Position numbers and translations under genes: made by a program
Shown here: positions 1 to 49,179 of the stretch, piece after piece
How the letters are laid out: each line of letters starts with the position of its first letter
Position numbering within the stretch: position 1 is the first letter of the stretch
NCBI GenBank assembly: GCA_049523135.1
Contig: JBEKNE010000001.1
Span: forward strand, 717,234-766,412
Length of the DNA: 49,179 bases
Source of the DNA: Candidatus Microgenomates bacterium
GTDB lineage: Bacteria > Patescibacteriota > Microgenomatia > UBA8517
Direction of reading: 5' to 3'
Notes under the pieces: generated by a model
The model's input: only the letters and a program-made list of their open reading frames with translations
The model's database searches: none
Told to the model about the DNA's origin: nothing

Positions 1-1
1 A

Positions 2-1159
2 AGTCTGGGATTATTTGCAACCTACTATGCCCGAGGCTATAGGCTCAACCTCAAAACATTTAAATTTGAACCGAATGGCATTTTGGTGCTTAAATCCGAG
101 CCTGACGGAGCCTCGGTTTATATTAACGGCGATCTTAAAGCTGCAACCAATACCAGTATGTCTATTTCCCCCGGAACCTATGATGTTGAAGTCAAAAAAG
201 ACGGATATTTCAGCTGGTATAAGAGACTGACAATTGACAAGGAAATTGTTACTTCAGCTGACATTTCCCTATTCAAAAATGTTCCTTCGCTTGCTCCAGT
301 TACCGATTCCGGAGCCGTCAACCCCGTAATGTCCGAGGACGGAAGCAGGATTGTTTACAGTGTTTTGCCTTCAGGCGCAAGCGGCAGCGACAAAACAGGT
401 CTTTGGATACTGGATACATATAGCCTTCCTCTTGGTCTCGGAGGCAACAGCGCCAGAAGAATTACCGATGGAGACATGACGGGAGCTTTCTATATCTTCT
501 CCCCCGATGGCAGACAAATTCTTTTGACTATATCAAACGGTGTATTTCTATTAGATACCAGTACATTTACCGCCCAAAACCAAAGGGTGAATATCGCGTC
601 CTCCAAGGATAAAACCCTTGCAGCTTGGTCAGCGGAAGAAAAAACTAAAGACCAGAACTTAATTAACGGTCTTCCGCCGGAACTTAACGATATTCTTTCC
701 AGAAGATCTTCAGATTTCGTCTTTTCCCCCGACGGGCAGATGATTCTTTACACTGCAAGTTCCTCGGGAACTTTGCCCGATAACCTTATTGCTCCCCTTC
801 CGGGTGCTTCAACTCAAAGACAGGAAAGAGATATCCAAAGCGGTCATACCTATATTTACGATACTAAAGAGGATCGGAATTTCCTTGTAACCGATTTGCC
901 TGTGGAAATAGACAACAATAAAGATAGTACCGAAGAAGGAGTTGTTAGGTGGATGTCAACAAGCAGACAGCTACTTTTCGCCCAAGAAGGACAAGTAGTT
1001 ATTATGGATTATGACGGAACAAACCGCGATGTTGTTTATTCGGGTTCCTACTTCTCTCCTTCAGTATTCCCATTCTCAAACGCAACAAAACTTCTCATTT
1101 TAACCAACCTCGGAGCCCCTTCAGGAAGTGCCAATCTTTACACACTGACAGTTAAATAA
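2..1159 (+). CDS. PEGA-domain protein with C-terminal TolB/WD40-like beta-propeller (5' partial)
   Basis: Frame is open from base 2 (SLGLFATYYARGYRLNLKT...). PEGA-like LKSEPDGASVYING...PGTYDVEVKKDGY, then SEDG/SPDG propeller repeats. Confidence 0.85.
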   Translation, partial: SLGLFATYYARGYRLNLKTFKFEPNGILVLKSEPDGASVYINGDLKAATNTSMSISPGTYDVEVKKDGYFSWYKRLTIDKEIVTSADISLFKNVPSLAPVTDSGAVNPVMSEDGSRIVYSVLPSGASGSDKTGLWILDTYSLPLGLGGNSARRITDGDMTGAFYIFSPDGRQILLTISNGVFLLDTSTFTAQNQRVNIASSKDKTLAAWSAEEKTKDQNLINGLPPELNDILSRRSSDFVFSPDGQMILYTASSSGTLPDNLIAPLPGASTQRQERDIQSGHTYIYDTKEDRNFLVTDLPVEIDNNKDSTEEGVVRWMSTSRQLLFAQEGQVVIMDYDGTNRDVVYSGSYFSPSVFPFSNATKLLILTNLGAPSGSANLYTLTVK

Positions 1160-1315
1160 ATTTTGTGCACCATCTTGGAACGATGCTCGAACCTACCTAA
1201 TATCAAGTACTGATCCTCAAGAAAAGTCAGCTCTCCTCGATGTTCTTTCCAGATTCAAGAATGGAAGCGGAATTTTATGGCATGTTCAACTATCTTACTC
1301 ACGGCCTACAAGTAC

Positions 1316-1343
1316 TTGACAATAATGATGTATTGTATATACT
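1316..1343 (+). promoter_or_regulatory. sigma70-type promoter of TA operon (TTGACA-N16-TATACT) with GTATATAC palindrome over the -10
   Basis: TTGACA 1316-1321, TATACT 1338-1343, palindrome 1335-1342; ATG at 1351. Confidence 0.7.
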
Positions 1344-1350
1344 TTGTAGT

Positions 1351-1620
1351 ATGAATACTGTTATTAGTGTTAGGGTAAATAAAGCAGTAAAACTCTCTGC
1401 TCAAGAAGTTGCAGCAAGTGCGGGTCTAAAACTTAGCACACTAATCAATGCCTATTTACGACAGGTTGCAGCGACTCGTCGTATTGAGCTTTATGCGCCC
1501 GAGCAAATGTCTCCCAAGCTTGAAGGCCTTATCGCCGGTATAGAAGCTGAACTGGGTTCTGGTAAGATTAGTAGAAAATTTGAAGATGTTGATGATTTTT
1601 TAAATTCTCTCAAGCAGTAG
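1351..1620 (+). CDS. RelB/DinJ-like antitoxin
   Basis: Ribbon-helix-helix-like N-terminus (TVISVRVNKAVK...LSTLINAYLRQVA), directly upstream of the toxin. Start moved from 1240 to the ATG after the promoter. Confidence 0.8.
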   Translation: MNTVISVRVNKAVKLSAQEVAASAGLKLSTLINAYLRQVAATRRIELYAPEQMSPKLEGLIAGIEAELGSGKISRKFEDVDDFLNSLKQ

Positions 1621-1623
1621 TAT

Positions 1624-1884
1624 ATGACTATACAATATACTTCTACATTTAAGAAACAATACAAAAAGTTACCTCGGGAATTCCAAAATCAGTTTGATGA
1701 ACGCTTGCGTCTATTTCTGGCTGATCCCATAAATCCTCAATTAAGAGTTCATCCTCTCGTAGGAAAGTTTTCAGGTTATTGGAGTATAAATATAAATGGT
1801 GATCTTAGGGCACTCTATCTAAAAAGGGGTGAAGAGATTGTTATTTTTGCCCTTATTGGAACTCATAGTCAACTATATGGTTAA
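1624..1884 (+). CDS. RelE/YafQ-family mRNA interferase toxin
   Basis: 86 aa; TSTFKKQYKKL, HPLVGKFSGYWSINI..DLRALY, C-terminal IGTHSQLY typical of YafQ-like toxins. Confidence 0.85.
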   Translation: MTIQYTSTFKKQYKKLPREFQNQFDERLRLFLADPINPQLRVHPLVGKFSGYWSININGDLRALYLKRGEEIVIFALIGTHSQLYG

Positions 1885-1909
1885 TTTGACTATATACTTA
1901 TAATCCTAG

Positions 1910-1981
1910 TGCCCCTACCAGGAATCGAACTTGGATTACCCGCTTAGGACGCGGATGCTCTATCCGTTGAGCTATAGGGGC
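1910..1981 (-). tRNA. tRNA-Arg(CCT)
   Basis: Cloverleaf GCCCCTA/TAGGGGC, anticodon loop GT-CCT-AA, TTCGATT T-loop; CCA not encoded. Confidence 0.92.
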
Positions 1982-2084
1982 TAGAATTTTACAATCACAA
2001 CATTTCTAACTGCAACCAGATATTTTAACACATCTCCACCTTTTGTTATTCTAACCTACATTTATAATAGTTTCAGTAATATTT

Positions 2085-2093
2085 TGATATAAT
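2085..2093 (+). promoter_or_regulatory. extended -10 promoter (TG-A-TATAAT) for tRNA-Pro/NUDIX
   Basis: Perfect TGnTATAAT 18 nt upstream of the tRNA. Confidence 0.65.
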
Positions 2094-2111
2094 GTAGCAG
2101 CCAATGTAAAA

Positions 2112-2184
2112 CGGAGTGTGGCTCAGATGGTAGAGCGCCGCGTTCGGGTCGCGGAGGTCCCCGGTTCGAATCCGGGCACTCCGA
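2112..2184 (+). tRNA. tRNA-Pro(CGG)
   Basis: Cloverleaf CGGAGTG/CACTCCG, anticodon loop TT-CGG-GT, TTCGAAT T-loop. Confidence 0.95.
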
Positions 2185-2192
2185 CTTGAAAA

Positions 2193-2678
2193 ATGGAAAA
2201 CCATTATCTTCATGAAGTGGCAATTACTGCAATAATCCGAAAAGGAAACAAATTTCTTGTCACCAAAAGAGCTCCCACTAAAAAAAGGTTCCCCGGTTAT
2301 TGGACGGTTCCTGGTGGAAAACTGGAAACAAAAGATTATCTTTCCTTACCCAAAGATACTGAATTTTATTGGTATAACGTGCTTGAAAAGACTCTAACAA
2401 GAGAAGTTTTTGAAGAAGTCGGAATTAAAATAACCGATATTGAGTATTTGACAAGCCTCGCAACAGTCCATCACGATGGCCACCCTTCCCTGGTAATCTC
2501 GTGTATAGCCAAATATAAATCAGGAAAAGTAGAACTTCAAAAAGAAGAAACGGATGATTTTGCCTGGGTGAATATTAAGGAAGCTAAAAAATACAAGCTA
2601 TTAGATGGAATTTATGATGAACTAGTTTTGGCTTCAAAAAGTAAAAAAATGAGAAAATTAGGTTGGAGACGAAGTTAA
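2193..2678 (+). CDS. NUDIX hydrolase
   Basis: WTVPGGKLE...REVFEEVGI Nudix box with an insertion between its halves. Confidence 0.88.
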   Translation: MENHYLHEVAITAIIRKGNKFLVTKRAPTKKRFPGYWTVPGGKLETKDYLSLPKDTEFYWYNVLEKTLTREVFEEVGIKITDIEYLTSLATVHHDGHPSLVISCIAKYKSGKVELQKEETDDFAWVNIKEAKKYKLLDGIYDELVLASKSKKMRKLGWRRS

Positions 2679-3746
2679 TTAATCTTCCAAAATATCTGCA
2701 ATCTGTTTAAGCATAGTAACCACGACTGGTGCCGAAAGAAGGCTGACGCTTTCTACTCCATTATCATCTTTAATGGTCCAAGGTTTTTCAACAACCTTAA
2801 TCTTACCTTCATCAAGTTTGAATGAATACTCTGGAGTAATTTCATAATCATCGAAGTATTTCGAAGAATCAGCGACAGAGACATGGTTCCTAAGGAGAAC
2901 CTTAGGAACTCCATGAAGGGCAAAGGCTTTCCTGAGTATTTGCTCATCTTTATCAAGCCTGCTTCTAATGGGGCCAATCCCCAAATTATCTCCCTCCTTA
3001 GGCTCCATCCTAAAACCGCCCTTACACCTTGGGCTATCGCAAACCAGATAAAACTCATTCTTCTTCTCATCATATCCGTATTTACTTGTTATAAGAAGTT
3101 TTGTGTTTCTGGTATTTTTGCAATTTGGACAAACTACACGATATTTGATTCTTTCATCTATTACCGATTCCGGAATATCAATAAGGATAAACATATCAGG
3201 ATCATCCCGATAATCAATCAAATCTCTAAAATAAAGGGAATATGAAACCTGATCCAAATCCCTTGGCAGGCCGTCAATAAACAAAGTTTTTCCCTTATGA
3301 TTCTCTATCTCAAGCTTGAGAAGAGCTAAAATAAATTCTGTGGGAAGAAGTGCTCCCTGGGTTCTTCCTAAAAGAGCGTTAACTGCATCATCAAACGAAA
3401 TATAACCTCTATATATCCTTTTGAGCTTTTTGTATTTTTCAGTCTTGGTAATTTCATCCCAATTGGCACTGGTATTTCTAACGATATCTCCAATTGAAAC
3501 TAAAGCGATTTTATCTGCACCAAATATTTCAGCAAAAATCTGAGAATAGGTTCCCTTTCCGGAGTTTTTCTTGCCAATAAGATATGCAACAAAGGTTTTT
3601 TTGTCTAAATATTCCTTAATTTTAGCAATTTCCGGGCCGGCCTTAGCTTCAAAGTAGGCTTTTCTACCTTCGGGAGAGTTAAGATCAAATTTTTTGGTTA
3701 AACCCGGTACTTTTGTGCCAACCACCGGAAATTCAAGTCCTTTCAT
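2679..3746 (-). CDS. Adenylate/nucleoside-monophosphate kinase family protein
   Basis: P-loop GKKNSGKGT, IDGLPR motif, Cys-containing lid (CPNC...CDSPRC); ATGA overlap with upstream peptidase. Confidence 0.8.
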   Translation of the reverse strand: MKGLEFPVVGTKVPGLTKKFDLNSPEGRKAYFEAKAGPEIAKIKEYLDKKTFVAYLIGKKNSGKGTYSQIFAEIFGADKIALVSIGDIVRNTSANWDEITKTEKYKKLKRIYRGYISFDDAVNALLGRTQGALLPTEFILALLKLEIENHKGKTLFIDGLPRDLDQVSYSLYFRDLIDYRDDPDMFILIDIPESVIDERIKYRVVCPNCKNTRNTKLLITSKYGYDEKKNEFYLVCDSPRCKGGFRMEPKEGDNLGIGPIRSRLDKDEQILRKAFALHGVPKVLLRNHVSVADSSKYFDDYEITPEYSFKLDEGKIKVVEKPWTIKDDNGVESVSLLSAPVVVTMLKQIADILED

Positions 3747-5020
3747 TTGAGCAATTTTACAAATTTTCCTCCGTTTTGGAAAGGTCCAATTATGGCCAAG
3801 TTAAGCCTAGCGGGAGTAAAAAGTTTTTTGGCCTCAAAATAAATATCGTCAAGAGTAACGGCATCAACTTTTTTATAAATTTCCTCGGGAGTTAGAACAT
3901 TCTCAAGAAAAAGTTCCTGATTGCTGAAAAATTCACTAACATCGTGTGTATCTTCAAGCGATAGGGCAAGGTTGCCCTTTAAGAATCCTTTGGCTTTGAC
4001 AAGCTCTTTATCGGTCACGGGGTACTTTTTGGAAGCAAGGCCATAACACTGATCCAAAATCACTTTTATGGCTTCATCAGCCTTAGCAACATCTACACCT
4101 GCATAAGTATCTATATAGCCGATTTCTTTATATCTTTCAAAGCCGGTTCTTACCGAATAGGCCAAGCCGCGCCTCTCGCGGACTTCTATAAAAAGCCTGC
4201 TGCTCATTCCCCCACCCAAAATTACGGAAAGAAGGCTTTGGGCAAACCTGCCCTTATAACCTCTCCCTTCCCCCATAAATCCAAGGATAAGATGTGCCTG
4301 CTCGCTTTTTTTGATTTGGAGCTTAAATTTAGGTTCTTTCTGCTTATTTTTGAACTCTCGGCTTTCAAAAGGTCTTTCCTTGACACCATTAAGACCGACA
4401 AAATACTTTTCGGCAAGCTTCAAAACTTCGTTTTCGTCAATCCCTCCGGCAACCGTAACCAGCATAGTCTCCGGATGGTAATGAATTTTACGATAGGTCA
4501 AAAAGTCTTCCCTTTTAATTCCGCGTACAGATTTTTCGGTTCCGGCAGTGTCTCTCCCCAAAGGATTGCCCTCAAAAGCCAACTCCTCAAAAACGTCTCC
4601 GATATGCATCATTGGGGTATCCTCGTACATTTTGATTTCCTGAACAATTGTTCCTTTTTCCCTCTCAATTTCGGCAGATTCGATCAGGGGATGCAAAACC
4701 ATATCACTTAAAACATCCATTGCCGTCTCAAGATTAGCTTTACCGGCTTTAATATAAAAATTTGTCCAGTCTTTTGAAGTTGCCGCATTAAATTCCCCGC
4801 CAATGGCATCCACTGCCTGAGAAATATCCTTGGCTGTCGGGCGCTTACTACTCCCCTTAAAAACCATATGCTCCAAAAAGTGACTTATACCGGCAATTTT
4901 CGGATCTTCGTTGCGGCTCCCTGTTTTGACCCAAATTGTGACGGTTACGGATTCGAGGGACGGCATGGGTACGGTCAAAAGCCTTAGGCCGGAAGATAAT
5001 TTATGAAGTTTGTAATTCAT
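3743..5020 (-). CDS. M16 (pitrilysin-family) zinc peptidase
   Basis: Inverted zinc motif HFLEH, GGEFNAATS, SSRLFIEVRERRGLAYSV. Confidence 0.92.
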   Translation of the reverse strand: MNYKLHKLSSGLRLLTVPMPSLESVTVTIWVKTGSRNEDPKIAGISHFLEHMVFKGSSKRPTAKDISQAVDAIGGEFNAATSKDWTNFYIKAGKANLETAMDVLSDMVLHPLIESAEIEREKGTIVQEIKMYEDTPMMHIGDVFEELAFEGNPLGRDTAGTEKSVRGIKREDFLTYRKIHYHPETMLVTVAGGIDENEVLKLAEKYFVGLNGVKERPFESREFKNKQKEPKFKLQIKKSEQAHLILGFMGEGRGYKGRFAQSLLSVILGGGMSSRLFIEVRERRGLAYSVRTGFERYKEIGYIDTYAGVDVAKADEAIKVILDQCYGLASKKYPVTDKELVKAKGFLKGNLALSLEDTHDVSEFFSNQELFLENVLTPEEIYKKVDAVTLDDIYFEAKKLFTPARLNLAIIGPFQNGGKFVKLLK

Positions 5021-5037
5021 GTTGTATAGTATATCAC

Positions 5038-6702
5038 CTACATTCTTTCCGGAGTTTCGATTCCTAAAATTTTCAGGCCGTTTTTAAGTACAATTCCGGT
5101 TGCCTGCGTTAGTGCAAGCCTGAAATCTTCATTTTCTCCTCCGATGATTTTATCCTTGTTGTAGAAACCATTGTATTTTGAAGCCAATTCATAAAGATAG
5201 TTGCAAAGGATATTCGGTGAGTAAGTTTTGGCTGCAGTCTCAATTACCTCAGAAAATCGGGTTAAACTCCGAAGAATCAAGAATTCTTCTTCGTTTATGT
5301 TTTTAGTAACTTTTATCTCTCGCCCTTTACCTTTTGCCTTCGCGAGGACTGAATTAGTCCGAGCGACGGTATATTGAAGATATGGTCCGGAGTTCCCTTC
5401 CATATTCATTATTTTATCCCAATCAAAAACCACATTACTTCCTACCGAGTGCATCAAATCAAAATACTTTATTGCCCCTATCCCCACATCTTTGGCTACC
5501 AACTCACTACTATTGCCAAGTTTTTTGGCTCTTTCAATTGCTTCATCCAGAACTTCCTCAAGTTTTATAGTTTTTCCTTTTCTGGTACTAAACTTCCTGC
5601 CGTCAGGCGCCAAATATAATCCATGAGCTGTATGGATAAGCTCAACTGAATCTTTTACTAGCCCAAGAAGTCTAGATACTGCAAAAATCTGTTGGAAATA
5701 AAGAGATTGCTCAGCTCCGACTTCATAAATAATGATTGAGGGGTCCCATTTCCTCATCCTGAACTTGATTGTTGCCAAATCCCGCGTTGCGTAAGTTGTT
5801 GCACCGTCATTTTTAAGAAACATCAAAGGAATTTTTATCCCGGCTTTTGATAAATCGATAATTACTGCCCCATCTTCACCTTTTTCCAGATATTTTTTAA
5901 CGGCTGGGTCACCCGCGAGCTGCCTCATTTCGCTTTCGTAGTAGGATTCCCCAAAGGCAAAATCAATTTTTACTCCTAGAAGTTCGTAGATTTTATTAAA
6001 TTCCTTAATTGAGACTTCAACACATTTTCGCCAAATTGACCTTGCTTCAGCATCCCCTTCTTCAAGCTTTTTGAACCATTCTCTCGCTTTTTCTTCCAAA
6101 CTTGGGTCAGTTTCGGCAAGTTTGTGGAACTCAACGTAAAGCTCTTCAAGCTTAGTAATATTAAAATCAGTTACTTTTTCCAATTTAATCATGTAAAGAA
6201 GCTTGCCAAACTGTGTTCCCCAATCGCCCAAATGATTATCACCGACAATTTCATAGCCCAAATCCTTATAAAGATTGTAAAGTGCCTGCCCGATTATGGT
6301 TGATCTAAGATGTCCTATGCCAAAAGGCTTGGCAATATTGGGTGAGGAGTAATCAATCACAACCGTTTTTCCTTTACCAAAACTTGAAGTTCCGTATTTT
6401 TCTTTCTCACTATCAATCTGTGTCAAATTATTGATTAAGACATCACGCTTTAACCAAAAATTGATAAAACCGGGTCCTGCAACCTCGATTTTTTCGGTTA
6501 TACTTTTCAGATTATTTTCCTTATTTAGCTTTTCAACCAAGGATTCCGCAACTTCCCTTGGGTTTTTCTTTTCTTTTTGCGCCAAAACTAGAGCAATGTT
6601 ACTGGAATAGTCACCAAACGACTCATTCTCTGGAAATTCAAGGTTAATTTCTTTTTCTCCTGTAATCTCTTGCAGTGCTTTAATTATTTGGTCTTTAACC
6701 AT
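5038..6702 (-). CDS. argS: Arginine--tRNA ligase
   Basis: FGDYSSN, AGPGFINF, DYSSPNIAKPFGIGHLRSTIIG, HLGDWGTQFG, GNSGPYLQY, PERM C-terminus. Confidence 0.97.
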   Translation of the reverse strand: MVKDQIIKALQEITGEKEINLEFPENESFGDYSSNIALVLAQKEKKNPREVAESLVEKLNKENNLKSITEKIEVAGPGFINFWLKRDVLINNLTQIDSEKEKYGTSSFGKGKTVVIDYSSPNIAKPFGIGHLRSTIIGQALYNLYKDLGYEIVGDNHLGDWGTQFGKLLYMIKLEKVTDFNITKLEELYVEFHKLAETDPSLEEKAREWFKKLEEGDAEARSIWRKCVEVSIKEFNKIYELLGVKIDFAFGESYYESEMRQLAGDPAVKKYLEKGEDGAVIIDLSKAGIKIPLMFLKNDGATTYATRDLATIKFRMRKWDPSIIIYEVGAEQSLYFQQIFAVSRLLGLVKDSVELIHTAHGLYLAPDGRKFSTRKGKTIKLEEVLDEAIERAKKLGNSSELVAKDVGIGAIKYFDLMHSVGSNVVFDWDKIMNMEGNSGPYLQYTVARTNSVLAKAKGKGREIKVTKNINEEEFLILRSLTRFSEVIETAAKTYSPNILCNYLYELASKYNGFYNKDKIIGGENEDFRLALTQATGIVLKNGLKILGIETPERM

Positions 6703-6753
6703 AAGTTAATTTTAATATCTTTCAGCCAAAAATGATATATTCCCCATTTCCTT

Positions 6754-7995
6754 TTGAAAAAAGCAGGGTTAAAATTGGCGGTTATGGTAGAAATTGATAC
6801 AAACGGACCAAAAATAGATAATCTGGGCAGAATTATTTATGATCACGCTCAGGAAATACCATACTCAGAAGGCGCCAGCCGCTGGCAGGAAAGAATAAAC
6901 CAAATAGAACTCACGGGAGGCAACTCTTCACATCAAGTTGTGGTTATCCCAACAAATGATTTAACGGAAAAGCTTTCCCATTTAGACTCTTACCCGTTTG
7001 CAGATAAATATCCGGTTGCTATCGCCAAAGTCGGTAAATTTCCGGACACAGAAGATCTGGACAGAGTTGAAAATGAAGTTCCGGGCGTTAAGCATATAAC
7101 CATTATTGCCTCCCCAACAACTTATGCCGATTTATTCCATATTGCGCAGACCGCCGATCACTATAAAGAGGTTCTGAATACAAATCATGTTACTCTTTTT
7201 GTCCCATATCTAATGACCACGCGCCAAGATAAAAATATCAATTCACGAACTGGTGAATACGAACCTGTTTCTATTAATATACACTCTACAATTAATGCAC
7301 TTTCAGGAAGTATTGACAGTTTTATTGTCATGGAACCGCATTCCTTTGCTACTCAAACAGAAGCCGCAAAAAGAAACAGAGCCCTTTTCCCGGTAACTCC
7401 ATGGAGATTCCTTATGAATGAGGCCACCAGAAGGACTGTAAAAATTGACGGTAAGAAATTTTGGTTCACTAAAGAAAATACATTGAACGTAAGGCCTGAT
7501 ATAGGCAGAAATATTGCCGCCACAAGAAGTGCCGACTATTACGGACTTGAACACATTTCTTTTGATAAAAAAAGGATTAGTCCCACAAAAACAGATTTAT
7601 CTTTATCAGTTGAGGATCAAAAGAGAGTCAAAGATATGATGTGTGTAGTTTATGATGACGAATTGGAGACTTGTGGAACTATTGGAACAATGGCCGAGAA
7701 ATTAACTGAGTATCAAGCCATGGGACTGGTTATTGTTGCCGTTCACGGCAAGTTTACGGGCGAATGGAAGAAAAATATCGCGAGCCCAATGATTAGAAAG
7801 ATATTTATAAGTGATTCCTTTAAGCCGATTGGCAATATAGAACCCTATATCAAGTCCGGCAAAATTGAGGTTATATCTCTCACAAAAAACATCAAGGAAA
7901 TAATTGAGGCAGATTTAAAAGGAGTTAATTTCTGGCTGGATCCAAATTACAGCCACATGGTTCTTCAAACCAACGGGCAAGACGAAAAGTGTTAA
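6754..7995 (+). CDS. Divergent ribose-phosphate pyrophosphokinase (PRPP synthetase)-like protein
   Basis: VPYLMTTRQDK (cf. PY..YARQD), PDIG, YDDELETCGT (PRPP-binding loop), VHGKF. Start uncertain (TTG 6754 or ATG 6784). Confidence 0.7.
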   Translation: MKKAGLKLAVMVEIDTNGPKIDNLGRIIYDHAQEIPYSEGASRWQERINQIELTGGNSSHQVVVIPTNDLTEKLSHLDSYPFADKYPVAIAKVGKFPDTEDLDRVENEVPGVKHITIIASPTTYADLFHIAQTADHYKEVLNTNHVTLFVPYLMTTRQDKNINSRTGEYEPVSINIHSTINALSGSIDSFIVMEPHSFATQTEAAKRNRALFPVTPWRFLMNEATRRTVKIDGKKFWFTKENTLNVRPDIGRNIAATRSADYYGLEHISFDKKRISPTKTDLSLSVEDQKRVKDMMCVVYDDELETCGTIGTMAEKLTEYQAMGLVIVAVHGKFTGEWKKNIASPMIRKIFISDSFKPIGNIEPYIKSGKIEVISLTKNIKEIIEADLKGVNFWLDPNYSHMVLQTNGQDEKC

Positions 7996-8838
7996 TTAGT
8001 AATCCAATATTTATTTCCATCGGTTACCACCTCTATATCCCCCATTCGGTCAGCTCTTAGGATCTTTTCTTTATATTTTGAAAGTATGTCTAAAATTTCC
8101 TGCTTTGGGAAACTCCAGCTATTTTTCCCTACACTGATAACCGCAATTTTAGGCATGGAGGCTTTGAGGAGATTTTCCGCTAAACATTAGTACTTTCATG
8201 ATGAGGTATTTTGATATAGTTAACTGTTCCAATATCCGAATATGTTGTTAGCCCGTCCGGGACTTCAGGCGATACATCTCCGGTGAAAAGTCCCGAGATG
8301 CGGCCAAAGCTAAATTTATAGGCAATTAAATTGACATTTGTATCATCTTCTACACTGAATTCTCTATCTACCGGTTCCTGATCAGGATTAAGTCTATCTA
8401 ACTAGATCAAACCCAACCTAAGCTTCTTGCCTCTACCGGATTCAGAATAGGCATGCCACCCCTCCCCACCCTTTTTTTTAGCGCTTTATATACTTGAGTG
8501 CCAGGATCTATCGGATTTATCAGAATTTCGCCAACATTATAATTTTTTATTACACTTACCAAGGCTGTTGAGTGGTCCGCATCGGGGTATGCCCAAAATA
8601 ACTAGTTCGATATTCCTGTCCCAAAAGGGCATATACTTGCCTAGACAATTAAGATACTATTATCCGGTTCGCCATCCATCAAAATTTGAGTAGTTCCGTA
8701 AGTAATCAAAATAGCGTCCCCTATCCGACATTACAGGCGATAATATGAAGATTGGCATCCGGCCAGTTGGAAAGCGGCAATAACAATACCGGACAATATC
8801 AGCAATAAAATTCCAAAACAATATTTCCAGATTTTCAT
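7992..8838 (-). pseudogene. ComEC-associated metallo-beta-lactamase-fold gene, disrupted
   Basis: Fragments in shifting frames: MKIWKYCFG, NLHIIACNVG*GDAILI (TAG 8723-8721), CLGKYMPFWDRNIELVI, PDADHSTAL, AVISVGKNSW...RADRMGDIEVVTDG. Confidence 0.85.
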
Positions 8839-8872
8839 CCAAATATATCAACGACTTTGCAAAACCACCACC

Positions 8873-9817
8873 TTAAGAATATGAGAGCCAAAGAATCAGA
8901 GCATTGATGATTGGAGACTATATATTAAACTGTCCAAATATAACAAACCATATCGAAGCGACTTCAATTTGGGCGTAAAATGAGGTTGATAGACCTTCTC
9001 TAAGCACTTCAGAAACTCGTTTCAGATAACTTCCGATTTTTGTCAAAAAGCATTATTGATGCGGTTGAAACAAACGACGGGATAAAACCTATATCGGTAA
9101 TCCAATCGGGAACGATAATCAACATTAACCCGGCTGTTAGAAGAAGAACTCTCCACGCGCTTGTCAGTCTCACACCCTCCACCATCCAAAAGGTTAGGAA
9201 TGTTATTATTGCGACCCTGACTAAAGGGGCATCAAACCCTACTACAAAAAGATACAAAATAATACCTAATATAGCAAAAGGTGTCACTTTTCTTCTCGGC
9301 AAAAAGAATATAAGTACCTCCATTAAAAAAGAAACTACAAAAGTTACATTAGTTCCGGACACAACAATAACACGGGCTATCCCGGTAGTTTTTACTTTAT
9401 TCCAAAAATCGGCAGTTATTTCTCCCCTACTCCCAAAACAGTCCCGGCAATTAACCCCAACATCGGTTCCGGCAAAGTCTTTTGATAAAAGGCGATAATT
9501 TTATTTCTTAACCCGGACCCAAAACCCTGATTGGGACTATCGGAAATTAATTTTGCATTTTTAAGTTTTCCATTATCGACAATTCCCTCAACAACTATAT
9601 GATCTCCGTAATTAATCTCGGGAAAAATCGGCAAGGAAATTTTAAGTCCGCCGGCTTTCAGACTTTGAGAATTGGGGTAACTGACAAGGTCGAAAAAAAC
9701 CGTTGCGGATACATAAACAGTGTCCCCGTTTTTATAAACAGGACGGACAGAAAAATATCGGAAAATTATTAAAAAGACAAGAAGTAACCATAAGGAAAAT
9801 CGTTTCACCGTAATCAA
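8873..9817 (-). pseudogene. comEC: ComEC/Rec2 competence membrane domain, disrupted
   Basis: LIAGTVLG / TTGIARVIVVSGTNV / LREGLSTS...FGQFNI*SPIINAL lie in different frames; frameshifts near 9420 and 9040, TAG at 8920-8918. Confidence 0.88.
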
Positions 9818-10457
9818 TAAACTATTACCAGATCTTTAATTTTATTGTAGACAGAAGTCGTTAAAACTCTCTTTGACAGTAATTTTTCGACATTTGAGTA
9901 CGGTCTGTATTCAATAATGTTTTGACCGTATACTTGGCCAATTACATAAAGAGACTCCAGTTGATCGAGGCCGTTTATATTGATGTAAATTAATGCACTA
10001 CTATCGGATGGAAAATCGGCTGACACAGTTTGATATCATCCATTATTTTTAGCAGTCGAGGAACTAGAGTGCTCATCGACAAAAGGTGCAAAAACTTTTT
10101 GCCCGTCTGATAATTTTATCGTCCTGTTTAGATATTTATCAGTCCAAATCTTGTCGACTCCTCTCGAAAAACCGTCAGCAGCAACAAGTAAATCGTCTAC
10201 TCTACTGCCGTCCGATAATTTATAAACCCCCTGTTTATGACAGAGATCCCGAAATCTCTGCGGTAATTAAACCACCACCTTAACCTCCTGTAGTCCCCTG
10301 CAAGACTTCTACTTTTGTTGAGGTGACACTTTAGTTCGTTTTTGAAAAAAATAATGCGTACAACGATTAAGATAAGTCCTACCAAAAGAATCAATAACGA
10401 GTAGTGGTATTTTTGGAGAATTTCATCAAAATTAAATTTTTGGGGCAGGTCCTCCAT
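9814..10457 (-). pseudogene. comEA: ComEA (TM + SLBB + HhH DNA-binding), disrupted
   Basis: N-terminal TM, ITAEISG, GVYKLSDGSRVDDLL, and HhH-like tail IGQVYGQNIIEYRPY split by frameshifts and TGA at 10038-10036. Confidence 0.85.
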
Positions 10458-10459
10458 TT

Positions 10460-12670
10460 TTAAATGACGAAATTAATTAACTTACCAGGGACAAAAATTA
10501 CCTTTTTGATTTCGCTGCCGCTAAACCATTTGGAAATTTTTTCATTTTCTCTCGCCTTTTTTTCAACTTCCGACTGATTACCTACAACTTTCGCATCAAG
10601 ATCCATTGTTTCTCTGATTTTTCCATTAACCTGAACAACAACTGTAACTATATCACTCACTATCAAACTATTATCATATTCAGGCCAAGTAGCCTTGTGA
10701 ACACTAAAAGGTTGTCCCAAAATTTCTACCCAAACTTCTTCGCTTAAATGTGGGGCAAAAGGAGCAATAAGAAGACATAATGTCTTGAGAGTTTCCTTAT
10801 CCGCACCATGCTCAATAAGCGTATTGGTAAGTTCCATAAGAGACGAAATTGCAGTGTTAAATTTATAATTTTCGATGTCATTGGTAACTTTTTTTATAGT
10901 TTGATGTAGTTTGTATAACACTTCTGAATCTGGTTTTTCTTTCGGTTTTTCATTAAACAGTCTCCAGACTTTACCTAAAAATCTATACGCACCCTCTACA
11001 CCCGTGATACTCCATGGCTTCATAAGGTCAAAGGGACCCATAAACATCTCATAGACACGAAGGGTATCGGCACCGAACTTAGGAATGATCTCATCAGGAG
11101 TTACAACATTCCCCCATCTTTTACTCATCTTTCTGCCGTCCGTGCCCAAAACCCAGCCCGGAGCTCTAAGCTTAAGGAACGGCTCTTCCCCCAAGCTTTT
11201 ATCGATTAAACCGGCATCAAAAAGCACTTTCCAAAAGAATCTGGCAAAAAGAAGATGCTGAACTACGTGCCCACCGCCTATATAATCATCAACCGGCAGC
11301 CATTTTTTAATGTTTTCCTGACCCGCAAACTCTTTTTTATTGTTCGGGTCGGCAAAACGAATAAAATACCACGAAGAATCAACATAAGTATCCATTGTAT
11401 CTACTTCCCGCCTTGCCGCCTTGCCGCACTTCGGGCATTTGACACCTTCTTGGAAGGTCTTTGACCGGGCAATAGGGCTCTCGCCATGAGGCAAAAAGTC
11501 CACGTCCTTAGGCAATAAAACCGGCAGATACGATTCGAGGGTAGGCTGCCAGCCACAATCCTGACAATAAATCATGGGGATGGGACAACCCCAGTAACGC
11601 TGACGGCTTATTAGCCAATCGCGAAGATGATAATGGATAGTTTTCTCACCCAAAATTTTATCGGTAAACGGTCTTTCAACTATATCAATATGATACTTAC
11701 CGGCAAATTCTTTGTCCCTTTCATCGTAAGCGGGAACTCCCATTATGGCACCTGTTCCATAGCTGGAATCTACATAATTAGTTTCCCAAATAGGAAGCTT
11801 TTCTCCGTTTAAGGGATTAACTGCATACTCACCTGTGAATTTACCCATCTTTTCCTTCGAATCTTTATTTTCCTTTGAAGCTACAGCCAAAAACGTGGCA
11901 CTGTTAAGCGTATCCGGACAGGTAGTAAAGACTTTTATCTTTTTTTCTGAGCCGTCAATCTCAAATTCAATGGTTCTGCCCTCGGACCTGCCTATCCAGT
12001 TCTTCTGTTGAATCTTAACATCCTCCGGCCAGTCAATACTGTCCAAGCCTGAAATTAGCCTATCTGCATAATCGGTAATTTTGAAGAACCATTGGTCTAA
12101 TTCCTTTTGTATAACCTTTGTATCACAACGCTCACAACGGCCATCGACAACCTGCTCATTAGCCAGTACGGTTTCATCCTTCGGGCACCAGTTCACGGGT
12201 GATTTCTTCTTATAAGCCAAGCCCTTTTTATATAACTCTATAAATAGCCACTGGGTCCATTTATAAAATTCAGGAGAGCTGGTATCAATCTCACGGGACC
12301 AGTCATAGGACATGCCCGAGATTTCAAGCTGACGCTTGAAGGTTTTTATATTCTCATGGGTAGATTTATCAGGGTTAATTCCGGTTTTTATGGCATAGTT
12401 CTCTGCAGGAAGTCCGAATGCATCCCAGCCCATCGGATGAAAGACATTGCGGCCATTCATTCTGAAATATCTGGATAAGATATCTGTACCTACATAGCCT
12501 TCAAGATGACCTACGTGCATTGTGGAACCGGATGGATACGGAAACATATCAAGAATATATTTCTTTTGATGGGAAGCCGCGTCCGACGCTTGATAAAGTT
12601 CATCTTTCGCCCACCTATCTTGCCATTTCTTCTCAATTAGTGTATGGTTATATTTAGTGTCTTTAATCAT
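10460..12670 (-). CDS. leuS: Leucine--tRNA ligase (shortened CP1 domain)
   Basis: MFPYPSG, HVGH, GWDAFGLPAEN, DWLISRQRYWGCPIP, DTMDTYVDSSWY, KMSKR. Confidence 0.97.
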   Translation of the reverse strand: MIKDTKYNHTLIEKKWQDRWAKDELYQASDAASHQKKYILDMFPYPSGSTMHVGHLEGYVGTDILSRYFRMNGRNVFHPMGWDAFGLPAENYAIKTGINPDKSTHENIKTFKRQLEISGMSYDWSREIDTSSPEFYKWTQWLFIELYKKGLAYKKKSPVNWCPKDETVLANEQVVDGRCERCDTKVIQKELDQWFFKITDYADRLISGLDSIDWPEDVKIQQKNWIGRSEGRTIEFEIDGSEKKIKVFTTCPDTLNSATFLAVASKENKDSKEKMGKFTGEYAVNPLNGEKLPIWETNYVDSSYGTGAIMGVPAYDERDKEFAGKYHIDIVERPFTDKILGEKTIHYHLRDWLISRQRYWGCPIPMIYCQDCGWQPTLESYLPVLLPKDVDFLPHGESPIARSKTFQEGVKCPKCGKAARREVDTMDTYVDSSWYFIRFADPNNKKEFAGQENIKKWLPVDDYIGGGHVVQHLLFARFFWKVLFDAGLIDKSLGEEPFLKLRAPGWVLGTDGRKMSKRWGNVVTPDEIIPKFGADTLRVYEMFMGPFDLMKPWSITGVEGAYRFLGKVWRLFNEKPKEKPDSEVLYKLHQTIKKVTNDIENYKFNTAISSLMELTNTLIEHGADKETLKTLCLLIAPFAPHLSEEVWVEILGQPFSVHKATWPEYDNSLIVSDIVTVVVQVNGKIRETMDLDAKVVGNQSEVEKKARENEKISKWFSGSEIKKVIFVPGKLINFVI

Positions 12671-13183
12671 ATAGCTATAAAGAAATTGTAGTTATCAAAG
12701 CACAAAATTGCAAACTTCAAGCCAACTTAAAAAAATACCCCAATACTTCGGGATGAATTGCTAACAAACATTCCTAGCACTCAAAAATAAAGTCTGCCAA
12801 TTATCCTAATTATTTATGAATATTTGCCAATAAACTAACGTTAGTAACTTTGATATAGTATGATATATACATAAAAATAGGTATAGGCTCATTCCCCGCA
12901 TATTTTCATTAACCGAAATAATTAACGCATTTCCCCGCAAAAAATTTCTGAAGCTGGAAAATTAATCAAAAAACAGCCATATTTCGTCTTATCGGTTACT
13001 TACTTTACCGGTAATATTCATTTCTATGCGTAATATTGATGCGGAAATTATACTATCATCTCTGTGAAAGATAGTGAAATCTTAATAGAAATATATTCGG
13101 AAAAGAGGCTATTGACAGGCTACTAAAATCTTTTAATAATAGTCTAATCAGTATAATTCGTATAATCTAGCCTTGTTACAAAC

Positions 13184-13699
13184 ATGTTACAAAATTCGTT
13201 CGACTCCACCAAAATAAAATTTACACAGTATTTAACCAATCTTGGGATTTCAGAAAAATCACACAAGAATTACAGGTCCGATCTTTCTCACTTCACCGAA
13301 TGGTTAATCCTAAGACTCAGATCAGTTGGCTCCTACGTTGAATCTTTGAGCGAAACTATCCCCTTCCTCAGTACCAATATGGCCAAGGAATATAAAAGCT
13401 TTATGCTTCAAAATAAAATTCCAGCAAAAACAATAAACCGCAGGCTCTCAACCTTGAGGCACCTTTCTAGGTTTTTGGTTTCTTCTCAAACTCTTGATAC
13501 CGACTTCATGAATGACATCGAAAACATCTCTCTTGGCCACAGGCAGAAATCGTCAACGAGCCCGATTATTGAGGATTACCGAAGCTATTTAGAAGCCCAG
13601 AAGGTTTCAAAAAGCACTGTGAAAAATTATGTCAGCGACATCCGCCAATTCCTAGCCTGGGTTGAAACCAACGGTCAAATTATAAATTCAGATAACTAA
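13184..13699 (+). CDS. Protein of tandem tyrosine-recombinase core-binding (phage integrase N-terminal SAM-like) domains, no catalytic domain
   Basis: FTQYLTNLGISEKSHKNYRSDLSHF...TINRRLSTLRHLSRFL, then a second unit YRSYLEAQKVSKSTVKNYVSDIRQFLAW; ends at 171 aa. Confidence 0.8.
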   Translation: MLQNSFDSTKIKFTQYLTNLGISEKSHKNYRSDLSHFTEWLILRLRSVGSYVESLSETIPFLSTNMAKEYKSFMLQNKIPAKTINRRLSTLRHLSRFLVSSQTLDTDFMNDIENISLGHRQKSSTSPIIEDYRSYLEAQKVSKSTVKNYVSDIRQFLAWVETNGQIINSDN

Positions 13700-13704
13700 A
13701 ATTT

Positions 13705-16700
13705 ATGCCTTCCCTACCCAACATATCACCCGAATTAATCCAAGCTTATCAGGATCAGATATCAAAATCCTCTTCGAGCGCAACTGTAAAAAGAAAATCA
13801 ATTGCACTAAATAGGTTTTTTGACTGGGCAGAGGAAGCAGGACATATTCCTCAAAATCCTCTCCAGCAAGTTCAAAGCTTGCAACCGGAAATACAAAGAG
13901 TTTCTAAATCTAAAAGAAAAATTGAAGCCAGCAGCCGGACTTATGCAGTAATCGGACTTACCGTAGCTTTAATTATTTTGCTTTTTCTTCTCACTTGGAA
14001 GCTCAAATTCCCCATTTCTTTCATTCAGAATTTTGCCCAAGTAAATAACACTGGCGAGGTACAAAATGTTGCCCAAAATGTGAGCCCAATTCCCGCAACT
14101 CCTGCGGCAAACCTTGCCTGGAATCTTTACGCCAAGCTGAAATTAACGGATTCCAATGGGATTCCAGAAGTCGGCTCACAATCTTTAAGCTTTAATCTCT
14201 ATAATTCGGAAACCGGAGGTTCTCCCGTTTACACTTCAAGCACCCAGATAGTAACAACTGATACAAATGGATCTGCTTTGATATCGATAGATAATGTCCC
14301 GAGTGATCTTTTCTTCCAAAATAATACGCTTTATCTTGAACCAAACTTTAATAACCAAGGTACTTCAACAGCCAGAATTCCAATTTCTACAGCCAACACA
14401 GCTGCAAATCTGGAAGGCTATTTCCCCGCCAATCCTGAAACCGGAGCGAATTCGGAGGAAATTCCCGTAATCAACTCCGACGGATCACTTCTCTTGGCTA
14501 GTCAATCCCCAATGGTTAAGGCTACTCAGGGAAATCTCCAAATTGAAGGCCAGGCAGTTGTTATTAAAGCTTCCGACGGGTCAGGCGGCAATATCGTAAT
14601 TAATCCGGACGCGAACGGATATGCAAAATTCCTTTTTGAAGGCAACAAAGGTAATTTCTTAAATGCCACAGCAAACAATCTTACAAGTGGATCACTCTAT
14701 TACGGAGTGGTACAAAATAATGCAACCGGATATTACCTTATCAATCTCCAAAGCGGCTCCACTCCGACAACCAAATTTTCAGTTGATTCCGTCGGAAATA
14801 CAAACATTACAGGAGATCTTTCGACAGGTGGAACCGACAGGCTGACGGCTACAGGTTCACTACAAAATATAACAGGTTATTCGCAAACAAGCGGTAACCT
14901 AACGGTCAGCCAAAATGCTGGAGATTATGCCTCAATAACCAAGAATGACACTGCCCTGTCCGATGTAATGGATCTCACTTTAAATGAAAACAATATTGCA
15001 GGATCCCACTACTCCACTTTGGTACTTAACCGCTATGGAGGCGATGACAACTCAAGAGCGCTTCTTGTTAACTCTGGAAACGCTCAGTTTAATGGGCAGG
15101 TTCAGCTTGGAGGATATACTTCTCTTCCGACGGCAATCGGACAAGGCTCACTCGTATTTAATACCTCCGACAGTAAAGTTTATGTCTGGAACGGGACAAG
15201 TTGGGTGGCAGTCGGTTCCGGCGGTGGAGGCGGTCCAAGCTCGTTTGACCAAATAATCTCCGGCACAAATACTTCCGCGACAATGGTTGTAGGTAGTGGG
15301 GCTTCCTTAGGTTTTACGGGGACAGGAACTATTACGGCTTCAGGACTTTCCTGCTCGGGATGCGTCTCCAATAGCCAGCTGACCAACTCCAGCCTTACCA
15401 TTAACACCGGCGGGATTCTAACTGGCGGAGGATCTATAGCTCTCGGCGGGACTTTAAATCTAACCGCAACCGAAGCTGACACTTTAGACTCCGTGACCGG
15501 AAGAGGTGCAACAACAACTAATGCCATAAGTGTTGGGAATTTAACCTCATCGGGTACAACAACTTTTGGAGGTATAGCCTATACATGGCCTGGAAGTCAG
15601 GTTACAAGCGGTTTCCTACAAACAGACGGTAGCGGGGGTCTCTCCTGGACTACCAGTGTCCCGGTTTCATCCATGGCTTTTTCCGGGCTTACATCCGGCA
15701 CAAATACTTCTGCAGCAATGGTGGTTGGAAGTGGAGCAAGTTTAGATTACACAGGAAGCGGAACAATAAATGCCAGTTCCCTTGAAGGAAGTACCTGGGA
15801 ATCCCCCGGAACAATCGGCTTAACCACTCCCAATTCAGGAGCATTCACCATCCTTTCAGCTTCATCTTATGCTACCGTTTCAGGATCTCTCGCTCTCGGA
15901 ACTGCCAACGCCAGTGCAGGTCCGGGAAATCTGGACATGAGTGGAAACTTAGTAGCTGCGGGGAATATTACAGGAACAACTCTTAATGGAACTACGGGAA
16001 TTAATACCGGAGTTGGCGCCGGAACGGCGAGAATCGATTCGACTGGAAACTTAACAAACATCGACACAACTCAATTTAATACTCAAACTTACACATGGCC
16101 GGGAAGTCAGGTTGCAAGTGGGTTCTTGCAAACTGACGGAACTGGTGGTCTTTCCTGGATTACAAGTGTTGCCGCAACCTCAGTCCCCTTCTCAGGAATT
16201 ACGGATGGAACAAATATCTCTGCCTCCATGGTAGTTGGAAATGGAGCTTCACTTAGCTACACAGGAACAGGAACAATTGATGCTTCCTCACTTGAAGGAG
16301 CTACTTGGGAAGCACCCGGAATAATCGGTATTACCACTCCAGCTGGAGGCAACTTCACATCAATTGGGGCAACAACACAAGGAACGGGCGCATTCACTAC
16401 CCTTTCAGCTTCATCCTATGCCACCGTCTCAGGTTCACTTGCTTTGGGATCTTCCAACGCTAGTGCAGGTCCCGGAAACCTGGACATGAGTGGAAACTTA
16501 ACAGTTGGCGGAACTACAACTCTCGGAGGACAAACTTACACTTGGCCAGGAATCGGCGGGACAAATGGTCAGGCTTTGACTACTGACGGAAGTGGAAACC
16601 TTGCCTGGAATGATGTCCTAACCAGTGCCACTGTTTTTTGGACAGAGTTAAACGGATTAATCTATCCAAAAAACTCAAGCGAGGATGTAGCTATTGGTGG

Positions 16701-19700
16701 AAATTCAACCTCAAGTGCCAAGTTTGCATTTACGGGAGTTGACGGAGGCCTTCCAACCGCTTCAATTGCAGGAACTGTAGGCAGCAATGTCGCAACTTAT
16801 TTAACGGGTAATGGAAATCTGGCAACAACAAACATGGCCGACCTGACCCTTGGTGGAAGCTCAACTGGGAATGTAAATATAAACTCAAGAGGATCAAATG
16901 CTTTGATTGCAAACGGAGCCAACTTAACGGCTGGAGGAACCCTTACATTTCCAAATTCAAACACACTAACTGGTGTATCAAGCTATCTCGAACTATCTCA
17001 AGGTGTATCAGTTGGGGCCGGAACAAACTATTACTTCAGTAGCACCGGACTTCTAAATGCATCAAAACTTCAGGTATCAGGAATTGCGGATGTGGTCCAG
17101 GCCTACATAAAAGCCTATTCAACTCAAACAAATCATATTCAGGAATGGCAAAATTCCGGTGGCACTGCCCTTTCGTGGATAGACGGGCAAGGAAATCTAA
17201 GAGTTGGTTCGGGTGCAGTTGATAACGGAAGCCTTCTTGACGTTGCCGGAGCTCCGACAAGTGATGCACTGGCAATCTTTAATACTACCGGAGGTACACA
17301 AAACATCATAGCGGCATCCGCTTCCGGGGCAACAAAAATGACCTTAGACCAAAACGGAGTCTTGAGCCTTTATAATTCGACTTCTTCAATTACCAACACA
17401 GCAGGAGATATAACCATCGGCGCGGCATCAGGAAATATAAATTTCTCCGGAGATACTATTCAAAACATCAACACGGTAAATGCCGGTTCGGGAATATTCA
17501 GCAATGTATTGCAGGTCAATTCAACAGGCGCACTTCAGGCTTATTCAAGATTCGGTAACGGAACAAGCTCCCACGGACTGGTTAGCCCGCAGGATGTTTA
17601 CATAACCGGAAAATTGGATGTAGGCGGAGTTTTTTACCTTTCTTCGAATGAAATCGGAAACGGAACAAACGGAACACCTGCCATAATTCTGTCCTCCGCT
17701 CCTACTACAACTGCAAATACCCTAACAGCAGGTAACTGGCTCGTTGAAAACAATGCCAATTTAGGACAAGCGACACTAATGGTTAACCAAACAATGGGCG
17801 GAGATATTTTTACGGCTTCCGCCTCAGGAACCCCGAAGTTTGTAATAGCCAACAGTGGCAATGTTGGAATTGGAACGGTAAGCCCAACTGCACTTTTGGA
17901 TGTTTCTGCCAATAGCACCAATACTGCTTCCGACTATACCACTCTAAAACTGGAAGGATCACAATCTACTGCCAACACAGGAACATTCTACGGAGAAAAT
18001 ATCATACCAGCATTTACCGCATCATCAGGAAATACTCTGGCAAATCTTAAGGCTTTAGTCTCAAATCCCCAAGTAACAAGCACCGGAACAGTGACCAATG
18101 CTTATAACATCTACTCAAGATTGGACAATACTTCTACAGGAACAATCAGTAATTTATATGATCTATATCTTGCCGCCCCGGGAAACACTAGTGGAACAAT
18201 TACCCATAAATATGCCCTTGTTACAGAAGCGGGTGCCGGTAATGTTGGAATTGGGACAACTAGTCCGGGAGGAGCATTAGATGATGCAGGGGGAAGTCTT
18301 TTCCTTTCCAATGCCACATCCAACCTAATATCTTTTGGAAACTCAGGCGTAGCAGTCCCCGGTGCGGGAAGTGCTGGAGAAAAAATACAATTATTCGGAG
18401 CCACCAGAGGAACAGTTGCAACTGCCGACTATGCTTTAGGTGTACAAAGCTCTAACATGTGGTTCAACACCGATGGTGGTTACATGTTTTACAAAGATGC
18501 TGCCGCAACACCTGAAGTAATATTAGATACAAACGGCAATGTCGGCATTGGAACAACAAGCACGATCACCCCACTCACACTAGGTCAAAATCCATCCGAC
18601 CTGGGTGGTTTGTCGTTTCAGAACACAACTGGCCAAGCAAACTCTCGAAATTGGAATATTAGAGACGATGTTACAGCTTTTGGTGATCTTGCTATTAGAC
18701 AATCTACAACACAAAATGGTACAACTTTCGCCACTAGGTTGACTATAGATCCCAATGGCAATGTTGGAATTGGAGCAACAAGTCCTGCTGCCAATTTGAC
18801 AGTTGCCAAAAATTTTAATACTACCCCAACCGCTCTTACTCCTAGCGCAAGTGTTGCGGTTGATTGTTCATTGGCAAATGTGTTCACCCTGACTCCAGGC
18901 CAAGCCGAATCAATAACTGCATCTAATATGGTTGCTGGCCAGTATGTGGATTTGATTATTCTTACAAGTGGAACAAATTCATACACTCTTACATTTTCAA
19001 CTGGATTTAAAACTCCAAACACAACACTGGCAACAGGAACGGTGACAGGAAAGTATTTTGCAATCCATTATATTTCGAATGGCAGCTATCTGATTGAAAT
19101 TGGACGTACATCAACTCAGACTGCAGTCGGAGCTGATATTGCTGAATGGTATTCTTACGCAGGTGAAAAACCCCAGCCGGGTGAAATTGTTTCTATTTCG
19201 GCAGATAACACTCAAATTGAAAAAACCGATCAAGCGTATAGTCAACAAATATCCGGCGTTGTTTCCACTCAGCCGGCAATAACACTTGGTCAAGAACCAG
19301 ATCAGGGAATCGTTATGGCTTTAACCGGTCGGGTTCCGCTAAAAGTTTCCACTAAGAATGGACAAATTTTGACCGGTGACAGTATTACTTCTTCCACAAT
19401 TGCCGGAGTCGGAATGAAAGCCGTCAAGGCCGGACAAACTGTCGGAAAAGCTTTGGAATCAACCAATAATTGGACCACACAAAGCTGTCCTGCAGTCGCT
19501 TCTCTCGATCAAATTAACTGGCCGGATGATGACGGAACCAATCCTAACCATCCTTGTTTTACACTTTCGGATGGAACAATGATTGGAAAAATTATGGTCT
19601 TTGTTAACCCCTCTTGGTATGATCCGGAAGTTTACCTCACAGACACAGGCAATTTAAAAATTGCCCAGGTCAATGGAAATTACCAACTCACAAACACATC

Positions 19701-20937
19701 AAATAGCAATTCCGTAATTGATACAATCGGAGCTTTCGCTAATGTTGTCGCCGCCAATATCAAAGCCGGAGCAATCACAACAACCGACTTTATAGCTCAA
19801 AATATAACAGCTGGCGCTGTTACAACTCAAAGCTTGGCAACAAATTCATTTACCGCTTTTCAGGGAACTGTTGATAATCTTTTGGTTAAGTCCGGCCTGG
19901 TTGCCTTTAATATTCAGACACAACTTATCTCCCCTGTTCCGGGCCAAACAAATGTTGCAGTCCAAATTGGCTCAGAGGCAACCCCTTCGGGCCAATTTGT
20001 AATACAAAACGCAAGTGGAAGCGCAGTTGCCGCTATCGACAACCTTGGAAATGCCACAATCAGCGGACAACTAACAACAAACGGGGCTTCCGTTTCAGGT
20101 ACACTTTATGCCGATAACATTCAGTCCAAGAGTTTGGATGATATTCAGGCACTTTTGACTCAAGTTGAAACCGATCAAAATACTCTGAAAAACACTGTGA
20201 ATTGGAATAGCCTCACGGCAACAAATTCAGCAAATTTGGATAATTTGGCAGTTTCCGATCTTTATATTACAAACCAGGCAGCTATAAATTCTCTCTCCGT
20301 CACAACCAGCATCGCACTGGGCTCCGATTTGGTAATCGGTTCCGACAATACTATTAATACACTTTCCGCTCCTCTCAAGATCCAGTCCCTTGCCATGGCG
20401 CCTGTTGAAATAATGGACGGACTAGTAACAATAGATACAAAAGGAAACGTAAATATTGCAGGAGATTTGGCAGTTGCAGGGCGAGTTAAAGCCGCAGGGC
20501 TTGATATAACCGCCGCTCAGATGACCGATCCAAACGCCACCACATCCGCTAATTTACTGACCTTGCAGGACGCCAGCGGAAATACCGTTTCGTCAGTTAA
20601 TTCATCAGGAAGTGCCCAGTTTAATTCAATTACCACTCCCCAACTTATTGTTGCGGGATCCGCCGATGCAACGGTTGCAGGAACAATTGTAAATGGAGTA
20701 ATTACGACAAATTCAACAATCGGAACCGCCACTATTCCTGCAGGCACTGCCGATATTACAATCAAGAATCCAAAAATCAGCGACTACACTTTAGTTTATG
20801 TCACCCCGACTTCAGGAACGCAGAATAATGTACTATATGTAAAGGAAAAAGGCACAGGTTACTTCAAGGTTGGTTTTGACCAGGCTATAAACACAGACGT
20901 GAGTTTTAATTGGTGGATAGTACAAGTTTCACAATAA
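13705..20937 (+). CDS. Giant membrane-anchored fibre-like protein: N-terminal recombinase core-binding fragment, TM helix, tail-fibre-like repeats, peptidase G2-like chaperone domain
   Basis: LIQAYQDQI...SSATVKRKSIALNRFFDWAEEAG; TM YAVIGLTVALIILLFLLTW; GNVGIGT repeats; ADIAEWY...GEIVSI...GVVSTQP...ALTGRVPLKV; G/S/T/N-rich. Confidence 0.75.
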   Translation: MPSLPNISPELIQAYQDQISKSSSSATVKRKSIALNRFFDWAEEAGHIPQNPLQQVQSLQPEIQRVSKSKRKIEASSRTYAVIGLTVALIILLFLLTWKLKFPISFIQNFAQVNNTGEVQNVAQNVSPIPATPAANLAWNLYAKLKLTDSNGIPEVGSQSLSFNLYNSETGGSPVYTSSTQIVTTDTNGSALISIDNVPSDLFFQNNTLYLEPNFNNQGTSTARIPISTANTAANLEGYFPANPETGANSEEIPVINSDGSLLLASQSPMVKATQGNLQIEGQAVVIKASDGSGGNIVINPDANGYAKFLFEGNKGNFLNATANNLTSGSLYYGVVQNNATGYYLINLQSGSTPTTKFSVDSVGNTNITGDLSTGGTDRLTATGSLQNITGYSQTSGNLTVSQNAGDYASITKNDTALSDVMDLTLNENNIAGSHYSTLVLNRYGGDDNSRALLVNSGNAQFNGQVQLGGYTSLPTAIGQGSLVFNTSDSKVYVWNGTSWVAVGSGGGGGPSSFDQIISGTNTSATMVVGSGASLGFTGTGTITASGLSCSGCVSNSQLTNSSLTINTGGILTGGGSIALGGTLNLTATEADTLDSVTGRGATTTNAISVGNLTSSGTTTFGGIAYTWPGSQVTSGFLQTDGSGGLSWTTSVPVSSMAFSGLTSGTNTSAAMVVGSGASLDYTGSGTINASSLEGSTWESPGTIGLTTPNSGAFTILSASSYATVSGSLALGTANASAGPGNLDMSGNLVAAGNITGTTLNGTTGINTGVGAGTARIDSTGNLTNIDTTQFNTQTYTWPGSQVASGFLQTDGTGGLSWITSVAATSVPFSGITDGTNISASMVVGNGASLSYTGTGTIDASSLEGATWEAPGIIGITTPAGGNFTSIGATTQGTGAFTTLSASSYATVSGSLALGSSNASAGPGNLDMSGNLTVGGTTTLGGQTYTWPGIGGTNGQALTTDGSGNLAWNDVLTSATVFWTELNGLIYPKNSSEDVAIGGNSTSSAKFAFTGVDGGLPTASIAGTVGSNVATYLTGNGNLATTNMADLTLGGSSTGNVNINSRGSNALIANGANLTAGGTLTFPNSNTLTGVSSYLELSQGVSVGAGTNYYFSSTGLLNASKLQVSGIADVVQAYIKAYSTQTNHIQEWQNSGGTALSWIDGQGNLRVGSGAVDNGSLLDVAGAPTSDALAIFNTTGGTQNIIAASASGATKMTLDQNGVLSLYNSTSSITNTAGDITIGAASGNINFSGDTIQNINTVNAGSGIFSNVLQVNSTGALQAYSRFGNGTSSHGLVSPQDVYITGKLDVGGVFYLSSNEIGNGTNGTPAIILSSAPTTTANTLTAGNWLVENNANLGQATLMVNQTMGGDIFTASASGTPKFVIANSGNVGIGTVSPTALLDVSANSTNTASDYTTLKLEGSQSTANTGTFYGENIIPAFTASSGNTLANLKALVSNPQVTSTGTVTNAYNIYSRLDNTSTGTISNLYDLYLAAPGNTSGTITHKYALVTEAGAGNVGIGTTSPGGALDDAGGSLFLSNATSNLISFGNSGVAVPGAGSAGEKIQLFGATRGTVATADYALGVQSSNMWFNTDGGYMFYKDAAATPEVILDTNGNVGIGTTSTITPLTLGQNPSDLGGLSFQNTTGQANSRNWNIRDDVTAFGDLAIRQSTTQNGTTFATRLTIDPNGNVGIGATSPAANLTVAKNFNTTPTALTPSASVAVDCSLANVFTLTPGQAESITASNMVAGQYVDLIILTSGTNSYTLTFSTGFKTPNTTLATGTVTGKYFAIHYISNGSYLIEIGRTSTQTAVGADIAEWYSYAGEKPQPGEIVSISADNTQIEKTDQAYSQQISGVVSTQPAITLGQEPDQGIVMALTGRVPLKVSTKNGQILTGDSITSSTIAGVGMKAVKAGQTVGKALESTNNWTTQSCPAVASLDQINWPDDDGTNPNHPCFTLSDGTMIGKIMVFVNPSWYDPEVYLTDTGNLKIAQVNGNYQLTNTSNSNSVIDTIGAFANVVAANIKAGAITTTDFIAQNITAGAVTTQSLATNSFTAFQGTVDNLLVKSGLVAFNIQTQLISPVPGQTNVAVQIGSEATPSGQFVIQNASGSAVAAIDNLGNATISGQLTTNGASVSGTLYADNIQSKSLDDIQALLTQVETDQNTLKNTVNWNSLTATNSANLDNLAVSDLYITNQAAINSLSVTTSIALGSDLVIGSDNTINTLSAPLKIQSLAMAPVEIMDGLVTIDTKGNVNIAGDLAVAGRVKAAGLDITAAQMTDPNATTSANLLTLQDASGNTVSSVNSSGSAQFNSITTPQLIVAGSADATVAGTIVNGVITTNSTIGTATIPAGTADITIKNPKISDYTLVYVTPTSGTQNNVLYVKEKGTGYFKVGFDQAINTDVSFNWWIVQVSQ
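15255..16620 (+). repeat. Internal tandem modules (~150-180 aa) in the giant protein
   Basis: GTN(T/I)SA.MVVG.GASL at ~15260, ~15695, ~16205; YTWPG at ~15580, ~16090, ~16537; SAGPGNLDMSGNL at ~15915 and ~16465. Confidence 0.85.
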
Positions 20938-20938
20938 G

Positions 20939-23900
20939 ATGTTAAAGAAATTTGACAAACAAACTGTCTTTTTAATTCTGGGGGTAATTATTCTATTTAT
21001 AACAGGAGGACTGTTTATTGTTTATAAACATCTCTCTTCTACTTCCCAACCGATAAATAATACAAAATATATCTTTTTGGACAACCCAACTACTTACAAA
21101 GGAGTTTTAGGCCTCTCATTCCCCATTAACACGACCATTGTTAAAAGCGGAGATATATATCAAAACACTACCAACCGCTTTAAAACTTATTTTAAATCCA
21201 GTCCAACATTAGAAAACAGTATTACTTTTAAAAATGACACCTCCCAGATTTCTTTTTACACTCCAGTTAGTCAAAGTTTTGGACAGCTGCAAAATCCAAC
21301 TCCGTCCGTAAATAGAAACGTCTTAACTTACCCGAATATATTTCCGTCTTTGGACCTCCAATACACGATTAGTTCTTCAAGACTACTTGAGGAATTTGTT
21401 GTTAAAGACAAGGAGACTGCTTTGAAAATCTTAGATATTAATCAAAGTGTGTCACTTACCAATGTTGACAAATATACAAAAGAGCCAGACGGTTCAATTA
21501 CTTTCTATTCAAAGGGTAATCCCACATTTATAATCCCCCAACCCGTTCTTTATGAGCAGGAAAACCGTGACATAATATCTCACGGCATTGAGTACCAAGT
21601 CACCGAAACTGGCAAAAATAACCTTCAAATAACCAAAAAAATTACTCAAGAAGGCGCTGATTGGCTTGCTGACCCCAAAAGAAAGTACCCTATTGTCATC
21701 GATCTTGTTATTGACAATTGCACTAACGATGCCAACACCACATGGATAAGTTCAGATACTACCCACACCACTCTTTCCAATTCATCTTCTATCTACCACT
21801 CGCCCAGTACTGGCTCTATCCAAGTAGCGGTCGTTGGTTCTATTGGAACAGGAGCTGACGGTAACTGTATTATGAACAATGGTACCAAGACCTTGGACAG
21901 TACTGTAGGTTCTTCCGTATGCAACAGTAGCTCAAGAACCACTGCATATGCCGTTAATTTTTCAGTTACCACCACTGCAAGTGCAGGCGCCACGTCCGTC
22001 ACTGTTTCCTCTACCCCAAACGGTCTTCTGGCCGGTGATGAATTTCTTATTATCAATCTTCAGGGAACTTCTGGAAATTACAGTTCTGTCGGTCAATACG
22101 AAACTCATACTATTTCTTCTATTTCCACAAATACTCTTAACTTCACTGACACTCCCCTTTTAAATACATATGACGGTACCACTCAAAAAATAATGGTTCA
22201 AAGAGTCCCAAATTTTGGGAATGTTACCATTTGCGGTGGAAACACAGGAGGTGGTTGCACAGCCGCTGCCACTTTAACCACTAGTGCATGGAATGGCACA
22301 AAAAATGGAGTGTTGTTTTTCACATCAAACGGAACAATTAACGTTAACTCAGGAGGGGTTATTACTGCTAACGCCCTTGGGTATCAGGGAGGCACTGGAA
22401 AAGGTCAAGTTAATGGAATAGGACCTCAAGGATATTCACGTCTCCCGGGAGGAAGTATTTCTCAAAGTGCCAACGATGGCGGAGGCGGTGGAGGACAAGA
22501 TAGCAGCCTTGGCGCAGGTGGCAGTGGTGGAGGCGGATACGGAACTGCTGGATCTACTGGGGGAGTGGGCGGCTCAGGAAGTGGTCCTGGAACCGGCGGC
22601 AGTGCCTACGGCTCCGACTTCCCCAGTAGACTTTACTTAGGTTCTGGTGCAGGAGGGGCAGCCGATACCGGAGGAAACGGTGGAGGTATTATCGCAGTCT
22701 ATGCTGTTACATTTACTTCCACTGGTTCTGCAACCTCAAATGGGGGTGGTGGTCATTCTGAATCCAATTGGTCAGGCAGCGGTGGGGGTTCAGGAGGCAG
22801 TATATCAATCTCAGCATCTTCAGTAACAGCAGGTACTATTACTGTTTCGGGGGGTTCCGGAGGTAGTGGATATAAAGGCAGCAATGGTGGAAACGGCGGA
22901 AGTGGGAGATCAACTACCTCGCCCACTCTACCAGCTCTTAATGACACAGTTACTTTAACCGAAGATTCAACGGTGGATCTTTCAGGAGTTAAATATATCA
23001 CCTTCTGGGTATATTCGGGGACAACCGGCAGTTTTGCCCAATTTCAATTCGGTCAAAGTTCAAGCTCGGAAAATACGGATCCTTTTACAATTAATGTAGC
23101 CAACCAATGGCAGGAAGTAACGTGGGATATTTCAGGCTTGGCACCAACAAGAAGCGCCATTAAATATTTCGCCTTTAAAATTACTAGCAATCCCAACCAA
23201 TTGACTTTTTACTTTGATGATATCGAATCCAATACCATACCGGTCGCCCCCACCCTTGGTCCTCCTTCCAATAATACTCAACACCTGTTGCCATCATCAC
23301 AGACACTTTCAATGAACTCAACTGATGCTGATGGCGACTACTTAATGTACAAGGTTTTAATTTGTACTACTTCCGATATGACAACTTCCTGCCTAGCGGG
23401 ATCTCCGTTTGATGAAACATCGTCCCAAACGGGATGGAGTAACCAAAATTATCCTACAGGCGGTCCTTATACTGCATATACTTCCGGAACAACAGCAGTA
23501 TTCACTCCTACCCTGAGCCCTGGTACCACCTATTACTGGGAAGCTTGGGCAATCGATCCTGGAGGAACTGATTTATGGAGTACAGTGAGTGCAAAGTATT
23601 CTTTTACTACAAATGCTGTGCCAAATATCCCATCTACCCCGGTTTCTCCTAACGGTGTTACCGGCCAGGCACTTTTACCGACTTTTACAACAACCACCTC
23701 CGATCCTGATGGGGATAGTATCAAATACAGGATTAAACTCTGCACCGACAATTCGATGGGTGTAACAGGTACATGCTATACAGCCGATCAAACAACAACA
23801 CCAACCGGCTGGAGTAACGGCAGTAGCCCATACTCTTCCGGAACGTCAGGTGTTTACACACTCCAAGCTTCCTTGGTTACCCTAAATGCAGGCACTACTT

Positions 23901-25072
23901 ATTATTGGGAATCATCAGCAATAGACCCAGCAGGAAGCAATACTTGGGGCAGTTATCAGGCCTCACCCTACTCTTTTACTACAAGCCAGATACCAAATAT
24001 TCCCTCTCTCGATTCACCCGCAAACGGAGCAACCCTGACTTCTACTCCAATTATTCTCAAAACCACAGGAACTGACAATGACAATGATTATTTAATGTAC
24101 AAAATTAGGATTTGCACAGATCAAGCAATGAGTTCCTGCTTGACGGGTTCTCCATTCGATGAAACATCATCTCAAACAGGATGGAGTAATCAAAATGCCA
24201 ACGGCGGTACTGCATATACTTCCAATTCCCCCGATCAACAGGCATGGTACACCCTTCCGTCAAGTGTTCTGTCCCAATTGCAACCCGGCACTATCTACTA
24301 TTGGGATTCATATGCGGAGGATCCGAAAGAATATATCAGTAGTATCTGGACGGCAGGAACCGGTTTATGGGGCAGTACCCAGACCATACCCTATTCATTT
24401 ACCATGGGGCAACCTAATGTTCCATCTGCCCTGCAAGTTGATGGAACTACGGACCCAACTTCCTTAACTGATCAGACTCCCAATTTTACGGCAATCTGCA
24501 ACTCGGGCAACTCCGGTGATACTTTCAATAAATATGAAATTATTGTATCTACCAGTCCAACTTTTAGCTCAACTACCTATGATTCCGGTTCCTCAGGAAC
24601 TTCAATGGCAAGCTGTACCGCAGGTTCAAGATCCTCAAACCTTGCCTATGTTGGAACTCTTGGCCTTGACGGAACAGTATATTATTGGAAAATCAGATTT
24701 TTTGACACGGGAGGATCCGGTACGTGGTCAAACTGGTCAACTGAACTAGCTACTTTTAAAATGTCATCTTCATATGACAACACCCCGTTAACTTGTTCCG
24801 CCGGAACTCTAGGGGCACAAGACTCATCAATTATGGTTCAATGGACCGACTCCGCCGGCGTAACCGCCTTTGAACTCCAAAGAAGTACGGATGGTGGAAA
24901 CACTTTTTCTGATCTTGCCGGTTATTCCGGAAGCGGAACCAACTATACTGATTCGACCACTTCTTCCGGTAATATTTATGAATATAGAGTTAAGGCTACT
25001 TCCGGAGGGGGTTCCGGTTGGTGTACAACAGGACTTGTCAGTTTACAAAGAGGTGTGTTTCAATTCAGATGA
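20939..25072 (+). CDS. Large surface protein A: signal anchor, WapA/RHS-type N-terminal domain, Gly-rich insert, CBM-like domain, FnIII/Ig-like repeats
   Basis: TM at N-terminus; WLADPKRKYPIVID; GGGG-rich block; KYITFWVY...FYFDDI; three ...GTTYYW...AIDP repeats; C-terminal FnIII-like unit. Confidence 0.75.
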   Translation: MLKKFDKQTVFLILGVIILFITGGLFIVYKHLSSTSQPINNTKYIFLDNPTTYKGVLGLSFPINTTIVKSGDIYQNTTNRFKTYFKSSPTLENSITFKNDTSQISFYTPVSQSFGQLQNPTPSVNRNVLTYPNIFPSLDLQYTISSSRLLEEFVVKDKETALKILDINQSVSLTNVDKYTKEPDGSITFYSKGNPTFIIPQPVLYEQENRDIISHGIEYQVTETGKNNLQITKKITQEGADWLADPKRKYPIVIDLVIDNCTNDANTTWISSDTTHTTLSNSSSIYHSPSTGSIQVAVVGSIGTGADGNCIMNNGTKTLDSTVGSSVCNSSSRTTAYAVNFSVTTTASAGATSVTVSSTPNGLLAGDEFLIINLQGTSGNYSSVGQYETHTISSISTNTLNFTDTPLLNTYDGTTQKIMVQRVPNFGNVTICGGNTGGGCTAAATLTTSAWNGTKNGVLFFTSNGTINVNSGGVITANALGYQGGTGKGQVNGIGPQGYSRLPGGSISQSANDGGGGGGQDSSLGAGGSGGGGYGTAGSTGGVGGSGSGPGTGGSAYGSDFPSRLYLGSGAGGAADTGGNGGGIIAVYAVTFTSTGSATSNGGGGHSESNWSGSGGGSGGSISISASSVTAGTITVSGGSGGSGYKGSNGGNGGSGRSTTSPTLPALNDTVTLTEDSTVDLSGVKYITFWVYSGTTGSFAQFQFGQSSSSENTDPFTINVANQWQEVTWDISGLAPTRSAIKYFAFKITSNPNQLTFYFDDIESNTIPVAPTLGPPSNNTQHLLPSSQTLSMNSTDADGDYLMYKVLICTTSDMTTSCLAGSPFDETSSQTGWSNQNYPTGGPYTAYTSGTTAVFTPTLSPGTTYYWEAWAIDPGGTDLWSTVSAKYSFTTNAVPNIPSTPVSPNGVTGQALLPTFTTTTSDPDGDSIKYRIKLCTDNSMGVTGTCYTADQTTTPTGWSNGSSPYSSGTSGVYTLQASLVTLNAGTTYYWESSAIDPAGSNTWGSYQASPYSFTTSQIPNIPSLDSPANGATLTSTPIILKTTGTDNDNDYLMYKIRICTDQAMSSCLTGSPFDETSSQTGWSNQNANGGTAYTSNSPDQQAWYTLPSSVLSQLQPGTIYYWDSYAEDPKEYISSIWTAGTGLWGSTQTIPYSFTMGQPNVPSALQVDGTTDPTSLTDQTPNFTAICNSGNSGDTFNKYEIIVSTSPTFSSTTYDSGSSGTSMASCTAGSRSSNLAYVGTLGLDGTVYYWKIRFFDTGGSGTWSNWSTELATFKMSSSYDNTPLTCSAGTLGAQDSSIMVQWTDSAGVTAFELQRSTDGGNTFSDLAGYSGSGTNYTDSTTSSGNIYEYRVKATSGGGSGWCTTGLVSLQRGVFQFR

Positions 25073-28000
25073 AAAACAAATTTATATATATTGTCGGTTT
25101 GATTGCTATTTCGGCAGTGGTGGTGTTTTTAGGTTTTTTTGCCATTAAAAAGATTATTTCTTCCACTCCTTCAAATTCCGGCAAATATATCTTTTTGGAC
25201 AACCCAACTACTTATAAAGGGGTTTTAGGTCTCTCATTCCCTATTAACACAACTATTGTTAAAAGCGGTGACACATATCAAAATACCACTAACCGTTTTA
25301 AAACTTATTTTAAAAGCGACCCAACCATTAAAGATGGTATTACTTTCAAAAATGACACTTCTCAAATTTCTTTTTACACTCCGGTTAATCAGAGTTTTGG
25401 ACAACTGCAAAGTACAACTCCTCATACCAAAGGCAGTACTATTACTTATTCAAACATTTTTTCTTCACTTGATCTTAGGTACACCGTTTCGCCCACAAGG
25501 CTTCTTGAGGAATTCGTAGTTAATGACAGGCAGACTGCCGAAAAAATTCTTTCCTTAAATCAGGAAGTAACCCTAACTAATGTAGATAATTATGTACAGC
25601 AAGCCGGAAGTATAAACTTTTTCAAAAACGGCAAAATAACCTTTTCTCTCCCCCAACCGGTTCTTTACGAGCAGGAAAACAGGGATATCCGTTCAAATGG
25701 AATTGAATATCAAATTACGGGAAAAGATAAAAATAATCTTGAGGTTACTAAAAAAATTACTCAAGAAGGTGCTGACTGGCTCGCCGACCCGACCCGCCAA
25801 TATCCTATTGTTATAGATCTTGTAATTGACAATGCAGATACTGCAAGTAACTGGGTAAGCTCAGACCCAAGCGGTCTTACGGTTTCCCAGGAAAATTCCA
25901 TCATACACGAAGGCACAGGTTCGGTTAAACTGACAGCCGGAGGTATTAGTACCGGAACGGGAGCTGATGGAAATATTACTGTTGATTCCAGTCACAGCAC
26001 GCCACCAACTTATACTATTAATGCATACAATTATATTACAGGCCGTTCGTGTGCAGACGGCGGTGACGCGGTCAATTATTCCGTTACAGCACTAACTTCA
26101 ACCTCTGCAACAGTTACCGGAGGCGGTGGGACTAATGGAGGACCGGCAACAGGCTGTCTTGCCACAGGAGATGAAATTCTACTCATTAATCTTCAAGGTA
26201 CTTCGACTGCATATACGAACGTGGGCAATTATGAAACGTTAAGAGTATCTTCTATTACTTCCGGAAACATAATCAATTTTACAACCGCAAAAACAAATTA
26301 CTATGGTAACGGAGCAACGGATGATACAAACATTGGCACCAGTTCAAGTAATCAAAGAGTCATGCTCCAAAGAGTCCCAAATTACAACAACGTTACAGTT
26401 AATACGGGGGTCATTTTTTATCCTACTGCATGGAATGGCACAAAAGGAGGTGTCATGGCCTTCAGAGCCAGCGGTACTGTTACTGTTACTGGAACGATAA
26501 GTGCAACAGGTTATGGATATAGAGGTGGTACAGCACCTGCAAGTCATGGTGGACCAGCAGGAGAATCTTTCTGTGGAAACCCGGGAGGAGGGAATGGTGG
26601 TTCTTACGGAGGACCATATGAAGGTGGAAATGGCACATGCGGTGGAGGTGGGGGTGAGTCGACAGGTGGAAACGGCACAATTGCAACAGGTTCAGCGACA
26701 GGAGGGGCGGGAGGTGGAGGCGGAGATGGAGCAGGAAGCACTTATGCCGGAGGAGGAGCAGGAGGCGGCGGAGGATATGGATCCCCCGGAGTACACGGAA
26801 ATGGCGGTAACGTAGTAGCTACTGATGGTTCAACCAACCACAGCGGAAATGGTGGTCTTGCTAGCAATGATGGTGGTGGTGGAGGTGGTGGTGGAAGCTT
26901 TGGATCCACAAATCTATCAACCCTATTTTTAGGTTCCGGAGCTGGTGCCGGGGCGGTTGGTGGCGGCAGCGCGGGCAGAGGAGGAAACGGTGGCGGAATT
27001 ATCCTCATTTTTGCCAATAATTTAAGCGTCACGACAGGTATAACTTCCAATGGAGGCAACGGTGGAAATGGAGGCGGTAGTAGCTCCGCCTTCTTTGGTG
27101 GAGCTGGTGGAGGAGGGTCGGGTGGGTCAATAAAAATTATTGGGAATACTCTTACTATTGGTTCAAGTAAAGTTTCTGCCACCGGCGGTTCAGGTGGAAC
27201 AACTGCAAGCAATAGTGGAGCCGGAGGTGCCGGTGGATCAGGAATTACCGCCATGTTTTATTCATCTCTCTCAGGAAGCACATCTTCACCTACCCCGGCA
27301 TACAATACTTATCCTTATGCCCTCAATGATACAGTCACTTTGACTAAGAGTGTAAATCTCTCCACAGTTAAATATATTACTTTTTGGGTTTACTCAAACC
27401 AAGCAAGTCAGGCAATGAGATTTGAGTTCGGGCAAAGTATAAATTCAGAGCAAACTTATGATTTTACTACCGGTTCGGCAGGTGCATGGCATCAAGTGCA
27501 ATGGGATATTTCGGGTATTAGTACTGGATCCAGAAGTGCTGTCCAATATTTTGCTTTCAAAGTTACAAATATCAGTAATGCCACCACCGTGATTTATTTT
27601 GATGATATTGAGGATAATTCCCCCCCCAATGCTCCCAGTATTGGCCCGCCAGGTAATGCTGCTACCGATCAAATTCTGTCGCCAACATTTACCACAAGTA
27701 CTACGGATGTTGATGGAGATACTGTAAAATATGAGATTGCGATTTGTGCCAACTCCGACATGGTAACCGGCTGTATATCGGGGTCTCCGTTTAGCCAAAC
27801 CTTGTCCCCCACTGGTTGGAGTAATGGCAGTACGCCTTACGCTTCCGGAGCGACAGCAACTTATATACTACAAACAACTCTTAATCCCGGAACTACTTAT
27901 TACTGGCGGTCACAGGCAATTGATCCGGGAGGAAGCGGTATATATGGTGCCTGGAGTTCTACCTATTCTTTCACCACCAGTTATGTACCGGGTGCTCCCA

Positions 28001-29046
28001 CTCTTAATTATCCGAGTAATGGAGCTAATGGTTGGCCACAAGCGCCTGCCGTTTCAATGCATGCAACTGACGCGGACAGTGATTACTTAAGATACCAAGT
28101 TGCAATTTGTACAACATCCGACATGTCAACCTCTTGTATTTCGGGTTCTCCTTTTACGGAGCCCTCAGGTTCACCCCAAACCGGTTGGACCGGGCAGGAT
28201 GCACAGAGTAGTACCGCATATGCTTCCACTCCCAGTTCGGGAACACCATTTGTTTTTTCCCCCACTCTTGCGGCAGGGACCACATACTACTGGCAGGCAA
28301 GGGCAATTGATCCGGGCGGAAGCAATACTTATGGTTCCTGGAGTTCAACTTATACTTTCACCATGGGACAAATAAATGTCCCCTATTCTTTGCAGGTTGA
28401 CGGATCCGTGAATCCACCCGCACTTACTGATCAGACTCCGAACTTTACGGCAATTTGTAGTTCCGCCAATTCCGGCGATACTTTTAATCAATATCAGATC
28501 CAAGTTTCCACTAACCCAAGTTTCAGTTCAACTGTTTACGATTCCGGAGGTGGAGGAACTTCCATGGCCAGTTGTACTGCAGGTTCAAGATCTTCAAACC
28601 TTGCCTATGTTGGCACTCTTGCTCTTGATGGAACAACTTATTATTGGAGGGTAAAACTTTATGATTCAACCTCGGCATCTTGGTCGGGTTGGTCAACCGA
28701 ATTTGCCACCTTTAAAATGAATTCCGCTTATAACGGAACCCCCACCAGCTGCAGACTTATGCAGGCCGCCGATGGAAGTTCCCTTACCCTACTTTGGACT
28801 GATATGACCTCCAATGAAACCGGGTTTGAAATCCAGAAAAATGTAGGTAACACAACTTTTTCACCTCTCATAACAACAGCGGCCAATGTTACAAGTTACT
28901 CCGACCCGACAGCTACGAGTACTACCTACCAATATAGAGTCAGGGCGGATTTTGCTTCCGGAAGCCCGACCGATTGGTGCACAACAACAATAACCAATTT
29001 AACAAAGGGGACATTGCAAATGCAGGGAGTAATCTTAAGTAATTAG
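25069..29046 (+). CDS. Large surface protein B, paralogue of protein A
   Basis: Same architecture; start moved to ATG 25069 (ATGA overlap with stop of A); 44/45 identical residues in the N-terminal block. Confidence 0.78.
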   Translation: MKNKFIYIVGLIAISAVVVFLGFFAIKKIISSTPSNSGKYIFLDNPTTYKGVLGLSFPINTTIVKSGDTYQNTTNRFKTYFKSDPTIKDGITFKNDTSQISFYTPVNQSFGQLQSTTPHTKGSTITYSNIFSSLDLRYTVSPTRLLEEFVVNDRQTAEKILSLNQEVTLTNVDNYVQQAGSINFFKNGKITFSLPQPVLYEQENRDIRSNGIEYQITGKDKNNLEVTKKITQEGADWLADPTRQYPIVIDLVIDNADTASNWVSSDPSGLTVSQENSIIHEGTGSVKLTAGGISTGTGADGNITVDSSHSTPPTYTINAYNYITGRSCADGGDAVNYSVTALTSTSATVTGGGGTNGGPATGCLATGDEILLINLQGTSTAYTNVGNYETLRVSSITSGNIINFTTAKTNYYGNGATDDTNIGTSSSNQRVMLQRVPNYNNVTVNTGVIFYPTAWNGTKGGVMAFRASGTVTVTGTISATGYGYRGGTAPASHGGPAGESFCGNPGGGNGGSYGGPYEGGNGTCGGGGGESTGGNGTIATGSATGGAGGGGGDGAGSTYAGGGAGGGGGYGSPGVHGNGGNVVATDGSTNHSGNGGLASNDGGGGGGGGSFGSTNLSTLFLGSGAGAGAVGGGSAGRGGNGGGIILIFANNLSVTTGITSNGGNGGNGGGSSSAFFGGAGGGGSGGSIKIIGNTLTIGSSKVSATGGSGGTTASNSGAGGAGGSGITAMFYSSLSGSTSSPTPAYNTYPYALNDTVTLTKSVNLSTVKYITFWVYSNQASQAMRFEFGQSINSEQTYDFTTGSAGAWHQVQWDISGISTGSRSAVQYFAFKVTNISNATTVIYFDDIEDNSPPNAPSIGPPGNAATDQILSPTFTTSTTDVDGDTVKYEIAICANSDMVTGCISGSPFSQTLSPTGWSNGSTPYASGATATYILQTTLNPGTTYYWRSQAIDPGGSGIYGAWSSTYSFTTSYVPGAPTLNYPSNGANGWPQAPAVSMHATDADSDYLRYQVAICTTSDMSTSCISGSPFTEPSGSPQTGWTGQDAQSSTAYASTPSSGTPFVFSPTLAAGTTYYWQARAIDPGGSNTYGSWSSTYTFTMGQINVPYSLQVDGSVNPPALTDQTPNFTAICSSANSGDTFNQYQIQVSTNPSFSSTVYDSGGGGTSMASCTAGSRSSNLAYVGTLALDGTTYYWRVKLYDSTSASWSGWSTEFATFKMNSAYNGTPTSCRLMQAADGSSLTLLWTDMTSNETGFEIQKNVGNTTFSPLITTAANVTSYSDPTATSTTYQYRVRADFASGSPTDWCTTTITNLTKGTLQMQGVILSN

Positions 29047-29137
29047 ACAGTAATATATCAAAATACATACTTTTATATAATTTGTTTCAAAGGAGGCTTG
29101 ACAACGCTCAAAAAAAGCTAAATACTAATTAAATACC

Positions 29138-31066
29138 ATGCAGATAGCTAACCTGTTCCAAAAAATCGAAAAATACTTACTGTTTATAGGAGTATCTTTA
29201 TTTGCCGTTTTCGTTTTTCCCCGATTCCCGTCGCCATACATCGTACCAAAAGAAATTTTTGCTGCAGTCATCATTTCACTTGTCTTAATTCTCTGTTCGG
29301 TCAGGTCAATTATCAAAGGCGAATCCCCTCTTTTCATCGGAAAATTTGATTTGGGAGTAGCACTCTTCGCTTTGGTTTATATCTTAGCCGCGGCTTTTAT
29401 GACTCCCAACAAAATGGAGGCCTTCTTCTACCCCGGAACCGTAACTTTTGTAATCATTTCGGTCCTCTTTTATTTCCTAATTAATCAGCTGGATAAAAAA
29501 GGAAAAGATTTAATACTTATCGGGATTTTTGCCTCCGGAATTTTTCTTTCCATCTCAATTCTTTTTACGGAACTTGGACTTTTTGCAAAAATTCCGTTTC
29601 TCCCTTCTTTTATTAAAGATTCCGGTTTCAATGCTCTTGGCAACTGGCTCCCGTCCGTAATTTACCTAACCGCCTTACTTCCCATTGGAATTGGTTTAAT
29701 TATTAAGGATAAAGACATTGTCAAAAGAATATTTTACGGAGTCGCTTCCACAGTAATTGTGTTTGGTCTTGTGGTTGCTGTGGTTACAATCCTACCCGGA
29801 AAGGCACAATCTCCCATTCTCCCGGATATACAAACTTCGTGGGAGGTTGCCGTAGAAACTCTAAAGGTTAGCCCGATCTTGGGAATAGGAACCGGGAACT
29901 ATCTAACAGCCTTTAATCTTTACAGATCGGTTTCTTACAATATGACAAATCTCTGGCAAATAAGATTTTCATCCTCCGATAACTTCTATTTCACTTTGCT
30001 TACCGAAGCCGGATTTGCAGGACTTGCCGCGCTGATCATACTAATGATTGAAATTTACAACAAATTCAAAACCGATCTTACAAAGAAATATTGGGAAGAA
30101 ATCTCGGTAATCGTAATTTTCGTTTTATTCCTCGTTTTTCCGTCCGCTTCGGCACTTCTCTTCCTCCTGATGGTTCTTTTGGCTATCTTTTCAGGATCGG
30201 AGGAAAAGAAGATAAATATTGCCATGAGTAGAATTCCTTCCGCAATTGTCACAATTCCCGTTTTTCTCGGTATAATTGCCCTCGGATTTTTCGGAACTAA
30301 AGCAGTAGCCGCCGAGATAACCTACGAAAGGTCCCTTGTTGCCCTAACCAATAATGACGCAAAAGGAACTTATACTCTAATGACACAGGCTGTTACCCAA
30401 AATCCTTATGTTGACAGGTATCACGCTTCCCTTGCTCAAGTTGATATGGCTCTTGCCACCTCAATTGCCAGTAACCAAAATCTCACTGATACCGACCGCT
30501 CAACAATTACCCAACTTATTCAGCAAGCCATAAATGAAGGCAAGGCAAACGTAACCCTTAACCCGGAAAGATCCGGAAACTGGGAATCTTTGGGGCAAAT
30601 TTATCGAAGCATAATGTCTTTTGCACAGGGTGCCGACCAATTCACAATTCAAGCCTTTATCCAAGCCATTGCTCTTGACCCGACAAATCCTAACCTCAGA
30701 ATTGAACTTGGCGGAGCCTACTATGCCCTCGGAAGATATAGCGATGCAATCGATTCTTTCAAATTGGCAACTCTTGCTAAAAGCGATCTTGCCAATGCTT
30801 ATTACAACCTTGCAATTGCTTATCGCGAAAATAAGGATTATGACAATGCGATAACGGCAATGAATACAGTATTAACTCTGGTTGATAAAAACTCTTCCGA
30901 TTACACTCTGGCCAAAAGCACACTGGACAATTTGCAAAAGAATAAGCCGGTTACAACAACCAGTAGCACTCAGGGAAATCTGACAACTCCCGAAAAGCAA
31001 ACAACAACAGTCAAACCTCCTCTTACACTACCTTCCGAGGCAACTCCTCCAGCCACAAATCAATAA
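29138..31066 (+). CDS. O-antigen ligase/O-oligosaccharyltransferase-like multi-TM protein with C-terminal TPRs
   Basis: ~12 TM segments; PILGIGTGNY...NFYFTLLTEAGFAGL Wzy_C-like signature; TPR-like repeats (AIALDPTNPNLRIELGGAYYALGRY). Confidence 0.82.
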   Translation: MQIANLFQKIEKYLLFIGVSLFAVFVFPRFPSPYIVPKEIFAAVIISLVLILCSVRSIIKGESPLFIGKFDLGVALFALVYILAAAFMTPNKMEAFFYPGTVTFVIISVLFYFLINQLDKKGKDLILIGIFASGIFLSISILFTELGLFAKIPFLPSFIKDSGFNALGNWLPSVIYLTALLPIGIGLIIKDKDIVKRIFYGVASTVIVFGLVVAVVTILPGKAQSPILPDIQTSWEVAVETLKVSPILGIGTGNYLTAFNLYRSVSYNMTNLWQIRFSSSDNFYFTLLTEAGFAGLAALIILMIEIYNKFKTDLTKKYWEEISVIVIFVLFLVFPSASALLFLLMVLLAIFSGSEEKKINIAMSRIPSAIVTIPVFLGIIALGFFGTKAVAAEITYERSLVALTNNDAKGTYTLMTQAVTQNPYVDRYHASLAQVDMALATSIASNQNLTDTDRSTITQLIQQAINEGKANVTLNPERSGNWESLGQIYRSIMSFAQGADQFTIQAFIQAIALDPTNPNLRIELGGAYYALGRYSDAIDSFKLATLAKSDLANAYYNLAIAYRENKDYDNAITAMNTVLTLVDKNSSDYTLAKSTLDNLQKNKPVTTTSSTQGNLTTPEKQTTTVKPPLTLPSEATPPATNQ

Positions 31067-31070
31067 ATTT

Positions 31071-31079
31071 TGATATAAT
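31071..31079 (+). promoter_or_regulatory. extended -10 promoter (TG-A-TATAAT) for tRNA-Ala
   Basis: Perfect TGnTATAAT 12 nt upstream of the tRNA. Confidence 0.65.
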
Positions 31080-31091
31080 TCAAGTGTCCAT

Positions 31092-31162
31092 GGGCCGTTA
31101 GTACAGTGGTAATACATCGCATTCGCATTGCGAAGACGGGAGTTCGATTCCCCCACGGTCCA
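31092..31162 (+). tRNA. tRNA-Ala(CGC)
   Basis: Acceptor GGGCCGT/ACGGTCC with G3:U70 Ala identity pair, anticodon loop TT-CGC-AT, discriminator A. Confidence 0.93.
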
Positions 31163-31256
31163 CTTTTTAGTTTTGGCTCGGCACAAAATACCAAAACTTT
31201 GAGGCTAAAATTCTAAAATCATTCACGTCTAAACTCTTGTAATGTCTATCAGATGC

Positions 31257-31514
31257 CTAGCTTAAACCTTCATGAATAAATTGTTTAATAAGTGTTTGGT
31301 ATGGAACATCATTCTGGTGAGCTTTAATTTTCACTCTATCGAGAAGGGACTCCGGCATCCTTATTGTAATCGGAACCGAAGATAACTTTAAGTTCGGAAA
31401 GACCCATTTTTCAGCTTTGGAGTAATCCACATATTCAGTAGAATCAACTCTTTGCCAGAATTTTCGTTCTTCTGCCTCACTCTCAAATTTAGGAATTCTT
31501 TTTAGCTTTTTCAT
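31257..31514 (-). CDS. BrnA/CopG-like antitoxin
   Basis: IPKFESEAEERKFW...DSTEYVD...ITIRMPESLLDRVK..A....VPYQTLIK; GAGGAGG SD 9 nt before ATG 31514. Confidence 0.85.
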   Translation of the reverse strand: MKKLKRIPKFESEAEERKFWQRVDSTEYVDYSKAEKWVFPNLKLSSVPITIRMPESLLDRVKIKAHQNDVPYQTLIKQFIHEGLS

Positions 31515-31794
31515 ATTTTTCAACCTCCTCTCTATGCATCCTTCTTGCAGATATAATTCGAATCTTTTTACCTCTCATCGTAAAAACTACAAATAAATTT
31601 CTCTTTGACTGACTCTTGCCTAAAATTATAAATCTCTCTTCCTTTTGTGAATATTTTACATCGGTAATGACATATGATTCTTCACTTATAAATACTTCCT
31701 CTGCTTCTTTGGTTGTAATACCATGTTTGAGATAACTCTTGTCTAAATTTTCTCTATCCCATTCAAATTCAATTACCTCACGCTTAATCTGCAT
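31489..31794 (-). CDS. BrnT-family toxin
   Basis: FEWDRENLDKSYLKHGIT...EERFIILG...VVFTMRGKKIRIISARRM; start ATG 31794. Confidence 0.9.
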   Translation of the reverse strand: MQIKREVIEFEWDRENLDKSYLKHGITTKEAEEVFISEESYVITDVKYSQKEERFIILGKSQSKRNLFVVFTMRGKKIRIISARRMHREEVEKYEKAKKNS

Positions 31795-31830
31795 TGTACA
31801 TATGATATATGTACAAATTTTATTTGTCAA
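31794..31830 (-). promoter_or_regulatory. brnTA promoter TTGACA-N17-TATCAT overlapped by a 10-3-10 inverted-repeat operator
   Basis: TTGACA 31830-31825, TATCAT 31807-31802; IR TTGTACATAT (31794-31803) / ATATGTACAA (31807-31816). Confidence 0.8.
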
Positions 31831-31899
31831 GAATCAAACATGTACTTGTCCTAAATCTGTGCGTAAAAAGTTCTGACATCACTCACGACTTTCCACAAT

Positions 31900-33006
31900 C
31901 TATTTCAAATAATCCAGAGGGTTAACATGAACTCCGTTTAGAATGATTTCAAAGTGAGTGTGAGGCCCTGTAGAGTGTCCCGTAGATCCCATTCTGCCGA
32001 TTACCTGTCCCTTGGCAACAGTTTGCCCGACCACAACCATAATTTGGCTTAAGTGAGCATAGAGAGTCTTATAACCGTTGCCGTGATCAATCATTACCAT
32101 ATTTCCGTATCCTGTCGTGTCCCAGCCGGCGTGGACAACCGTTCCTGAATCGGCTGCAACATCCAGTGGCTCTGCCGGGTTGGCAATATCGATAGCAGGA
32201 TGATACCAACTGAAGTACTGGGTAATAATTCCCTGTGTGGGCCAGACAAACTGCCCTGAGGCGGTAACTGATCCGGCACCTGGCGTCATTTGTCTCGGTC
32301 TTGGAGTGGCGGCAATACCTGTCGGCATAACTCCATCAGGAACTATTACCGTTTCTCCAATCGCAAGCTCAAAAGTTTCATCATTGGTGAAAGTATTAAA
32401 AGGAAAATCAACTATAGCCTGAGCTTCTGCATCATACTTACTAGCAATAGAATAAACCGTATCACCTTTGGCAACCGTATGGGCAACACCCGTTACCGGC
32501 AATATTTTAAGATCCTGCCCGACCTTTATTTTGTCCCCCGAAAGGTTGTTTGCCCAGCGAATTGTGTCGGCGGATATTCCGAATTTATTGGCAATTGAAG
32601 CCACCGTATCGCCATCCTGAACTTGATAATCAATTATACTGTCTCTGACTTTATCCGATATTTGCGTATCTATGCTGGAACTATCGGTCGCAGCCGAAAG
32701 AACCGACGGAGCGGCTGAAATTTCCCACGGGTTTACGGAATTTCCGGGAAATTGCTGGGCAATCAGAGGAGCCATCATAATTCCGAGTGCCGCAATTGCG
32801 GCCATGCCGGAATGGGAAAGGGTTCTGGAAAGCTTTCCGCGTTTTCTGTAAAGAGCAGTAACAACCAATCCTTTTCTTTCTTCAAGTTTCAAGAAACTAA
32901 GGTGAAGGCTTTTAAAAGTAAAATTAATAAGTTCAATAAAAAAAATCTTTATATCCTGCCAAAGTTCAGTTAATGCCTCAAAAGTTTCGTCCATGCAAGA
33001 GTACAT
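31900..33006 (-). CDS. LysM x2 + M23 peptidase
   Basis: YQVQDGDTVASIA and HTVAKGDTVYSIA LysM units; HPAIDI, YAHLS, GHSTGPHTHF M23 motifs. Confidence 0.93.
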   Translation of the reverse strand: MYSCMDETFEALTELWQDIKIFFIELINFTFKSLHLSFLKLEERKGLVVTALYRKRGKLSRTLSHSGMAAIAALGIMMAPLIAQQFPGNSVNPWEISAAPSVLSAATDSSSIDTQISDKVRDSIIDYQVQDGDTVASIANKFGISADTIRWANNLSGDKIKVGQDLKILPVTGVAHTVAKGDTVYSIASKYDAEAQAIVDFPFNTFTNDETFELAIGETVIVPDGVMPTGIAATPRPRQMTPGAGSVTASGQFVWPTQGIITQYFSWYHPAIDIANPAEPLDVAADSGTVVHAGWDTTGYGNMVMIDHGNGYKTLYAHLSQIMVVVGQTVAKGQVIGRMGSTGHSTGPHTHFEIILNGVHVNPLDYLK

Positions 33007-33080
33007 GGTACCCTATGAAAACAACCGAAGCAAATTATATTGAAGAACAAAAAAAGTACTCACAAAAGAATAAAGTCAGA

Positions 33081-33818
33081 TTACCAAAGCTTATAGATAA
33101 CGGTAACGACTTTTGTTACATTAAATACTCCACTCTGAGTACTGCCCTGGGCTTGGGCAGAAGTTGCACTTGTACCGCTAGTTGATGTGGCAGAAGAGGT
33201 GGTTGAGGACTCTGACACAGAAACAATTTTTCTAATAAGCTTCCAGTTCCTTAACGCAATCTTGGAAATCTGTGAATTTGCATCATCAATTGCCAGATTC
33301 ATCGCCTGAACTTCAAGAGTCTCTTGATTATCAACCGAAAGAACCGGCTGTGAGACTACATAAACTCCGTTTGAATACAATGTTGAAATTAGATCATTAA
33401 TCCCGGAAACTCCCGGCATCTTAACTTCCATCGTAATTGAAGCTTGAAATCCCGTTGCACCGGTAGTAATTAAATTCGCAGGAACTACAGTGACCTGCGA
33501 GCTGGAAATATTTTCTGCAACTATTCCCCTACCGATAAGAAGCTGTTTAATTGCATCCGCTTTTGCCTGTACTCCGGAAATTGCTCCTTGCACAGCAGGA
33601 TCGGATGAGGTTACGGAAAAATCAATTGTTGCATTTGAAGCCGTAACACTCACATTCCCAGTCCCGGTAACGCTTACAAGCATCGGAGAGGAAAGATATG
33701 TCCAAAAAACCATTAAAAGAACAATCCCCAGAACAATTAAAAGCTTTTTCTTTAATCCTGAAGAAACTTTTGGCTCTTCAGGACCGTAATTGGCAGTAAA
33801 GGCAGGTTGAGGATCCAT
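33081..33818 (-). CDS. SIMPL (DUF541) domain membrane-anchored protein
   Basis: TM then VSVTGTGNVSV..SNATIDFSV, AMNLAIDDA, VVTVIYKL. Confidence 0.78.
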   Translation of the reverse strand: MDPQPAFTANYGPEEPKVSSGLKKKLLIVLGIVLLMVFWTYLSSPMLVSVTGTGNVSVTASNATIDFSVTSSDPAVQGAISGVQAKADAIKQLLIGRGIVAENISSSQVTVVPANLITTGATGFQASITMEVKMPGVSGINDLISTLYSNGVYVVSQPVLSVDNQETLEVQAMNLAIDDANSQISKIALRNWKLIRKIVSVSESSTTSSATSTSGTSATSAQAQGSTQSGVFNVTKVVTVIYKLW

Positions 33819-33917
33819 ACATTTAATATGAATTAATATGAATTTTAAGTCAAGGGTCAGTACTATTGTTGTAAAAAGGCATTGATTGAAGTACTGGTTT
33901 GTATTAAATTGTTCTTA

Positions 33918-36900
33918 ATGCCCAAGTTCAAAAAATACGAAAGAGGCTTTACTACTAGTTCCCTAAGCCTGATGGCTATTGGATTTCTAACTCTCTCCCT
34001 TGTTGCGGTAACTGTCGTAATAAACAATCAGAATTTCTTCATAAATCTTTTTTCCCACGCGGCAACAAAATGTAGCAGCAGTCAAGTTTATTGTGCAGGA
34101 TGTGGAGGTTTTTGCTTGGACGATACTTCTAAAGTCGGCTGCAATGTGGCTCAAGAGCAAAAGTGTGGCCAACAGGCGCAATACGGTTCAACGGTTGCAC
34201 AGGTGGTTGCCTGCCCGGGTAAAACTCAGTGTACTTGCAATGGAAGTACTGTCTGTTTTAACACAACCGGTTCTTGTACGGCAAGTGATGGTCTCTGTGC
34301 ACTTGTAAAAAGCACCGGCAACTCTTCAAGCAGTAATAGTAGCAATACTCAAACAGGATCAAGTTCCGTTTCCGGATGTATTGGTGAAGGCGGAACCGTG
34401 GCAAACGGCAGTTCACCCTGCTGCAGCGGCTTGGTACAAGCAAATTGTGTAGCAAATGGTTCTTTTTCTTACTGTATCTGTACTAATCCAAATAATGTAC
34501 CCGCACCATCTCCAACCGAAACTTGTACCGTCAGAAATTGCTCAGGCACTACTTGTGCATCAACAACAACTACTGTTTCATCAAATCAGGCTTGTCCCCC
34601 ATCAAGTTGTGCAAACGATAACGACTGCAAGAATTCAACAACATCATCATCAACTACTACTATCAACAGCGGCTCCAACAACTCTTCCACGGCCTATTGT
34701 AATGTCTCTACCCAAAATCTCGGGTGTGGAGAAGCAGGTTGTGCCAAAACCGAGATGGCACAAATCACCACAAAAGTTGATTGTACAAAAGTAACAACTT
34801 GTACTCAAAATATAAATTGCGGTGCTGTATTCAAAGCACAATGTACAAGCGGCAAAACACAATGTAATAGTAGTACCAATCTTCAAACCTGCGTAAACGG
34901 AATGTGGACTATTGGCGAGTACTGTCAATATGGATGTTCCAATTCAGCCTGCAATAAGCAAGCAAGCCAAGTAGTAGCTCAGACACAAAATCAAACTTCT
35001 ACTCAACAATCAACAACGCAAAATCCGGTAACTGCAACCACGACTCTAAAAGCAAACGGTCAGTCCTGTACTTCAAACACCGAATGTCAATCCGGACGTT
35101 GCATGACTTATAACGAACTGGCAAGCCAAGGCCCGCAAAGTCCATTAAGCCCCGGACGGGTCTGCCTTTCACCTCAAGATGAAACCAGTTTAGCAAAACT
35201 AACAAGCACAGAAACAAAAGCTGCTGTGGGAGTGACAGCGGTAGCACTTGCTGTTGGCGCACCGATGGCGATTCAAGGTTTAAGCGGAGCGGCAACTCTG
35301 GGAACGATAATAATGTCCCAGCTCCCAACATGGGTAGCTCCGGCTACGCTCCTTGCCGGCACTGCTCCGGCAGTATATTCCCTGACCAAATGCTCGATTA
35401 ATCCTGACAATTGTACAGATACGGATAAACTGAATATGTTCTTAACGGGATGGGGAATTCAACAAATATATGAAACCGGTGCTTCGGCAGGCTTAACTCA
35501 AAAGAGTGTAGCACCCGCTGCCGCCGGAGCAGTTGAAGAAACGGGAGTAAACACGGCCGCTGATCAAATATTATCTGATGATTTGGCATCCGCAAATATT
35601 ACAGCCCCCGAGTCCGTATCTGCACAAAATATTGTAGAAAAAACTTCCGTAAAAATCGGAAGTGATGGCCAGCTTTTAATTCCCGATGAAGTATCAACAC
35701 CTAATGTAGACCTTGTTTCCCTCCAACAGGGAGCCGCCGGATTAAATGAACCTGAAGCGATACCAAATAGCGGCTGGACGGAAAACTCAATATTACAAGC
35801 TAAAAATTTAAACGCTACAGGAGTGGAAAACGAGGCTATTCCCAAAAATGACTGGGTAGATAATGCAATATTGCAATATAAAAAATCTCTACTTGTGGCA
35901 CAAAATCCAATTTCGATTAGTGAAGGAATTACCGAAGAGGCCACCATTCCCGTCACCCAAACCGCCGGTGAAGCTCTTTCCGAAGCTCCGGCTGCAGGTG
36001 AGGCTGTAGCACCTGTTGCTCAAGAATCTGAACCAATACCGGCAGACTTAACCCAAGTAACCACAATGCCGGACGGCGAACCTTTTGTTTCAGCTGAGGA
36101 AGCATATCAAGCAGAATCCTCCCCCGCTCTAGCAAGAAGAATAACGGATATTGAAAACCAAGTTTCGAATCTTGATGCCGAAAAGGTAGCGCAAATAATT
36201 TATGATGCCAAATATACAGACGGTTTGACTGGGCTTGTGAACAGAACCGGCTTCACAGAAGGGCTAGATCTTGAAATTGCAGATGCGACAAAAAACAGCT
36301 CGGATTTGACAATCATAACTATGGATTTAAATAAGTTTAAATCAATTAATGACGAATTCGGACATTTAACAGGTGATGATGCGCTTGTAACAGTTGCAAA
36401 CCTGCTCAAAGATAATACCAGATCAACCGATTTGGTTGTGCGGGTATCGGGAGATGAGTTTGCTCTCATCCTCCCCCAAACCAATGAAGAACAAGCCCAA
36501 ATTGTGTTGCAAAAAATACAAAGTGCTTTAGATGCTCAAAAAGCGGCGGCTGATGCGGATAGCTATATACAAAAGATAAACATAGATGCAGGTATCAAGC
36601 AATGGTCCCAAGATGACAATATCGACGATTACCTTAAAGACTTAGATAGGACAATGTATGATCAAAAAAGAGGAATTTCCAACGAAAACCAACCAGTCCA
36701 GACACAGGTTACAGAAAATGTATCCAACAACAATCAAGTAGGCCAAACAACATCAAAATCCCTAGCACAAAGAGTGACAGATGGTATTAAAGGAACCTTT
36801 CAAAATATTACATTAAACTTTAGTAATTCTCTAAATTTCTCCGAAGCAGAGGATAATACTTGGAACATACTAACAGGTTCAACTCCAGACAATTCTATTT

Positions 36901-37463
36901 CCACCCAAGAGGTAGATCAAGTCGCTGCTGATACAAATAAGCCAAGTAACAATTTACTTTCTTGGTTTAACGATAAAATTATTAATCCTATCCAAGATAA
37001 AATATTAAGTCCACCTGTTGAAGGAACTCTTACAGATCCAGGAAATCTCAAAAACCAAGACTTAGTAAATGCATGGCGAAGACCAGTAGAAAACAATATG
37101 GATCCAAAAATGAACTATCCAATACAATATCTTGAAACAAAAGCCAATAGACTAGAAGGAGTAGCATTTGATCCTTCAGGGGTTAAGATGTTGGGTAAAC
37201 AAACATATGCAGGAAGACAGATCTTGGAACTTAATCTACCCACAGGTGATGATATCCTAATGTACCGGTCAACCGGTACAAATACACATCAATTAAAACA
37301 GGAGGGTGATTGGATCCCAATAGCCGGATTTGCAAAAAATGACTGGTTTATAAAAACACGAGACGTGATTAATCTTGTAAAGAATGAAGGATCGACTTAT
37401 TTAACAAATCTTTCAAACTATCTTAGCGCTAATGAGGGTATGTATTTTAGCGATTTTAAATAA
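33918..37463 (+). CDS. Multidomain protein: prepilin-like leader/TM, Cys-rich region, hydrophobic segment, GGDEF domain, unknown C-terminal domain
   Basis: MPKFKKYERG-FTT + TM; dense Cys clusters; TDGLTGLVNR, MDLNKFKSINDEFGHLTGD, RSTD-LVVRV-SGDEF. Start moved to ATG 33918. Confidence 0.85.
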   Translation: MPKFKKYERGFTTSSLSLMAIGFLTLSLVAVTVVINNQNFFINLFSHAATKCSSSQVYCAGCGGFCLDDTSKVGCNVAQEQKCGQQAQYGSTVAQVVACPGKTQCTCNGSTVCFNTTGSCTASDGLCALVKSTGNSSSSNSSNTQTGSSSVSGCIGEGGTVANGSSPCCSGLVQANCVANGSFSYCICTNPNNVPAPSPTETCTVRNCSGTTCASTTTTVSSNQACPPSSCANDNDCKNSTTSSSTTTINSGSNNSSTAYCNVSTQNLGCGEAGCAKTEMAQITTKVDCTKVTTCTQNINCGAVFKAQCTSGKTQCNSSTNLQTCVNGMWTIGEYCQYGCSNSACNKQASQVVAQTQNQTSTQQSTTQNPVTATTTLKANGQSCTSNTECQSGRCMTYNELASQGPQSPLSPGRVCLSPQDETSLAKLTSTETKAAVGVTAVALAVGAPMAIQGLSGAATLGTIIMSQLPTWVAPATLLAGTAPAVYSLTKCSINPDNCTDTDKLNMFLTGWGIQQIYETGASAGLTQKSVAPAAAGAVEETGVNTAADQILSDDLASANITAPESVSAQNIVEKTSVKIGSDGQLLIPDEVSTPNVDLVSLQQGAAGLNEPEAIPNSGWTENSILQAKNLNATGVENEAIPKNDWVDNAILQYKKSLLVAQNPISISEGITEEATIPVTQTAGEALSEAPAAGEAVAPVAQESEPIPADLTQVTTMPDGEPFVSAEEAYQAESSPALARRITDIENQVSNLDAEKVAQIIYDAKYTDGLTGLVNRTGFTEGLDLEIADATKNSSDLTIITMDLNKFKSINDEFGHLTGDDALVTVANLLKDNTRSTDLVVRVSGDEFALILPQTNEEQAQIVLQKIQSALDAQKAAADADSYIQKINIDAGIKQWSQDDNIDDYLKDLDRTMYDQKRGISNENQPVQTQVTENVSNNNQVGQTTSKSLAQRVTDGIKGTFQNITLNFSNSLNFSEAEDNTWNILTGSTPDNSISTQEVDQVAADTNKPSNNLLSWFNDKIINPIQDKILSPPVEGTLTDPGNLKNQDLVNAWRRPVENNMDPKMNYPIQYLETKANRLEGVAFDPSGVKMLGKQTYAGRQILELNLPTGDDILMYRSTGTNTHQLKQEGDWIPIAGFAKNDWFIKTRDVINLVKNEGSTYLTNLSNYLSANEGMYFSDFK

Positions 37464-37465
37464 AC

Positions 37466-38785
37466 TTATGCAGTCTTGAGGGTGTCCAAAAACTCATCAT
37501 TAGTTTCAGTTTTAGCAAGTCTATCAATAAGAGTCAGAGTCTTCTCGTCATCATTCATTAAATCAATCATCCTTCTTAAAGTATTAACTTTCCTCAATTT
37601 TTCCATTCCAAAAAGAAGTTCGTCCTGCCTGGTTCCGCTTTTTTCAATATCAATTGCCGGGAAAATTCTCTTATCTGAAAGTTTTCTATCAAGGTGAAGT
37701 TCCATATTTCCGGTTCCCTTGAATTCCTCATAAATTAGATCGTCCATTCGGCTCCCCGTATCCACCAAGCATGTTCCGATAATGGTTAGGGATCCCCCGC
37801 CTTCAATATTTCTGGCTGCGCCAAAGAATTTCTTGGCAGGGAAAAGAGCCATCGGGTCAAATCCTCCGGAAAGTGTACGACCTGAAGTAGGAAGGGCCAA
37901 ATTGTAGGCTCTAGCCATTCTGGTAATGGAATCAAGGACAATTACAACATGATTTCCCATTTCGACAAGACGACGAGCACGCTCGAGAGCCAATTCTCCC
38001 ACTCTGGTTTGATCCTGCGGAGCTTCATCAAAATTGCTGGCGGCAACTTCCCCCATCTTATCGCTGACAGTATCCATGGTTCTAATAATATCGGTAACCT
38101 CTTCAGGGCGCTCCCCGATAAGAACCGCCATAACATGAACTTTTCTATTCTTTCCTTTACCTTTTTCAGGATAATTGCCAGCAATTCCTTTAATAATATC
38201 TTTTACAAGCCAGGTTTTACCGGCTTTGGGCGGAGAAACGATTAATGCCCTTTGTCCAAAACCAATTGGGGCGATCAAATCTATCATTCGGGTAGTTAAT
38301 GTATCTTTGTCTGTCGAAAGGATAATCTGTGCATCAGGGTAAACTGCGATCATATCGTCGAAATTTGGCCTTGCACCAACTGACTCAACAGGTTCACCGT
38401 TAATTTTTTCAACCTTCAAAAGTCCCCAATATCTCTCATTTTCTTTTGGACGACGCGCCTGGCCGCCAATCATATCCCCCACGCGAAGGTTGAATCTTCT
38501 AATTTGGGATGCCGAAATATAAACATCGTGGTCGCTTGGAGCAAATCTTTGAGGCCGGAGCAGTCCGCTCCCCTCATTGGCAATATCAAGTACCCCCTCT
38601 ACATAGTCCGTAGGAAGCCCCGCGTCAGGGATCATCCTGTCATCAACCACCAATGTTCCTTGGGGCTTTTCCTCAATTGTTACGGGAGCCGGAGGAAGGT
38701 TTCCTGCATCAACCGGGAAACCGATCAAATCGGATAAATCAGCTTTCTGGGTAGGTTCTTTTGTGGTAACAGACTTTCTAGGCAT
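37466..38785 (-). CDS. rho: Transcription termination factor Rho
   Basis: DVYISASQIRRFNLR, GFGQRALIVSPPKAGKT, LIGERPEEVTD, LDSITRMARAYN, EEFKGTGNMELHL. Confidence 0.97.
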   Translation of the reverse strand: MPRKSVTTKEPTQKADLSDLIGFPVDAGNLPPAPVTIEEKPQGTLVVDDRMIPDAGLPTDYVEGVLDIANEGSGLLRPQRFAPSDHDVYISASQIRRFNLRVGDMIGGQARRPKENERYWGLLKVEKINGEPVESVGARPNFDDMIAVYPDAQIILSTDKDTLTTRMIDLIAPIGFGQRALIVSPPKAGKTWLVKDIIKGIAGNYPEKGKGKNRKVHVMAVLIGERPEEVTDIIRTMDTVSDKMGEVAASNFDEAPQDQTRVGELALERARRLVEMGNHVVIVLDSITRMARAYNLALPTSGRTLSGGFDPMALFPAKKFFGAARNIEGGGSLTIIGTCLVDTGSRMDDLIYEEFKGTGNMELHLDRKLSDKRIFPAIDIEKSGTRQDELLFGMEKLRKVNTLRRMIDLMNDDEKTLTLIDRLAKTETNDEFLDTLKTA

Positions 38786-38879
38786 ATAAACAATCTAAAA
38801 TTAACAATCTACAATTTTGAATCAAATTAAATACATACTTTTCGGGAAACTCGAAGCTAAATCAACGCAAGACAGTATC

Positions 38880-38907
38880 AGTATAGTCAAATTCAGGCTT
38901 TTGTCAA
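38880..38907 (-). promoter_or_regulatory. rho promoter TTGACA-N16-TATACT
   Basis: TTGACA 38907-38902, TATACT 38885-38880, about 95 nt upstream of the rho start. Confidence 0.65.
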
Positions 38908-38937
38908 CACCTTGCTTTATACCCTTTAAGAAAATCC

Positions 38938-38972
38938 GGGGCGGAATTAAGAAAAATATTTCATTCCGCCCC
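38938..38972. terminator. GC-rich hairpin downstream of the 38988-39350 ORF
   Basis: GGGGCGGAAT / ATTCCGCCCC 10-bp inverted repeat. Confidence 0.5.
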
Positions 38973-38987
38973 TTCGTGCGCCCAAAC

Positions 38988-39350
38988 TCAATACAATTCC
39001 ATCATGTTGCCGGCACTTATTATATTCTTGGCAATTTCGCTCTGGGACTTTTTCAAAAAGTCTATGTAATCCATCCATCTGACTCCAGGAACTTTGGGCA
39101 GCTCATTTACAATGACAGCATACAAGCGATATTGGAAATTGTTATCAGGCTTATAGCTGACACTGTAACGAACACCCTGGTCGTAGTTGATATAAAGCAA
39201 AAAATAATCATCTTTGCTTCTGCTTTTAAGCAGACTTTTTAAATTATTTTCTGCCTCCGGCAACTTCCGAGAATCTTGGACATCTTTTACTGCAACAAAG
39301 GCTCTTCCTTCCGGAATAACACAAACAAAAAAGTCGGTTGGCTTTGGCAT
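38988..39350 (-). CDS. Hypothetical protein (120 aa)
   Basis: ATG 5 nt after GGAGG; globular composition; no recognised motif. Confidence 0.65.
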   Translation of the reverse strand: MPKPTDFFVCVIPEGRAFVAVKDVQDSRKLPEAENNLKSLLKSRSKDDYFLLYINYDQGVRYSVSYKPDNNFQYRLYAVIVNELPKVPGVRWMDYIDFLKKSQSEIAKNIISAGNMMELY

Positions 39351-39503
39351 TAAAACCTCCTCTTATTTACTTAAAATTTTGGGGTTTGGGCGCCTCTTAA
39401 AAGGCGTAAATTATTGAATTTATTAAAGGACAAGCTTCCCTGTTAACTGATGAGCGGCAATCTTACTAAATCTGAAACCGGAAGTCAAATTATGGGATAG
39501 TGA

Positions 39504-40244
39504 CTAATTATCTGTCTCGCCCGTTGGTGTTACATCAGAAACTGTTCCTAACGGTCTGGCCACAACGATAAGCCTGTTCCAAGAAGTTCCCGGCGGATCG
39601 CAGGTTTGCAAGATAAGTCTTTCCCCGCTTCCGTCATCAGTTAGCCAGGATGTATCGGAAGCCGAAGTCACAAATTTATCCGTAACCACATAGTCGTACT
39701 CCTGATTCATAAAATAGATAACTACCCTGTCCCCTTTTTCAAGTTTTCCGAGTAGATAAAAAACAGCATTATAGCGGGTAATATTTATCGGAGAATCTGT
39801 CGAATGGGAGAATAAATATATTGTTTTACCCCGCCCGGGGAAATTTGTACCCTTGGCATGTGCCACCCCCTCGGAAAGGGCCTTCAAATAATCGGTTGGG
39901 TTACCGGGATCAACATTTGGAATTATGTTTGCTTTGGCGTCAATTTTAGGAATAAAAATAGAAAAATAGGGGTCAAGACCAAGCTCCTCGGCCTGAGACT
40001 TACCGATTGTCTCTGTAAACTTACTGAAATCTTCCTGTTGCTTTGAGCCAAATCTGTACAAAAATTCCTCCTTGGCTATTGGCCAGAAACTGAAAAGTAT
40101 TCCAAGGAAGGCAAAAGCGACAAGCCCCGCGCCGAATGTCCGGAGAAAATGATAACTCAATTTCTTTATTAACGGTGGCCGAAGGGAAACTTCCCGAGAA
40201 GAATTTTCTTTTCCCGACTGATAAATTATACCGTGCGGATACAT
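39504..40244 (-). CDS. Sortase
   Basis: TM anchor; IFIPKID, GVAHAKGT..PG, LFSHS, LILQTCDPPGTSWNRLIVVA (His, TLxTC-like, Arg). Confidence 0.9.
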   Translation of the reverse strand: MYPHGIIYQSGKENSSREVSLRPPLIKKLSYHFLRTFGAGLVAFAFLGILFSFWPIAKEEFLYRFGSKQQEDFSKFTETIGKSQAEELGLDPYFSIFIPKIDAKANIIPNVDPGNPTDYLKALSEGVAHAKGTNFPGRGKTIYLFSHSTDSPINITRYNAVFYLLGKLEKGDRVVIYFMNQEYDYVVTDKFVTSASDTSWLTDDGSGERLILQTCDPPGTSWNRLIVVARPLGTVSDVTPTGETDN

Positions 40245-40252
40245 AAATAATT

Positions 40253-41227
40253 CTAAACCAACTCAAATTTTTTGAAGAGATAAAATCCTATACCCATTAT
40301 TCCGGAAAGGCTGGCTATTAAACCAAGTGTGTCGGAACCTGTCTTTGGCAAATTGGGAGGAGCCGACGCACCAAGAACCTGAGGAGGTGTGGGGGTCGGG
40401 GTTGAAGTAGATCCACAGCCGCAACCGGAATCATCCGGACAGCTTGGATTTCTGCAGTAGCCATTGTAGCAGAAGTATCCACCCTGACAATTGTAATTAC
40501 TGCCGCAGGTTCCGTTACACCAATTTGGTGTGGTGGTGGGTGTCTCGGTTGGCGTGCAGGTCGGAGTAGGAGTCGGTGTTTCCGTCGGCGTAGCAGTAGG
40601 AGTAGCTGTTGGGGTTACTGTAGACGTAGGCGTAGGTGTGGGTGTGGGAGTGGGTGTTTGAGACGGTGTAGGTGTCGGATTTGATTTTCCACAACTGGAA
40701 TCCGGAGTGCAGGACTTCTCCCTGTATTCACAAGTTGTATTGCTTATGCAGTACGGGTAAGTATCACAAAAGTGATTGGCAGAACACCTATTCCCTGTCT
40801 GAGAGGCAGGAATTCCCTGGCAAGAAGAGTTTGAATAACCTTTATCTCCGTGGTAGATTGTGCATCTTTCCCAAACTCCACCTATTTGCTCACAATCTGT
40901 TGTTGTATTATCCGGAATACAGGAATCTGTTGACGTTCCGCCACCATTAGAGCCTGTGCAATCCACATAATGATCAATTTTCCAGCCGTACTCCGAACAA
41001 CTTGAATCATTTGTCGCTACACACTTGGCAACCCAACACTGACTGACACCGTTAACATTCTTTGTGGCTCCGTCGGAAGTACAAACATCAGGGCAATAAG
41101 AAGGATATGTGGAGGCTTTGGATATGCCTACTTTGAAATAACCGCTTAATTTACTGGCAAAAATAATTAAAACAAATAAAGATACTGTGAAGATAAACAA
41201 ACCCGCTTTTAGAAACTTAATTTTCAT
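40253..41227 (-). CDS. Cys-rich secreted protein with Pro-Thr linker and LPXTG sorting signal
   Basis: Signal peptide MKIKFLKAGLFIF (ATG 41227); Cys clusters; (PT)n; LPKTG + hydrophobic stretch + KK tail. Confidence 0.85.
   Translation of the reverse strand: MKIKFLKAGLFIFTVSLFVLIIFASKLSGYFKVGISKASTYPSYCPDVCTSDGATKNVNGVSQCWVAKCVATNDSSCSEYGWKIDHYVDCTGSNGGGTSTDSCIPDNTTTDCEQIGGVWERCTIYHGDKGYSNSSCQGIPASQTGNRCSANHFCDTYPYCISNTTCEYREKSCTPDSSCGKSNPTPTPSQTPTPTPTPTPTSTVTPTATPTATPTETPTPTPTCTPTETPTTTPNWCNGTCGSNYNCQGGYFCYNGYCRNPSCPDDSGCGCGSTSTPTPTPPQVLGASAPPNLPKTGSDTLGLIASLSGIMGIGFYLFKKFELV
40528..40680 (-). repeat. Pro-Thr low-complexity linker
   Basis: PTPTPSQTPTPTPTPTPTSTVTPTATPTATPTETPTPTPTCTPTETPTTTP. 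Confidence 0.9.
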
Positions 41228-41290
41228 CAAATTCTCGGCGGCAGAACCTGACTGCAGGATATAGTAATAAAAAAAACTTGTCAACTGACG

Positions 41291-41383
41291 AAAAAAAACG
41301 CGCCCACTTCTAAACTCAAGGAGCGGGTAGATCCCCTGCCCTAGAATCCACCCGTCCCTCAAATCTAGAAATAAAGCGCGTTT
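41291..41383 (-). ncRNA. Long imperfect hairpin followed by a U-run (terminator or small RNA)
   Basis: AAACGCGC/GCGCGTTT outer stem and a 10-bp inner stem whose mismatches are G:U only on the minus strand; 8-T run. Confidence 0.45.
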
Positions 41384-41429
41384 CTCAAAGGGGCTTGACA
41401 ATGCCCTTTAATCGTTTTAGTCTGATTAC

Positions 41430-41596
41430 GATTTGTCTTGAGCAAGTTTGTTGCAAAATGACCTGTCCACAAGACAAATCTCCTGTACGAAGTACTTGAA
41501 AATTTACTTCGTTATAGTTTTGAAAGAGCATCTCTACTCGTGGCGAGTCCCACTAGAAATTAGAGGAGAACCCAACGATGGCGATGCTCTTTTTTT
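41430..41596 (+). ncRNA. Candidate small RNA with own promoter and terminator
   Basis: TTGACA(41395-41400)-N17-TAGTCT(41418-41423); three perfect stems of 11, 8 and 10 bp; T-run 41590-41596. Confidence 0.5.
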
Positions 41597-41790
41597 GTGC
41601 TTCAAGCACTTGATTTCAAGGTTCAAGAAAAGTGTATCATTCCTTGTCAAGTCTGTCAAACCCCATAACTTATTATTACTATAAAATACATTCCCCTATA
41701 GTTAAAAATATTGAACTTAATCCCATATTTTCGGACAATAAATTTCCCCAAAAATAAATGTGGATAAGTTGTGAGTATAACCCAAAAAAT

Positions 41791-43116
41791 CTACTTGAAG
41801 AGTTGTTTAATCGCCTGGCTTACAAATTTAGCTTCCTTTGAACTTATCGATACCGTAAATCCAAGTCTTTTTGCTTCCTTCATTCTTTTTTCTTGTGCTA
41901 CCACTTCCCTAACTTCTCCCAAGAGCCCAACTTCCCCTACTGCAATAACCTTTCCGGAAATCGGCTTGTCAAAATAAGCTGAAGCTATAGCAAGACAAAC
42001 CGCCAGATCGCTTGCCGGCTCGGTAACTTTCAGCCCCCCGGCAATATTTACAAATACATCCTGTTCGTACAAAGGAAGGCCGCAGCGTCTGGTTAAAACA
42101 GCCAAAAGCATTTCAAGCCTTCTTGAATCAACTCCCTGGGCAACACGCCTCGGAATCATAAGTTTCGTAGGCACAACAAGAGCTTGGATTTCAACAAGGA
42201 TTGGGCGCGTTCCCTGCATAATTGAAGTAACGACACTTCCGGCAACGGATTTTTTACTCTGTTCAAGAAAGGCTCTTTGAATATCAGTAACAGGAATTAG
42301 TCCCCTATCCTGCATATCAAAAACTCCCACTTCATCGGTTGGTCCGAACCTGTTTTTGACAGCACGAAGCACGCGGGTTGTCAGGGTTTTATCCCCTTCA
42401 AACCATAAAACCGTGTCAACTATGTGGGCCAAGACCGCGGGGCCCGCTACAGTTCCCTCTTTAGTTACATGCCCGACCAAAAACAAAGGAATATTTTTGT
42501 TTTTAGCCTTGTGCAGTAAACGATTCGCACATTCCCGAACCTGTCCAATACTCCCCGCCATGCCGGAAAGATCCTCTGTAGTCATTGTTTGAATAGAATC
42601 GACAATAATAGCCTGCAAAGTTTTCCCCTGCATCGAATCAATGGTTTCGATAACCGAATCAACATCCGTTTCCTCAAGAAGATTTATATTATTTTTTTTA
42701 ATCCCGAGCCTGTCGGCACGAACTTTAACTTGGCTTGCGGATTCCTCACCACAAACATAAAGAACTATGCCTAGAGTTTCCGAGATTTGAGTTAAAAGCG
42801 TGGATTTACCAATTCCGGGTTCTCCGGCTATAAGAACCACCTGCCCCGGTACCAGTCCCCCGCCAAGCACCCTATCAAGTTCCGAGATTTTAGTAGAAAT
42901 CCTTTTTACGGTGGCTTGTTTTATCTCGGAAAGTTTAATTGGTTTGGCCCCCTGAAGGTTACCCGATTTAGAGTTTTTGGTGCGGTTACCAATGCCTGAA
43001 GTTTGTTCAACTGTTTCCACCATGCTATTCCATGTTCCGCACTCGGGGCATTTTCCCATCCATCCCGTACTCTCATATCCGCACTGCTGGCAAACATATT
43101 TGGAGTGAAAGGCCAT
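41791..43116 (-). CDS. radA: DNA repair protein RadA/Sms
   Basis: CQQC...CPEC zinc finger, GEPGIGKSTLL, IVDSIQT, GHVTKEG, KNRFG, Lon-like C-terminus. Confidence 0.97.
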   Translation of the reverse strand: MAFHSKYVCQQCGYESTGWMGKCPECGTWNSMVETVEQTSGIGNRTKNSKSGNLQGAKPIKLSEIKQATVKRISTKISELDRVLGGGLVPGQVVLIAGEPGIGKSTLLTQISETLGIVLYVCGEESASQVKVRADRLGIKKNNINLLEETDVDSVIETIDSMQGKTLQAIIVDSIQTMTTEDLSGMAGSIGQVRECANRLLHKAKNKNIPLFLVGHVTKEGTVAGPAVLAHIVDTVLWFEGDKTLTTRVLRAVKNRFGPTDEVGVFDMQDRGLIPVTDIQRAFLEQSKKSVAGSVVTSIMQGTRPILVEIQALVVPTKLMIPRRVAQGVDSRRLEMLLAVLTRRCGLPLYEQDVFVNIAGGLKVTEPASDLAVCLAIASAYFDKPISGKVIAVGEVGLLGEVREVVAQEKRMKEAKRLGFTVSISSKEAKFVSQAIKQLFK

Positions 43117-43240
43117 AGCTACTGATACACTGAAAAATAGATACAGTCAACCGCCTTTTTGGTTCGAATTTTCCCCTATCTGATATAATACGCCAGCGTG
43201 TTTGTTCTTTGACATAATTATAAAAATCTCTCGGGAAAGG

Positions 43241-44356
43241 ATGCGTCAAATGATCAAAAAATTCTTTGGAAGGACAAACCACCCCGTAATCACTCTATTG
43301 CTGTTGGTGTTTGTGGTGGTATTACTGTACTGGGATAGTTCCAATATCAGCAAGATAATATCTTATGACTTGAATAACCGGTCTGTGCAACCCCCCGCAC
43401 TTCCAACTGCAATTCCTCTGACAGGGACACCGTTTGACTATTGTGTAGTTAATAAAGATACGGGGCTGTCTTATCAAGCCAATGCAGGAACTCCTGTTGC
43501 AGCATCTCCCGTGCCTTTCAACACCCCTGTTCCGGAAACATTGGAAACTGTAAGTGCCACTACTTTAGCCGAACAGTCCGCCCAATCGGCAGAAGCTACA
43601 ACTTTACCCTCGCCAACTGAAAACACCACTTCCATTCTTACATTTAATCCGGATGTGGTAAACGTCGATCAATTTAAAGCGGATAACTTCCATGTTATAT
43701 TTATTGGAGTTGGCTTCGATAAGGAAACAAACCAAGAGATATTGGAAAACACCATCAAGGAGGTACAACTGGGGTTTAGCGGCATCAGGATTGATTTCGC
43801 TTATGTCAAAAATCCACTGACAATCAAATTGTCCCACGTAGCTCAAATGGCCGATTTTGACAACATTATCGATTTCATAACCCTAACTGCCAAGATCAAA
43901 TCTGTTCATCCGACTGACGGTATAATCCTGCTTCTGAACACTGACGAGTACATAGGCGACACAGGGATAAATTCCTCTGGTACAGATTATGCATTCGTAT
44001 CCGGAAATGATCCCTATGTTATATTTTCCACAACCCACGAGATTGGGCACCAGTTGGGCCTTGGAGATGGATATAACCAATACCTCGCCGATCAGATTCC
44101 GAACAGTGAATTATTCTACGCCGACAGCATGCCAGATTTTTTGGCAAGATCTCTAGATGAACTTGGATACATACCACCTCTTTACGAGGCAGGTACTTGC
44201 AACAGCAAGAAGATTTATACCTTTTACGAAAGTAGCAACAACATAATGGGGAATTACAACCCGCAAGGTCCAAGCTCATGGGGAGATTCCGTTTTTACAC
44301 CGCTGCAAATCCAGATCATGAATGATCACGTTAAACAATTGAAAGGGGGGAATTAG
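43241..44356 (+). CDS. Membrane-anchored metzincin-type zinc peptidase (M64-like)
   Basis: TM, Pro/Thr linker, HEIGHQLGLGD (HExxHxxGxxD), NIMG Met-turn; start 43241 or 43250. Confidence 0.75.
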   Translation: MRQMIKKFFGRTNHPVITLLLLVFVVVLLYWDSSNISKIISYDLNNRSVQPPALPTAIPLTGTPFDYCVVNKDTGLSYQANAGTPVAASPVPFNTPVPETLETVSATTLAEQSAQSAEATTLPSPTENTTSILTFNPDVVNVDQFKADNFHVIFIGVGFDKETNQEILENTIKEVQLGFSGIRIDFAYVKNPLTIKLSHVAQMADFDNIIDFITLTAKIKSVHPTDGIILLLNTDEYIGDTGINSSGTDYAFVSGNDPYVIFSTTHEIGHQLGLGDGYNQYLADQIPNSELFYADSMPDFLARSLDELGYIPPLYEAGTCNSKKIYTFYESSNNIMGNYNPQGPSSWGDSVFTPLQIQIMNDHVKQLKGGN

Positions 44357-44375
44357 TCTCAAAGCAAACACGCAC

Positions 44376-44413
44376 GGGCAGGGCCACAAAAACAATACTT
44401 TTGTGGCCCGCCC
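44376..44413. terminator. Hairpin between convergent genes
   Basis: GGGCCACAAAA / TTTTGTGGCCC 11-bp stem, extended by GGGC/GCCC. Confidence 0.7.
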
Positions 44414-44437
44414 AAGATTTTTCAAAAACGAAGCTTT

Positions 44438-45538
44438 TTATTTGTACCCCACAGGAACTGAAGTCAGAACCAATCCCAAAGCAATCCTTTTATCTTTTTT
44501 ATTAACTTCTTCAATTGTGCACTTAACTTCCTGCCCAACCGCAAGTTTCAGAGTCGGAGGAATCTGAGTAATATGGATTAGGCCCTCAACTCCGGGTGCA
44601 AGCTCAATAAAGGCTCCAAAATCACTTATCCTGACAACTTTGCCCGTAACTTTGTCTTCCGCTTTAAATTTCTTTTCAACTTCTGCCCAAGGATCTTCCA
44701 TCGCTTGCTTAACCGAAAGGGCCAGTTTGCCTTCGTGTGCCGCCAAGACTTTAACCTTAATCTTATCTCCTTCTTTTATAACATCGCTGGGAAGATTAAC
44801 CCTGCTAAAGGAAAGTTCGGAAACGTGCACCAAACCCTCTACCGCAGCTTTCTCTTTTTTGACGGGAATTTCAATCTTTACGAAAGCTCCAAATGGAGCA
44901 ACTGTTGTGACAATGCCTTCATAGATATCTCCCTCTTTAATCTTTTTCAAAGCTTCCTTAATTAGAGCAATATCTCCTGCTTCCGAGATTTCTTTCTCGG
45001 AAAGAACAATCTTTTTACCCGATTTGTCTACTTCCATAACCTTGGCTTTGAAGTACTTTCCGACCAAATTTTGAGGATTCTTGACAATTTCGCGCCCCAA
45101 TTGAGACATAGGAATGAAGCCCTCAATGCCAAGAACATCAACAACAAAGCCGGAAGTGCTGGCTCCTTTACCCAAAACAGGAACTTCGACGCCCTCTTTC
45201 TTGGCTTCCTCAAGGCGCGTCCAGGCAACATCCTTCATCGCATCTTTAAGTCCCAGCACAATTGTTCCGTCGCGGGATTCCGGCACCAAAATAGTTGCCA
45301 TAACTTTATCCCCGATTTTGAGGCCTTCTATAAACTCCTTCGCGTCTGTGTAGCCTTTTTCCTTGACAAGCCCTTCACTTTTTCCGCCGATGTCAAAGAC
45401 GACTAAGGAATCCGAAATGGACAGAACTTTAGCCTCAATTCTTTGACCTTTGGTGAATGTTTGTGCCTTGAATTTGGCGCGAGCAAGAAGCTCAGCCATC
45501 GTCGGCTCTTTTTTAGATGAAGATGTTTTTGTAGTCAC
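44438..45538 (-). CDS. rpsA: Ribosomal protein S1 (four S1 domains)
   Basis: Four OB repeats, e.g. EGIVTTVAPFGAFV...EGLVHVSELS and GKVVRISDFGAFIEL...EGLIHITQI; GTG start. Confidence 0.88.
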   Translation of the reverse strand: MTTKTSSSKKEPTMAELLARAKFKAQTFTKGQRIEAKVLSISDSLVVFDIGGKSEGLVKEKGYTDAKEFIEGLKIGDKVMATILVPESRDGTIVLGLKDAMKDVAWTRLEEAKKEGVEVPVLGKGASTSGFVVDVLGIEGFIPMSQLGREIVKNPQNLVGKYFKAKVMEVDKSGKKIVLSEKEISEAGDIALIKEALKKIKEGDIYEGIVTTVAPFGAFVKIEIPVKKEKAAVEGLVHVSELSFSRVNLPSDVIKEGDKIKVKVLAAHEGKLALSVKQAMEDPWAEVEKKFKAEDKVTGKVVRISDFGAFIELAPGVEGLIHITQIPPTLKLAVGQEVKCTIEEVNKKDKRIALGLVLTSVPVGYK

Positions 45539-45566
45539 TATTCATTTGTCCTTTCTTTATACTCTC

Positions 45567-45613
45567 TCCCTCGCGGGATATGGTATTTTATCGCAAATTG
45601 AGAAAATTGACAA
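45567..45613 (-). promoter_or_regulatory. S1 promoter TTGTCA-N17-TAAAAT with a 5' GNRA hairpin
   Basis: -35 45613-45608, -10 45590-45585; TCCC-GCGA-GGGA hairpin 45578-45567. Confidence 0.65.
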
Positions 45614-45722
45614 GCACGAGCTTTGATTCCTCTGCTTACAAGCACAGTAATATGTCATTTCTTGCTTCTCCAAGAAATTGACAAAAGAAGAGCCCCACGA
45701 TAATTTATTAGGTTGCGTTTTT

Positions 45723-45989
45723 GTTCATTCATACTTTGTTTTCAAACTCCCTTCGTGTGCGCTCGGTCGGACTATTCAAACCTTTTAAATGTATTCATTC
45801 ACAAAAACCCAAGTCTAAAAATTAAGTGGGTTCCCATCAATCCCATCTGAATACGCCCCGTATTTGGACATTCTTAAAACCCACTCTGGCTCTTTTGGCC
45901 TGGAATGAAGTGAGAGAATTCCTCTTAAAAACAAAAGATGTCTGACGAGGGTTAAACCCGAAGGAGTTCTTTTGTATTAATGAACGAAC
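45723..45989 (+). ncRNA. Candidate structured RNA or leader
   Basis: Nested long-range stems (see findings); upstream TTGACA(45678-45683)-N17-TAATTT. Confidence 0.45.
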
Positions 45990-46165
45990 GAAATGACTGG
46001 CTAAAAGGCCACGTGGAGTCCTTTCTTTCCATATATTCTTTGGACGAGCAAAGAATATATGATAAACGTGTTCTTGGAAAAAGCAAAGAAAAATCGCCTG
46101 TCAGGTTCAAAAAACAAACCTTCAACAGGCGATTAACTCCAATTCTCACTTTTTACTTCCTTTAT

Positions 46166-46357
46166 CTATTTGGTTGTCCATCTTGTAATTTTCGGGCGGA
46201 TAATATATATCCATGTCAAGGTTAGACCGGCCAGTATCAGAGCTACTCCAACAATTCTTGACCAAAGATACACTGACCAAAAATATATTACGAGAAAACC
46301 GCCGACAATCATTATCAAGATTACAATCAAGGTTCGAACCATGTCTCGATTCTTCAT
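46166..46357 (-). CDS. Small two-TM membrane protein
   Basis: 63 aa; AAGGAGG SD; paralogous to 46354-46557. Confidence 0.7.
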   Translation of the reverse strand: MKNRDMVRTLIVILIMIVGGFLVIYFWSVYLWSRIVGVALILAGLTLTWIYIIRPKITRWTTK

Positions 46358-46557
46358 TTTTCCTCCTTTTTGGAAAACTTATCTATCAGGTTACCTACCC
46401 ATCTTATGGTTTTTGGGTAGATAACGGTTACCCAAGGAAAGGCGGCGCCGATAAACATTATTGTTAATCCGATGCCTGTTGACCAAAAATGTACAACAAG
46501 AAAGCCGCCTAAAAGTAGCACTATGGTTATGATAGTAACCAAGTTTTGGGCTCTCAT
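46354..46557 (-). CDS. Small two-TM membrane protein
   Basis: 67 aa from ATG 46557; AAGGAGG SD; ATGA overlaps at both ends. Confidence 0.72.
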   Translation of the reverse strand: MRAQNLVTIITIVLLLGGFLVVHFWSTGIGLTIMFIGAAFPWVTVIYPKTIRWVGNLIDKFSKKEEK

Positions 46558-46802
46558 TTTTCCTCCTTTAAGAGTTTGATTTCTTGGATCATCCACCCGT
46601 AGAATATTTTATTAAGCGAAAGGGCCGCAAGACCTGACACAAAAATTATCAATGCCCCAAAGAGAAAAGCATATCCGGTTCCTGTTTTCAACGCTAAACC
46701 GAATACATATAATAGAAAGTATAACGCGAAGGCATAGATGGCCAATATTACAATGCTTAAAACAAACAGTCCTAAAGCTGCAAGTAATTTTCGACTATTC
46801 AT
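46554..46802 (-). CDS. Small two-TM membrane protein
   Basis: 82 aa; AAGGAGG SD; two hydrophobic helices. Confidence 0.72.
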   Translation of the reverse strand: MNSRKLLAALGLFVLSIVILAIYAFALYFLLYVFGLALKTGTGYAFLFGALIIFVSGLAALSLNKIFYGWMIQEIKLLKEEK

Positions 46803-46831
46803 TTTTCCTCCTTCTTGGTTAACTTTTTGAT

Positions 46832-46945
46832 TTATTTGCTCTTTTTGTCAGATTTCCGTGTCTTCCACATCTTCCACAAACTGTAGATACTGATGCCAAG
46901 AGCAACTGCGATAAATGCAAAACCCAACAAATCTTGCCATAACAT
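46832..46945 (-). CDS. Single-TM microprotein (37 aa, not in the ORF track)
   Basis: MLWQDLLGFAFIAVALGISIYSLWKMWKTRKSDKKSK; GGAAAGGA 7 nt upstream; extended -10 TG-T-TATAAT at 47027-47019. Confidence 0.55.
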   Translation of the reverse strand: MLWQDLLGFAFIAVALGISIYSLWKMWKTRKSDKKSK

Positions 46946-47058
46946 AGCATTTTCCTTTCCGGGATTTTCCCTAATCAAAAATTTGAAAGTGCAAACGTAC
47001 TATTAGACGATTGAGGCGATTATAACACTTTATTATTTCCCCACAAAAAATCCCCAAT

Positions 47059-47087
47059 TTGACAAAGTATAAACCCACACATACAAT
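47059..47087 (+). promoter_or_regulatory. Near-consensus promoter TTGACA-N17-TACAAT
   Basis: TTGACA 47059-47064, TACAAT 47082-47087, ATG 47096. Confidence 0.75.
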
Positions 47088-47095
47088 CGCGGTAT

Positions 47096-47440
47096 ATGGC
47101 AGAACGGCTAAATCAAGATCCTTTTTATGATATCTGTAAAAAAGCTGACGATGAAGAAAGGGCTTCAATAAATCTAGGAAGAATACATTTCCTCGAGCAA
47201 GTTGATACTCTAAAAAAGCCCGGTGAAGTGTACATGGGTACCATCTGGGTCTCTGAAAATAAACCAATAAAAAATTACCGTCAGCACTTGATGAGCATAC
47301 ACCCAGATACAAAATTTAGACTTGTTAATCGAGCATTTGATGAGAATACTGGAGAGGAATTAACTACAGATGCATTTCCACGAGATAAAGACGAACCAAT
47401 AGAATATCCATTCTCAGTGTTTGTTTCAAAGAGATCATAA
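47096..47440 (+). CDS. Hypothetical protein (114 aa)
   Basis: Consensus promoter immediately upstream; globular composition. Confidence 0.7.
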   Translation: MAERLNQDPFYDICKKADDEERASINLGRIHFLEQVDTLKKPGEVYMGTIWVSENKPIKNYRQHLMSIHPDTKFRLVNRAFDENTGEELTTDAFPRDKDEPIEYPFSVFVSKRS

Positions 47441-47521
47441 AAAGTCTTTATTCTTTGAATACCCCACAAAAAATCTCCTCCTTTGCCAAGGCTTCGGAAG
47501 GGCAGGCCCCATTTTTCCACT

Positions 47522-47549
47522 AAAAAACCTCGATTTTATTCGAGGTTTT
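47522..47549 (-). terminator. Intrinsic terminator of the rRNA operon
   Basis: AAAACCTCGA/TCGAGGTTTT 10-bp inverted repeat with U-run, just downstream of 5S. Confidence 0.75.
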
Positions 47550-47582
47550 AGCAATTTGAAGATTTTATTTTTCAAAGCATTA

Positions 47583-47700
47583 TTCTGGCGGTGACATATT
47601 TTCGCGGTCAGTTGCCCGACAACTATCGTCTGCGCTAAAGCGTTTTACTTCTGTGTTCGGAATGGGAACAGGTAGTGCCACTTCGCACTAACCACCAGAA
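47583..47700 (-). rRNA. rrf: 5S rRNA
   Basis: TTCTGGTGG/CCGCCAGAA terminal helix, CCCATTCCGAACAC signature. Confidence 0.93.
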
Positions 47701-47876
47701 CGATGCCTTGAAAATTATTAGAATTTTAAAAAAGGAAGGTCGCGTCCCACAAATGTGTGGGATCGCAAGAAATCAATCTATTCGCACTGGTAGCCTTAAA
47801 CCCTTACGGGTCTTCCAGCGCCAGCCGATTAACCGGATATTCTTTCCGGGATTTAATATGGAATCCTAATCTTGGA

Positions 47877-47911
<35 letters not shown>

Positions 47912-47991
47912 ACATGGGAATGTAGCTACCCGGCGTTACAGCTGACGCTATAACCGGCACACTAGGGATTCCCCCAGGGAGGTCCTCTCGT

Positions 47992-48676
47992 CAATCGCTC
48001 CTTTATTACTAAAGGGATTAGACTATACCTTCACCCTCCTTCGCCATTTAAGGCTACTGAAGGGGCTAGCTTTATTATGGAAATACTTTCCATCTCGCCC
48101 TTACGGGCTCAGTCGTTACGGGGATACCTTTTTTTCAGAAATTCTTTTACGAATTCTGCCGTATATCGCTTCTTTGTTGTGGCATAATTGTATTTAGAAA
48201 TTTCATCCGATATTTTAGCTATTGCCAAAATATTAAAATCTTTTTCTTTTACAAGTTTAAGTGCTTTCAATGTAAGACTAACTTGTTTTTTCTTGAAATG
48301 AACAAATGGTTTAAGGATTGTTAAAATACGCTCTACTGATTCAAACCCTTCGATTTTAAGCTCGGTCATTAAATCATTTCGATTGTAAATATAACCAATC
48401 CCCAACCTTTCCTTTATCCACTTAAGACTTTCATCGTGCCCAGTTTTCTGAGCAAACGAGATAATAGTTCTTACACGAAAACCCAATTTGGAAGAAGTTC
48501 TTGGCTGCAACTGCAACCGAACGCTTCCATCGCCATCAAAAAAACCAGCAATATAGGAAATATCTTCCCTCGGTATTGTCCTGTATTTAGATAGGACCAT
48601 CATAATGATGATACAGGATTTCACCGATTTTGGCTAGAGTGACGCTGAAAATTACTCTTCAGCGCAGCAAATTTCT
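47992..48676 (-). mobile_element. Group I intron after U2656 (E. coli numbering) carrying a LAGLIDADG ORF
   Basis: P1 CAGU/GCUG with U:G, R-like GTAACGACTGA, S-like GAAGGTATAGTCT, P9 hairpin, terminal G at 47992; 685 nt. Confidence 0.88.
48109..48603 (-). CDS. Single-motif LAGLIDADG homing endonuclease
   Basis: ISYIAGFFDGDGS motif; ISFAQKT..., LGIGYIY; likely start ATG 48603 or 48600. Confidence 0.92.
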   Translation of the reverse strand: MMVLSKYRTIPREDISYIAGFFDGDGSVRLQLQPRTSSKLGFRVRTIISFAQKTGHDESLKWIKERLGIGYIYNRNDLMTELKIEGFESVERILTILKPFVHFKKKQVSLTLKALKLVKEKDFNILAIAKISDEISKYNYATTKKRYTAEFVKEFLKKRYPRND

Positions 48677-48728
48677 ACTGTCCCCAGCTCTCCTCAAGAT
48701 TCCAACGCTTCCACAGGATAGAGTCCGA

Positions 48729-49060
48729 TATTATTGTTAACTCATAATCGCTTATGAGATCCGACTATATCTTAACCGTCAAAATTATTTAACGGTTTCT
48801 GACATATAGTCTGTGAGGATTTCCTTCGATTCTTTTTCAAATCGCTCAGGATCTTTCCTGCTGATTGACCGCACTTGATGCTTTGTCACTCTTACGAGTA
48901 GCACAAGATTCACCGGTGTTTCCAGCATTTAGTCAGATTTATTACCAACTGGAGTTGGTATCTTATAACTAACAGAGAATTACCTTCATTTAAATATAAA
49001 TGAATTCAAAACGTGTATAAGAACGACAGCTCGAATGAACTACATATATCTTATAGTTTT
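48729..49060 (-). mobile_element. ORF-less group I intron after U2604 (E. coli numbering)
   Basis: P1 GACAGU/GCUGUC with U:G, R CACAGACTA (48815-48807), S AAGATATAGTCGG (48773-48761), P9 with GCGA loop; 332 nt. Confidence 0.9.
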
Positions 49061-49094
<34 letters not shown>

Positions 49095-49179
49095 TCACTT
49101 TAACGGGCGAACAGACCGACCCTTGGCACCTTCTTCAGCGCCAGGATGTGATGAGCCGACATCGAGGTAGCGAACCGCG

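Follow-up and report, generated by a model that had tools for sequence, protein, structure and literature searches.

A decayed comEA-comEC-MBL operon within a probable loss of the whole transformation pathway in a Woesebacteria-type CPR bacterium

Introduction

Can a bacterium of the CPR (Patescibacteria) persist without the machinery for natural transformation? ComEC, DprA and ComFC belong to the most broadly retained genes of this group, and DNA uptake has long been proposed as a nucleotide supply for its nucleotide-auxotrophic cells. The question is raised by the com locus of an ultra-small, Woesebacteria-type CPR bacterium with a closed genome of 766 kb, assembled as a single contig. The locus lies in a window of 49,179 bp (the whole stretch of DNA analyzed; contig JBEKNE010000001.1, positions 717,234 to 766,412), to which all coordinates below refer. 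An original prediction, made from the letters of this window, read comEA, comEC and the adjoining MBL gene as pseudogenes and concluded that the lineage had abandoned DNA uptake, implying another nucleotide source and reduced recombination.

Architecture of the locus

In the CPR, ComEC is a two-gene system in which a channel gene is accompanied by a separate gene for a membrane-anchored MBL protein, usually after comEA, and the ComEC-MBL fusion is essentially absent (Meheust et al. 2019, PMC6744442). The locus studied here has the same domain content as that of intact relatives and the same order, leuS-comEA-comEC-MBL, which is a conserved synteny among them. The difference is that all three com genes are dead here, whereas all relatives whose locus was examined have them intact. 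The features are as follows.

5038-6702, minus strand: argS, intact (554 aa), the conserved downstream neighbor of the operon
6754-7995, plus strand: 413-aa gene ("Prs-like"), intact; it converges on the MBL pseudogene and does not belong to the com system
7992-8838, minus strand: pseudogene of the separate, membrane-anchored MBL-domain protein, identified by alignments to intact homologs and by motif deviations
8789-9826, minus strand: comEC pseudogene, identified by a partial PF03772 match, alignments and codon check
9814-10457, minus strand: comEA pseudogene, identified by an HHH_3 match and frameshift-aware alignments to intact ComEA
10460-12670, minus strand: leuS, intact (736 aa), directly upstream of the operon and in the same orientation

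The integrity of leuS and the 413-aa gene, as originally described, is thus confirmed and extends to argS. The 413-aa gene and the MBL pseudogene overlap at their stops by 4 bp. A scan for promoters and terminators gave nothing above shuffled expectation. Long ORFs cover 91.6% of the genome, and the com locus is its longest ORF-free stretch.

Lesions in comEA, comEC and the MBL gene

Lesions were called from frameshift-aware alignments against five or more intact homologs. Over the whole operon (10457-7992, minus strand) they amount to at least ten frameshifts and at least six premature stops, so that the proposed pseudogenization is confirmed with a heavier load of lesions than had been listed; the stops already named (TGA 10038, TAG 8920 and TAG 8723) and the replacement of the histidine of the TG(L/I)AH motif by arginine proved exact on codon check.

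The comEA gene encodes a protein with a membrane helix at the N-terminus and a helix-hairpin-helix domain at the C-terminus. Compared with the intact ComEA of five relatives (L012, L006, L044, L178 and L179), its reading frame changes twice, near 10367-10331 and again near 10237, two in-frame stops (TAA 10282-10280 and TGA 10038-10036) interrupt it, and its helix-hairpin-helix motif has changed from LPGIG to LYVIG. Its last fragment still scores 31 bits against HHH_3 in Pfam. The SLBB domain, which the relatives possess, was not detected in the comEA pseudogene by domain search.

The comEC gene, composed of an OB-fold N-terminus and the Competence channel domain, carries two to three frameshifts, including those near 9435 and 9029, and premature stops at TAG 8920-8918 and TAA 8875-8873; its C-terminus is degenerate over the final ~40 codons. 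PF03772 recognizes one fragment (88 bits), covering only positions 2-141/158 of 270, and the alignment to relatives places the rest of the Competence domain in other frames. The TGIAH motif reads TGIAR (CGT, 9374-9372), the histidine being invariant in nine of nine aligned intact relatives.

The MBL gene is frameshifted at six sites (8763, 8722, 8648, 8593, about 8430 and 8184) and has two stops, TAG 8404-8402 and TAG 8723-8721, the latter an ancestral CAG followed by the loss of one nucleotide in a G run. Both of the metal-binding motifs of MBL proteins in this clade are altered (THPDADH to AYPDADH and PHHGS to PHHES), as is TDGG (to MDGE), and the PF00753 profile fails to detect the pseudogene. 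The change from YGHP to WSFP was considered as a further sign of decay and rejected, as the intact gene of L178 also has WSFP and that of L179 has WGFP.

The rest of the transformation pathway

No second copy of either gene was found in the genome, where the pseudogenes are the only matches to PF03772 (ComEC) and HHH_3 (ComEA), and the sole PF00753 (Lactamase_B) match is an unrelated ORF of 555 aa. DprA gave no PF02481 match above the cut-off in the closed genome; a weak match of 18 bits was rejected because it corresponds to a LOG/SLOG-family protein. ComFC and ComM were likewise undetectable in the closed genome, the only matches being chance-level ones to PRTase, Lon and RadA proteins. Among 40 relatives, ComEC is present in 37, DprA in 39, ComFC in 37 and ComM in 35. 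The ORFs of PilB (581 aa), PilT (354 aa), PilC (401 aa) and RecA (393 aa) are free of stops.

These results support the conclusion that DNA uptake has been abandoned. The organism would lack the DNA receptor ComEA, the ComEC channel and its nuclease-fold partner, ComFC, DprA and ComM, and therefore would neither import single-stranded DNA across the membrane nor hand it over to RecA, so that it is probably non-transformable. The type IV pilus and RecA would have been kept because of other functions, namely adhesion or motility, and repair. Reduced recombination, which had also been proposed, finds no support, as RecA is intact and, of the ways in which DNA can enter, transformation alone is lost.

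Some traces of the missing genes were sought in syntenic regions. Upstream of topA there is a dprA relic of 90 bp, which corresponds to the winged-helix end. It is common to relatives whose TopA is 85% identical; therefore, this topA-linked loss of dprA is older than the decay of the operon, and the idea that both were simultaneous was withdrawn. Similarly, a comM-yraN-dprA deletion at the FemAB/UvrD junction was taken to be specific to this genome and then withdrawn, since close relatives with intact com genes also lack the cassette there. The search for a comFC relic at the syntenic site beside smpB returned noise-level scores. The interval there is occupied by a 7-kb YcaO/radical-SAM cluster.

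Timing of the decay and relaxed constraint

All four sampled relatives at ~80% LeuS identity have an intact operon. Therefore, the decay is placed on the terminal branch of this species, which provides the dating by sister genomes that the original prediction had called for. Considering the columns invariant in all other aligned taxa, this genome deviates in 18-21% of them in the com genes versus 0.7-2.2% in LeuS, while the com genes of the four close intact relatives deviate in 3-12%. The com/LeuS ratio of terminal branches is 3.6-3.7 in this genome versus 0.7-2.3 in the close relatives. A rate test against distant relatives (LeuS 45-62% identical) showed no acceleration, its resolution being too low; repeated with the ~80% LeuS relatives, the test gave a clear signal of acceleration.

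With orthology given by synteny, several lesions in each gene, no intact paralog and relaxed constraint, the three genes are very probably unitary pseudogenes. Inactivation would have occurred after the split from the ~80% LeuS relatives, and neutral drift would then have produced the small indels, nonsense codons and replacements of invariant residues. We estimate the neutral divergence since inactivation at roughly 5-11%, and the operon has lost only about 150-300 bp (6-11%) of its length. Selection for DNA uptake probably lapsed, rather than the loss being favored. A second, less probable reading is that the loss of transformation was itself selected, which could have followed, for example, a change of host or habitat.

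Reality of the lesions and alternative explanations

Four other assemblies, found through their identical LeuS, are 100.000% identical to this genome over 7,633 bp (positions 5038-12670 of the window), every lesion included: the metagenome JGI 3300038429 and the Logan assemblies SRR13021941, SRR12951261 and SRR12951266. They derive from independent libraries and assemblers, although they may share one site or study and are not necessarily independent populations. Moreover, when 498 proteins of a closed relative (G018) were matched in this genome (G000), mid-gene stops or frame changes were observed in three of these 498 conserved genes, solely comEA, comEC and the MBL gene. With these three as the only broken genes in the census, and no other ORF-free stretch of the genome as long as this locus, the damage to the operon is far beyond chance. 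The locus very probably represents a real and fixed decay, by many lesions, of the operon in one Woesebacteria-type species, within the loss of the whole pathway.

Several other explanations were weighed against this one. The broken allele could be a majority variant in a population in which intact com alleles persist and the lineage still takes up DNA, considering that rare variants get dropped from contigs and consensus sequences. However, the nine contigs with identical LeuS collapse to four places, and the four examined all have the same sequence. An intact allele would show as a distinct haplotype, divergent by several percent, whereas the ~16 lesions and many substitutions imply a long neutral drift, and the closed genome also lacks dprA, comFC and comM. 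Such a persistence of intact alleles is thus very unlikely.

It is highly improbable, too, that uptake continues through another machine, such as the type IV secretion system of Patescibacteria, making the com genes redundant. The intact type IV pilus would be compatible with this idea, but no analog of ComEC, DprA or ComFC was found in the genome, and the relatives pair the same secretion system with intact com genes. In the uptake based on a type IV secretion system that is known from Helicobacter (ComB), crossing of the inner membrane still requires ComEC.

That the operon is really intact and the lesions are errors of assembly or sequencing, such as indels of long reads or poor polishing, is scarcely credible. 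The single closed contig does suggest long-read data, and some frameshifts adjoin homopolymers of 4-6 nt; nevertheless, no homopolymer lies close to three or four of the frameshift sites, and the homopolymer density of the region is average. Six lesions are base substitutions that make stops and 28-48 otherwise invariant residues are replaced, none of the other conserved genes in the census is broken, and the four assemblies from different libraries agree over 7.6 kb. The separate absence of dprA, comFC and comM is impossible as a local assembly error.

Finally, the idea that the fragments still function, through programmed frameshifting, stop read-through or as a set of small subunits, is effectively refuted even though open fragments of 133-163 aa retain recognizable OB-fold and Competence domains, as no single recoding rule could cover ten or more frame changes, in both directions, together with three kinds of stop, TGA, TAG and TAA all serve as stops elsewhere in the genome, key residues are replaced and constraint is relaxed.

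Comparison with known losses of competence

The decayed operon, read as a real and fixed loss, can be compared with both laboratory and natural cases. In Saccharibacteria, the type IV pilus is essential while the com genes are dispensable for growth (PMC10633639): comEC, comF and dprA made no fitness contribution in Tn-seq, and a comEC deletion mutant of Southlakia epibionticum was viable but non-transformable (Wang et al. 2023, Cell; PMC10633639). The gene content of the genome studied here mirrors this phenotype, with ComEC gone and the pilus kept. That mutant was made in the laboratory, lacks a single gene and belongs to another CPR class; the loss described here is natural and fixed and concerns ComEA, ComEC, the MBL protein, DprA, ComFC and ComM, the operon remaining as pseudogenes.

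Competence has also been lost naturally, through com pseudogenes, in strains of the otherwise transformable species Aggregatibacter actinomycetemcomitans and Haemophilus influenzae, in which several com loci are likewise frameshifted or nonsense-mutated while the remaining genome is intact. Those cases are strain-level polymorphisms of Proteobacteria, free-living or host-associated, whose genomes are larger, whereas the decay described here has reached fixation in a species whose genome measures 766 kb.

Implications

The gene loss is well documented. It makes this genome, which retains pili and RecA, a natural knockout for a system kept by nearly all relatives. It suggests that a CPR bacterium outside Saccharibacteria can persist in nature after losing the whole com pathway, and it sets the type IV pilus and its role, which are kept, apart from competence, which is lost. 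As a caution, such lineages would not be tractable by natural transformation.

The locus also offers neutrally evolving DNA, which is rare in a CPR genome. No other pseudogenes were detectable in the 766-kb genome. The dead com DNA, ~2.5 kb, has been kept through a neutral divergence of ~5-11% with no more than small indels and a length loss of 6-11% and might therefore reflect a weak deletion bias in this CPR lineage, which we consider doubtful. If this were true, the small size of CPR genomes would not be due to a rapid erosion of unused DNA, and the locus could be used as a rare internal neutral clock for mutation spectra in uncultured CPR.

Regarding nutrition, the loss agrees with the laboratory Tn-seq results and speaks against the com genes being indispensable for nutrition. 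Since comEC, comF and dprA made no fitness contribution there, the other nucleotide source that had been deduced from the dead operon is not implied and need not be invoked. Compensation by the 413-aa "Prs-like" gene or by a deoxynucleoside kinase was considered and rejected, as each is shared with com-intact relatives. The 413-aa gene itself had no match in a Pfam search; in the relative L191, a gene at the same place is 45.5% identical to it, and the com operon there is intact.

The com locus and its lesions

The window constitutes the final 49 kb of a closed genome of 766,412 bp (G000), in which leuS is followed on the minus strand by 2.47 kb without a long ORF. Going by the names of its homologues, the genome belongs to the Microgenomates/Woesebacteria part of the CPR. 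At the same position, relatives carry three genes, namely comEA (~205-240 aa), a comEC of ~345-400 aa that encodes the Competence domain, and a distinct MBL-domain gene (~275-315 aa), this two-gene ComEC being the normal arrangement in Patescibacteria (PMC6744442). Lesions were called by frameshift-aware protein-to-DNA alignment against intact homologues from seven relatives, and the calls were concordant.

Features of the com region, in window coordinates
10460-12670, minus strand: leuS, intact, 736 aa, upstream neighbour of the com region
comEA, minus strand: frame changes near 10367-10331 and near 10237; in-frame stops TAA 10282-10280 and TGA 10038-10036
comEC, minus strand: frame changes near 9435 and near 9029, C-terminus scrambled; stops TAG 8920-8918 and TAA 8875-8873
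MBL gene, minus strand: frame changes at 8763, 8722, 8648, 8593, ~8430 and 8184; stops TAG 8723-8721 and TAG 8404-8402
6754-7995, plus strand: 413-aa gene ("Prs-like"), intact, convergent with the com region
5038-6702: argS, intact, beyond the 413-aa gene

In total, the 2.47 kb contain at least ten frameshifts (five per phase) and at least six nonsense codons. The TAG at 8723 derives from an ancestral CAG (Gln), and the G run directly after it has lost 1 nt. The alignments to intact homologues bear out the original prediction that each of the three genes carries several frameshifts and nonsense codons; the three stops and the His-to-Arg codon (CGT 9374-9372) that it listed were exact on codon check, and the flanking genes that it described as intact are both full ORFs (736 and 413 aa). 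The stop codons of leuS and the MBL gene are 2,468 bp apart, compared with 2,624-2,787 bp in four close relatives, indicating decay by small lesions with little deletion. The locus belongs to the two-gene ComEC operons of Patescibacteria by descent, but it failed every test of a functional member and is a unitary pseudogene set.

Regarding the flanks, LeuS is short in this genome (736 aa) and in relatives of ~80% identity (roughly 731-759 aa), compared with 776-881 aa in most of the more distant family members aligned. For the "Prs-like" gene, a Pfam search was negative at E<0.01 and 40 relatives gave only two weak matches; its sole clear homologue (45.5% identical) lies on the metagenome contig of the close relative L191, likewise between the MBL gene and argS, a position from which it is missing in L178, L179 and L190.

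Evidence that the lesions are real

Four indirect tests lead us to conclude that the lesions are real and not an artefact. First, an identical LeuS is found on nine contigs from other assemblies, representing four distinct places (JGI metagenome 3300038429 and the Logan assemblies of SRR13021941, SRR12951261 and SRR12951266); in all four, positions 5038-12670 (7,633 bp) match with 100.000% identity, 0 mismatches and 0 gaps, and the gene callers give the same com fragments. Second, the sequence of the closed relative G018 was rebuilt over 761 kb and its 694 ORFs compared with this genome: among the 498 with a match, mid-gene stops or frame changes occurred in only three (comEA, comEC and the MBL gene), all remaining flagged stops lying at alignment ends. 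ORFs of at least 90 aa cover 91.6% of the genome, and the com locus is its longest ORF-free stretch. Third, six of the lesions are substitutions, homopolymers of at least 4 nt are missing around three or four of the frameshift sites, and the region has the average homopolymer density of the genome.

Fourth, protein-level decay was scored, irrespective of indels, at alignment columns that are invariant across every other taxon. The com genes depart from these at 30 of 144 columns (21%), in contrast to 1 of 146 in LeuS; a second set, with the four close relatives and the more distant L044, gave 48/261 (18%) for the com genes vs 9/404 (2.2%), and the four close intact relatives themselves depart at 3-12% of invariant com-gene columns. 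The replaced motifs include TG(V/I)AH (His to Arg), THPDADH (AYPDADH), PHHGS (PHHES), TDGG (MDGE) and LPGIG (LYVIG), together with a Leu-to-Pro change in a membrane helix.

Loss of the remaining transformation pathway

A genome-wide search for a second comEC, dprA, comF and pilus genes, as suggested with the original prediction, revealed no com backup: the only PF03772 and HHH_3 matches are the broken com genes themselves, and the only Lactamase_B match is an unrelated 555-aa ORF. DprA, ComFC and ComM are likewise undetectable in the closed genome; a lone 18-bit DprA match was rejected as a LOG/SLOG-family protein, and the ComM matches as Lon and RadA. PilB, PilT, PilC and RecA are intact. Among 40 relatives drawn from its family, order and class, ComEC was found in 37, DprA in 39, ComFC in 37 and ComM in 35, and at most two of the four are missing from any one of these genomes. 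The closed relative G017 has an intact comEA and a 291-aa comEC ORF without the N-terminal OB-fold part (L040, G017:C1:756300-765000); no MBL-domain gene was found within this 8.7-kb stretch.

In three relatives (G018, G024 and G006), dprA lies between a PBP2-type transpeptidase gene and topA, which here are 136 bp apart (G000:C1:679473-679608, C1 being the contig). Four different DprA queries match one and the same stretch of ~90 bp in this gap (G000:C1:679489-679578), each with its C-terminal winged-helix end. This relic, with a 25-nt identical core, and the equally empty junction are common to relatives of 85% TopA identity (L180-L182), so the loss of the topA-linked copy considerably predates the present species. 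What remains is probably maintained as the upstream region of topA, where it may act as promoter or leader.

Many relatives have a second dprA copy, in a cassette of variable position comprising comM (516 aa), yraN/UPF0102 (~120 aa) and a dprA with winged helix (267-293 aa), found at L032:2081-4769 (G024) and in L038 (G017), L042 (G021) and L034 (G006); G024 and G006 additionally carry a truncated DprA (187-227 aa), without winged helix, adjoining topA. The cassette is absent at the FemAB/UvrD junction also in close relatives with an intact com operon. As for comFC, it adjoins smpB in three relatives, and no relic was found in the smpB interval of this genome (G000:C1:85056-92209). Here the interval is taken up by a cluster of 7 kb that encodes a radical-SAM enzyme, YcaO, a SagB-like dehydrogenase and a Cys-rich peptide of 195 aa ending GYGCCCETCCS; in the close relative L179, a YcaO-nitroreductase pair lies directly upstream of leuS.

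Dating the decay

The species representatives searched are distant (LeuS 45-62% identical), all with an intact com operon. A large protein collection contains relatives clustering at 75-80% LeuS identity, and the sister comparison proposed to date the decay could be made with four of them (L178, L179, L190 and L191): comEA, comEC and the MBL gene are intact in 4/4. With the topology fixed, the terminal branch leading to this genome is 3.6 times as long for the com genes (0.454 substitutions per site) as for LeuS (0.127); the corresponding ratios for the four close relatives are 1.0, 1.2, 1.7 and 2.3. When ArgS is added to LeuS, this genome has a ratio of 3.7, against 0.7 and 1.9 for relatives. 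Taking the excess of ~0.26 amino-acid changes per site and six nonsense codons in ~810 codons, we roughly estimate that ~0.05-0.11 neutral substitutions per site have accumulated since the operon was inactivated, which would place its decay in a short final portion of the branch.

Functional implications

Without DNA receptor, channel, ComFC, DprA and ComM, uptake of DNA for transformation should not be possible for the organism. Given this gene content, and given that Wang et al. found their comEC deletion mutant to be non-transformable (PMC10633639), the organism itself is predicted to be non-transformable, which supports the abandonment of DNA uptake originally proposed. The retention of type IV pilus genes alongside com loss matches their results in a Saccharibacterium, where com genes are not fitness determinants and T4P is essential independently of competence (PMC10633639). 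Therefore, the replacement nucleotide source also put forward in the original prediction need not be postulated. Compensation by a deoxynucleoside kinase or by the "Prs-like" gene was rejected: the kinase, present here, is patchy among relatives keeping ComEC, and the L191 counterpart of the "Prs-like" gene adjoins an intact operon. Nor was reduced recombination borne out, as RecA is intact and homologous recombination as such is thus not lost.

In 14% of CPR draft genomes, no ComEC was detected (PMC6744442). Our literature search found no paper on an in-situ decayed com operon or whole-pathway loss in a closed CPR genome. Routes to the loss of natural competence through com pseudogenes are known from other bacteria. 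We rate the present decay as a solid, coherent case and not as a new mechanism.

Other features of the window

A 1.5-kb ORF-poor stretch was rejected as a pseudogene region, part of it being occupied by four small ORFs in tandem that are predicted to encode membrane proteins (63, 80, 82 and 48 aa; 46166-46978, minus strand). Positions 47583-47699 carry a 5S rRNA gene. At 48741-49179, the contig terminates within a 23S rRNA gene (model positions 2512-2651), and a group I intron, which is complete and scores 92 bits, directly adjoins this piece.

Follow-up and report, generated by a model that had tools for sequence, protein, structure and literature searches.

A conserved giant surface fibre of Microgenomates with non-catalytic, recombinase-type core-binding domains

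Gene layout and a core-binding domain divided between two genes

[quoted passage not shown] The Microgenomates are a large, uncultured part of this radiation. ORF calling places five genes on the forward strand between 13184 and 31066: g1 (13184-13699, 171 aa), g2 (13705-20937, 2410 aa), g3 (20939-25072, 1377 aa), g4 (25069-29046, 1325 aa counted from its ATG, which was adopted in place of the TTG at 25018 used by the mechanical ORF list) and g5 (29138-31066, 642 aa). Spacings read directly from the sequence are 5 nt between g1 and g2, 1 nt between g2 and g3, an ATGA overlap of g3 and g4, and 91 nt between g4 and g5, and these match the co-oriented arrangement described earlier. Housekeeping genes flank the locus (LeuRS, tRNA-Ala, an M23 peptidase, and Rho). 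Fragments of ComEC/ComEA lie upstream of LeuRS, outside the conserved unit.

The product of g1 is a soluble, basic protein of 171 aa (predicted pI 9.4) that begins with a complete core-binding (CB) domain at residues 12-100 (nt 13217-13483, + strand; pI 10.0), recognised by both Pfam and NCBIfam models. This domain scores 57.2 bits against Phage_int_SAM_1 (PF02899; cut-off 22.3, E 2e-15) and aligns with positions 2-96 of the XerC model TIGR02224 (E 5e-13). A second SAM-like stretch, at residues 129-161, covers only profile positions 2-34 of 85; together with NCBIfam and the family alignment it marks helices 1-2 of a second CB domain at residues ~127-163 (nt 13562-13672, + strand). Helices 3-4 of the same domain were located by orthologue alignment and profile matches at residues 3-58 of g2 (nt 13711-13878, + strand). 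Alone, residues 3-45 of g2 match profile positions 39-82 of 83 weakly (13-15 bits), and the g2 N-terminus (residues 1-75, pI 9.6) has as the protein's sole PHROGs match the phrog_1 integrase (E 3e-5). When the g1 C-terminus and g2 N-terminus are concatenated, Phage_int_SAM_1 is covered over positions 1-82 of 83 with 43 bits (E 6e-11). The earlier note had read g1 as tandem CB domains and the start of g2 as a CB fragment: one domain of g1 is indeed complete, the second is only a first half, and the g2 fragment is its other half. The profile search that the note had suggested as a check identifies the N-termini as genuine tyrosine-recombinase core-binding (SAM-like) domains, with PF02899 above its cut-off.

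The g1 family alignment contains the invariant motifs K-N-Y-x-S-D and N-R-R-L-S-T-L-R-H, and across lineages both domains keep the canonical CB motifs, T-x-K-N-Y-x-S-D..F..W and N-R-R-L-S-x-L-R, without variation. In sister lineages g1 and g2 form one ORF in the order CB-CB-TM-giant ectodomain, and the fused orthologues L028, L050, and P0208 carry two complete SAM-like domains followed by a transmembrane (TM) helix. At the level of sequence, the break between the two genes is thereby shown to fall within CB domain 2 in Woesebacteria, and in this window too. Among 32 split loci the gaps are mostly 0-15 nt and all three relative reading frames occur, while g2 orthologues keep a Met-Pro start (MPxLPxISPE...ATxKRKxxSLxxFFDWA). 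An identical 171-aa g1 protein was found on 16 independent contigs, and since hundreds of independent assemblies contain the 171-aa form, the assembly error contemplated in the earlier note can be set aside. We also rejected a fusion of g1 and g2 by frameshift or readthrough, given a g2-frame stop at 13693-13695, two codons ahead of the g1 stop, the occurrence of orthologues in all three relative frames, and the conserved Met-Pro start of g2. A single-sequence AlphaFold2 model of g1 joined to g2 residues 1-70 reached a pLDDT of 55, with helices as expected and an unreliable tertiary fold, and the only Foldseek matches to this model were designed helical repeats and FPPS, all at E>0.7. A PDB search with the g1 profile gave weak matches to the N-terminal domains of integrases and XerA (E 0.018-0.15).

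The catalytic half of a tyrosine recombinase is missing, as had been reported from first inspection for the R-H-R-H-Y residues. PF00589 was found in none of g1-g5, 10 mid-length relatives, the fused orthologues, and the other window ORFs tested, and CB domain 2 leads directly into a K/R linker and TM helix with no R-K-H-R-H/W-Y active site. Because the catalytic domain is absent, the protein cannot be a recombinase, and sequence comparison shows the two CB domains to be related, without catalytic function, to the N-terminal core-binding domain of Xer proteins and integrases. XerC/XerD and phage integrases (PF02899/PF13495) share the SAM-like four-helix domain and its canonical motifs; unlike them, the proteins described here lack PF00589, carry the CB domain in tandem ahead of a TM helix and giant ectodomain, and in Woesebacteria divide the second CB domain over two polypeptides.

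The giant fibre and its neighbouring genes

Downstream of the CB fragment, g2 has a K/R-rich linker, a hydrophobic TM span at residues ~80-98 (nt 13942-13998, + strand), and an acidic ectodomain (pI 4.2) rich in T/G/S/N, which bears out its earlier description as a CB fragment, a TM helix, and a fibre of ~2300 aa. The product of the locus is a giant, conserved surface fibre of Microgenomates, built of CB1, CB2, a K/R linker, one TM helix, a beta-rich stalk of variable length, a barrel, and a C-terminal knob. Because a signal peptide is absent and KSKRK precedes the TM helix, g2 is predicted to be a single-pass, N-in protein with a cytoplasmic CB module and ~2300 residues directed outward.

The AlphaFold2 model of the distal region is confident for the barrel and knob only, and a Foldseek search of this region against BFVD gave 121 matches at E<=1e-3, preneck appendage barrel proteins among them. 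The barrel (residues ~1809-1975, 19129..19629, + strand; pLDDT 85-97) is of the phage pre-neck appendage or capsid-decoration type (BFVD, TMt 0.6, E 1e-9), with PDB matches to 8pkh, 8hdt, and 5wk1, and tblastn boundaries of orthologues begin at residues 1801-1811. The knob (residues ~2329-2405, 20689..20919, + strand; pLDDT >90) shows the strongest conservation within the ectodomain, with near-invariant columns in ...TPTSxTxNxVLYVKxK..F.VGF......FNWW[IV]. Its Foldseek matches are the C-terminal domain of the cyanophage Pam1 tailspike (rmsd 2.3 Å over 74 aa) and further C-terminal domains from the R2 pyocin fibre, the Sf6 tailspike, and K1 lyase. Fused Collier-type giants also carry the knob, and a minimal member of 462 aa (P0244) retains it together with CB-CB-TM; the knob may nucleate folding or form the fibre tip.

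Phage tail fibres, tailspikes, phi29 gp12, and R-type pyocin fibres therefore resemble g2 at the fold level in the barrel and knob, and are likewise elongated, repeat-rich, and probably trimeric, whereas the N-terminus of g2 anchors it in the cell membrane, and no other phage genes accompany it. The fibre itself is probably trimeric and tail fibre-like. Sequence homology to phage fibres was undetectable in Pfam, PHROGs, and IMG/VR: Pfam searches with g2 in four pieces at E<=10 returned the CB fragment only and no PF13884 (Peptidase_S74), which was found in 7 of 86 homologues of the g2 C-terminal region, and a PDB sequence search with g2 gave no match. The earlier statement that phage structural genes are lacking accordingly stands for a phage gene set, but needs amending for the distal 600 aa of g2, which are phage-fibre-like in fold.

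Giant surface proteins have reportedly been proposed for host attachment in CPR bacteria, for example in Vampirococcus lugosii, and Ebh of S. aureus is a giant fibrillar adhesin. Like them, the present fibre is very large, repeat-rich, and membrane-anchored, has a stalk of varying length, and belongs to a probable episymbiont; we know of no giant adhesin of these kinds with a recombinase-derived cytoplasmic domain. The fibre is probably exposed at the surface and may serve in attachment. The stalk and the g3/g4 cassettes would differ among species, as is usual for attachment structures.

The proteins g3 and g4 share 53% identity over their first ~520 aa, in line with the earlier reading of paralogous surface giants, and each combines a hydrophobic anchor at the N-terminus with an AgmC_N-like Gly-rich region and with Ig_Rha78A_N/FN3-like domains. 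A PDB sequence search with g3 gave FN3 matches only. Both are predicted to be variable beta-helix/FN3 surface proteins. In the sister species examined, their central module occurs inside the g2 orthologue; loci L007, L008, L062, and L063 have the module of g3 within the giant CB-anchored ORF. In the locus, g3 is a variable accessory.

The last gene, g5, has its own promoter-like site at 29098-29126 and encodes a polytopic, Wzy_C-like (O-antigen-ligase-type) membrane protein that ends in TPR repeats (E 1e-11), labelled O-ligase/TPR in the earlier note. The Wzy_C model (PF04932) gives 23.4 bits, below the Pfam cut-off of 31.7; Wzy_C was detected in eight of nine g5 orthologues at E<=0.01 (best 9.2e-10). 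Like WaaL, PglL, and PilO, g5 and its orthologues are polytopic membrane proteins with a Wzy_C or Wzy_C-like region, and g5 differs in its added TPR array and the sub-threshold score. CPR bacteria are not known to have an outer membrane or LPS. In five loci (L012, L013, L027, L028, and L034) g5 directly follows g2. Its product would most likely glycosylate or help to assemble the Ser/Thr/Asn-rich surface material, and may take part in protein or cell-wall glycan transfer.

The prepilin N_methyl motif was absent from g1-g5 in Pfam searches. In the two Collier-type loci checked (L050 and L063), a prepilin-like protein is encoded just past the giant gene. The CPR 'Pam' pilus described in a preprint is a different system from the CB-TM-fibre locus.

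Distribution of the family and its conserved upstream region

The g1 family comprises 853 representative clusters at E<=1e-10 and 262 close homologues of ~170 aa, so the g1/g2 arrangement is far beyond chance. The CB-fibre family was found only in Microgenomates-type CPR genomes, and the pairing of CB module and giant fibre occurs at 77 loci across Microgenomates. Whereas the earlier note had envisaged a conserved five-gene system, g1 and g2 are the only universal pair of the five, and g3-g5 are not universal. The coupling of the CB module to the fibre that it had also proposed is demonstrated physically, since the two are one polypeptide in many lineages. The locus keeps its synteny (LeuRS ... 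M23/SIMPL), a position shared across candidate phyla. Identity of g1 between species is 55-66%, compared with 42-68% for LeuRS in the same species, a level of conservation comparable to that of this aminoacyl-tRNA synthetase. Public annotation labels the family 'XerD/integrase', literature searches returned no description of a CB-TM-fibre protein, and the CB-CB-TM-fibre architecture appears to be undescribed.

Amesbacteria have a short protein consisting of a single CB domain, a Pro-rich linker, and a C-terminal TM helix, without a fibre and without the upstream motif described below, and a g5 homologue follows it. It follows that the CB-TM unit has a function for which no fibre is needed.

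Upstream of g1, a putative control region (12671..13183) is alignable across 13 Woesebacteria loci although the g1 proteins there are only 45-66% identical. Its elements are retained in L012, where the neighbouring upstream gene is not LeuRS, which suggests that the region travels with g1. It contains inverted copies of a TGCGGAAA-type motif, namely TTCCCCGCA (12892-12900), TTTCCCCGCA (12930-12939), TGCGTAAT (13027-13034), and TGCGGAAATTATACTA (13040-13055), as well as CTGTGAAA (13062-13069) and, on the - strand, a hairpin followed by a T-run (12754-12737) at which a divergent transcript of ~300 nt may end. A promoter-like core follows on the + strand (13107..13172; promoter scan 11/12), with GGCTA-TTGACA (13112-13117), a 17-nt spacer, and AATAAT (13135-13140), and three tandem 9-nt units, TAGTCTAAT / CAGTATAAT / TCGTATAAT (13140-13166, + strand), then CTAGCC. 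As a regular expression, the triple unit has exactly one match per locus in 23 loci, and its first base lies 30-55 nt 5' of the g1 start in 22 of them. An Rfam search of the upstream region at E<=10 gave noise only, and RNAalifold found little consensus structure (-5.9 kcal/mol, 11 pairs, mostly invariant); we therefore rejected a structured RNA and regarded this stretch as a collection of short DNA motifs.

In the Woesebacteria discovery set, TGCGG[ATG]AA[AT] occurs 66 times upstream of the CB gene against 1.0 expected, in 28 of 28 loci. Out of sample it recurs upstream of the fused gene, with 25 occurrences against 1.0 expected in Collier-type loci (17 of 21 loci), 7 against 0.4 in Roizman-type loci, 4 against 0.2 in L070-74, and 2 against 0.1 in Beckwith loci. 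Across the whole window TGCGGDAA is not enriched (6 observed against 4.9 expected). The TGCGGAAA-type array, recurring upstream in five lineages, is a candidate operator; the motif could also be the site of another regulator or part of the divergent transcript. The inverted copies lie ~90-150 nt apart, an arrangement unlike dif, and a repeat scan limited to the intergenic region found nothing att-like.

A membrane-tethered core-binding module and its possible roles

We hypothesize that g1 docks on the cytoplasmic tail of g2 and rebuilds the four-helix CB2 domain, such that the complex would be equivalent to the single-chain protein of sister lineages. The CB module would be a membrane-tethered unit that binds double-stranded DNA and leaves it uncut; its basic pI, its canonical CB motifs, and the conserved candidate operator array all point to DNA binding. 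In the preferred form of this model, the module would be a regulator of ToxR-like topology acting on the TGCGGAAA-type array upstream of its own operon, and g1, where the gene is split, would be a subunit able to dock and possibly to be released. A split-CB fibre whose CB module is a tethered DNA binder or regulator of its own operon is, in our assessment, the best explanation of the locus, and one that we hold tentatively.

Recombinase-derived domains can repress promoters: YopR of SPbeta and the N-terminal part of P4 integrase are likewise recombinase-type modules acting as non-catalytic, promoter-binding regulators, though they are soluble phage proteins, YopR with a whole recombinase fold, whereas the module described here is CB only, membrane-anchored, and chromosomal (PMC8612738). 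ToxR, CadC, and TcpP share the predicted topology of a cytoplasmic N-terminal domain of DNA-binding type, a single TM helix, and an extracytoplasmic domain. Their fold is an OmpR-type winged helix rather than CB/SAM-like, and their outer domain is a small sensor rather than a 2300-aa fibre. Because SAM-like domains are all that Pfam detects in the cytoplasmic part, with no Trans_reg_C (OmpR-type winged helix), the likeness to ToxR is one of topology only.

The same module might instead have lost DNA binding and serve as a cytoplasmic protein-protein adaptor that clusters or oligomerises the tails, or docks a cytoskeletal or division protein or a g5-type protein. Precedent exists in RodZ, whose cytoplasmic HTH binds MreB and not DNA, and CB domains also form protein contacts in recombinase synapses; the split CB2 shows helices serving as a protein-protein interface, and the short CB-TM protein of Amesbacteria adjoins a g5 homologue where no fibre is present. 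We nevertheless consider an adaptor somewhat unlikely, as the basic pI is retained, the canonical motifs are invariant in both domains across lineages, and the upstream array in five lineages would be left unexplained. Alternatively, the module could bind DNA structurally and anchor a chromosomal region or incoming DNA beneath the fibre, comparable to membrane-DNA tethers of the Noc and RacA types and close to the tethering and transfer roles imagined in the earlier note, whose overall interpretation is partly supported. This reading shares all the DNA-binding arguments of the best explanation; tandem CB domains in a probably trimeric fibre could give multivalent DNA contacts, and CPR bacteria depend on the uptake of DNA and nucleotides. 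It is quite improbable in our estimate, because the only conserved candidate sites sit upstream of the gene itself, where autoregulation fits better, and the locus lacks conserved partition, competence, or transfer genes.

One could also see in the locus the remnant of a prophage or tailocin, or a xerD gene that has decayed or been mis-assembled, in which case the arrangement as such would have no function. The phage-like folds of the distal fibre, the Peptidase_S74 matches in some homologues, and the 'XerD/integrase' label of g1 speak for this. However, a search of 2.9 million viral contigs (IMG/VR) yielded no relatives of either g1 or the g2 C-terminus, the flanks are housekeeping genes in a position that is syntenic across candidate phyla, and conservation is like that of an aminoacyl-tRNA synthetase. 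The same split is found in independent assemblies, fused CB-TM-fibre ORFs exist, and the catalytic domain is absent from all relatives tested. The prophage/tailocin reading is effectively refuted, and the chance that any such remnant accounts for the locus is very small.

Returning to the tethered DNA-binding regulator that we prefer, a further elaboration, unlikely as a whole, would be a surface-to-DNA device made from a domesticated recombinase module, in which the CB foot binds the TGCGGAAA-type array and perhaps further sites, and contact, tension, or cleavage at the fibre is relayed directly to transcription or nucleoid position. In Woesebacteria, g1 would dock on the fibre tail by domain complementation and be releasable to act on DNA, as a natural split-domain switch.

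For the Microgenomates, these results add a class-wide conserved fibre of defined anatomy, in which foot and knob are constant and the stalk varies; it could be among the appendages observed at the surface of these cells. Hundreds of 'XerD/integrase' entries are not recombinases and inflate the counts of mobile elements in CPR genomes. The split CB2 is a rare natural case of a small domain divided over two genes and kept in many species, useful for the study of domain complementation and gene fission. More generally, the CB-anchored fibre could link the cell surface to DNA physically or in a regulatory manner; should the CB module bind DNA, this would be the first case of a surface fibre connected directly to DNA via a recombinase-derived domain.

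A core-binding domain divided between two genes

The core-binding (CB) domain of Xer/integrase tyrosine recombinases is found here in one complete and one divided copy. The complete copy occupies residues 12-100 of g1 (13184-13699, + strand, 171 aa), which match Phage_int_SAM_1 at 57 bits (cut-off 22.3), and the XerC and XerD models align to g1 over their first ~96 positions (E 5e-13 and 1e-11). A second SAM-like stretch (g1 residues 129-161) accounts for no more than the first two profile helices, and the N-terminus of g2 (13705-20937, + strand, 2410 aa) for no more than the last two (residues 3-45). Because the end of g1 and the start of g2, once concatenated, match profile positions 1-82 of 83 in one piece (43 bits, E 6e-11), we conclude that one CB domain is divided between the two genes. 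The earlier note had described tandem core-binding domains in g1 and a core-binding fragment in g2; profile matching supports the domain assignment of both N-termini, leaves g1 with one complete copy and the first two helices of another, and identifies the g2 fragment as the missing half. The structure model obtained for the CB module was of low confidence (pLDDT 55).

The split form recurs in 32 related loci, with gaps mostly of 0-15 nt, all three relative reading frames and a conserved Met-Pro-x-Leu-Pro start of g2. We considered recoding at the junction and rejected it, since the g2 frame carries a stop two codons before the g1 stop; the same split in so many loci, in three relative frames and with a conserved g2 start, speaks against both recoding and error. 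Sixteen contigs, assembled independently and one of them a 306-kb JGI contig, encode an identical g1 protein, which disposes of the assembly error that the earlier note had named as a possible refutation. In two loci, g1 and the transmembrane-fibre gene are separated by a small unrelated ORF (L029:10479-10874 and L036:10494-11144), the first of which may resemble a four-helix-bundle "23S rRNA intervening sequence" type protein.

A single ORF combines the same parts in Collierbacteria-type and several other lineages, ordered as CB1-CB2, a K/R-rich linker, a transmembrane (TM) helix and a giant ectodomain, and this fused form also occurs among close relatives of the window protein (locus L028 and library protein P0208). 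Profiles for the CB and catalytic halves of recombinases revealed no catalytic domain in g1-g5, in any other window ORF tested or in the relatives examined, as had been anticipated from the sequence. The source annotations of these proteins as "site-specific recombinase XerD" or "site-specific integrase" are misleading for this family.

The fibre and its accessory genes

A KSKRK-rich sequence precedes the TM helix of g2, and no signal peptide was found in the protein. The pI is basic (9.4-10) for g1 and the g2 N-terminus and acidic (4.2) for the remaining ~2300 residues, in which Thr, Gly, Ser, Ala and Asn abound. Together these features predict a topology with the N-terminus inside and the fibre outside. 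The first ~600 and last ~600 residues are conserved among g2 orthologues, the middle being variable in content and length, and a complete member of only 462 aa (P0244, a hit in the representative library) keeps CB-CB-TM and the C-terminal knob with ~200 external residues, which shows that the stalk is almost entirely dispensable.

An AlphaFold2 model of g2 residues 1700-2410, built from a 51-sequence alignment, was confident for two domains. The modelled barrel (residues ~1809-1975) resembles phage "pre-neck appendage barrel" proteins (BFVD, TMt ~0.6, E 1e-9) as well as capsid decoration proteins (PDB 8pkh, 8hdt, 5wk1), and the modelled knob (residues ~2329-2405) resembles the C-terminal domain of the cyanophage Pam1 tailspike (rmsd 2.3 A over 74 residues) and, further, those of the R2 pyocin fibre, Sf6 tailspike and K1 lyase. 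The segment between them was poorly modelled, as would be expected if an intertwined trimer had been modelled as a monomer. Neither g1 nor the g2 C-terminus has sequence relatives in 2.9 million viral contigs; the phage likeness is thus confined to the level of fold, and a prophage is rejected for this locus. The earlier view that phage structural genes are missing here accordingly stands for sequence and needs amending for fold.

Downstream of g2 lie g3 (20939-25072, + strand, 1377 aa), g4 (25069-29046, + strand, 1325 aa) and g5 (29138-31066, + strand, 642 aa), and the successive spacings from g1 to g5 (5 nt, 1 nt, an ATGA overlap and 91 nt), like the gene lengths and common orientation over 13184-31066, are as first described. 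The proteins encoded by g3 and g4 are paralogues (53% identity over the first 520 residues) with N-terminal anchors, Gly-rich AgmC_N-like regions and Ig/FN3-like domains in common, and g5 encodes a polytopic protein with TPR repeats and a Wzy_C-like region that is detected in 8 of 9 orthologues (best E 9e-10). The five genes do not constitute one fixed cluster, as had been proposed: g5 directly follows g2 in L012, L013, L027, L028 and L034, and the central module of g3/g4 lies inside a giant CB-anchored ORF in L007, L008, L062 and L063, so that g3 and g4 are not a fixed part of the system.

Other lineages carry further variations. In Collierbacteria-type loci a membrane protein of ~210-220 aa is encoded right after the giant ORF, and both such proteins that were checked have a prepilin-type N-terminal methylation motif (L050:16251-16883 and L063:19097-19765; ORFs of similar size follow the giant gene in L051, L052, L060, L062 and L065), a hint that the fibre may be connected with type IV pilin-like proteins. 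Amesbacteria have no fibre; between LeuRS and a g5 (Wzy_C/TPR) homologue they encode a 237-277-aa protein in which a Pro-rich linker joins a single CB domain to a C-terminal TM helix (L078:9980-10780, L079:9980-10693 and L080:9980-10810).

Distribution, chromosomal setting and upstream control region

The closest named relatives are Woesebacteria and Microgenomates. A word-indexed search returned 262 homologues of g1, the 120 listed spanning 154-181 aa, and an exhaustive HMM search returned 1752 representative clusters at E<=1e-3, 853 at E<=1e-10 and 83 at E<=1e-30; most of the 150 top-scoring clusters measure 155-175 aa, with a few giants of 1157-2652 aa that represent the fused form. Scanning one genome per GTDB species yielded 77 loci, surveyed over 20 kb around each homologue. 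Where the record title is informative, the locus comes from Microgenomates-type CPR (Woese-, Collier-, Beckwith-, Roizman-, Levyi- and Amesbacteria); other GTDB records are often labelled generically or evidently wrongly. Many species-representative records with the locus (L011, L013, L014, L018 and others) are titled "uncultured Gammaproteobacteria" or "uncultured Pseudomonadales", labels that look wrong for these CPR-like bins.

Between species, g1 is about as conserved (55-66% identity) as LeuRS from the same genomes. In many lineages LeuRS lies upstream of the locus and an M23 peptidase or SIMPL gene downstream, which indicates vertical inheritance at a fixed chromosomal site. The pairing between CB domains and giant fibre is conserved across Microgenomates. 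The window itself has ordinary chromosomal genes upstream (ArgRS, LeuRS), and tRNA-Ala, an M23/LysM peptidase, SIMPL and GGDEF proteins, Rho, a sortase, RadA, ribosomal protein S1 and rRNA genes downstream.

Several neighbours merit a brief description. Genes for a PEGA-domain protein (83-1159) and a RelB-like antitoxin (1240-1620) lie beside tRNA-Arg and tRNA-Pro genes. Small ORFs resembling the "Competence" region of ComEC occur at 9009-10026, upstream of LeuRS (one being 9009-9362, 117 aa), adjoined in the contig gene calls by an HHH_3 (ComEA-like) ORF; the ComEC similarity looks fragmented and may represent a split gene or pseudogene. Residues 778-931 of the 1193-aa protein at 33882-37463 form a GGDEF diguanylate cyclase domain, whose long flanks have no Pfam match on either side. 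After a minus-strand sortase gene (39504-40244) comes a 382-aa ORF (40253-41401) with no Pfam match, which may encode a sortase substrate or pilin-like protein. The minus strand of 47583-49179 carries 5S rRNA (47583-47699) and part of the 23S rRNA (49043-49179, model positions 2512-2651). A group I intron (48741-49007) breaks up the 23S and adjoins a LAGLIDADG endonuclease ORF (48109-48624); Rfam reported nothing for the rest of the 23S 3' part in the window.

The 513 nt upstream of g1 (12671-13183) are conserved as DNA across Woesebacteria (also in L007-L036), where the proteins have diverged to ~50% identity, and in L012 the upstream gene differs, yet the conserved region still accompanies g1. 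Its elements include a near-consensus promoter (TTGACA-17-AATAAT), a set of three TATAAT-like 9-nt units in tandem that occurs once per locus, its first base 30-55 nt before the start codon in 22 of 23 loci, and a TGCGGAAA-type motif that is present several times, in either orientation. A TAGCAC...TGCCAA hairpin also lies within it, as does a minus-strand terminator-like hairpin (12754-12737) downstream of a minus-strand TAGTATAAT box, so that a divergent minus-strand transcript of ~300 nt is possible. Rfam gave no family match for the region, and RNAalifold no support for a structured RNA upstream of g1.

The motif was derived from Woesebacteria loci, where it occurs 66 times in the 400 nt upstream vs 1.0 expected (28/28 loci), and was then tested in other lineages, with the rest of each 20-kb locus as a shuffle-free background. 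It is still enriched there, at different positions and orientations: 25 vs 1.0 expected upstream of Collier-type fused genes (17/21 loci), 7 vs 0.4 in Roizman-type loci, 4 vs 0.2 in the L070-74 group and 2 vs 0.1 in Beckwith, the independent evidence being the recurrence across groups, as loci within a group are related. Upstream of the Amesbacteria short CB-TM gene there is none. The simplest reading of the array is as candidate protein-binding sites.

Possible roles of the core-binding module

To our knowledge, all characterised relatives use the CB domain to bind DNA. Here its canonical motifs and basic charge have been kept in both copies in all lineages, and a conserved candidate operator accompanies the gene. 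Moreover, YopR and the N-terminus of P4 integrase set a precedent for promoter-binding repressors derived from recombinases (PMC8612738). On these grounds we tentatively favour a membrane-tethered, non-catalytic DNA binder, whose likeliest role would be to regulate its own operon via the upstream array. The main rival, that the module now serves as a protein-protein adaptor, finds favour in the Amesbacteria short form, in which a CB domain and TM helix persist with no fibre, and we regard it as rather unlikely, if the nearest competitor. A structural DNA tether, which is a variant of the DNA-binding view and draws on the same evidence, seems less probable again. That the locus is a pseudogene, an artefact or a prophage is essentially excluded. 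We envisage that g1 would dock onto the g2 tail by rebuilding CB2, with the CB module in the cytoplasm and the fibre outside, where it may serve attachment, and g5 may modify or assemble surface material.

The CB-fibre protein belongs with tyrosine recombinases by domain family but is without their defining catalytic feature, and with ToxR-like regulators it shares the topology, though not the DNA-binding fold. Its g2 domains are similar in fold to phage fibre and appendage domains, whereas the sequence families and genomic context of the latter are absent. Full-text literature searches found no description of a CB-TM-fibre protein. Giant membrane-anchored surface fibres are already known in kind; the recombinase-derived foot and the naturally split domain on such a fibre are, as far as these searches go, undescribed. 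Only if coupling between surface and DNA were demonstrated would the system be categorically new.

Follow-up and report, generated by a model that had tools for sequence, protein, structure and literature searches.

A recombinase-type core-binding domain divided between two adjacent genes, the second encoding a giant membrane protein, in a Microgenomates bacterium

In a 49,179-nt stretch of Candidatus Microgenomates DNA (contig JBEKNE010000001.1; the whole stretch is called the window below), one core-binding (CB) domain of the tyrosine recombinase type is encoded in two pieces by two adjacent genes, here named gene 1 and gene 2. Our explanation, to which we give a probability of roughly 0.75, is that the pair represents the naturally split, two-cistron form of a membrane-anchored tandem CB module whose halves dock in trans. 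The module is without any recombinase catalytic domain, and the two-cistron form is stable.

The steps of this explanation are as follows. In this lineage the division falls within the second CB unit, in the loop that joins helices B' and C'. Gene 1 yields a soluble protein made of unit 1 and the A'B' hairpin, and gene 2 yields the C'D' hairpin on a membrane anchor, followed by a surface region of 2,300 aa. The two hairpins would most likely pack into one four-helix bundle, a case of fragment complementation. The surface protein would thereby hold the gene 1 product on its cytoplasmic tail, and the module seen in fused relatives would be restored. We infer that the products of gene 1 and gene 2 associate in trans.

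The two halves make one core-binding domain

Gene 1 (13184-13699, + strand) is an ORF of 171 aa whose product is soluble, with no TM segment. In Pfam terms it consists of one complete core-binding (SAM-like) unit plus helices A' and B' of a second. Unit 1 (residues 12-100; 13217..13483, +) matches Phage_int_SAM_1 (PF02899) at 57.2 bits (E 2.1e-15) over profile positions 3-81 of 83, and AlphaFold2 (AF2) places its helices at residues 8-19, 24-47, 55-61, 64-76 and 81-100 with pLDDT 95-98. The first half of unit 2 (residues 126-163, ...KVSKSTVKNYVSDIRQFLAWVET; 13559..13672, +) scores 66.0 bits in the window with an HMM built for this half (half A), and K147, N148, Y149 and D152 are among its several positions that are invariant across 22 relatives. 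In the AF2 model of the joined sequence, helices A' and B' span residues 126-138 and 143-163 with pLDDT 93-97. Residues 129-161 match Phage_int_SAM_4 (PF13495) only at profile positions 2-34 of 85, which bears out the initial annotation's view that the second unit of the upstream protein ends after its first half.

The remaining half is found at the start of gene 2 (13705-20937, +), an ORF of 2410 aa encoding a bitopic membrane protein; 13705-14000 corresponds to its residues 1-98. Residues 3-45 (SLPNISPELIQAYQDQISKSSSSATVKRKSIALNRFFDWAEEA; 13711..13839, +) supply helices C' and D'. They match PF02899 only at profile positions 39-82 of 83, score 63.5 bits in the window with the half-B HMM, and are modelled by AF2 as helices 180-193 (C') and 196-215 (D') in chimera numbering with pLDDT 92-96. 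Between the two halves lies the break point (13673..13704, +), which comprises the variable gene 1 tail NGQIINSDN, a TAA stop (13697-13699) and the 5-nt spacer AATTT, after which gene 2 starts in a different frame.

Taken alone, the gene 1 half scores 26.0 bits against PF02899 (profile 1-40), and the gene 2 half scores 20.2 bits (E 7e-4, profile 39-82), slightly below the Pfam gathering cut-off of 22.3 bits. Joined in silico, the halves give one uninterrupted match to PF02899 of 43.6 bits (E 3.6e-11, profile 1-82 of 83); the joined unit 2 clears the cut-off, as does unit 1. AF2 folds the joined window sequences, presented as a single chain, into a four-helix bundle with a mean pLDDT of 88. Its sole weak part is the loop that contains the break (164-179), where pLDDT is 63-71 and drops under 50 at chimera residues 167-169. 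The break itself (chimera 171/172) falls between helices 143-163 and 180-193, with whole secondary-structure elements kept on both sides. The alignment given to AF2 consisted of the window and the rows of a protein search, and the joined sequence modelled without an alignment had a mean pLDDT of 53.8, too low to be informative. Because one covalent chain was modelled, with only 4 rows covering the gene 2 half, the AF2 result speaks to structural compatibility and not to affinity.

The top Foldseek matches to the model are CB domains of recombinases: 5vfz, lambda Int (2oxo/1z19), XerD (1a0p) and 3nrw, the last with a target-normalised TM of 0.77. The CB domains of Brujita integrase, lambda Int, XerD and VchIntIA, together with isolated integrase N-domains, are among the best structural matches, with probabilities of 0.99-1.00 and weak E-values (best 0.014, none at or below 0.001). 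Covariation was calculated as mutual information with APC from 105 sequences, either joined or fused. Among the 60 strongest pairs, 1 fell between the halves against 4.3 expected; the intrachain control in unit 1 gave 3 against 3.3 and likewise no signal, so the test was underpowered. The initial annotation had proposed that the two segments are halves of a single core-binding domain, and the score of the joined match over those of the separate halves, together with the AF2 bundle, shows that the two halves do make one domain.

The C-terminal catalytic domain of tyrosine recombinases, PF00589, which bears the R-K-H-R-H/W residues and the tyrosine nucleophile, has no Pfam match at E<=1 in either protein. 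Relatives of gene 1 carry the public names 'site-specific recombinase XerD' and 'site-specific integrase'. Against NCBIfam, gene 1 reaches 49 bits with XerC (cut-off 335) and 45 bits with XerD (cut-off 330). We considered gene 1 as a tyrosine recombinase and rejected this assignment; a core-binding domain is present, but the catalytic PF00589 is absent and the product has only 171 aa. The public labels are misleading, since neither gene product has a catalytic domain. For annotation, this means that an entire family of small proteins in Patescibacteria, now named 'XerD' or 'site-specific integrase', does not consist of recombinases. In our proposed reading the mislabelled small proteins would be subunits of giant surface proteins that lie on the inside and can detach.

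Split and fused forms among relatives

We found 92 non-redundant Microgenomates loci that are split at this same loop. The gene 2 half-domain lies 3' of gene 1 in every split locus with enough downstream sequence, and in the 4 split loci that gave no half-B hit the contig itself runs out. Most spacers measure 3-9 nt; they range from an overlap of 25 nt to +15 nt, with some beyond. The frame of gene 2 relative to gene 1 is 0, 1 or 2 in 34, 30 and 28 of the 92 loci, respectively. Gene 1 ends in TAA in 79 of the 92, sometimes doubled (e.g., L010), and each gene 2 has its own ATG just 5' of a conserved LPxIS motif. Consistent with this arrangement, the half-domain begins at residues 1-8 in 97 of 120 representative proteins that match the gene 2 N-terminus. 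The 5-nt gap in the window suggests that gene 1 and gene 2 are co-transcribed and translationally coupled, favouring a 1:1 supply of the products. Tight translational coupling is not obligatory, however, since an extra small gene is inserted between gene 1 and gene 2 in L021, L029, L036 and L128.

The stop codon of gene 1 is reproducible, since the identical 171-aa product is recorded in the database on 9 contigs. We recovered 262 homologues of gene 1, and the best 120 of the 262 are all 154-181 aa long. Mean pairwise identity across the split loci is 0.56 for half A and 0.52 for half B, against 0.60 and 0.56 in the intact unit 1, 0.36 in the linker and 0.20 in the tails. Judged by these values, both halves are under constraint and are conserved like the intact unit. 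Some of the highest conservation falls on the basic residues that open helices B and D.

The initial annotation, which proposed that the two halves complement each other in trans at the membrane, had pointed to fused versions in relatives as a check, and such versions turned up, in support of the proposal. In 36 loci a single open frame reads through the whole domain (47 automatic calls minus 11 in which the HMM had taken unit 1 for unit 2). The fused forms L117, L120, L121, L122, L132 and L154 are 48-56% identical to gene 1. The protein database also contains fused versions, namely P0121, P0122 and P0123, of which P0122 combines 54% identity to gene 1 with the same leuS-linked synteny. Collierbacteria-type loci are mostly fused. 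The order along the fused polypeptide is CB unit 1, linker, CB unit 2, basic segment, TM helix (N-in) and giant ectodomain. A further claim of the initial annotation, that of a single polypeptide with a DNA-binding-like domain, is thus met with in the fused relatives but not at this locus, where the membrane polypeptide carries half a domain.

In a neighbour-joining tree, fused forms are nested among split ones, and the tree requires at least 6 changes of state between split and fused. From this nesting, both states appear viable and interchangeable. For protein science, the family offers a natural compact four-helix domain that is made as one chain or as two, alternating among close relatives, and thus a ready-made system for studying fragment complementation, gene fission and gene fusion.

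Alternative explanations

Two ORFs that lie 5 nt apart in different frames are what would be left of one gene after a frameshift error in sequencing or assembly, or after a recent mutation that made it a pseudogene, and the fused relative L164 does precede a visibly degraded giant gene. We regard an artefact or decay as vanishingly improbable, with the break common to 92 independent loci, the same 171-aa product on nine contigs, the narrow length range of the closest homologues and halves as conserved as the intact unit. Furthermore, in the window the frame of gene 2 is closed by a stop at 13693-13695 and that of gene 1 by the stop at 13697-13699, so that nt 13696 is the one place where changing a single base could fuse the genes. 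The very short spacing would also suit a programmed frameshift or stop-codon readthrough that yields one fused polypeptide, and, as the fused orthologues demonstrate, such a polypeptide is functional. Recoding of this kind is nevertheless highly improbable: the frame offsets (34/30/28) reveal no conserved frame relationship, the spacers vary from overlap to gap and a whole gene is inserted in a few loci, the stops are mostly TAA and sometimes doubled, every gene 2 has its own ATG, and the junction in the window (GAT AAC TAA AAT TTA TG) contains no slippery heptamer. Given the 92 split loci, the varied frames, the 36 fused loci and the conserved halves, we exclude sequencing error, a pseudogene and recoding.

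The remaining alternatives accept two genuine products and differ in what the hairpins do. Gene 1 might encode a free CB-type DNA- or protein-binding factor, perhaps an operon regulator. The gene 2 hairpin would then have some other role, e.g., in targeting or as an element next to the membrane, and the two products would not form a stable complex. The complete unit 1 of gene 1 could act alone, the genes inserted in some loci loosen the coupling, covariation between the halves is not seen, and association in trans is itself inferred. Even so, we consider such independence unlikely. A lone two-helix hairpin of a four-helix bundle has its hydrophobic core exposed and rarely folds by itself, both hairpins retain the residues conserved in the fused forms, gene 1 and gene 2 occur together in every testable locus, and split and fused states have interconverted repeatedly. 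It is also conceivable, though we think it improbable, that like halves pair with like. Within a CB domain, A-B and C-D are a weak pseudo-repeat of each other, so B:B contacts could dimerise the giant protein and A:A contacts the gene 1 product. The half-B HMM does weakly match half A, with 17.9 bits in the window and 13-20 bits at many loci, and both halves align to overlapping parts of the PHROGs integrase profile. Pfam, on the other hand, puts the halves at profile positions 1-40 and 39-82, which we counted as non-overlapping; the fused orthologues are always ordered A-B-C-D; and AF2 builds the A'B'C'D' bundle with high confidence.

Membrane anchor, possible function and related systems

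In the preferred reading, a split module with its halves docked in trans, the gene 1 product is held at the membrane by gene 2. Downstream of its half-domain, gene 2 encodes a basic juxtamembrane stretch (residues 64-78, QRVSKSKRKIEASSR; 13894..13938, +; 6 K/R and 1 D/E) and a single TM helix (residues 79-97, TYAVIGLTVALIILLFLLT; 13939..13995, +). The latter is the only 19-residue segment of the product with a Kyte-Doolittle mean above 1.6. Six K/R are found in the 15 residues before the helix and 2 in the 15 after it; an N-in topology is predicted, since the flanking charges obey the positive-inside rule. The basic stretch, the sole TM helix and the N-in orientation all agree with what the initial annotation had described.

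Taking into account the homology to CB domains and the conserved basic positions, our preferred guess for the job of the module is nucleic-acid binding at the membrane; a role as a protein adaptor is nearly as likely. We also raise, as a doubtful extension, that the split may serve as a switch. The gene 1 product would then be a releasable CB-type nucleic-acid-binding subunit that docks on the tail of the surface protein by complementation of the half-domains. The state of the ectodomain, which might change when a host cell is touched, would decide whether DNA, or a factor bound to it, is tethered at the membrane or released. If true, this would amount to a contact-sensing link from membrane to chromosome, built from the DNA-binding domain of a recombinase without the enzyme, in tiny episymbiont-type cells.

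Unit 1 and the joined unit 2 have the sequence family and the fold of the core-binding domain of tyrosine recombinases (PF02899/PF13495), such as XerC/XerD, lambda Int, Cre and the integron integrases. In contrast to these enzymes, neither protein here has a catalytic domain. The CB domain occurs as a tandem pair, is linked to a TM helix with a giant ectodomain, and is divided between two polypeptides. In the literature search, neither membrane-anchored proteins with CB domains alone nor this split across two genes turned up.

Naturally split genes whose products reassemble include the split genes of Nanoarchaeum equitans, the split DnaE inteins and cyanobacterial RpoC1/RpoC2. The present case resembles them in having two ORFs for one ancestral or alternative gene, with fused orthologues as the 'Rosetta stone', a break in a surface loop and both parts under selection. 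It differs from them in that the break interrupts a compact domain of ~85 residues and does not separate one domain from the next. The ORFs are also still neighbours, with 3-9 nt between them as a rule; close relatives switch between the split and the fused state; and no splicing chemistry is involved.

In layout, the gene 2 product and its partner recall two types of bitopic protein. ToxR and CadC are regulators with a cytoplasmic N-terminal winged helix of the OmpR type, one TM helix and a small extracytoplasmic sensor. The likeness extends to an N-terminal cytoplasmic domain of a DNA-binding type, a single TM helix and a C-terminal outside domain, and is an analogy of layout only; here the domain is CB/SAM-like, and the outside part is a repeat-poor, T/G/S-rich region of 2,300 aa. 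Pfam gave no match to an OmpR-type winged helix in the cytoplasmic part, which matched SAM-like families only. RodZ has a cytoplasmic helix-turn-helix, a basic juxtamembrane segment, one TM helix and a periplasmic domain, and thus shares the bitopic layout with the basic juxtamembrane stretch. The domains are unrelated, however, and RodZ is unsplit and has no giant ectodomain. The DNA-binding-type fold of RodZ binds a protein, MreB, so the inside domain described here need not bind DNA.

In the extracytoplasmic region of gene 2 (13996..20934, +; ~2,300 aa), T, G, S, A and N make up 56% of the residues and K and R 2.7%. The region gave no sequence match in Pfam, PHROGs or PDB, and a search for tandem DNA repeats found none; orthologues of gene 2 have only weak or faint matches to Gly_rich_2 and PTL_trimer. 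This composition and the weak orthologue matches suggest that the ectodomain may be a fibre. For CPR biology, the gene 1 product offers the giant surface proteins of Microgenomates a candidate cytoplasmic partner, and a DNA-binding-type module might sit at the inner end of a putative surface fibre. A giant gene follows gene 1 on its 3' side in relatives as well, encoding 2271 aa in L001 and at least 1990 aa in L004. Complete gene 2 ORFs, of which we found 16, encode 531-3026 aa, and giant proteins are common among those that match the gene 2 N-terminus, reaching up to 5818 aa.

A core-binding domain encoded by two adjacent cistrons

The studied span (13705-14000) is the start of gene 2, an ORF of 2410 aa on the forward strand (13705-20937). 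It lies 5 nt beyond the stop of gene 1 (13184-13699, forward strand; 171 aa) and in a different frame, and leuS lies upstream of gene 1 on the opposite strand. Because of the genes and RNAs of the window, including a group I intron in the 23S rRNA, and the names of related contigs, we place it in the Patescibacteria (CPR), Microgenomates/Woesebacteria.

By Pfam, gene 1 carries a complete Phage_int_SAM_1 unit (residues 12-100, 57.2 bits) followed at residues 129-161 by a SAM-like match to the first 34 profile positions only. Gene 2 residues 3-45 matched only profile positions 39-82 of 83. When gene 1 residues 121-171 and gene 2 residues 1-62 were joined in silico, they gave a single unbroken match to PF02899 (profile 1-82 of 83; 43.6 bits, E 3.6e-11), compared with 26.0 bits (profile 1-40) and 20.2 bits (39-82) for the separate pieces. 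Roughly additive scores and abutting profile coordinates are the pattern expected of one domain cut mid-way, and we conclude that one core-binding (CB)-type domain is encoded by two adjacent cistrons.

Gene 2 has only one hydrophobic segment, at residues 79-97, with a basic stretch ahead of it. The 15 residues before the segment contain six K/R and the 15 after it two, an asymmetry characteristic of an N-in anchor, and the N-terminus is thus predicted to be cytoplasmic. The initial annotation had described just these features, a half-domain, a basic stretch and a single N-in segment in gene 2 as well as a second unit that stops half-way in gene 1, and all of them held up. In the remaining 2,300 residues of gene 2, T/G/S/A/N make up 56%, and searches of Pfam, PHROGs and PDB sequences returned no match to this region.

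AlphaFold2 run on the joined proteins as a single sequence gave a pLDDT of 53.8; with an alignment of 145 gene 1 homologues plus three natural fused proteins, the mean was 88. All four helices of the second unit (126-138 and 143-163 from gene 1, 180-193 and 196-215 from gene 2) were modelled at pLDDT 92-97, and the chain-break loop at 63-71, with values below 50 at residues 167-169. The top PDB matches in Foldseek were CB domains of tyrosine recombinases (Brujita integrase 5vfz, lambda Int, XerD 1a0p and VchIntIA) and isolated integrase N-domains such as 3nrw (target-normalised TM-score 0.77), with probabilities of 0.99-1.00 and weak E-values (best 0.014). The model, one covalent chain with an alignment depth of just four rows over the gene 2 half, shows that the two halves are compatible with one bundle; a single-chain model does not imply that they bind each other.

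In sequence and fold, the units belong to the tyrosine-recombinase core-binding/SAM-like family. We ruled out the two products as recombinases because the defining catalytic domain, sought with Pfam, is absent from both genes; the NCBIfam XerC and XerD models scored about 45-49 bits, where the cut-offs are about 330.

Split and fused forms among relatives

The protein database holds 262 gene 1 homologues, and since the best 120 of these are all 154-181 aa, a truncated second unit is the normal state of the family. In related contigs the giant gene directly follows gene 1, with the leuS-linked synteny unchanged; a closed Woesebacteria genome, for example, has a pair of 170 aa and 2271 aa, and another a pair of 171 aa and at least 1990 aa. 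A scan of one genome per species plus metagenome contigs yielded 157 further loci, which were classed by HMMs for each half. The split falls in the same loop in 92 non-redundant loci. All four loci lacking the gene 2 half run into a contig edge. The two cistrons are mostly 3-9 nt apart, with some pairs overlapping by up to 25 nt and a small unrelated gene in between in a few loci; gene 2 is in frame 0, 1 or 2 relative to gene 1 in 34, 30 and 28 loci, and the stop is TAA in 79 of 92. From the gene 2 side, an exhaustive search with residues 1-110 against 1.84 billion representative proteins (E<=0.001) found 120 proteins, many of them giant (up to 5818 aa), with the half-domain starting at residues 1-8 in 97. 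The split arrangement is old, widespread and selected. One protein from this search, P0195 (6824 aa), has 26 separate stretches matching the half-domain, possibly a very long run of SAM-like repeats.

Seven distant relatives at about 25-32% identity, Roizmanbacteria-type and others (L038, L039, L045, L066, L069, L073 and L076), are only partly picked up by the half-domain HMMs. In these, gene 1 ends with a first-half-like hairpin and the next large gene opens with a second-half-like hairpin, the spacing varying between an 8-nt overlap and about 330 nt. Judging by them, the break point at this loop may be older or recurrent.

An open frame runs straight through the second unit in 36 loci, so that the fused relatives that the initial annotation proposed to look for do exist, a "Rosetta stone" result. 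Among them are most loci of the Collierbacteria type, L050 (2086 aa) and L063 (3038 aa) for instance, and some at 48-56% identity to gene 1 (L117, L120, L121, L122, L132, L154 and L028). In close fused relatives, a short loop (e.g. ...HFLTFHPSLSLLTTES...) takes the place of the gene 1 tail, stop, spacer and "MPxLPxIS" head of gene 2. Three fused proteins are present in the protein database; one, P0122, has 54% identity, the synteny of the window and first ectodomain residues identical to those of gene 2. The same module is thus present as a single chain in relatives.

In L164 (10001-13696), the fused orthologue P0122 is just 432 aa and is followed by four short ORFs, with a Y1 transposase gene a few kb downstream; the giant ectodomain gene appears degraded in this genome. 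In Collierbacteria-type loci L050, L051, L052, L060, L062, L063 and L065, the gene after the fused giant ORF encodes a protein of about 200-220 aa whose N-terminus is of the prepilin type (GFTL[ST/A]E, then a hydrophobic helix).

A neighbour-joining tree of 105 modules has an outer clade containing 26 fused sequences, with further fused forms nested within a mostly split clade. This crude tree requires at least 6 changes between the two states, which indicates repeated fission and fusion at the second-unit loop, and hence that both forms are workable. The logic resembles that of naturally split genes whose products reassemble; here, however, a compact domain is interrupted internally, its halves stay side by side, and split and fused forms alternate among close relatives.

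Proposed reassembly of the split domain

A two-helix hairpin taken out of a four-helix bundle exposes its core, and stable folding of either half would thus be expected to require a partner. We propose that the soluble gene 1 product would use its A'B' hairpin to pack on the C'D' hairpin of the gene 2 cytoplasmic tail, so that the tandem-CB module seen in fused proteins would be rebuilt at the membrane. We put the probability of this split-and-reassemble reading at roughly 75%. The division of a CB domain between two proteins, as originally noted, is confirmed, and the existence of fused loci, the check that the initial annotation itself proposed, supports its reading that the halves could complement in trans.

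This pattern of splits, spacers, frames and stops excludes sequencing error, a recent pseudogene, programmed frameshifting and readthrough, and in the face of the comparative data we give artefact or decay virtually no weight and recoding scarcely more. Across 72 split sequences of the module alignment, mean pairwise identity was 0.56 for the gene 1 half and 0.52 for the gene 2 half, compared with 0.60 and 0.56 for the first and second halves of the intact unit, 0.36 for the inter-unit linker, and 0.20 for both the gene 1 tail and the region after the domain; by this measure, neither half is decaying. Homotypic pairing of the hairpins, hinted at solely by a weak A/B pseudo-repeat similarity, is quite improbable given that the A-B-C-D order is fixed in fused forms. 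That the two products act independently, with no complex, is unlikely, if less so than the others. Covariation between the halves gave no signal, but the within-chain control was equally blank, so that the result carries no weight for or against a complex.

That the two genes lie so close together suggests that they are co-transcribed and that their translation is coupled; this is not essential, since some loci have an inserted gene. Nor is tight coupling obligatory, given spacers of 404-651 nt in four loci (L021 2858-3263, L029 10468-10879, L036 10489-11141 and L128 2977-3389). Those of L021, L029 and L036 contain a small ORF, and that of L128 is 411 nt. In L021 and L029 the ORF product resembles the rRNA-intervening-sequence type of four-helix-bundle protein.

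Homology favours nucleic-acid binding by the module, as do the conserved basic residues with which helices B and D begin; that the ligand is DNA is a tentative reading, to which we give somewhat under even odds. ToxR/CadC-type and RodZ-type bitopic proteins have a similar layout and no homology to the module. As RodZ illustrates, the ligand of such a fold at the inner end of a bitopic protein can be a protein rather than nucleic acid. A full-text literature search of limited coverage, which does not prove novelty, found neither this family nor the split described.

Neighbouring genes

A pair of paralogous proteins with TM anchors (20939-25072 and 25018-29046, forward strand), each about 1,350 aa long and with an Ig_Rha78A_N domain near the C-terminus, lies between the giant gene and a gene for a 642-aa polytopic membrane protein (29138-31066, forward strand) with a weak Wzy_C (O-antigen-ligase-like) match and TPR repeats. 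The Wzy_C/TPR gene is also downstream of the giant gene in the closed Woesebacteria genome (L001 17509-19431), and its product may glycosylate the T/S-rich ectodomain. Further along, 33882-37463 (forward strand) encodes a 1193-aa protein that combines a TM helix at its N-terminus with a Cys-rich outside region and a GGDEF diguanylate cyclase domain (135 bits). A 5S rRNA is found at 47583-47699, and the 23S rRNA fragment at 49043-49179 (reverse strand) is interrupted by the group I intron (48741-49007; Rfam, 92 bits), which adjoins a LAGLIDADG-type ORF of 171 aa (48109-48624, reverse strand).

Follow-up and report, generated by a model that had tools for sequence, protein, structure and literature searches.

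Polymorphic toxin systems (CdiA, Rhs, MafB and similar), reportedly set out by Zhang, Aravind and colleagues in 2012, are among the closest described comparators for the locus analyzed here. Others are MARTX and the large clostridial toxins, the cyclase toxins ExoY, CyaA and edema factor, the (p)ppApp-synthetase effector Tas1, and sensor cyclases of the DgcN/YfiN/TpbB type. To our knowledge, the means by which CPR/Patescibacteria act on their hosts are largely uncharacterized, and an effector-delivery system has yet to be defined in these bacteria. Iyer et al. (2017; PMC5512222) described polyvalent proteins of phages and conjugative elements and listed GGDEF among their domains, and a preprint on the Lipocone (10.1101/2025.01.14.632903) described giant multi-domain proteins of Omnitrophota, which it calls a predatory Patescibacterial branch. 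Diguanylate cyclases have also been reported in Patescibacteria MAGs, where they were read as ordinary signalling genes (PMC9938205).

The locus lies in a window of 49,179 nucleotides, the whole stretch of DNA that was analyzed, from an ultra-small CPR bacterium assigned to Candidatus Woesebacteria. Its central gene very probably belongs to a Woesebacteria/Microgenomates-specific carrier family with swapped C-terminal cargo, a family that is previously undescribed. Judged from sequence, the target's cassette consists of a cyclase that retains the full set of catalytic and I-site residues and, behind it, a domain of ~100 residues otherwise found in phage-type envelope-associated proteins. The features are as follows.

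31900-33006, minus strand: LysM + M23 peptidase (Pfam), the conserved flank of the locus, found in 74 fetched loci
33081-33818, minus strand: membrane-anchored SIMPL (DUF541) protein, divergent neighbour (Pfam E=1.3e-18)
33918-37463, plus strand: whole target gene, 1181 aa plus stop (ORF list and translation)
33918-33956, plus strand: basic N-terminus, aa 1-13, MPKFKKYERGFTT, 4 K/R, bearing the leader motif of the family
33957-34025, plus strand: N-terminal transmembrane anchor or signal, aa 14-36, Kyte-Doolittle 2.42
34071-35165, plus strand: Cys-rich ectodomain, aa 52-416, 40 Cys (translation)
35055-35123, plus strand: conserved motif 'NG.SCTS..EC.SG.CMTY.ELA', aa 380-402, just ahead of the hydrophobic stretch
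35220-35384, plus strand: Ala/Gly/Thr/Pro-rich hydrophobic stretch, aa 435-489, free of charged residues
35391-35414, plus strand: Cys loop C492-x6-C499 (CSINPDNC), directly after the stretch
35415-36119, plus strand: acidic Pro/Glu/Ala-rich low-complexity linker, aa 500-734, without a Pfam family
36120-36212, plus strand: segment ahead of GGDEF, aa 735-765, where alignments cover stalk regions of PleD-/WspR-type cyclases; possibly a helix or dimerisation stalk
36213-36674, plus strand: GGDEF diguanylate-cyclase domain, aa 766-919 (PF00990 E=2.2e-39; TIGR00254 E=4e-36)
36420-36431, plus strand: I-site RSTD, aa 835-838, aligned with RSSD of WspR
36447-36461, plus strand: SGDEF active-site motif, aa 844-848, opposite WspR GGEEF in the alignment
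36675-37037, plus strand: Asn/Gln/Ser/Thr-rich spacer, aa 920-1040
37038-37460, plus strand: tail domain at the C-terminus, aa 1041-1181, with a conserved core of roughly aa 1085-1175
37466-38785, minus strand: rho, convergent, its stop codon beginning 2 nt past that of the target

Every sequence feature that a first-pass annotation had listed for 33918-37463 was found where it had been placed, the exception being the word 'pilin-like' in its title. The reading frame runs from an ATG at 33918 to a TAA at 37461-37463. An alternative in-frame TTG start lies at 33882, and we take the ATG as the start because the leaders of the relatives and the public 1181-residue gene call P0092 begin with 'MP'. 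P0092 is identical or differs by 1 residue across 5 public contigs from several samples, one contig spanning 780 kb, and this recurrence rules out an assembly artefact. The relatives lie in the M23/LysM–SIMPL–rho neighbourhood that also surrounds the target. The M23/LysM gene lies beside or near every family member, as does SIMPL except in the case of L002. SIMPL itself was found in 8 fetched loci (2 of them duplicates), in 7 of which a leader-bearing family member is beside or near it; the eighth, L018, has a large ORF only, with start and leader not resolved. The convergent downstream neighbour is rho for the target and SIMPL for P0002 and L027, and no cognate immunity gene lies directly downstream in these three inspected loci, in agreement with the earlier remark that rho ends 2 nt from the target's stop. 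A small downstream ORF occurs only in P0026 among the family loci inspected.

The GGDEF domain scores 135.3 bits with PF00990 and 124.2 bits with TIGR00254, against curated cut-offs of 23.8 and 37.4, respectively, and is matched by 53 cyclases in the PDB. Residues D803, N811 and D820, which occupy metal- and guanine-binding positions, are conserved in the WspR alignment, and RSTD is followed by five residues (LVVRV) and then SGDEF, which is the canonical spacing of an RxxD I-site. Ser at the first position of the GGDEF motif is a variant that is active in some enzymes. The sole deviation in the domain is its end, which reads 'KRG' in place of the consensus 'KxxGR'. Based on the profile matches and the aligned catalytic, metal, guanine and I-site residues, the domain looks catalytically intact, as had been proposed at first pass.

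The family members compared are the target, P0002, L027/L082, L002, P0026, L008, L004 and L037; the leader is present in 7-8 relatives, 6-7 of which also have the Ala/Gly stretch. Across these sequences, the conserved plan is a leader and TM anchor, a variable disulfide-type ectodomain, an Ala/Gly stretch with a Cys loop, a flexible linker and exchangeable enzyme cassettes. GGDEF cargo is present only in the target among the 8 members found, and relatives at the same locus carry in its position HExxH zincin-like, Cys-His-Asp transglutaminase-like, C39_2, GDSL lipase or OspG-like kinase domains (the last with a match to PDB 4q5e, E=3e-6). Swapping of C-terminal domains between homologues, which the first-pass annotation had suggested looking for, is thus a feature of this family. 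We tentatively regard its members as lineage-specific, N-terminally anchored modular surface proteins that may be built like a polymorphic or multi-effector toxin.

Like polymorphic toxins, the family has a conserved N-terminal trafficking or presentation region, unrelated C-terminal enzymatic domains that are exchanged at one locus between related genomes, and a hydrophobic or 'pre-toxin' region preceding the cargo; the leader-linker-tip layout noted earlier is present in the sequence. Unlike polymorphic toxins, the target, P0002 and L027 have no adjacent immunity gene, the family has no recognised secretion-system domain (Pfam scans of target, neighbours and relatives revealed no TPS, PAAR, LXG or RHS domain, and the only export-related element seen was the N-terminal anchor), the cargo is sometimes a string of several enzymes, and the constant neighbour is a SIMPL protein rather than a cargo-specific partner. 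As in polyvalent and giant Omnitrophota proteins, unrelated enzymes occur on one polypeptide (zincin peptidase, papain-like peptidase, and kinase-type or nucleotide-signal enzymes), and the tail domain of the target also occurs in phage-type proteins. The family differs from this group in that its genes are chromosomal and in a conserved housekeeping neighbourhood, and its products, anchored in the membrane at the N-terminus and bearing a Cys-rich ectodomain, are not virion-packaged. MARTX and large clostridial toxins follow a similar logic, in which a part that binds a receptor is combined with a translocation region of moderate hydrophobicity and with effector modules, to which some members add a cysteine peptidase potentially able to free the cargo. 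Unlike these toxins, the family has neither RTX nor CROP repeats, shows no sequence similarity to them and has the module order reversed. Use of a nucleotide-messenger synthase on another cell, as by ExoY, CyaA, edema factor and Tas1, is hypothetical for the target, whose cyclase retains a feedback I-site unlike the cyclase toxins; in contrast to all of these toxins the targets would be bacteria, and delivery is entirely hypothetical.

The leader motif 'MP x5-9 G [FRKV] x [DT] x L [SN] L .. GFL' is common to 7-8 relatives, and the summed biological-scale energy of the anchor is negative in the target and in all relatives (computed, as for the Ala/Gly stretch below, with approximate values of the scale). 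The first-pass title implied a class III (pilin) signal. Indeed 'RG|F' followed by a hydrophobic helix occurs in the target, P0002, L027 and L002, which would fit a modular type IV pilin or pseudopilin that is cut by prepilin peptidase at G|F so that a pilus displays the cyclase. However, the target has no match to Pfam N_methyl (PF07963) even at E<=1, Glu at +5 is absent in all 8 members, where this residue is S or L, and the +1 residue after the conserved Gly can be F, R (P0026), K (L004 and L008) or V (L037). Pilin assembly would also be hard to reconcile with another hydrophobic stretch further on and with cargo that reaches ~2,500 aa. These observations contradict the pilin assignment, and we rejected it as highly improbable.

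Among the 42 Cys residues of the target, 40 fall within aa 52-416, the remaining two being 492 and 499. This ectodomain contains a conserved sub-module, CIGEGG..CC.GL..CV..GSFSYC.C..CTVRNC (aa 154-237, nt 34377-34628), that is duplicated in P0002, and the motif ahead of the hydrophobic stretch is kept in the target and P0002, with its CMTY core also in L027. The Ala/Gly stretch, a candidate membrane-insertion element or weak second TM, has a Kyte-Doolittle maximum of 1.74 in the target and a summed biological-scale energy of +4.9 to +6.7, a sum that is positive in all three members for which it was computed. Equivalent stretches of 47-96 aa exist in 7 family members, with Kyte-Doolittle values from <1.6 (L004) to 2.17 (L027). 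Summed over these 7 members, 16 K/R occur in the 20 residues before the stretch versus 6 in the 20 after it, which is the reverse of what is expected of an out-to-in second TM; a TM with K/R enrichment on its C-terminal side was thus not found at this position across the members. A C-x-N-P...C loop stands right behind the stretch in the target, P0002 and L027, with a similar pair farther downstream in other members. A 19-residue segment of the linker occurs twice (aa 611-629 and 637-655), aa 500-760 hold 39 D+E versus 11 K+R, and no HAMP, PAS, S-helix or other Pfam domain was found between aa 490 and 765.

Sensor cyclases such as DgcN, YfiN and TpbB share with the target an N-terminal TM followed by an extracytoplasmic domain, another hydrophobic segment and, at the C-terminus, a GGDEF domain with an I-site. 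Unlike them, the target has an acidic linker of 270 aa in place of HAMP or PAS, a 'TM2' that is weak, Pro-containing and reversed in charge bias for an out-to-in helix, and an extra C-terminal domain, and its relatives swap GGDEF for hydrolases. Because this linker of ~270 aa separates the stretch from GGDEF, rigid transmembrane signalling is ruled out. With no HAMP or PAS and only a short predicted helix before GGDEF, the 'contact-sensing cyclase' offered at first pass is unlikely in its usual sense.

Cys pairing, flanking charges, marginal hydrophobicity and cargo types together suggest, indirectly, that the cargo is exported, and we consider a location outside the cytoplasmic membrane rather probable. 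The long acidic linker and the placement of the tail domain next to PG_binding_1 in phage-type proteins point the same way. Specifically, 36 of the 40 Cys residues downstream of the stretch in 7 members have a partner <=12 residues away, whereas shuffled sequences averaged 6.8 and peaked at 19, none of 5000 reaching 36. Of the four exceptions, two are the presumably catalytic Cys in the GCGP motifs of the C39-like domains, one in each, and the others form a pair separated by 31 residues. In P0026, 2544 residues contain 7 Cys versus 20.7 expected at the window's cytoplasmic frequency (P=5e-4), a depletion that is weak for the target alone (2 versus 5.6, P=0.08). In L002 a C39-like domain comes after the leader without a second hydrophobic segment, and this domain resembles (E=9e-13) the far-C-terminal C39 domain of P0026, which is downstream of the Ala/Gly stretch. 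An outside C39 domain in L002 with a homolog past the P0026 stretch favours exported cargo.

The reading that we favour, although tentatively, is a modular exoprotein, similar to polymorphic toxins, with a cyclase that acts in or on a partner cell; if the cargo is exported, action inside that cell would be likely. Sec would insert the protein via its N-terminal anchor, leaving everything downstream, cargo included, outside the cytoplasmic membrane. The Cys-rich part may form a stalk or adhesin, and the marginally hydrophobic Ala/Gly stretch may enter a membrane in the manner of a toxin translocation region or viral fusion peptide. The GTP-dependent cyclase would work only once in the cytoplasm of another cell, presumably the host of the episymbiont, and raise c-di-GMP there, a delivery that we purely infer. 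GGDEF domains noted in injected phage 'polyvalent proteins' provide a precedent (PMC5512222). A bolder version, which we think unlikely as a whole, has a CPR episymbiont using a self-contained AB-toxin-like delivery protein (anchor, disulfide-rich adhesin, fusion-peptide-like Ala/Gly segment and flexible tether) that places the cyclase in a host bacterium and drives it into a sessile, matrix-producing state suiting the epibiont. In sister genomes this carrier would bear kinases, peptidases or lipases instead, and the ever-adjacent SIMPL protein would help in its export or assembly.

The main rival is a membrane-tethered cytoplasmic diguanylate cyclase, which we regard as a serious if doubtful alternative. 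Kyte-Doolittle values at the beginning of the stretch (1.74 in the target, as high as 2.17 in L027, and 1.7-2.2 in four members) would allow a second TM, which would give the very common TM-ectodomain-TM-GGDEF layout, indeed the commonest cyclase architecture, with the cyclase in the cytoplasm and the Cys-rich region as the only extracellular part. The c-di-GMP would then be made in the producer's own cytoplasm, its output could control attachment, pili or envelope, and the relatives would resemble receptors whose output in the cytoplasm comes from another module, for instance a kinase or peptidase. Several observations fit this alternative or count against an exoprotein. A DgcN/YfiN-type membrane cyclase is among the best NCBIfam models, although as a partial match (E=9e-32) far under the equivalog cut-off. 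GTP and ATP are available only in a cytoplasm, and GGDEF and kinase, both NTP-dependent, are typical output domains of membrane receptors. The I-site is intact along with every catalytic residue, and product inhibition is unexpected in an enzyme that floods a victim with product. There is also no immunity gene, recognised secretion or translocation machinery or known host, and attached Patescibacteria have been reported to have cyclase genes. Against a tethered cyclase stand the reversed K/R distribution, the tight pairing of downstream Cys in 7/7 members, and the L004 stretch that is under 1.6. Lipase and C39 cargo are likewise downstream of the stretch, the C39 type being unambiguously outside in L002. 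The putative TM2 has no contiguous HAMP or S-helix where the 270-aa acidic linker lies, and the tail domain co-occurs with a peptidoglycan-binding domain.

The same export evidence that argues for the toxin-like exoprotein is shared by a surface-displayed protein whose cargo is kept on the producer's surface and whose GGDEF does not work as a cyclase, serving instead to bind a nucleotide or other ligand or as a structural element, or having no role as a cassette captured only recently, with a tail that would bind envelope polymers. The uniqueness of GGDEF to the target, the 'KRG' end and the link of the tail to PG_binding_1 and lytic-transglycosylase proteins are consistent with this alternative. 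We nevertheless judge it improbable, as catalytic, metal-binding, guanine-binding and I-site residues are all kept and the near-identity across 5 contigs from several samples indicates that the gene is not visibly decaying.

The locus offers a testable candidate with a conserved carrier, swappable enzyme cargo and a fixed chromosomal address in Woesebacteria. Two enzymes of the cargo set, the cyclase and the kinase, can function only in a cytoplasm. Export of the cargo would make this a second-messenger synthase that bacteria use from cell to cell, and we know of no such intercellular case described for c-di-GMP. Even if the cyclase is cytoplasmic, the family, its SIMPL link and a well-folding ~100-aa domain common to phage proteins would be new.

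This distinct C-terminal tail, pointed out at first pass, holds up as a real domain, with an AlphaFold2 model (pLDDT 92.9, pTM 0.87) that predicts a confidently folding unit of ~100 aa and 83 HMMER matches among 1.84 billion representatives. Its signature is GR..Y.S.G..G.W..I.GF..WFIK. No match was found in Pfam, PHROGs or PDB, and searches of BFVD gave weak matches to large Caudovirales proteins. The target shares the domain with one family member and with phage-type proteins that have peptidoglycan-binding or lytic-transglycosylase modules; in the phage-type proteins it lies upstream of PG_binding_1 with no hydrophobic segment between the two. The target's C-terminus reads ...NEGMYFSDFK and has no sortase anchor (LPxTG, hydrophobic segment and basic tail). 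An LPKTG protein is encoded nearby by a separate gene (40253-41401). The spacer ahead of the tail contains a short motif, WFNDKIINPIQDKILS (aa 1016-1031), that is also present in P0026 and L008.

The first-pass annotation described the target as an anchored, Cys-rich protein with a hydrophobic stretch, an acidic linker and a GGDEF domain, ending close to rho, and all of these features were found again. The gene (1181 aa) runs on the (+) strand from an ATG at 33918 to a TAA at 37461-37463, and around it no promoter or terminator signals rise above background. The protein starts with MPKFKKYERGFTT; a strongly hydrophobic segment (Kyte-Doolittle 2.42) comes next, at aa 14-36. All but two of its 42 Cys fall within aa 52-416, and the remaining two, C492 and C499, directly follow a 55-residue charge-free stretch rich in Ala and Gly (aa 435-489, nt 35220-35384). 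Residues 500-760 form an acidic linker of low complexity (39 D+E versus 11 K+R), where a 19-aa imperfect tandem repeat is seen with units EPEAIPNSGWTENSILQAK (aa 611-629, 35748-35804) and ENEAIPKNDWVDNAILQYK (aa 637-655, 35826-35882). A Pfam Toxin_29 match (E=0.008) was dismissed as Cys-pattern noise. The protein, either identical or with one residue different, is present on five public contigs, of which one is 780 kb long. The 1115-aa public calls (P0001, P0095-P0097) start at an internal non-ATG codon (L/MDDTSK...) and lack the leader and anchor, indicating that automated annotation would overlook the signal-anchor of this cyclase.

The GGDEF domain lies at aa 766-919 (Pfam, E=2.2e-39, with TIGR00254 concordant). 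When aligned with WspR and 52 further solved cyclases, it retains the metal-binding Asp and the guanine-binding Asn and Asp, and an RSTD I-site sits five residues upstream of SGDEF. The C-terminal phosphate-binding motif is mostly kept, with 'KRG' replacing 'KxxGR'. The earlier description of an intact-looking diguanylate cyclase with an RxxD I-site thus agrees with the residues expected for catalysis and for the I-site. Within the window there are no other GGDEF, EAL, HD-GYP, PilZ or MshEN domains and no c-di-GMP riboswitches.

Relatives of the target were gathered by scanning 80 fetched rho-centred loci for the leader, and by searching with the C-terminal tail domain. Word-indexed searches are nearly blind for this family: the full-length query recovered only the target itself and P0002, a protein that was also the sole match of an N-module alignment query. 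A scan of GTDB genomes with the N-module found nothing, and a metagenome scan nothing beyond one duplicate of locus L027. P0002 has in common with the target the leader, the Cys-rich module, a 'CMTY' motif and the Ala/Gly stretch, but its last domain is unrelated and contains HEGGH. The other members (L, fetched loci; P, proteins from searches) are as follows.

Leader-bearing relatives of the target
L027/L082: 757 aa, Cys-His-Asp domain
L002: 435 aa, leader and C39-like peptidase, without a second hydrophobic stretch
P0026: 3039 aa, GDSL lipase and C39_2
L008: 1392 aa, gene at L008 12664-16842 (-), kinase-like module
L004: 2468 aa, gene at L004 9370-16776 (-), kinase glycine loop GQGGYGSIYYA
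L037: 1516 aa

The question of whether homologues swap their C-terminal domains is therefore answered positively, with lipase/C39, kinase-like, HExxH and Cys-His-Asp cargo in the relatives and GGDEF, among the members found, in the target only. Residues 985-1052 of L008 are similar to OspG, an effector kinase of Shigella (PDB 4q5e, E=3e-6; 23.5 bits in Pfam, below the cut-off), and the L008 and L004 modules look like effector-style kinases in CPR surface proteins. HExxH motifs occur in P0002, L008, L004 and P0026, and a zincin similarity between the P0002 C-terminus and P0026 (E=0.75) is at most suggestive. Sub-threshold hints of a zincin (Metallopep, E=0.011) and a transglutaminase (Transglut_core, E=0.036) were also obtained. 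Three members have the motif W[WF][DN]xK[IV][IV]xP[IV]xx[DN]xI[FL] in their cargo: the target (aa 1016-1031, window 36963-37010), P0026 (aa ~958 and ~1418) and L008 (aa ~703). In the first two of these its neighbour is the tail domain, and the motif may be a boundary between modules or a processing site.

All members occupy a single neighbourhood, a block of a LysM-M23 peptidase, SIMPL and rho. The membrane-anchored SIMPL/DUF541 gene, at 33081-33818 (-) in the window, is also present in L001, L004, L008, L027/L082, L037 and L084. Of eight fetched loci with SIMPL (two being duplicates), seven have a leader-bearing family member beside or near it; in the eighth, L018, a large ORF is the only candidate. 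SIMPL identity across loci is 39-48% irrespective of the cargo, which suggests that SIMPL is a constant accessory and not an immunity protein.

In regards to the leader, the first-pass annotation had proposed a pilin-like class III signal. This proposal did not hold up, as the N_methyl profile has no match in the target even at E<=1, Glu at +5 occurs in no family member, and the residue after the conserved Gly varies (F in four members, R in P0026, K in L004 and L008, V in L037). A more fitting description of the leader is a signal-anchor specific to the lineage, in which the juxtamembrane sequence is conserved, and that the target is a type IV pilin is highly improbable.

Where the cargo is located decides its function, and six indirect lines favour an extracytoplasmic location. 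The C39-like domain of L002 must lie across the membrane, and P0026 has a homologue of it (E=9e-13), the C39 domain at its extreme C-terminus, some 2,400 residues past the Ala/Gly stretch of that protein. Downstream of the stretch in seven members, 36 of 40 Cys have a partner no more than 12 residues away, as compared to a mean of 6.8 in shuffled sequences, with none of 5000 shuffles reaching 36. Four Cys do not fit: one in the GCGP motif of each of the two C39-like domains (read as catalytic), and two that pair over a distance of 31 residues. Cys is otherwise depleted (7 in P0026 versus 20.7 expected), while in cytoplasmic proteins of the window the Cys are single and scattered or form CxxC zinc clusters. 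Judged from sequence, such close pairing is the pattern that disulfide loops in an oxidising compartment would leave. Furthermore, K/R residues flanking the stretch number 16 before and 6 after it, contrary to the positive-inside expectation for an out-to-in helix, and across members the stretch contains Pro, spans 47-96 residues and is just marginally hydrophobic. An envelope or extracellular setting also suits cargo such as lipases and peptidases, linkers rich in Pro/Thr/Glu, and the peptidoglycan-linked relatives of the tail, and with so long an acidic linker transmembrane allostery is implausible.

These same six lines speak against a membrane-tethered cytoplasmic cyclase, a reading that nonetheless has evidence of its own: a cytoplasmic GGDEF domain is what common cyclase architecture predicts, GTP- and ATP-dependent cargo require a cytoplasm, the I-site is intact, and plain hydropathy allows a second transmembrane segment in four members. 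We regard it as a doubtful but serious possibility, and a surface module with a non-catalytic GGDEF domain as unlikely. The reading we tentatively prefer, at a little short of even confidence, is a modular exoprotein whose cyclase-tail cargo functions in or on another cell. For such an exoprotein the anchor would be inserted by Sec, the Cys-rich part would form a stalk or adhesin, the Ala/Gly core and Cys loop would act as a conserved delivery or insertion element, and the cyclase-tail cassette would be the cargo functioning in or on the other cell.

The family resembles polymorphic toxins in its conserved N-terminus and variable C-terminus, but differs in that no immunity gene follows the target, as had been noted before; rho is convergent, with its stop codon starting 2 nt past the target stop. 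Among the closest known kinds are polyvalent proteins, where GGDEF has also been noted (PMC5512222), and the giant multi-domain proteins of Omnitrophota, which a preprint terms a predatory Patescibacterial branch (10.1101/2025.01.14.632903). There is also a conceptual likeness to MARTX-type and large-clostridial-type toxins. Diguanylate cyclases have been reported from Patescibacteria MAGs (PMC9938205), and our literature search found no description of the family, its link to SIMPL or the tail domain.

The last ~100 residues of the target are matched by 83 proteins (HMMER, 1.84 billion representatives), even though the tail alone recovered nothing as a word-indexed query. An AlphaFold2 model built from an alignment of 29 homologues has a pLDDT of 92.9 and a pTM of 0.87. 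The tail has no match in Pfam, PHROGs or PDB sequences by profile search, and Foldseek, to which the first-pass annotation had looked for an answer, gave no match in the PDB (best E=0.23). In BFVD the best matches are weak (E about 0.01, TM 0.36-0.46): they are Caudovirales proteins of 1233-1434 aa, of which one has a lytic-transglycosylase domain, and they give no more than a hint of a link to such proteins; homologue P0010 had no tblastn match among GenBank phages. Homologues are mostly 150-700 aa, and four have a C-terminal PG_binding_1 domain that is not separated from the tail domain by any hydrophobic segment. In P0026 the tail domain is internal. Those outside CPR (P0011, P0018, P0041, P0063; locus L085/L086) are small, many starting 'MKK.I.LTESDL..II', and in some the domain is preceded by moderately hydrophobic segments rich in Gly/Ala and followed by PG_binding_1. 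The contig of one homologue is phage-like, with many small ORFs that share a strand. Two other assignments of the tail were rejected: 'YRSTG' as an ADP-ribosyltransferase R-S-E signature, as the alignment has no conserved Glu, and PilZ, as neither RxxxR nor DxSxxG is present.

Rho of the window is 87% identical to that of the closed Candidatus Woesebacteria chromosome OY970314.1, and the best rho matches are all from Woesebacteria or Microgenomates MAGs. Other features of the window are as follows.

Window features around the target
13184-29046 (+): three successive very large ORFs (2410, 1377 and 1342 aa)
31092-31162 (+): tRNA gene
31257-31830 (-): BrnT/BrnA-type toxin-antitoxin pair
39504-40244 (-): sortase gene
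40253-41401 (-): Cys-rich 382-aa LPKTG protein, directly upstream of the sortase gene
43202-44356 (+): 384-aa protein with N-terminal TM, HEIGH motif and weak Peptidase_M64 match (E=4e-4)
47583-49179 (-): 5S rRNA and 3' part of 23S rRNA
48109-48624: LAGLIDADG endonuclease ORF beside the 23S intron
48741-49007: group I intron interrupting the 23S rRNA

Group I introns in the 23S rRNA, with an accompanying LAGLIDADG gene, are common among CPR bacteria. The 2410-aa ORF has no Pfam match; the 1377- and 1342-aa ORFs are paralogues that both have an Ig_Rha78A_N domain and hardly differ in their N-terminal regions, and a small ORF ahead of the trio has two integrase SAM-like N-terminal domains without a catalytic domain. 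The tRNA and BrnT/BrnA pair occupy 31092-31830, between a Wzy/TPR gene and M23, where relatives have an AAA ATPase (L082) or the leader-C39 gene (L002), indicating a variable region. The 382-aa protein has a Pro/Thr linker, similar in style to the L002 ectodomain, and is a likely sortase substrate, since at its C-terminus LPKTG is followed by a hydrophobic segment and then a basic tail. Finally, the 384-aa HEIGH protein is probably another secreted zinc peptidase.

Follow-up and report, generated by a model that had tools for sequence, protein, structure and literature searches.

Two predicted small RNAs with complementary hairpin loops encoded side by side in the Microgenomatia

RNA circuits built on kissing loops are known mainly from plasmids, and the countertranscript pairs ColE1 RNA I/RNA II and R1 CopA/CopT are among the closest described systems to the locus reported here. 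They combine a multi-hairpin RNA of 100–170 nt, a convergent promoter that gives a fully complementary transcript, and recognition that starts with kissing between loops of 6–7 nt. FinP/traJ and the FinO/ProQ-type RNAs offer a related design, in which a short antisense stem–loop RNA carries a terminator hairpin and a U tail. In sponge pairs such as GcvB–SroC and the ChiX–chb decoy, one non-coding RNA neutralizes another through short base-pairing; these act by linear seed pairing with Hfq and are usually mRNA-derived. OLE, raiA, ROOL and GOLLD are orphan conserved bacterial non-coding RNAs, structured, covarying and present lineage-wide, that are not tied to one regulated gene, and 4.5S and 6S RNAs are single-copy small RNAs with clade-wide distribution. 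To our knowledge, almost nothing is known about post-transcriptional regulation in the CPR/Patescibacteria. We found no lineage-specific non-coding RNA for this group in Rfam 15 or in full-text literature searches, which retrieved no paper that names Woesebacteria or Microgenomates together with non-coding RNA terms.

The locus lies in a window of 49,179 nucleotides from Candidatus Microgenomates bacterium (contig JBEKNE010000001.1, assembly GCA_049523135.1), which radA homologues affiliate with Candidatus Woesebacteria, within the Patescibacteria/CPR. A 560-bp gap separates the gene for an LPXTG protein (start near 41227, minus strand) from radA (41791–43116, minus strand), and neither the ORF list nor the sequence itself offers a convincing reading frame there. 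It contains two predicted RNA genes, RNA-A on the plus strand and RNA-B on the minus strand, that appear from sequence comparison to be a new, well-supported pair of RNA families absent from Rfam. RNA-A resembles the ColE1 and R1 countertranscripts in its hairpin architecture and size, in the convergent promoter found in the window's family, and in the loop–loop recognition that we propose for A and B. Unlike them, the pair is chromosomal, single-copy and vertically inherited, does not sit at an origin and has no rep gene or primer function; its universal partner, RNA-B, is encoded separately and divergently and shares a complementary loop with RNA-A rather than full complementarity. The pair would be the equivalent of the plasmid circuits on a chromosome and under vertical inheritance. 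The conserved terminator helix of RNA-A could be a protein handle, as in the FinP-like RNAs, whereas the A–B target is not an mRNA leader and both sequence and phylogenetic range differ. In contrast to the sponge pairs, with which A and B would share the neutralization of one non-coding RNA by another, both are dedicated hairpin RNAs that stand side by side across a class, and in contrast to OLE, raiA, ROOL and GOLLD they are much smaller (two or three hairpins) and form a two-gene pair on opposite strands. RNA-B is a rod-like hairpin of about 90 nt, similar in this respect to 4.5S RNA, but lacks a GNRA tetraloop and the symmetric and asymmetric loops of domain IV; the end-to-end closing stem and central bubble of 6S RNA are likewise missing.

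The promoter assigned to RNA-A, P-plus (41395–41423, plus strand), consists of TTGACA at 41395–41400, a 17-nt spacer and TAGTCT at 41418–41423, and predicts a start at G41430, seven bases past the TAGTCT hexamer. Both the promoter and the start are where the initial annotation, made from the letters of the sequence, had placed them, and the three stems and U-run that it described can be read directly from the sequence with every pair intact. The predicted 167-nt RNA-A spans 41430–41596 on the plus strand and scores 123 bits with our covariance model R1. Its first hairpin, hp1 (41430–41480), is an 11-bp stem with arms at 41430–41440 and 41470–41480 (11/11 bp), and its loop contains CCUGUCC (41462–41468) adjoining the 3′ arm. 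The 8-bp hairpin hp2 (41487–41512) follows, with arms at 41487–41494 and 41505–41512 (8/8 bp). The conserved core and putative terminator, hp3 (41523–41596), pairs 41523–41532 with 41583–41592 (10/10 bp) and runs out into seven T residues at 41590–41596. The open reading frames listed for the region begin inside promoter or stem sequence and, in an alignment of 17 genera, are interrupted by stops or non-triplet indels. No small ORF is conserved across relatives on either strand of the A/B region, in agreement with the earlier view that the stretch lacks a convincing ORF.

The plus strand of a 171-nt stretch folds to −54.7 kcal/mol, compared with −34.6 ± 3.75 kcal/mol after dinucleotide shuffling (z = −5.4; none of 200 shuffles did as well). 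The mirror strand folds well too (z = −4.7), so that folding alone does not tell which strand is transcribed. BLASTN against 60 relatives recovered the flagged stretch in 17 genera, and their alignment yielded an RNAalifold structure of 35 pairs from which R1 was built. In a family alignment of 37 sequences, 98.0% of cells are paired and 17 pairs show compensatory changes. A class alignment of 42 sequences retains 94.3% paired cells with compensatory changes in 24 of 35 pairs, including all 10 modelled pairs of hp1, and it takes in three reverse-strand rows that can only weaken this signal. None of 500 shuffles reached these values in either alignment, and slid controls were 38–55% (family) and 38–56% (class) paired. 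BLASTN in relatives and the covariation analysis, in line with the conservation check suggested with the initial annotation, show strong compensatory change in the stems of RNA-A. About 87 G·U cells in the family alignment would be C·A mismatches if read on the minus strand, and R1 scores relatives at 105–128 bits in the sense direction compared with 25–41 bits in antisense; together with a conserved plus-strand promoter and U-run, these differences assign RNA-A to the plus strand. A promoter scan of a 1-kb stretch returned 4 promoter-like matches against 2.0 ± 1.3 expected, which is not above chance, and the real support comes from conservation: the stems and P-plus, and within the family also the minus-strand promoter, are found again across dozens of genera, with compensatory changes. 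On this comparative evidence the stretch is a genuine gene for a small RNA, with a non-coding RNA of the plus strand as its predicted product, and the earlier proposal of a plus-strand RNA of about 167 nt, running from promoter to terminator, agrees with it.

That proposal also left the RNA without a recognized family, and the covariance-model check named with it gives the same answer. Over the whole window, Rfam 15 at gathering scores matches only rRNA, a group I intron, 5S and tRNAs. The segment 41200–41800 gives only two chance matches of 14–16 bits at E ≤ 10, and 12 divergent loci searched at E ≤ 1 give only sub-threshold matches to miRNA hairpins.

In its own genome, R1 finds exactly one copy of RNA-A, on the chromosome. 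The window's family has RNA-A in 86 of 125 genomes and 55 of 81 genera, with one locus per genome, and the class Microgenomatia in 190 of 301 genomes (~63%) from dozens of families, with 155 of 234 genera represented; these counts are lower bounds, given the stricter filters used and the training of R1 on one family. A 301-genome sample of the phylum produced no match outside the class, all 9 matches falling within the Microgenomatia. As judged by these searches, the A–B module appears specific to the class and inherited vertically and in synteny. Its retention in genomes of 0.6–1.3 Mb argues for an important function.

Most of the architecture of RNA-A recurs throughout the class. A P-plus-type box, defined as a perfect TTGACA, a 16–18-nt spacer and a −10-like hexamer (TAnnnT in the window's family, the looser NAnnn[A/C/T] elsewhere), precedes 40 of the 41 loci in the family and all 29 loci outside it, and a perfect TTGACA lies at the right distance before RNA-A in 69 of 70 loci overall. 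A palindrome at the −35 box is seen in just about a third of loci, too few for a conserved hairpin. A run of at least four U residues follows RNA-A at 38 of the 41 loci in the family and 27 of the 29 outside it (65/70 overall). Outside the family, RNA-A is usually 90–120 nt and composed of hp1 and hp3, with hp3 alone in a few lineages; hp2 is a lineage-specific insert of some family genera that is missing from most of the class. In many families hp1 is a clean stem closed by the 7-nt loop CCUGUCC, as in GGUUUUCAAAGUUU-CCUGUCC-AAACUUGAAAACC. By BLAST, hp3 is the best-conserved piece of RNA-A, and in some lineages (L159, L168) it is the sole part kept. It forms an irregular helix of ~20 bp (AAAGAGCAUY...GAUGCUCUUU) with a variable tip and the U-run at its end, in which P1 is near-invariant in sequence and P2, P3 and the tip covary. 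A plain intrinsic terminator would share the U-run, yet the sequence of P1 is nearly invariant across the class; the constraint on P1 and on RNA-B exceeds what termination needs, which argues against plain intrinsic terminators.

RNA-B (41291–41382, minus strand) is a long hairpin located just upstream of P-plus, with a 28-bp covarying stem, the loop U(A/U)GGGCAGG and a U8 tail. In the window the loop reads UAGGGCAGG, with GGGCAGG at 41341–41335, and the hairpin scores 81 bits with R2, the covariance model for RNA-B. R2 places RNA-B adjacent and divergent to RNA-A in 37 of 37 family loci, at 65–91 bits in sense and 25–36 bits in antisense. At 21 class-level loci it recovers 15 full-length copies (E < 1e-7) and 5 weaker or partial ones, leaving none only at locus L158, and in both family and class loci RNA-B is always opposite in strand to RNA-A. 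In a set of 49 sense-strand sequences, 94.7% of cells are paired and compensatory changes are seen in 24 of the 28 pairs, for a covariation score of 0.67 compared with 0.21 for shuffles, and several near-invariant G·U pairs occur in the minus-strand sense only. Downstream of radA, R2 also matches RNA-B at loci of the Amesbacteria and Levyibacteria types. At the latter, the orientation of the whole A–B pair to radA is inverted, while its own divergent layout is kept.

The two RNAs carry complementary loops. GGGCAGG of RNA-B lies within 420 nt upstream of RNA-A in 65 of 70 loci and is invariant in all 65, and in 64 of these the hp1 loop is CCUGUCC or a C/U variant complementary to it. The forms observed are CCUGUCC, CCUGUCU, CCUGCUC, CCUGUUC, CCUGCUU, CCUGCCU, UCUGUCC, UCUGCUC and CUGCCC. 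All of their differences are exchanges of C and U facing a G, and the U and G that face the A and C of the RNA-B loop are constant. Because each change is between C and U opposite G, pairing between the loops is kept throughout. Eight of the variants (all except CCUGCUU) were folded with the RNA-B loop and give predicted duplexes of 6–7 bp at −8 to −12 kcal/mol; only 32 of 16384 possible heptamers could pair fully with this loop. The single exception, L159, retains RNA-B next to an RNA-A that has no hp1. In family f31, RNA-B does not stand beside RNA-A, and in two genomes B-type hairpins (GGACCGUAUG-UAGGGCAGG-CAUACGGUCC-UUUU, the U residues being the terminal run) lie 2.7 and 5.1 kb away on the same contig; two more genomes of f31 have just weak B-type matches, located elsewhere. 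The RNA-A loop in f31, CUGCCC, is the exact complement of the B-type loop. RNA-A of family f11 is without the hp1 loop motif, and R2 finds no RNA-B across 5 genomes of that family, its genome-wide sensitivity being limited (a known RNA-B in genome G163 was missed). Since the RNA-B loop never varies, the A–B pairing shows no true two-sided covariation, and variation between C and U opposite G could alternatively reflect ordinary transition bias. The loop pattern is what a kissing interaction predicts and falls short of proof.

A facing promoter, P-minus (41631–41659, minus strand), was recovered by the promoter scan just as the initial annotation had described it, with TTGACA at 41659–41654, a 17-nt spacer, TACACT at 41636–41631 and an upstream TG. 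Its predicted start is near 41624, and across loci it follows the consensus ATAGGGTTTGACA-N17-TGnTAnnnT at 8–138 nt past the 3′ end of RNA-A. The minus-strand transcript would extend for ~335 nt (41291–41624), running antisense to RNA-A into RNA-B and ending at the U-run of RNA-B. A terminator scan of the minus strand detects nothing terminator-like from P-minus to RNA-B, and in the window's family the spacer between RNA-B and P-plus, too small to fit a sigma-70 promoter of its own, holds no convincing one for RNA-B, which makes the P-minus transcript the simplest source of RNA-B; read-through from radA is possibly an additional source of the ~335-nt transcript. P-minus lies within 200 nt of the RNA-A 3′ end at 37 of the 41 loci in the family but at just 7 of the 29 outside it, which argues that the cis-antisense RNA is not the constant partner. 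The facing promoter that would give the antisense partner proposed earlier is conserved within the family and is not a constant feature beyond it; the constant partner is RNA-B, and the cis-antisense layer is a family-level addition to the A–B pair. In 3 of the 5 Levyibacteria-type loci read, P-minus is absent and a TTGACA 17 nt before a weak −10-like hexamer lies near RNA-B.

We favor a model, to which we give about an even chance, in which A and B form a chromosomal two-RNA kissing-loop module specific to the Microgenomatia, with P-minus coupling in the Woesebacteria. RNA-A would be a stand-alone small RNA of the plus strand, initiated from P-plus at about G41430 and terminated by hp3 near 41596. 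The CCUGUCC loop of hp1 would dock on the loop of RNA-B in a kissing contact of 6–7 bp, and one RNA would thereby titrate, sequester or remodel the other. Besides terminating RNA-A, hp3 probably serves as a protein-binding or effector platform as well; the helix sequence itself, and not its pairing alone, is nearly invariant. In the Woesebacteria and a few other families, P-minus probably yields RNA-B as the 3′ end of the ~335-nt RNA antisense to A, and this transcript would further couple the two RNAs, through cis-antisense action or transcriptional interference.

The loops could also be complementary without touching. A and B would then be real RNAs whose matching loops are a relic, hp1 having arisen as an inverted duplicate of B, or the mark of a shared third partner. 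We regard this as rather unlikely, while noting that several observations fit it: an invariant RNA-B loop is expected if its constraint comes from something besides RNA-A, R2 picks up the reverse complement of hp1 in f31, consistent with an origin by inverted duplication, RNA-B persists without hp1 at L159, and the universally kept part of RNA-A is hp3 rather than hp1. A relic should decay, however, and the complementarity has survived no fewer than nine loop variants as well as the unlinking of the two genes; in f11, the hp1 loop motif and RNA-B have apparently been lost together. The minus strand could instead be the only product, as one ~335-nt RNA from P-minus to the RNA-B terminator, with the plus-strand promoter and fold its incidental mirror. 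The strength and conservation of P-minus in the family, the missing nearer promoter for RNA-B there and the stable minus-strand fold would all suit such an RNA. We hold it highly improbable, given that only the plus strand tolerates the G·U pairs of hp1 and hp3, that R1 scores ~90 bits higher on that strand, and that P-plus and the plus-strand U-run are found class-wide and P-minus is missing from 22 of 29 other-family loci; the inverted Levyibacteria-type pair, with its promoter-like elements near RNA-B, counts against it too.

A different kind of explanation makes A and B cis-acting parts of their neighbors, with B as the terminator or 3′ UTR of radA, or as a leader or insulator of the sortase/LPXTG genes, and A as a cis-antisense regulator. 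The setting invites it: all 30 family loci have a radA homologue flanking RNA-A convergently, and 19 of 28 loci from the class have one within 1.5 kb of it, the minus strand shows no terminator from the radA stop to RNA-B, and the U-run of RNA-B ends directly before the LPXTG promoter. The pair nevertheless keeps its internal layout even when inverted relative to radA, RNA-B is unlinked from RNA-A in f31, the gene downstream of RNA-B varies, being of sortase type at 23 of the 30 loci in the family, and a covarying stem of 28 bp whose loop is invariant far exceeds the needs of a terminator, so that we consider this very unlikely. The initial annotation had compared the locus to type I toxin–antitoxin and copy-control pairs, an identity that we give next to no credence, although convergent promoters around a multi-hairpin RNA, and loops of 7 nt as kissing antisense RNAs typically have, would suit it. 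The small ORFs of the region are destroyed in relatives and no toxin ORF is conserved, which sets aside a type I toxin, and the plasmid analogy fails on a locus that is chromosomal and single-copy, with no plasmid or phage match, and whose inheritance is vertical, class-wide and syntenic. The same single copy and absence of phage or plasmid matches led us to reject a mobile element. GC skew reaches its minimum, and so puts the origin, near 110 kb, whereas the A/B locus lies at 758 kb, ~118 kb away across the contig junction, and an origin or primer RNA was rejected on this ground.

Distinctly unlikely is a reading of A and B as an RNA switch or ribonucleoprotein at the core of the cell, possibly essential and found in the Microgenomatia alone, in which the invariant GGGCAGG loop of B would dock a central cellular machine or protein, A would act as its dedicated antagonist through hp1 and hp3 would provide a second protein handle. 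Such a pair would amount to a housekeeping RNA system that defines the clade, of 6S/4.5S rank, in a genome in which no SRP RNA, SRP GTPase or 6S RNA was detected. RF00169 has no match in 61 genomes (the window's own and the 60 relatives), a motif scan finds no SRP domain IV motif, and no Ffh, FtsY or other SRP54-type GTPase was found in the genome; RNA-B itself, unlike SRP RNA, has no internal loops near its tip, and SRP (4.5S) RNA was rejected as its identity. 6S RNA was also rejected, as RF00013 has no match at E ≤ 10 and RNA-A consists of independent serial hairpins that reduce to hp3 alone in the minimal form. The loop sequence UAGGGCAGG is present in RNase P RNAs of model bacteria. The genome encodes its own RNase P RNA at 238796–239104 (106 bits), which contains neither the UAGGGCAGG motif nor its complement, and its own tmRNA at 91839–92205, and both identities were discarded. 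When segments of A and B were compared with RNase P, tmRNA, 5S and partial 16S/23S RNAs, their conserved parts did not match above shuffled controls. Other genomic hairpins with A or B loops are just chance matches inside coding regions, and heptamers that the A loop could target precede 6.5% of start codons compared with 6.3–6.4% for control motifs, without enrichment. These stable-RNA, loop-hairpin and start-codon comparisons yielded no target or protein partner of A or B.

Models R1 and R2 could seed new Rfam families, help to annotate Microgenomates genomes better and provide markers of the lineage. The constant radA neighborhood of the pair may merely be inherited gene order. Just after the U-run of RNA-A, the terminator scan shows a small GC hairpin (GTGCTTCAAGCAC, 41597–41609, plus strand), possibly a back-up terminator for RNA-A, and similar hairpins are seen in some relatives.

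The -35 box of P-plus, the promoter of the plus-strand small RNA-A, is bracketed by a short palindrome, AAGGGGC-TTGACAAT-GCCCTTT (41388-41409). In about one third of related loci, the arms of this palindrome differ yet remain complementary, as in ACGGGT...ACCCGT and GGGTC...GACCC. The element could be a hairpin within the minus-strand precursor, the predicted transcript antisense to RNA-A, or it could serve as an operator, or it could have arisen by chance.

A sortase gene and an adjacent surface-protein gene (39504-41227) lie directly downstream of RNA-B, the minus-strand hairpin that adjoins RNA-A, and the pair has its own promoter, TTGACA (41284)-N17-TATCCT. The surface protein is rich in Cys, Thr, and Pro, carries LPKTG at its end, and is encoded by a gene that represents an insertion relative to most relatives, in which the sortase-type gene directly follows RNA-B.

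In four Levyibacteria-type loci (L078, L117, L072, and L132), where the A-B pair is inverted with respect to radA, the product of the gene upstream of the pair terminates in ...GR(I/M)LFAKK(I/M)*. We take this C terminus to resemble those of PIN/TRAM (YacL-like) proteins, a presumed likeness that suggests the gene order radA-yacL-B-A in these loci.

L174 (G236:C8), which belongs to family f31, contains a tandem pair of B-type hairpins (locus positions ~1490-1560). Both carry the same UUGGGCAGG loop, are each followed by UUUU, and are unlinked from RNA-A. In L005 (G019:C23), a hairpin-rich segment inserted between A and B displaces B by a further ~130 nt, and the first bases of B (GGGACGGGTG) are repeated within this insert.

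Across the whole genome, G000, in which the window occupies C1:717234-766412, the SRP pathway was undetectable by PF00448, motif regex, and RF00169 searches. The best score for PF00448 (SRP54-type GTPase) was 18 bits, six-frame regex searches returned zero matches to the DTAGR, TKxDG..GG, and N-domain-plus-P-loop motifs, and neither this genome nor any of the 60 relatives examined yielded a match to 4.5S RNA (RF00169). PF00448 was reported by the same search in just 2 of 151 Patescibacteria genomes, a low count that may reflect the search pre-filter. 6S RNA (RF00013) likewise gave zero matches genome-wide, even at E <= 10.

Both ends of the single G000 contig interrupt the rRNA operon (window 47583-49179; genome ~1-1000), and the "100% complete" assembly is therefore unclosed across this operon. 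The 16S 515-region motif lies near the contig start (genome position 478, minus strand), while the 3′ part of the 23S gene, containing a group I intron (48741-49007), and the 5S gene occupy the contig end (47583-49179).

Follow-up and report, generated by a model that had tools for sequence, protein, structure and literature searches.

What is the sequence that breaks the sarcin-ricin loop of a CPR 23S rRNA gene, how did it come to lie there, and how far could an enzyme that reads this site reach? The locus lies near one end of a 49,179-nt stretch of Candidatus Microgenomates bacterium DNA (GCA_049523135.1 JBEKNE010000001.1:717234-766412), which as a whole is called the window here. The original prediction had described a mobile group I intron inserted within the loop, carrying an endonuclease that might cut rDNA of distant organisms. 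We find it very probable that the element is a subgroup-IA-like group I intron of the insertion class 23IS14, located between U2656 and A2657 and carrying a LAGLIDADG ORF of the I-CreI family, with splicing, cleavage and homing predicted from its sequence.

Two introns in a 23S rRNA gene

All features described below lie on the minus strand. The 23S rRNA gene enters the window as an exon truncated by the window end (49061..49179, E. coli ~2486-2604; Rfam LSU_rRNA_bacteria, 111 bits, and alignment to E. coli rrlH), which reads ...GUCGUGAGACAGU and ends at 49061. Its 3' end, GAGACAGU, corresponds to E. coli position 2604. There follows an ORF-less group I intron of 332 nt between U2604 and U2605 (intron 1, 48729..49060; Rfam Intron_gpI, 92 bits), whose edges were taken from L143 and L002, two relatives without this intron; in these the exons read GACAGU|UCGG, which also sets the upstream edge of the next exon. 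The window has intron 1 and close relatives lack it; a comparison of terminal bases across loci shows that this intron ends in an A instead of the usual G.

The middle exon (48677..48728) runs from UCGGACUCUAUCC at 48728 to GGGGACAGU at 48677. By alignment to rrlH it equals E. coli 2605-2656, and both are 52 nt long. It is followed by the element studied here, intron 2, with a length of 685 nt (47992..48676). Reading across intron 2 gives ...GGGGACAGU|AGAAAUUUGCUGC...GCGAUUG|ACGAGAGGACCUCCC, with 23S sequence resuming at 47991 downward. This 3' exon (47750..47991) starts at A2657 (ACGAGAGGACC...), aligns to E. coli 2657-2759 and extends approximately to the 3' end of the gene; a 5S rRNA gene lies downstream (47583..47699; Rfam, 79.7 bits).

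Numbering follows E. coli K-12 rrlH (NC_000913), in which AGUACGAGAGGACC begins at 2654; intron 2 therefore sits between U2656 and A2657. When the three exons are spliced in silico, the product is colinear with E. coli 23S 2497-2759 at 77% identity, and is gapless at both junctions. The coordinates and all descriptive statements of the original prediction, namely the boundaries, the rrlH numbering and the 52-nt exon, were borne out by this analysis. In annotation, the 23S gene should here be assembled from a minimum of three exons.

Group I fold and predicted splicing of intron 2

The fold of intron 2 begins with an internal guide sequence, GCUG (48665..48668), predicted to form P1 with the exon sequence CAGU (48680..48677) and thereby to place a U2656·G wobble at the 5' splice site. 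This pairing is supported by covariation between guide and exon: among the matches listed, exon CAGU occurs with guide GCUG 20 times and UAGU with GCUA 53 times, with one exception, so that the guide changes together with exon base 2653 (C:G, U:A) in 73 of the 74 scorable family members. P2 is a hairpin with a GUAA tetraloop (48643..48664) and shows compensatory changes in eight of its nine pairs. The 5' strand of P3, CUAGC (48633..48637), pairs with the 3' strand GCUAG (48066..48070); this helix is 100% paired in the relatives, with one compensatory pair. The P4-P5-P5a domain (48570..48627) contains P4 (UCGGU/ACCGA), P5 (CCUGUA/UACAGG) and the P5a hairpin (48610..48598), the loop of which holds the start codon of the ORF. 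P6 is formed by GGGAAGAUA (48561..48569) and UAUCCCC (48120..48126), has four compensatory pairs, and encloses the body of the ORF in its loop L6.

The 3' part of the core starts with J6/7, GUAAC (48119..48115), and the 5' strand of P7, GACU (48114..48111); this segment (48111..48119) is invariant in all 17 aligned relatives. Two further hairpins, P7.1 (GCCCGUAAGGGC, 48108..48097) and P7.2 (AUGGAAAGUAUUUCCAU, 48093..48077), occupy the stretch between P7 and P3' (48077..48108). P8 (48034..48064) is 100% paired, and four of its six pairs are compensatory; a first, bulged register of this helix contained a C-A mismatch and was given up for the bulge-free register common to the relatives. J8/7, UGAAGGUAU (48033..48025), fits the Rfam consensus gAAGAUAUAGUC and leads into the 3' strand of P7, AGUC (48024..48021), the two together spanning 48021..48033. 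P9 is a hairpin with a GUAA loop (48000..48015), in line with GNRA-capped stems across the family. The last base, the omega-G (47992), directly precedes A2657 and is a G in all family members examined, under a search pattern that itself required TG. No P10 pairing with the 3' exon was evident in intron 2.

We examined this fold in an alignment of 17 relatives (A1), with L6 trimmed to its closing pairs. Over P1-P8, which comprise 46 pairs, 97.7% of helix cells are paired, and in 21 pairs both partners have changed. In 500 column shuffles the observed value was never reached for any of five measures, so the fold is not a product of chance, and sliding the 3' partners by one to three columns as a control lowered pairing to 35-46%. 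Since P4 and P7 do not vary, they are uninformative in this respect; the covariation lies mostly in P2, P5, P6 and P8.

The elements P5a, P7.1, P7.2 and P9 could not be aligned in register by MAFFT; they do not enter the pair count and were folded sequence by sequence instead. In 64 of 68 distinct introns among the matches listed, exactly three hairpins (P7.1, P7.2 and P8) lie between P7 and J8/7. All 68 of these listed introns have a P9 stem with 4 bp or more and a GNRA cap (GAAA in 24, GUGA in 23, GUAA in 19), while the stem sequences themselves differ. Hairpins between P7 and P3' are a mark of subgroup IA, and by its P7.1 and P7.2 hairpins intron 2 is, at the level of predicted structure, subgroup-IA-like.

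Against the Rfam model Intron_gpI (RF00028), the window copy reaches no more than 28 bits (E = 1e-4), over its 3' third alone, and falls below the gathering score of 50 because the ORF splits the model. Relatives that have no ORF score higher: L031 (271 nt) obtains 45.3 bits (E = 1.4e-10) and L040 (249 nt) 50.6 bits, against the cut-off of 50. The helix assignment by Rfam for L031 agrees with the one derived by hand, and its alignment treats the P7.1/P7.2 stretch as an insertion at that point. Intron 2 has its helices P1-P9 in the order of group I introns, P3 crossing P7, and with the U·G pair at its 5' splice site and the G at its end it qualifies as a group I intron as far as this can be read from sequence. 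The central claim of the original prediction, a group I intron within the sarcin-ricin loop at 2656/2657, is thus supported by the fold, by covariation and by the rrlH numbering.

Splicing would proceed as follows. During folding of the pre-rRNA, exon CAGU2656 would pair with the guide GCUG to form P1 with its U·G wobble, and an exogenous guanosine held in P7 would attack after U2656. The terminal G (47992) would then occupy the same site, and the free 3'-OH of U2656 would attack before A2657. Ligation of the exons would restore an intact sarcin-ricin loop.

It is exceedingly improbable that the element is not spliced at all, being instead either an intervening sequence excised without ligation, which would leave a fragmented 23S rRNA, or a chimera of the assembly. 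Intervening sequences removed by RNase III do exist in bacterial 23S rRNA, and probably also in CPR at other sites (PMC11270868), and the window copy does score under the Rfam threshold. Nevertheless, a break inside the sarcin-ricin loop would ruin a factor-binding site, and the complete group I core with its covariation, the U·G pair at the 5' splice site and the terminal G all speak for a splicing intron. As to a chimera, three independent public assemblies (L127, L144 and L145) contain an identical sequence, which discounts an assembly artefact.

The LAGLIDADG open frame and its spread among relatives

The ORF of intron 2 (48109..48603) encodes 164 aa and runs uninterrupted from an ATG at 48603 (with a second ATG at 48600) to a UGA at 48111..48109. 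No obvious Shine-Dalgarno sequence precedes the ATG at 48603. The original prediction of an intact LAGLIDADG ORF agrees with this open frame and with its match to Pfam LAGLIDADG_1 (PF00961), which is a single domain scoring 46.1 bits (E = 9.7e-12) against a cut-off of 23.1. In comparisons with solved structures, the best natural matches were the homodimeric enzymes I-CreI, I-MsoI and I-CvuI (E between 1e-12 and 1e-17, over ~145 residues), and the ORF product presumably acts as a homodimer too. The alignment to I-CreI covers 145 residues (E about 1e-16). Equivalents of I-CreI D20 (the Asp of GFFDGDG), Q47 (the Gln of QKT) and K98 (the Lys of FKKKQ) are kept in it, and R51 is replaced by H. We suggest that the 164-aa ORF be annotated as an intron-encoded homing endonuclease and not as a cellular gene.

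The ORF is interlaced with the ribozyme. On the RNA it starts in the loop of P5a, passes through P5', P4' and P6, fills L6, and continues through P6' and J6/7 into P7. Its stop codon overlaps the P7 strand exactly as had been predicted, the U of the UGA being the last base of GACU. Other family members read the same RNA in a different frame (...YTPVTT* compared with ...YPRND*), and the start of the ORF in some relatives is shifted downstream, to a point after GAGGGAAGG of P4'/P6. Values of dN/dS between the window ORF and nine relatives range from 0.07 to 0.24, from which we conclude that the ORF is under purifying selection at the sequence level.

Relatives of intron 2 were collected by two routes, both of which selected for the interrupted form of 2656/2657. 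A scan of species-representative genomes at the protein level gave eight loci at which the sarcin-ricin loop is broken at the same place: Candidatus Woesebacteria UBA8517, a complete Woesebacteria genome, Blackburnbacteria, two MAGs labelled Saccharibacteria, one labelled just 'bacterium' (L003) and two labelled Gammaproteobacteria. In metagenomes we searched for the 3' core joined to the 3' exon, with the pattern ATAGTCTA-N14-44-TGACGAGAGGACC, and found at least 120 contigs that carry the intron junction. From the genome loci and the metagenome matches listed, 84 introns could be delimited, of which 77 are distinct, with lengths from 249 to 847 nt. Three loci (L043, L079 and L135) were mis-delimited by the regular expression for the 5' junction and were excluded. 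That AGU|ACGAGAGGACC does not vary in the fetched loci follows in part from the search pattern and from this regular expression, and is not independent evidence.

The 77 distinct introns were grouped, by a scheme of our own, according to length and open frame. Among the matches listed, a LAGLIDADG open frame of 157 aa or more is found in 47; another 15, of 249-333 nt, have no ORF, and 12 retain remnants only (359-607 nt); the other three were set aside as mis-delimited or motif-less. The length of L6 varies accordingly, from 14 nt in the smallest introns through intermediates of 91-327 nt to about 440-560 nt in introns with an ORF. In one member (L004) the C-terminus of the protein is frameshifted. 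The ORF-less L031 has nearly the exon context of the window and shares much of its intron core. As far as the sequences tell, this spectrum of invasion, decay and loss is the pattern expected of homing endonuclease genes and of a mobile element.

The intron subfamilies follow the exon type of their hosts. For the window itself, the enzyme is 91% identical to that of UBA8517, and the 23S-5S-S1 gene order is shared with 74-85% nucleotide identity. On this evidence from sequence and synteny the host is a Woesebacteria-like member of the Microgenomates (CPR).

If the protein behaves like I-CreI and like I-ShaI of CPR, it would cleave a 23S allele that lacks the intron, close to 2656/2657, and repair of the cut from the intron-bearing copy would spread the intron. 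A different reading is that intron 2 still splices and no longer moves, its protein being devoid of endonuclease activity or serving mainly as a maturase, and the whole being a vertically inherited fixture. Tsurumaki et al. (PMC11270868) suggested that such ORFs were acquired anciently and retained across CPR. A low dN/dS indicates constraint and is silent on which activity is constrained, and since the ORF overlaps P5a, P5', P4', P6 and P7, part of the constraint must act on the RNA. The exchange of R51 for H would also fit a protein that no longer cuts. A single rRNA operon is usual in CPR genomes, which leaves few targets within the cell.

Several observations nevertheless make an immobile intron unlikely. 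The catalytic Asp and the equivalents of Q47 and K98 are all kept. In many relatives the ORF is lost or degraded with the ribozyme kept, which indicates that splicing does not generally depend on the protein. Gain, decay and loss are what a homing cycle predicts, and introns with and without an ORF are found in near-identical exon contexts, as in the window and L031. We therefore favour a mobile intron whose ORF encodes a putative homing endonuclease.

The target site and known insertion classes

The candidate target of the 164-aa protein in an intron-less gene is GAGCTGGGGACAGTACGAGAGGACCTCCCTGG. Only AGU|ACGAGAGGACC is universal in it; the 5' half of a typical LAGLIDADG site of 20-22 bp falls into the variable stem of helix 95, for which column identity among the fetched targets is 50-70% at positions -4 to -15. 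Between the target in the window (CTGGGGACAGT|ACGAGAGGACC) and that in E. coli (CTGCTCCTAGT|ACGAGAGGACC) there are five differences in 22 positions (±11) and nine in 28 (±14), all of them on the 5' side in the helix-95 stem, so that five of the 11 positions of the 5' half differ. In two other members with intact ORFs (L057 and L122), the ±11-bp target is 1 bp away from that of E. coli.

A scan for pseudo-palindromes gave a weak signal, with at best five of 11 symmetric positions, for centres at +2 and +4. This symmetry is low for a homodimeric enzyme, and the cleavage site cannot be placed from it. The hexamer GACAGU, common to the 2656/2657 and I-CreI sites, was also considered as a guide and was rejected, its centre being 7 nt off the insertion and the other half-site being mismatched.

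The original prediction went on to propose a broad-range nuclease for sarcin-ricin-loop DNA, one that could cut the rRNA genes (23S or 28S) of distantly related organisms, those of the CPR cell's bacterial host among them. In its favour are the universal 3' half ACGAGAGGACC with the preceding AGU, the targets of L057 and L122 so close to that of E. coli, and the fact that I-ShaI cuts a second CPR target of different sequence. The window's own target, however, departs from that of E. coli at the positions counted above, and the tracking of host exon types by the intron subfamilies suggests that most of the spread stays inside lineages. Each of the eight genome hits is CPR or resembles a CPR contig, with the two labelled Gammaproteobacteria sharing the rRNA-5S-S1 synteny of the window, and we found neither a secretion signal nor a delivery route. 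On balance such a nuclease is very unlikely, and cutting across phyla is conceivable for the family and less so for the window copy. We would give slightly more room, as a long shot, to the wider idea that an uncharacterised I-CreI-family lineage reads sarcin-ricin-loop DNA and that some of its members might cut or home into 23S genes outside CPR, or damage the rDNA of hosts. A target conserved over half of its length could be of interest for the study and engineering of I-CreI-type nucleases, a prospect and not a finding of this work.

How new is the site? The usual examples of group I introns in bacterial 23S genes come from Coxiella, Simkania, Thermotoga and cyanobacteria, and lie at about L1917, L1931 and L1951. 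These earlier introns resemble intron 2 in occupying conserved 23S sites, some of them with LAGLIDADG genes, and differ from it in lying elsewhere, none being in the sarcin-ricin loop according to a statement in PMC11270868. That study (Tsurumaki et al. 2024, J Bacteriol) surveyed 348 CPR 23S genes and found insertions in 82% of them, concentrated at 14 sites. One of these frequent sites is position 2657, named 23IS14. LAGLIDADG_1 ORFs predominate at 1917, 1931, 1952, 2593, 2604 and 2657 (23IS6-8 and 23IS12-14), and 23IS13 and 23IS14 are described there as unreported in other bacteria (PMC11270868).

The suggestion that the site might be new does not stand, given this catalogue entry and the number of metagenome contigs that carry the junction. 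The related remark that the site is absent from characterised bacterial introns is correct for bacteria other than CPR and fails for CPR, in which it is 23IS14 (PMC11270868). Outside CPR, the literature that we searched contains no report of a group I intron at 2656/2657, and a survey of archaeal group I introns is silent on it.

Intron 2 shares with 23IS14 the insertion point, to the survey's accuracy of ±1 nt, as well as the group-I-like character, the CPR host and a single-domain LAGLIDADG_1 ORF of ~160-180 aa, CPR-typical enzymes being single-domain proteins of about 180 aa (PMC11270868). 23IS14 also co-occurs with the 2604 insertion (23IS13), and the window carries exactly this pair. We found no substantive difference; PMC11270868 lists the site without a secondary structure, a definition of its splice sites or an assay of its enzyme. 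The element is thus ordinary for its host group and belongs to an insertion class already known. To the catalogue the present analysis adds the exact junction, U2656|A2657; a covariation-supported structure of IA type with the ORF in L6, overlapping P5a-P4' and P6'-P7; the covariation of guide and exon; and, for 2656/2657, a spectrum of ORF decay and with it a picture of the homing cycle. The locus offers a clean, fully delimited case of a known phenomenon, the riddling of CPR rRNA genes by endonuclease-bearing group I introns.

For the enzyme, the sole biochemical precedent in this class is I-ShaI, likewise a single-domain LAGLIDADG_1 protein encoded by a CPR rRNA intron, which dimerises and cleaves its own insertion site, 23IS7 (PMC11270868). 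It differs in insertion site and target, and the activity of the 2657 enzyme is here a prediction from sequence. The closest relatives of known structure are encoded by Cr.LSU of the Chlamydomonas reinhardtii chloroplast (I-CreI, at L2593) and by the introns of I-MsoI and I-CvuI, which share with intron 2 a group I intron in domain V/VI of LSU rRNA and a single-motif enzyme of ~160 aa. Compared with I-CreI, the window site lies 63 nt downstream, in a bacterial host and in another target sequence. Most DNA-contact positions of I-CreI are substituted in the window protein (K28Q, N30R, Y33S, Q38R, S40R and Q44S), as is expected for a different target. The nearest MAG paralogues (L009 and L010), at 33-40% identity, are located at 2593, the I-CreI site itself; judged by these sequences, the 2656/2657 lineage looks like an I-CreI-family enzyme that has colonised a site 63 nt further downstream.

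The endonuclease ORF and the ribozyme core

In the 2656/2657 family, the 3′ end of the endonuclease ORF runs over the conserved P6′, J6/7 and P7 parts of the ribozyme core (window positions 48109..48126, with equivalents in the relative loci L002, L003, L064 and L071). This RNA is translated in two different frames by the endonuclease ORFs of the family, which have either of two C-termini, ...YPRND or ...YTPVTT, each directly followed by the stop codon. These two frames over the same conserved elements therefore indicate that the overlap between coding sequence and ribozyme core was solved at least twice.

Paralogues and host labels of the relatives

The nearest paralogues of the window enzyme, at 33-40% identity, were found in L009 (Doudnabacteria) and L010 (labelled Acidimicrobiales), and both lie in the interval from ~2585 to ~2600 (E. 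coli numbering), which is the I-CreI site L2593. This location of the closest paralogues points to a change of insertion site in the history of the I-CreI family.

Two relatives, L002 (CAZBTH010000023.1) and L004 (CAZYCE010000009.1), are MAG contigs deposited under the label 'uncultured Gammaproteobacteria'. They present the 23S-5S(-S1) order seen in the window, with an rRNA identity to it of 76-87%, and are likely to be CPR contigs that were binned or labelled wrongly. Two further MAGs, L007 and L008, are labelled Candidatus Saccharibacteria; in each, the 2656/2657 site holds a complete intron, whose LAGLIDADG ORF is intact and 36-41% identical to that of the window. Almost no introns or endonuclease genes were recorded in Saccharibacteria rRNA in a 2024 survey of CPR 23S insertions (Tsurumaki et al. 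2024, PMC11270868).

Intron 1 and its 3′ end

The second group I intron of this 23S gene, intron 1, is ORF-less, spans 332 nt on the minus strand (48729..49060; Rfam, 92 bits) and interrupts U2604/U2605, its edges having been set by comparison with relatives that do not contain it. Its tail, ending at 48729, reads ...UUAACAAUAAUA|UCGG, so that it closes with an A where a terminal G is canonical. Across the other loci compared, this same tail closes with G in 12 distinct sequences and with A in only three (window/L127, L003 and L088). The closest upstream G lies at 48741, 12 nt ahead of the exon. A probably spurious 47-aa ATG ORF within intron 1 (48785..48928, minus strand) spans the stretch placed on the ribozyme core in the Rfam alignment.

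Other ORFs in the window

On the plus strand, positions 13705..29046 hold three giant ORFs in a row, with lengths of 2410, 1377 and 1342 aa. Comparison with Pfam yielded no match for the first, and a C-terminal Ig_Rha78A_N domain as the sole match for the other two. On the minus strand, at 46160..46950, visual inspection revealed four very small, hydrophobic-looking ORFs in tandem, with a strong AAGGAGGAAAAATG-type ribosome-binding site ahead of every one.
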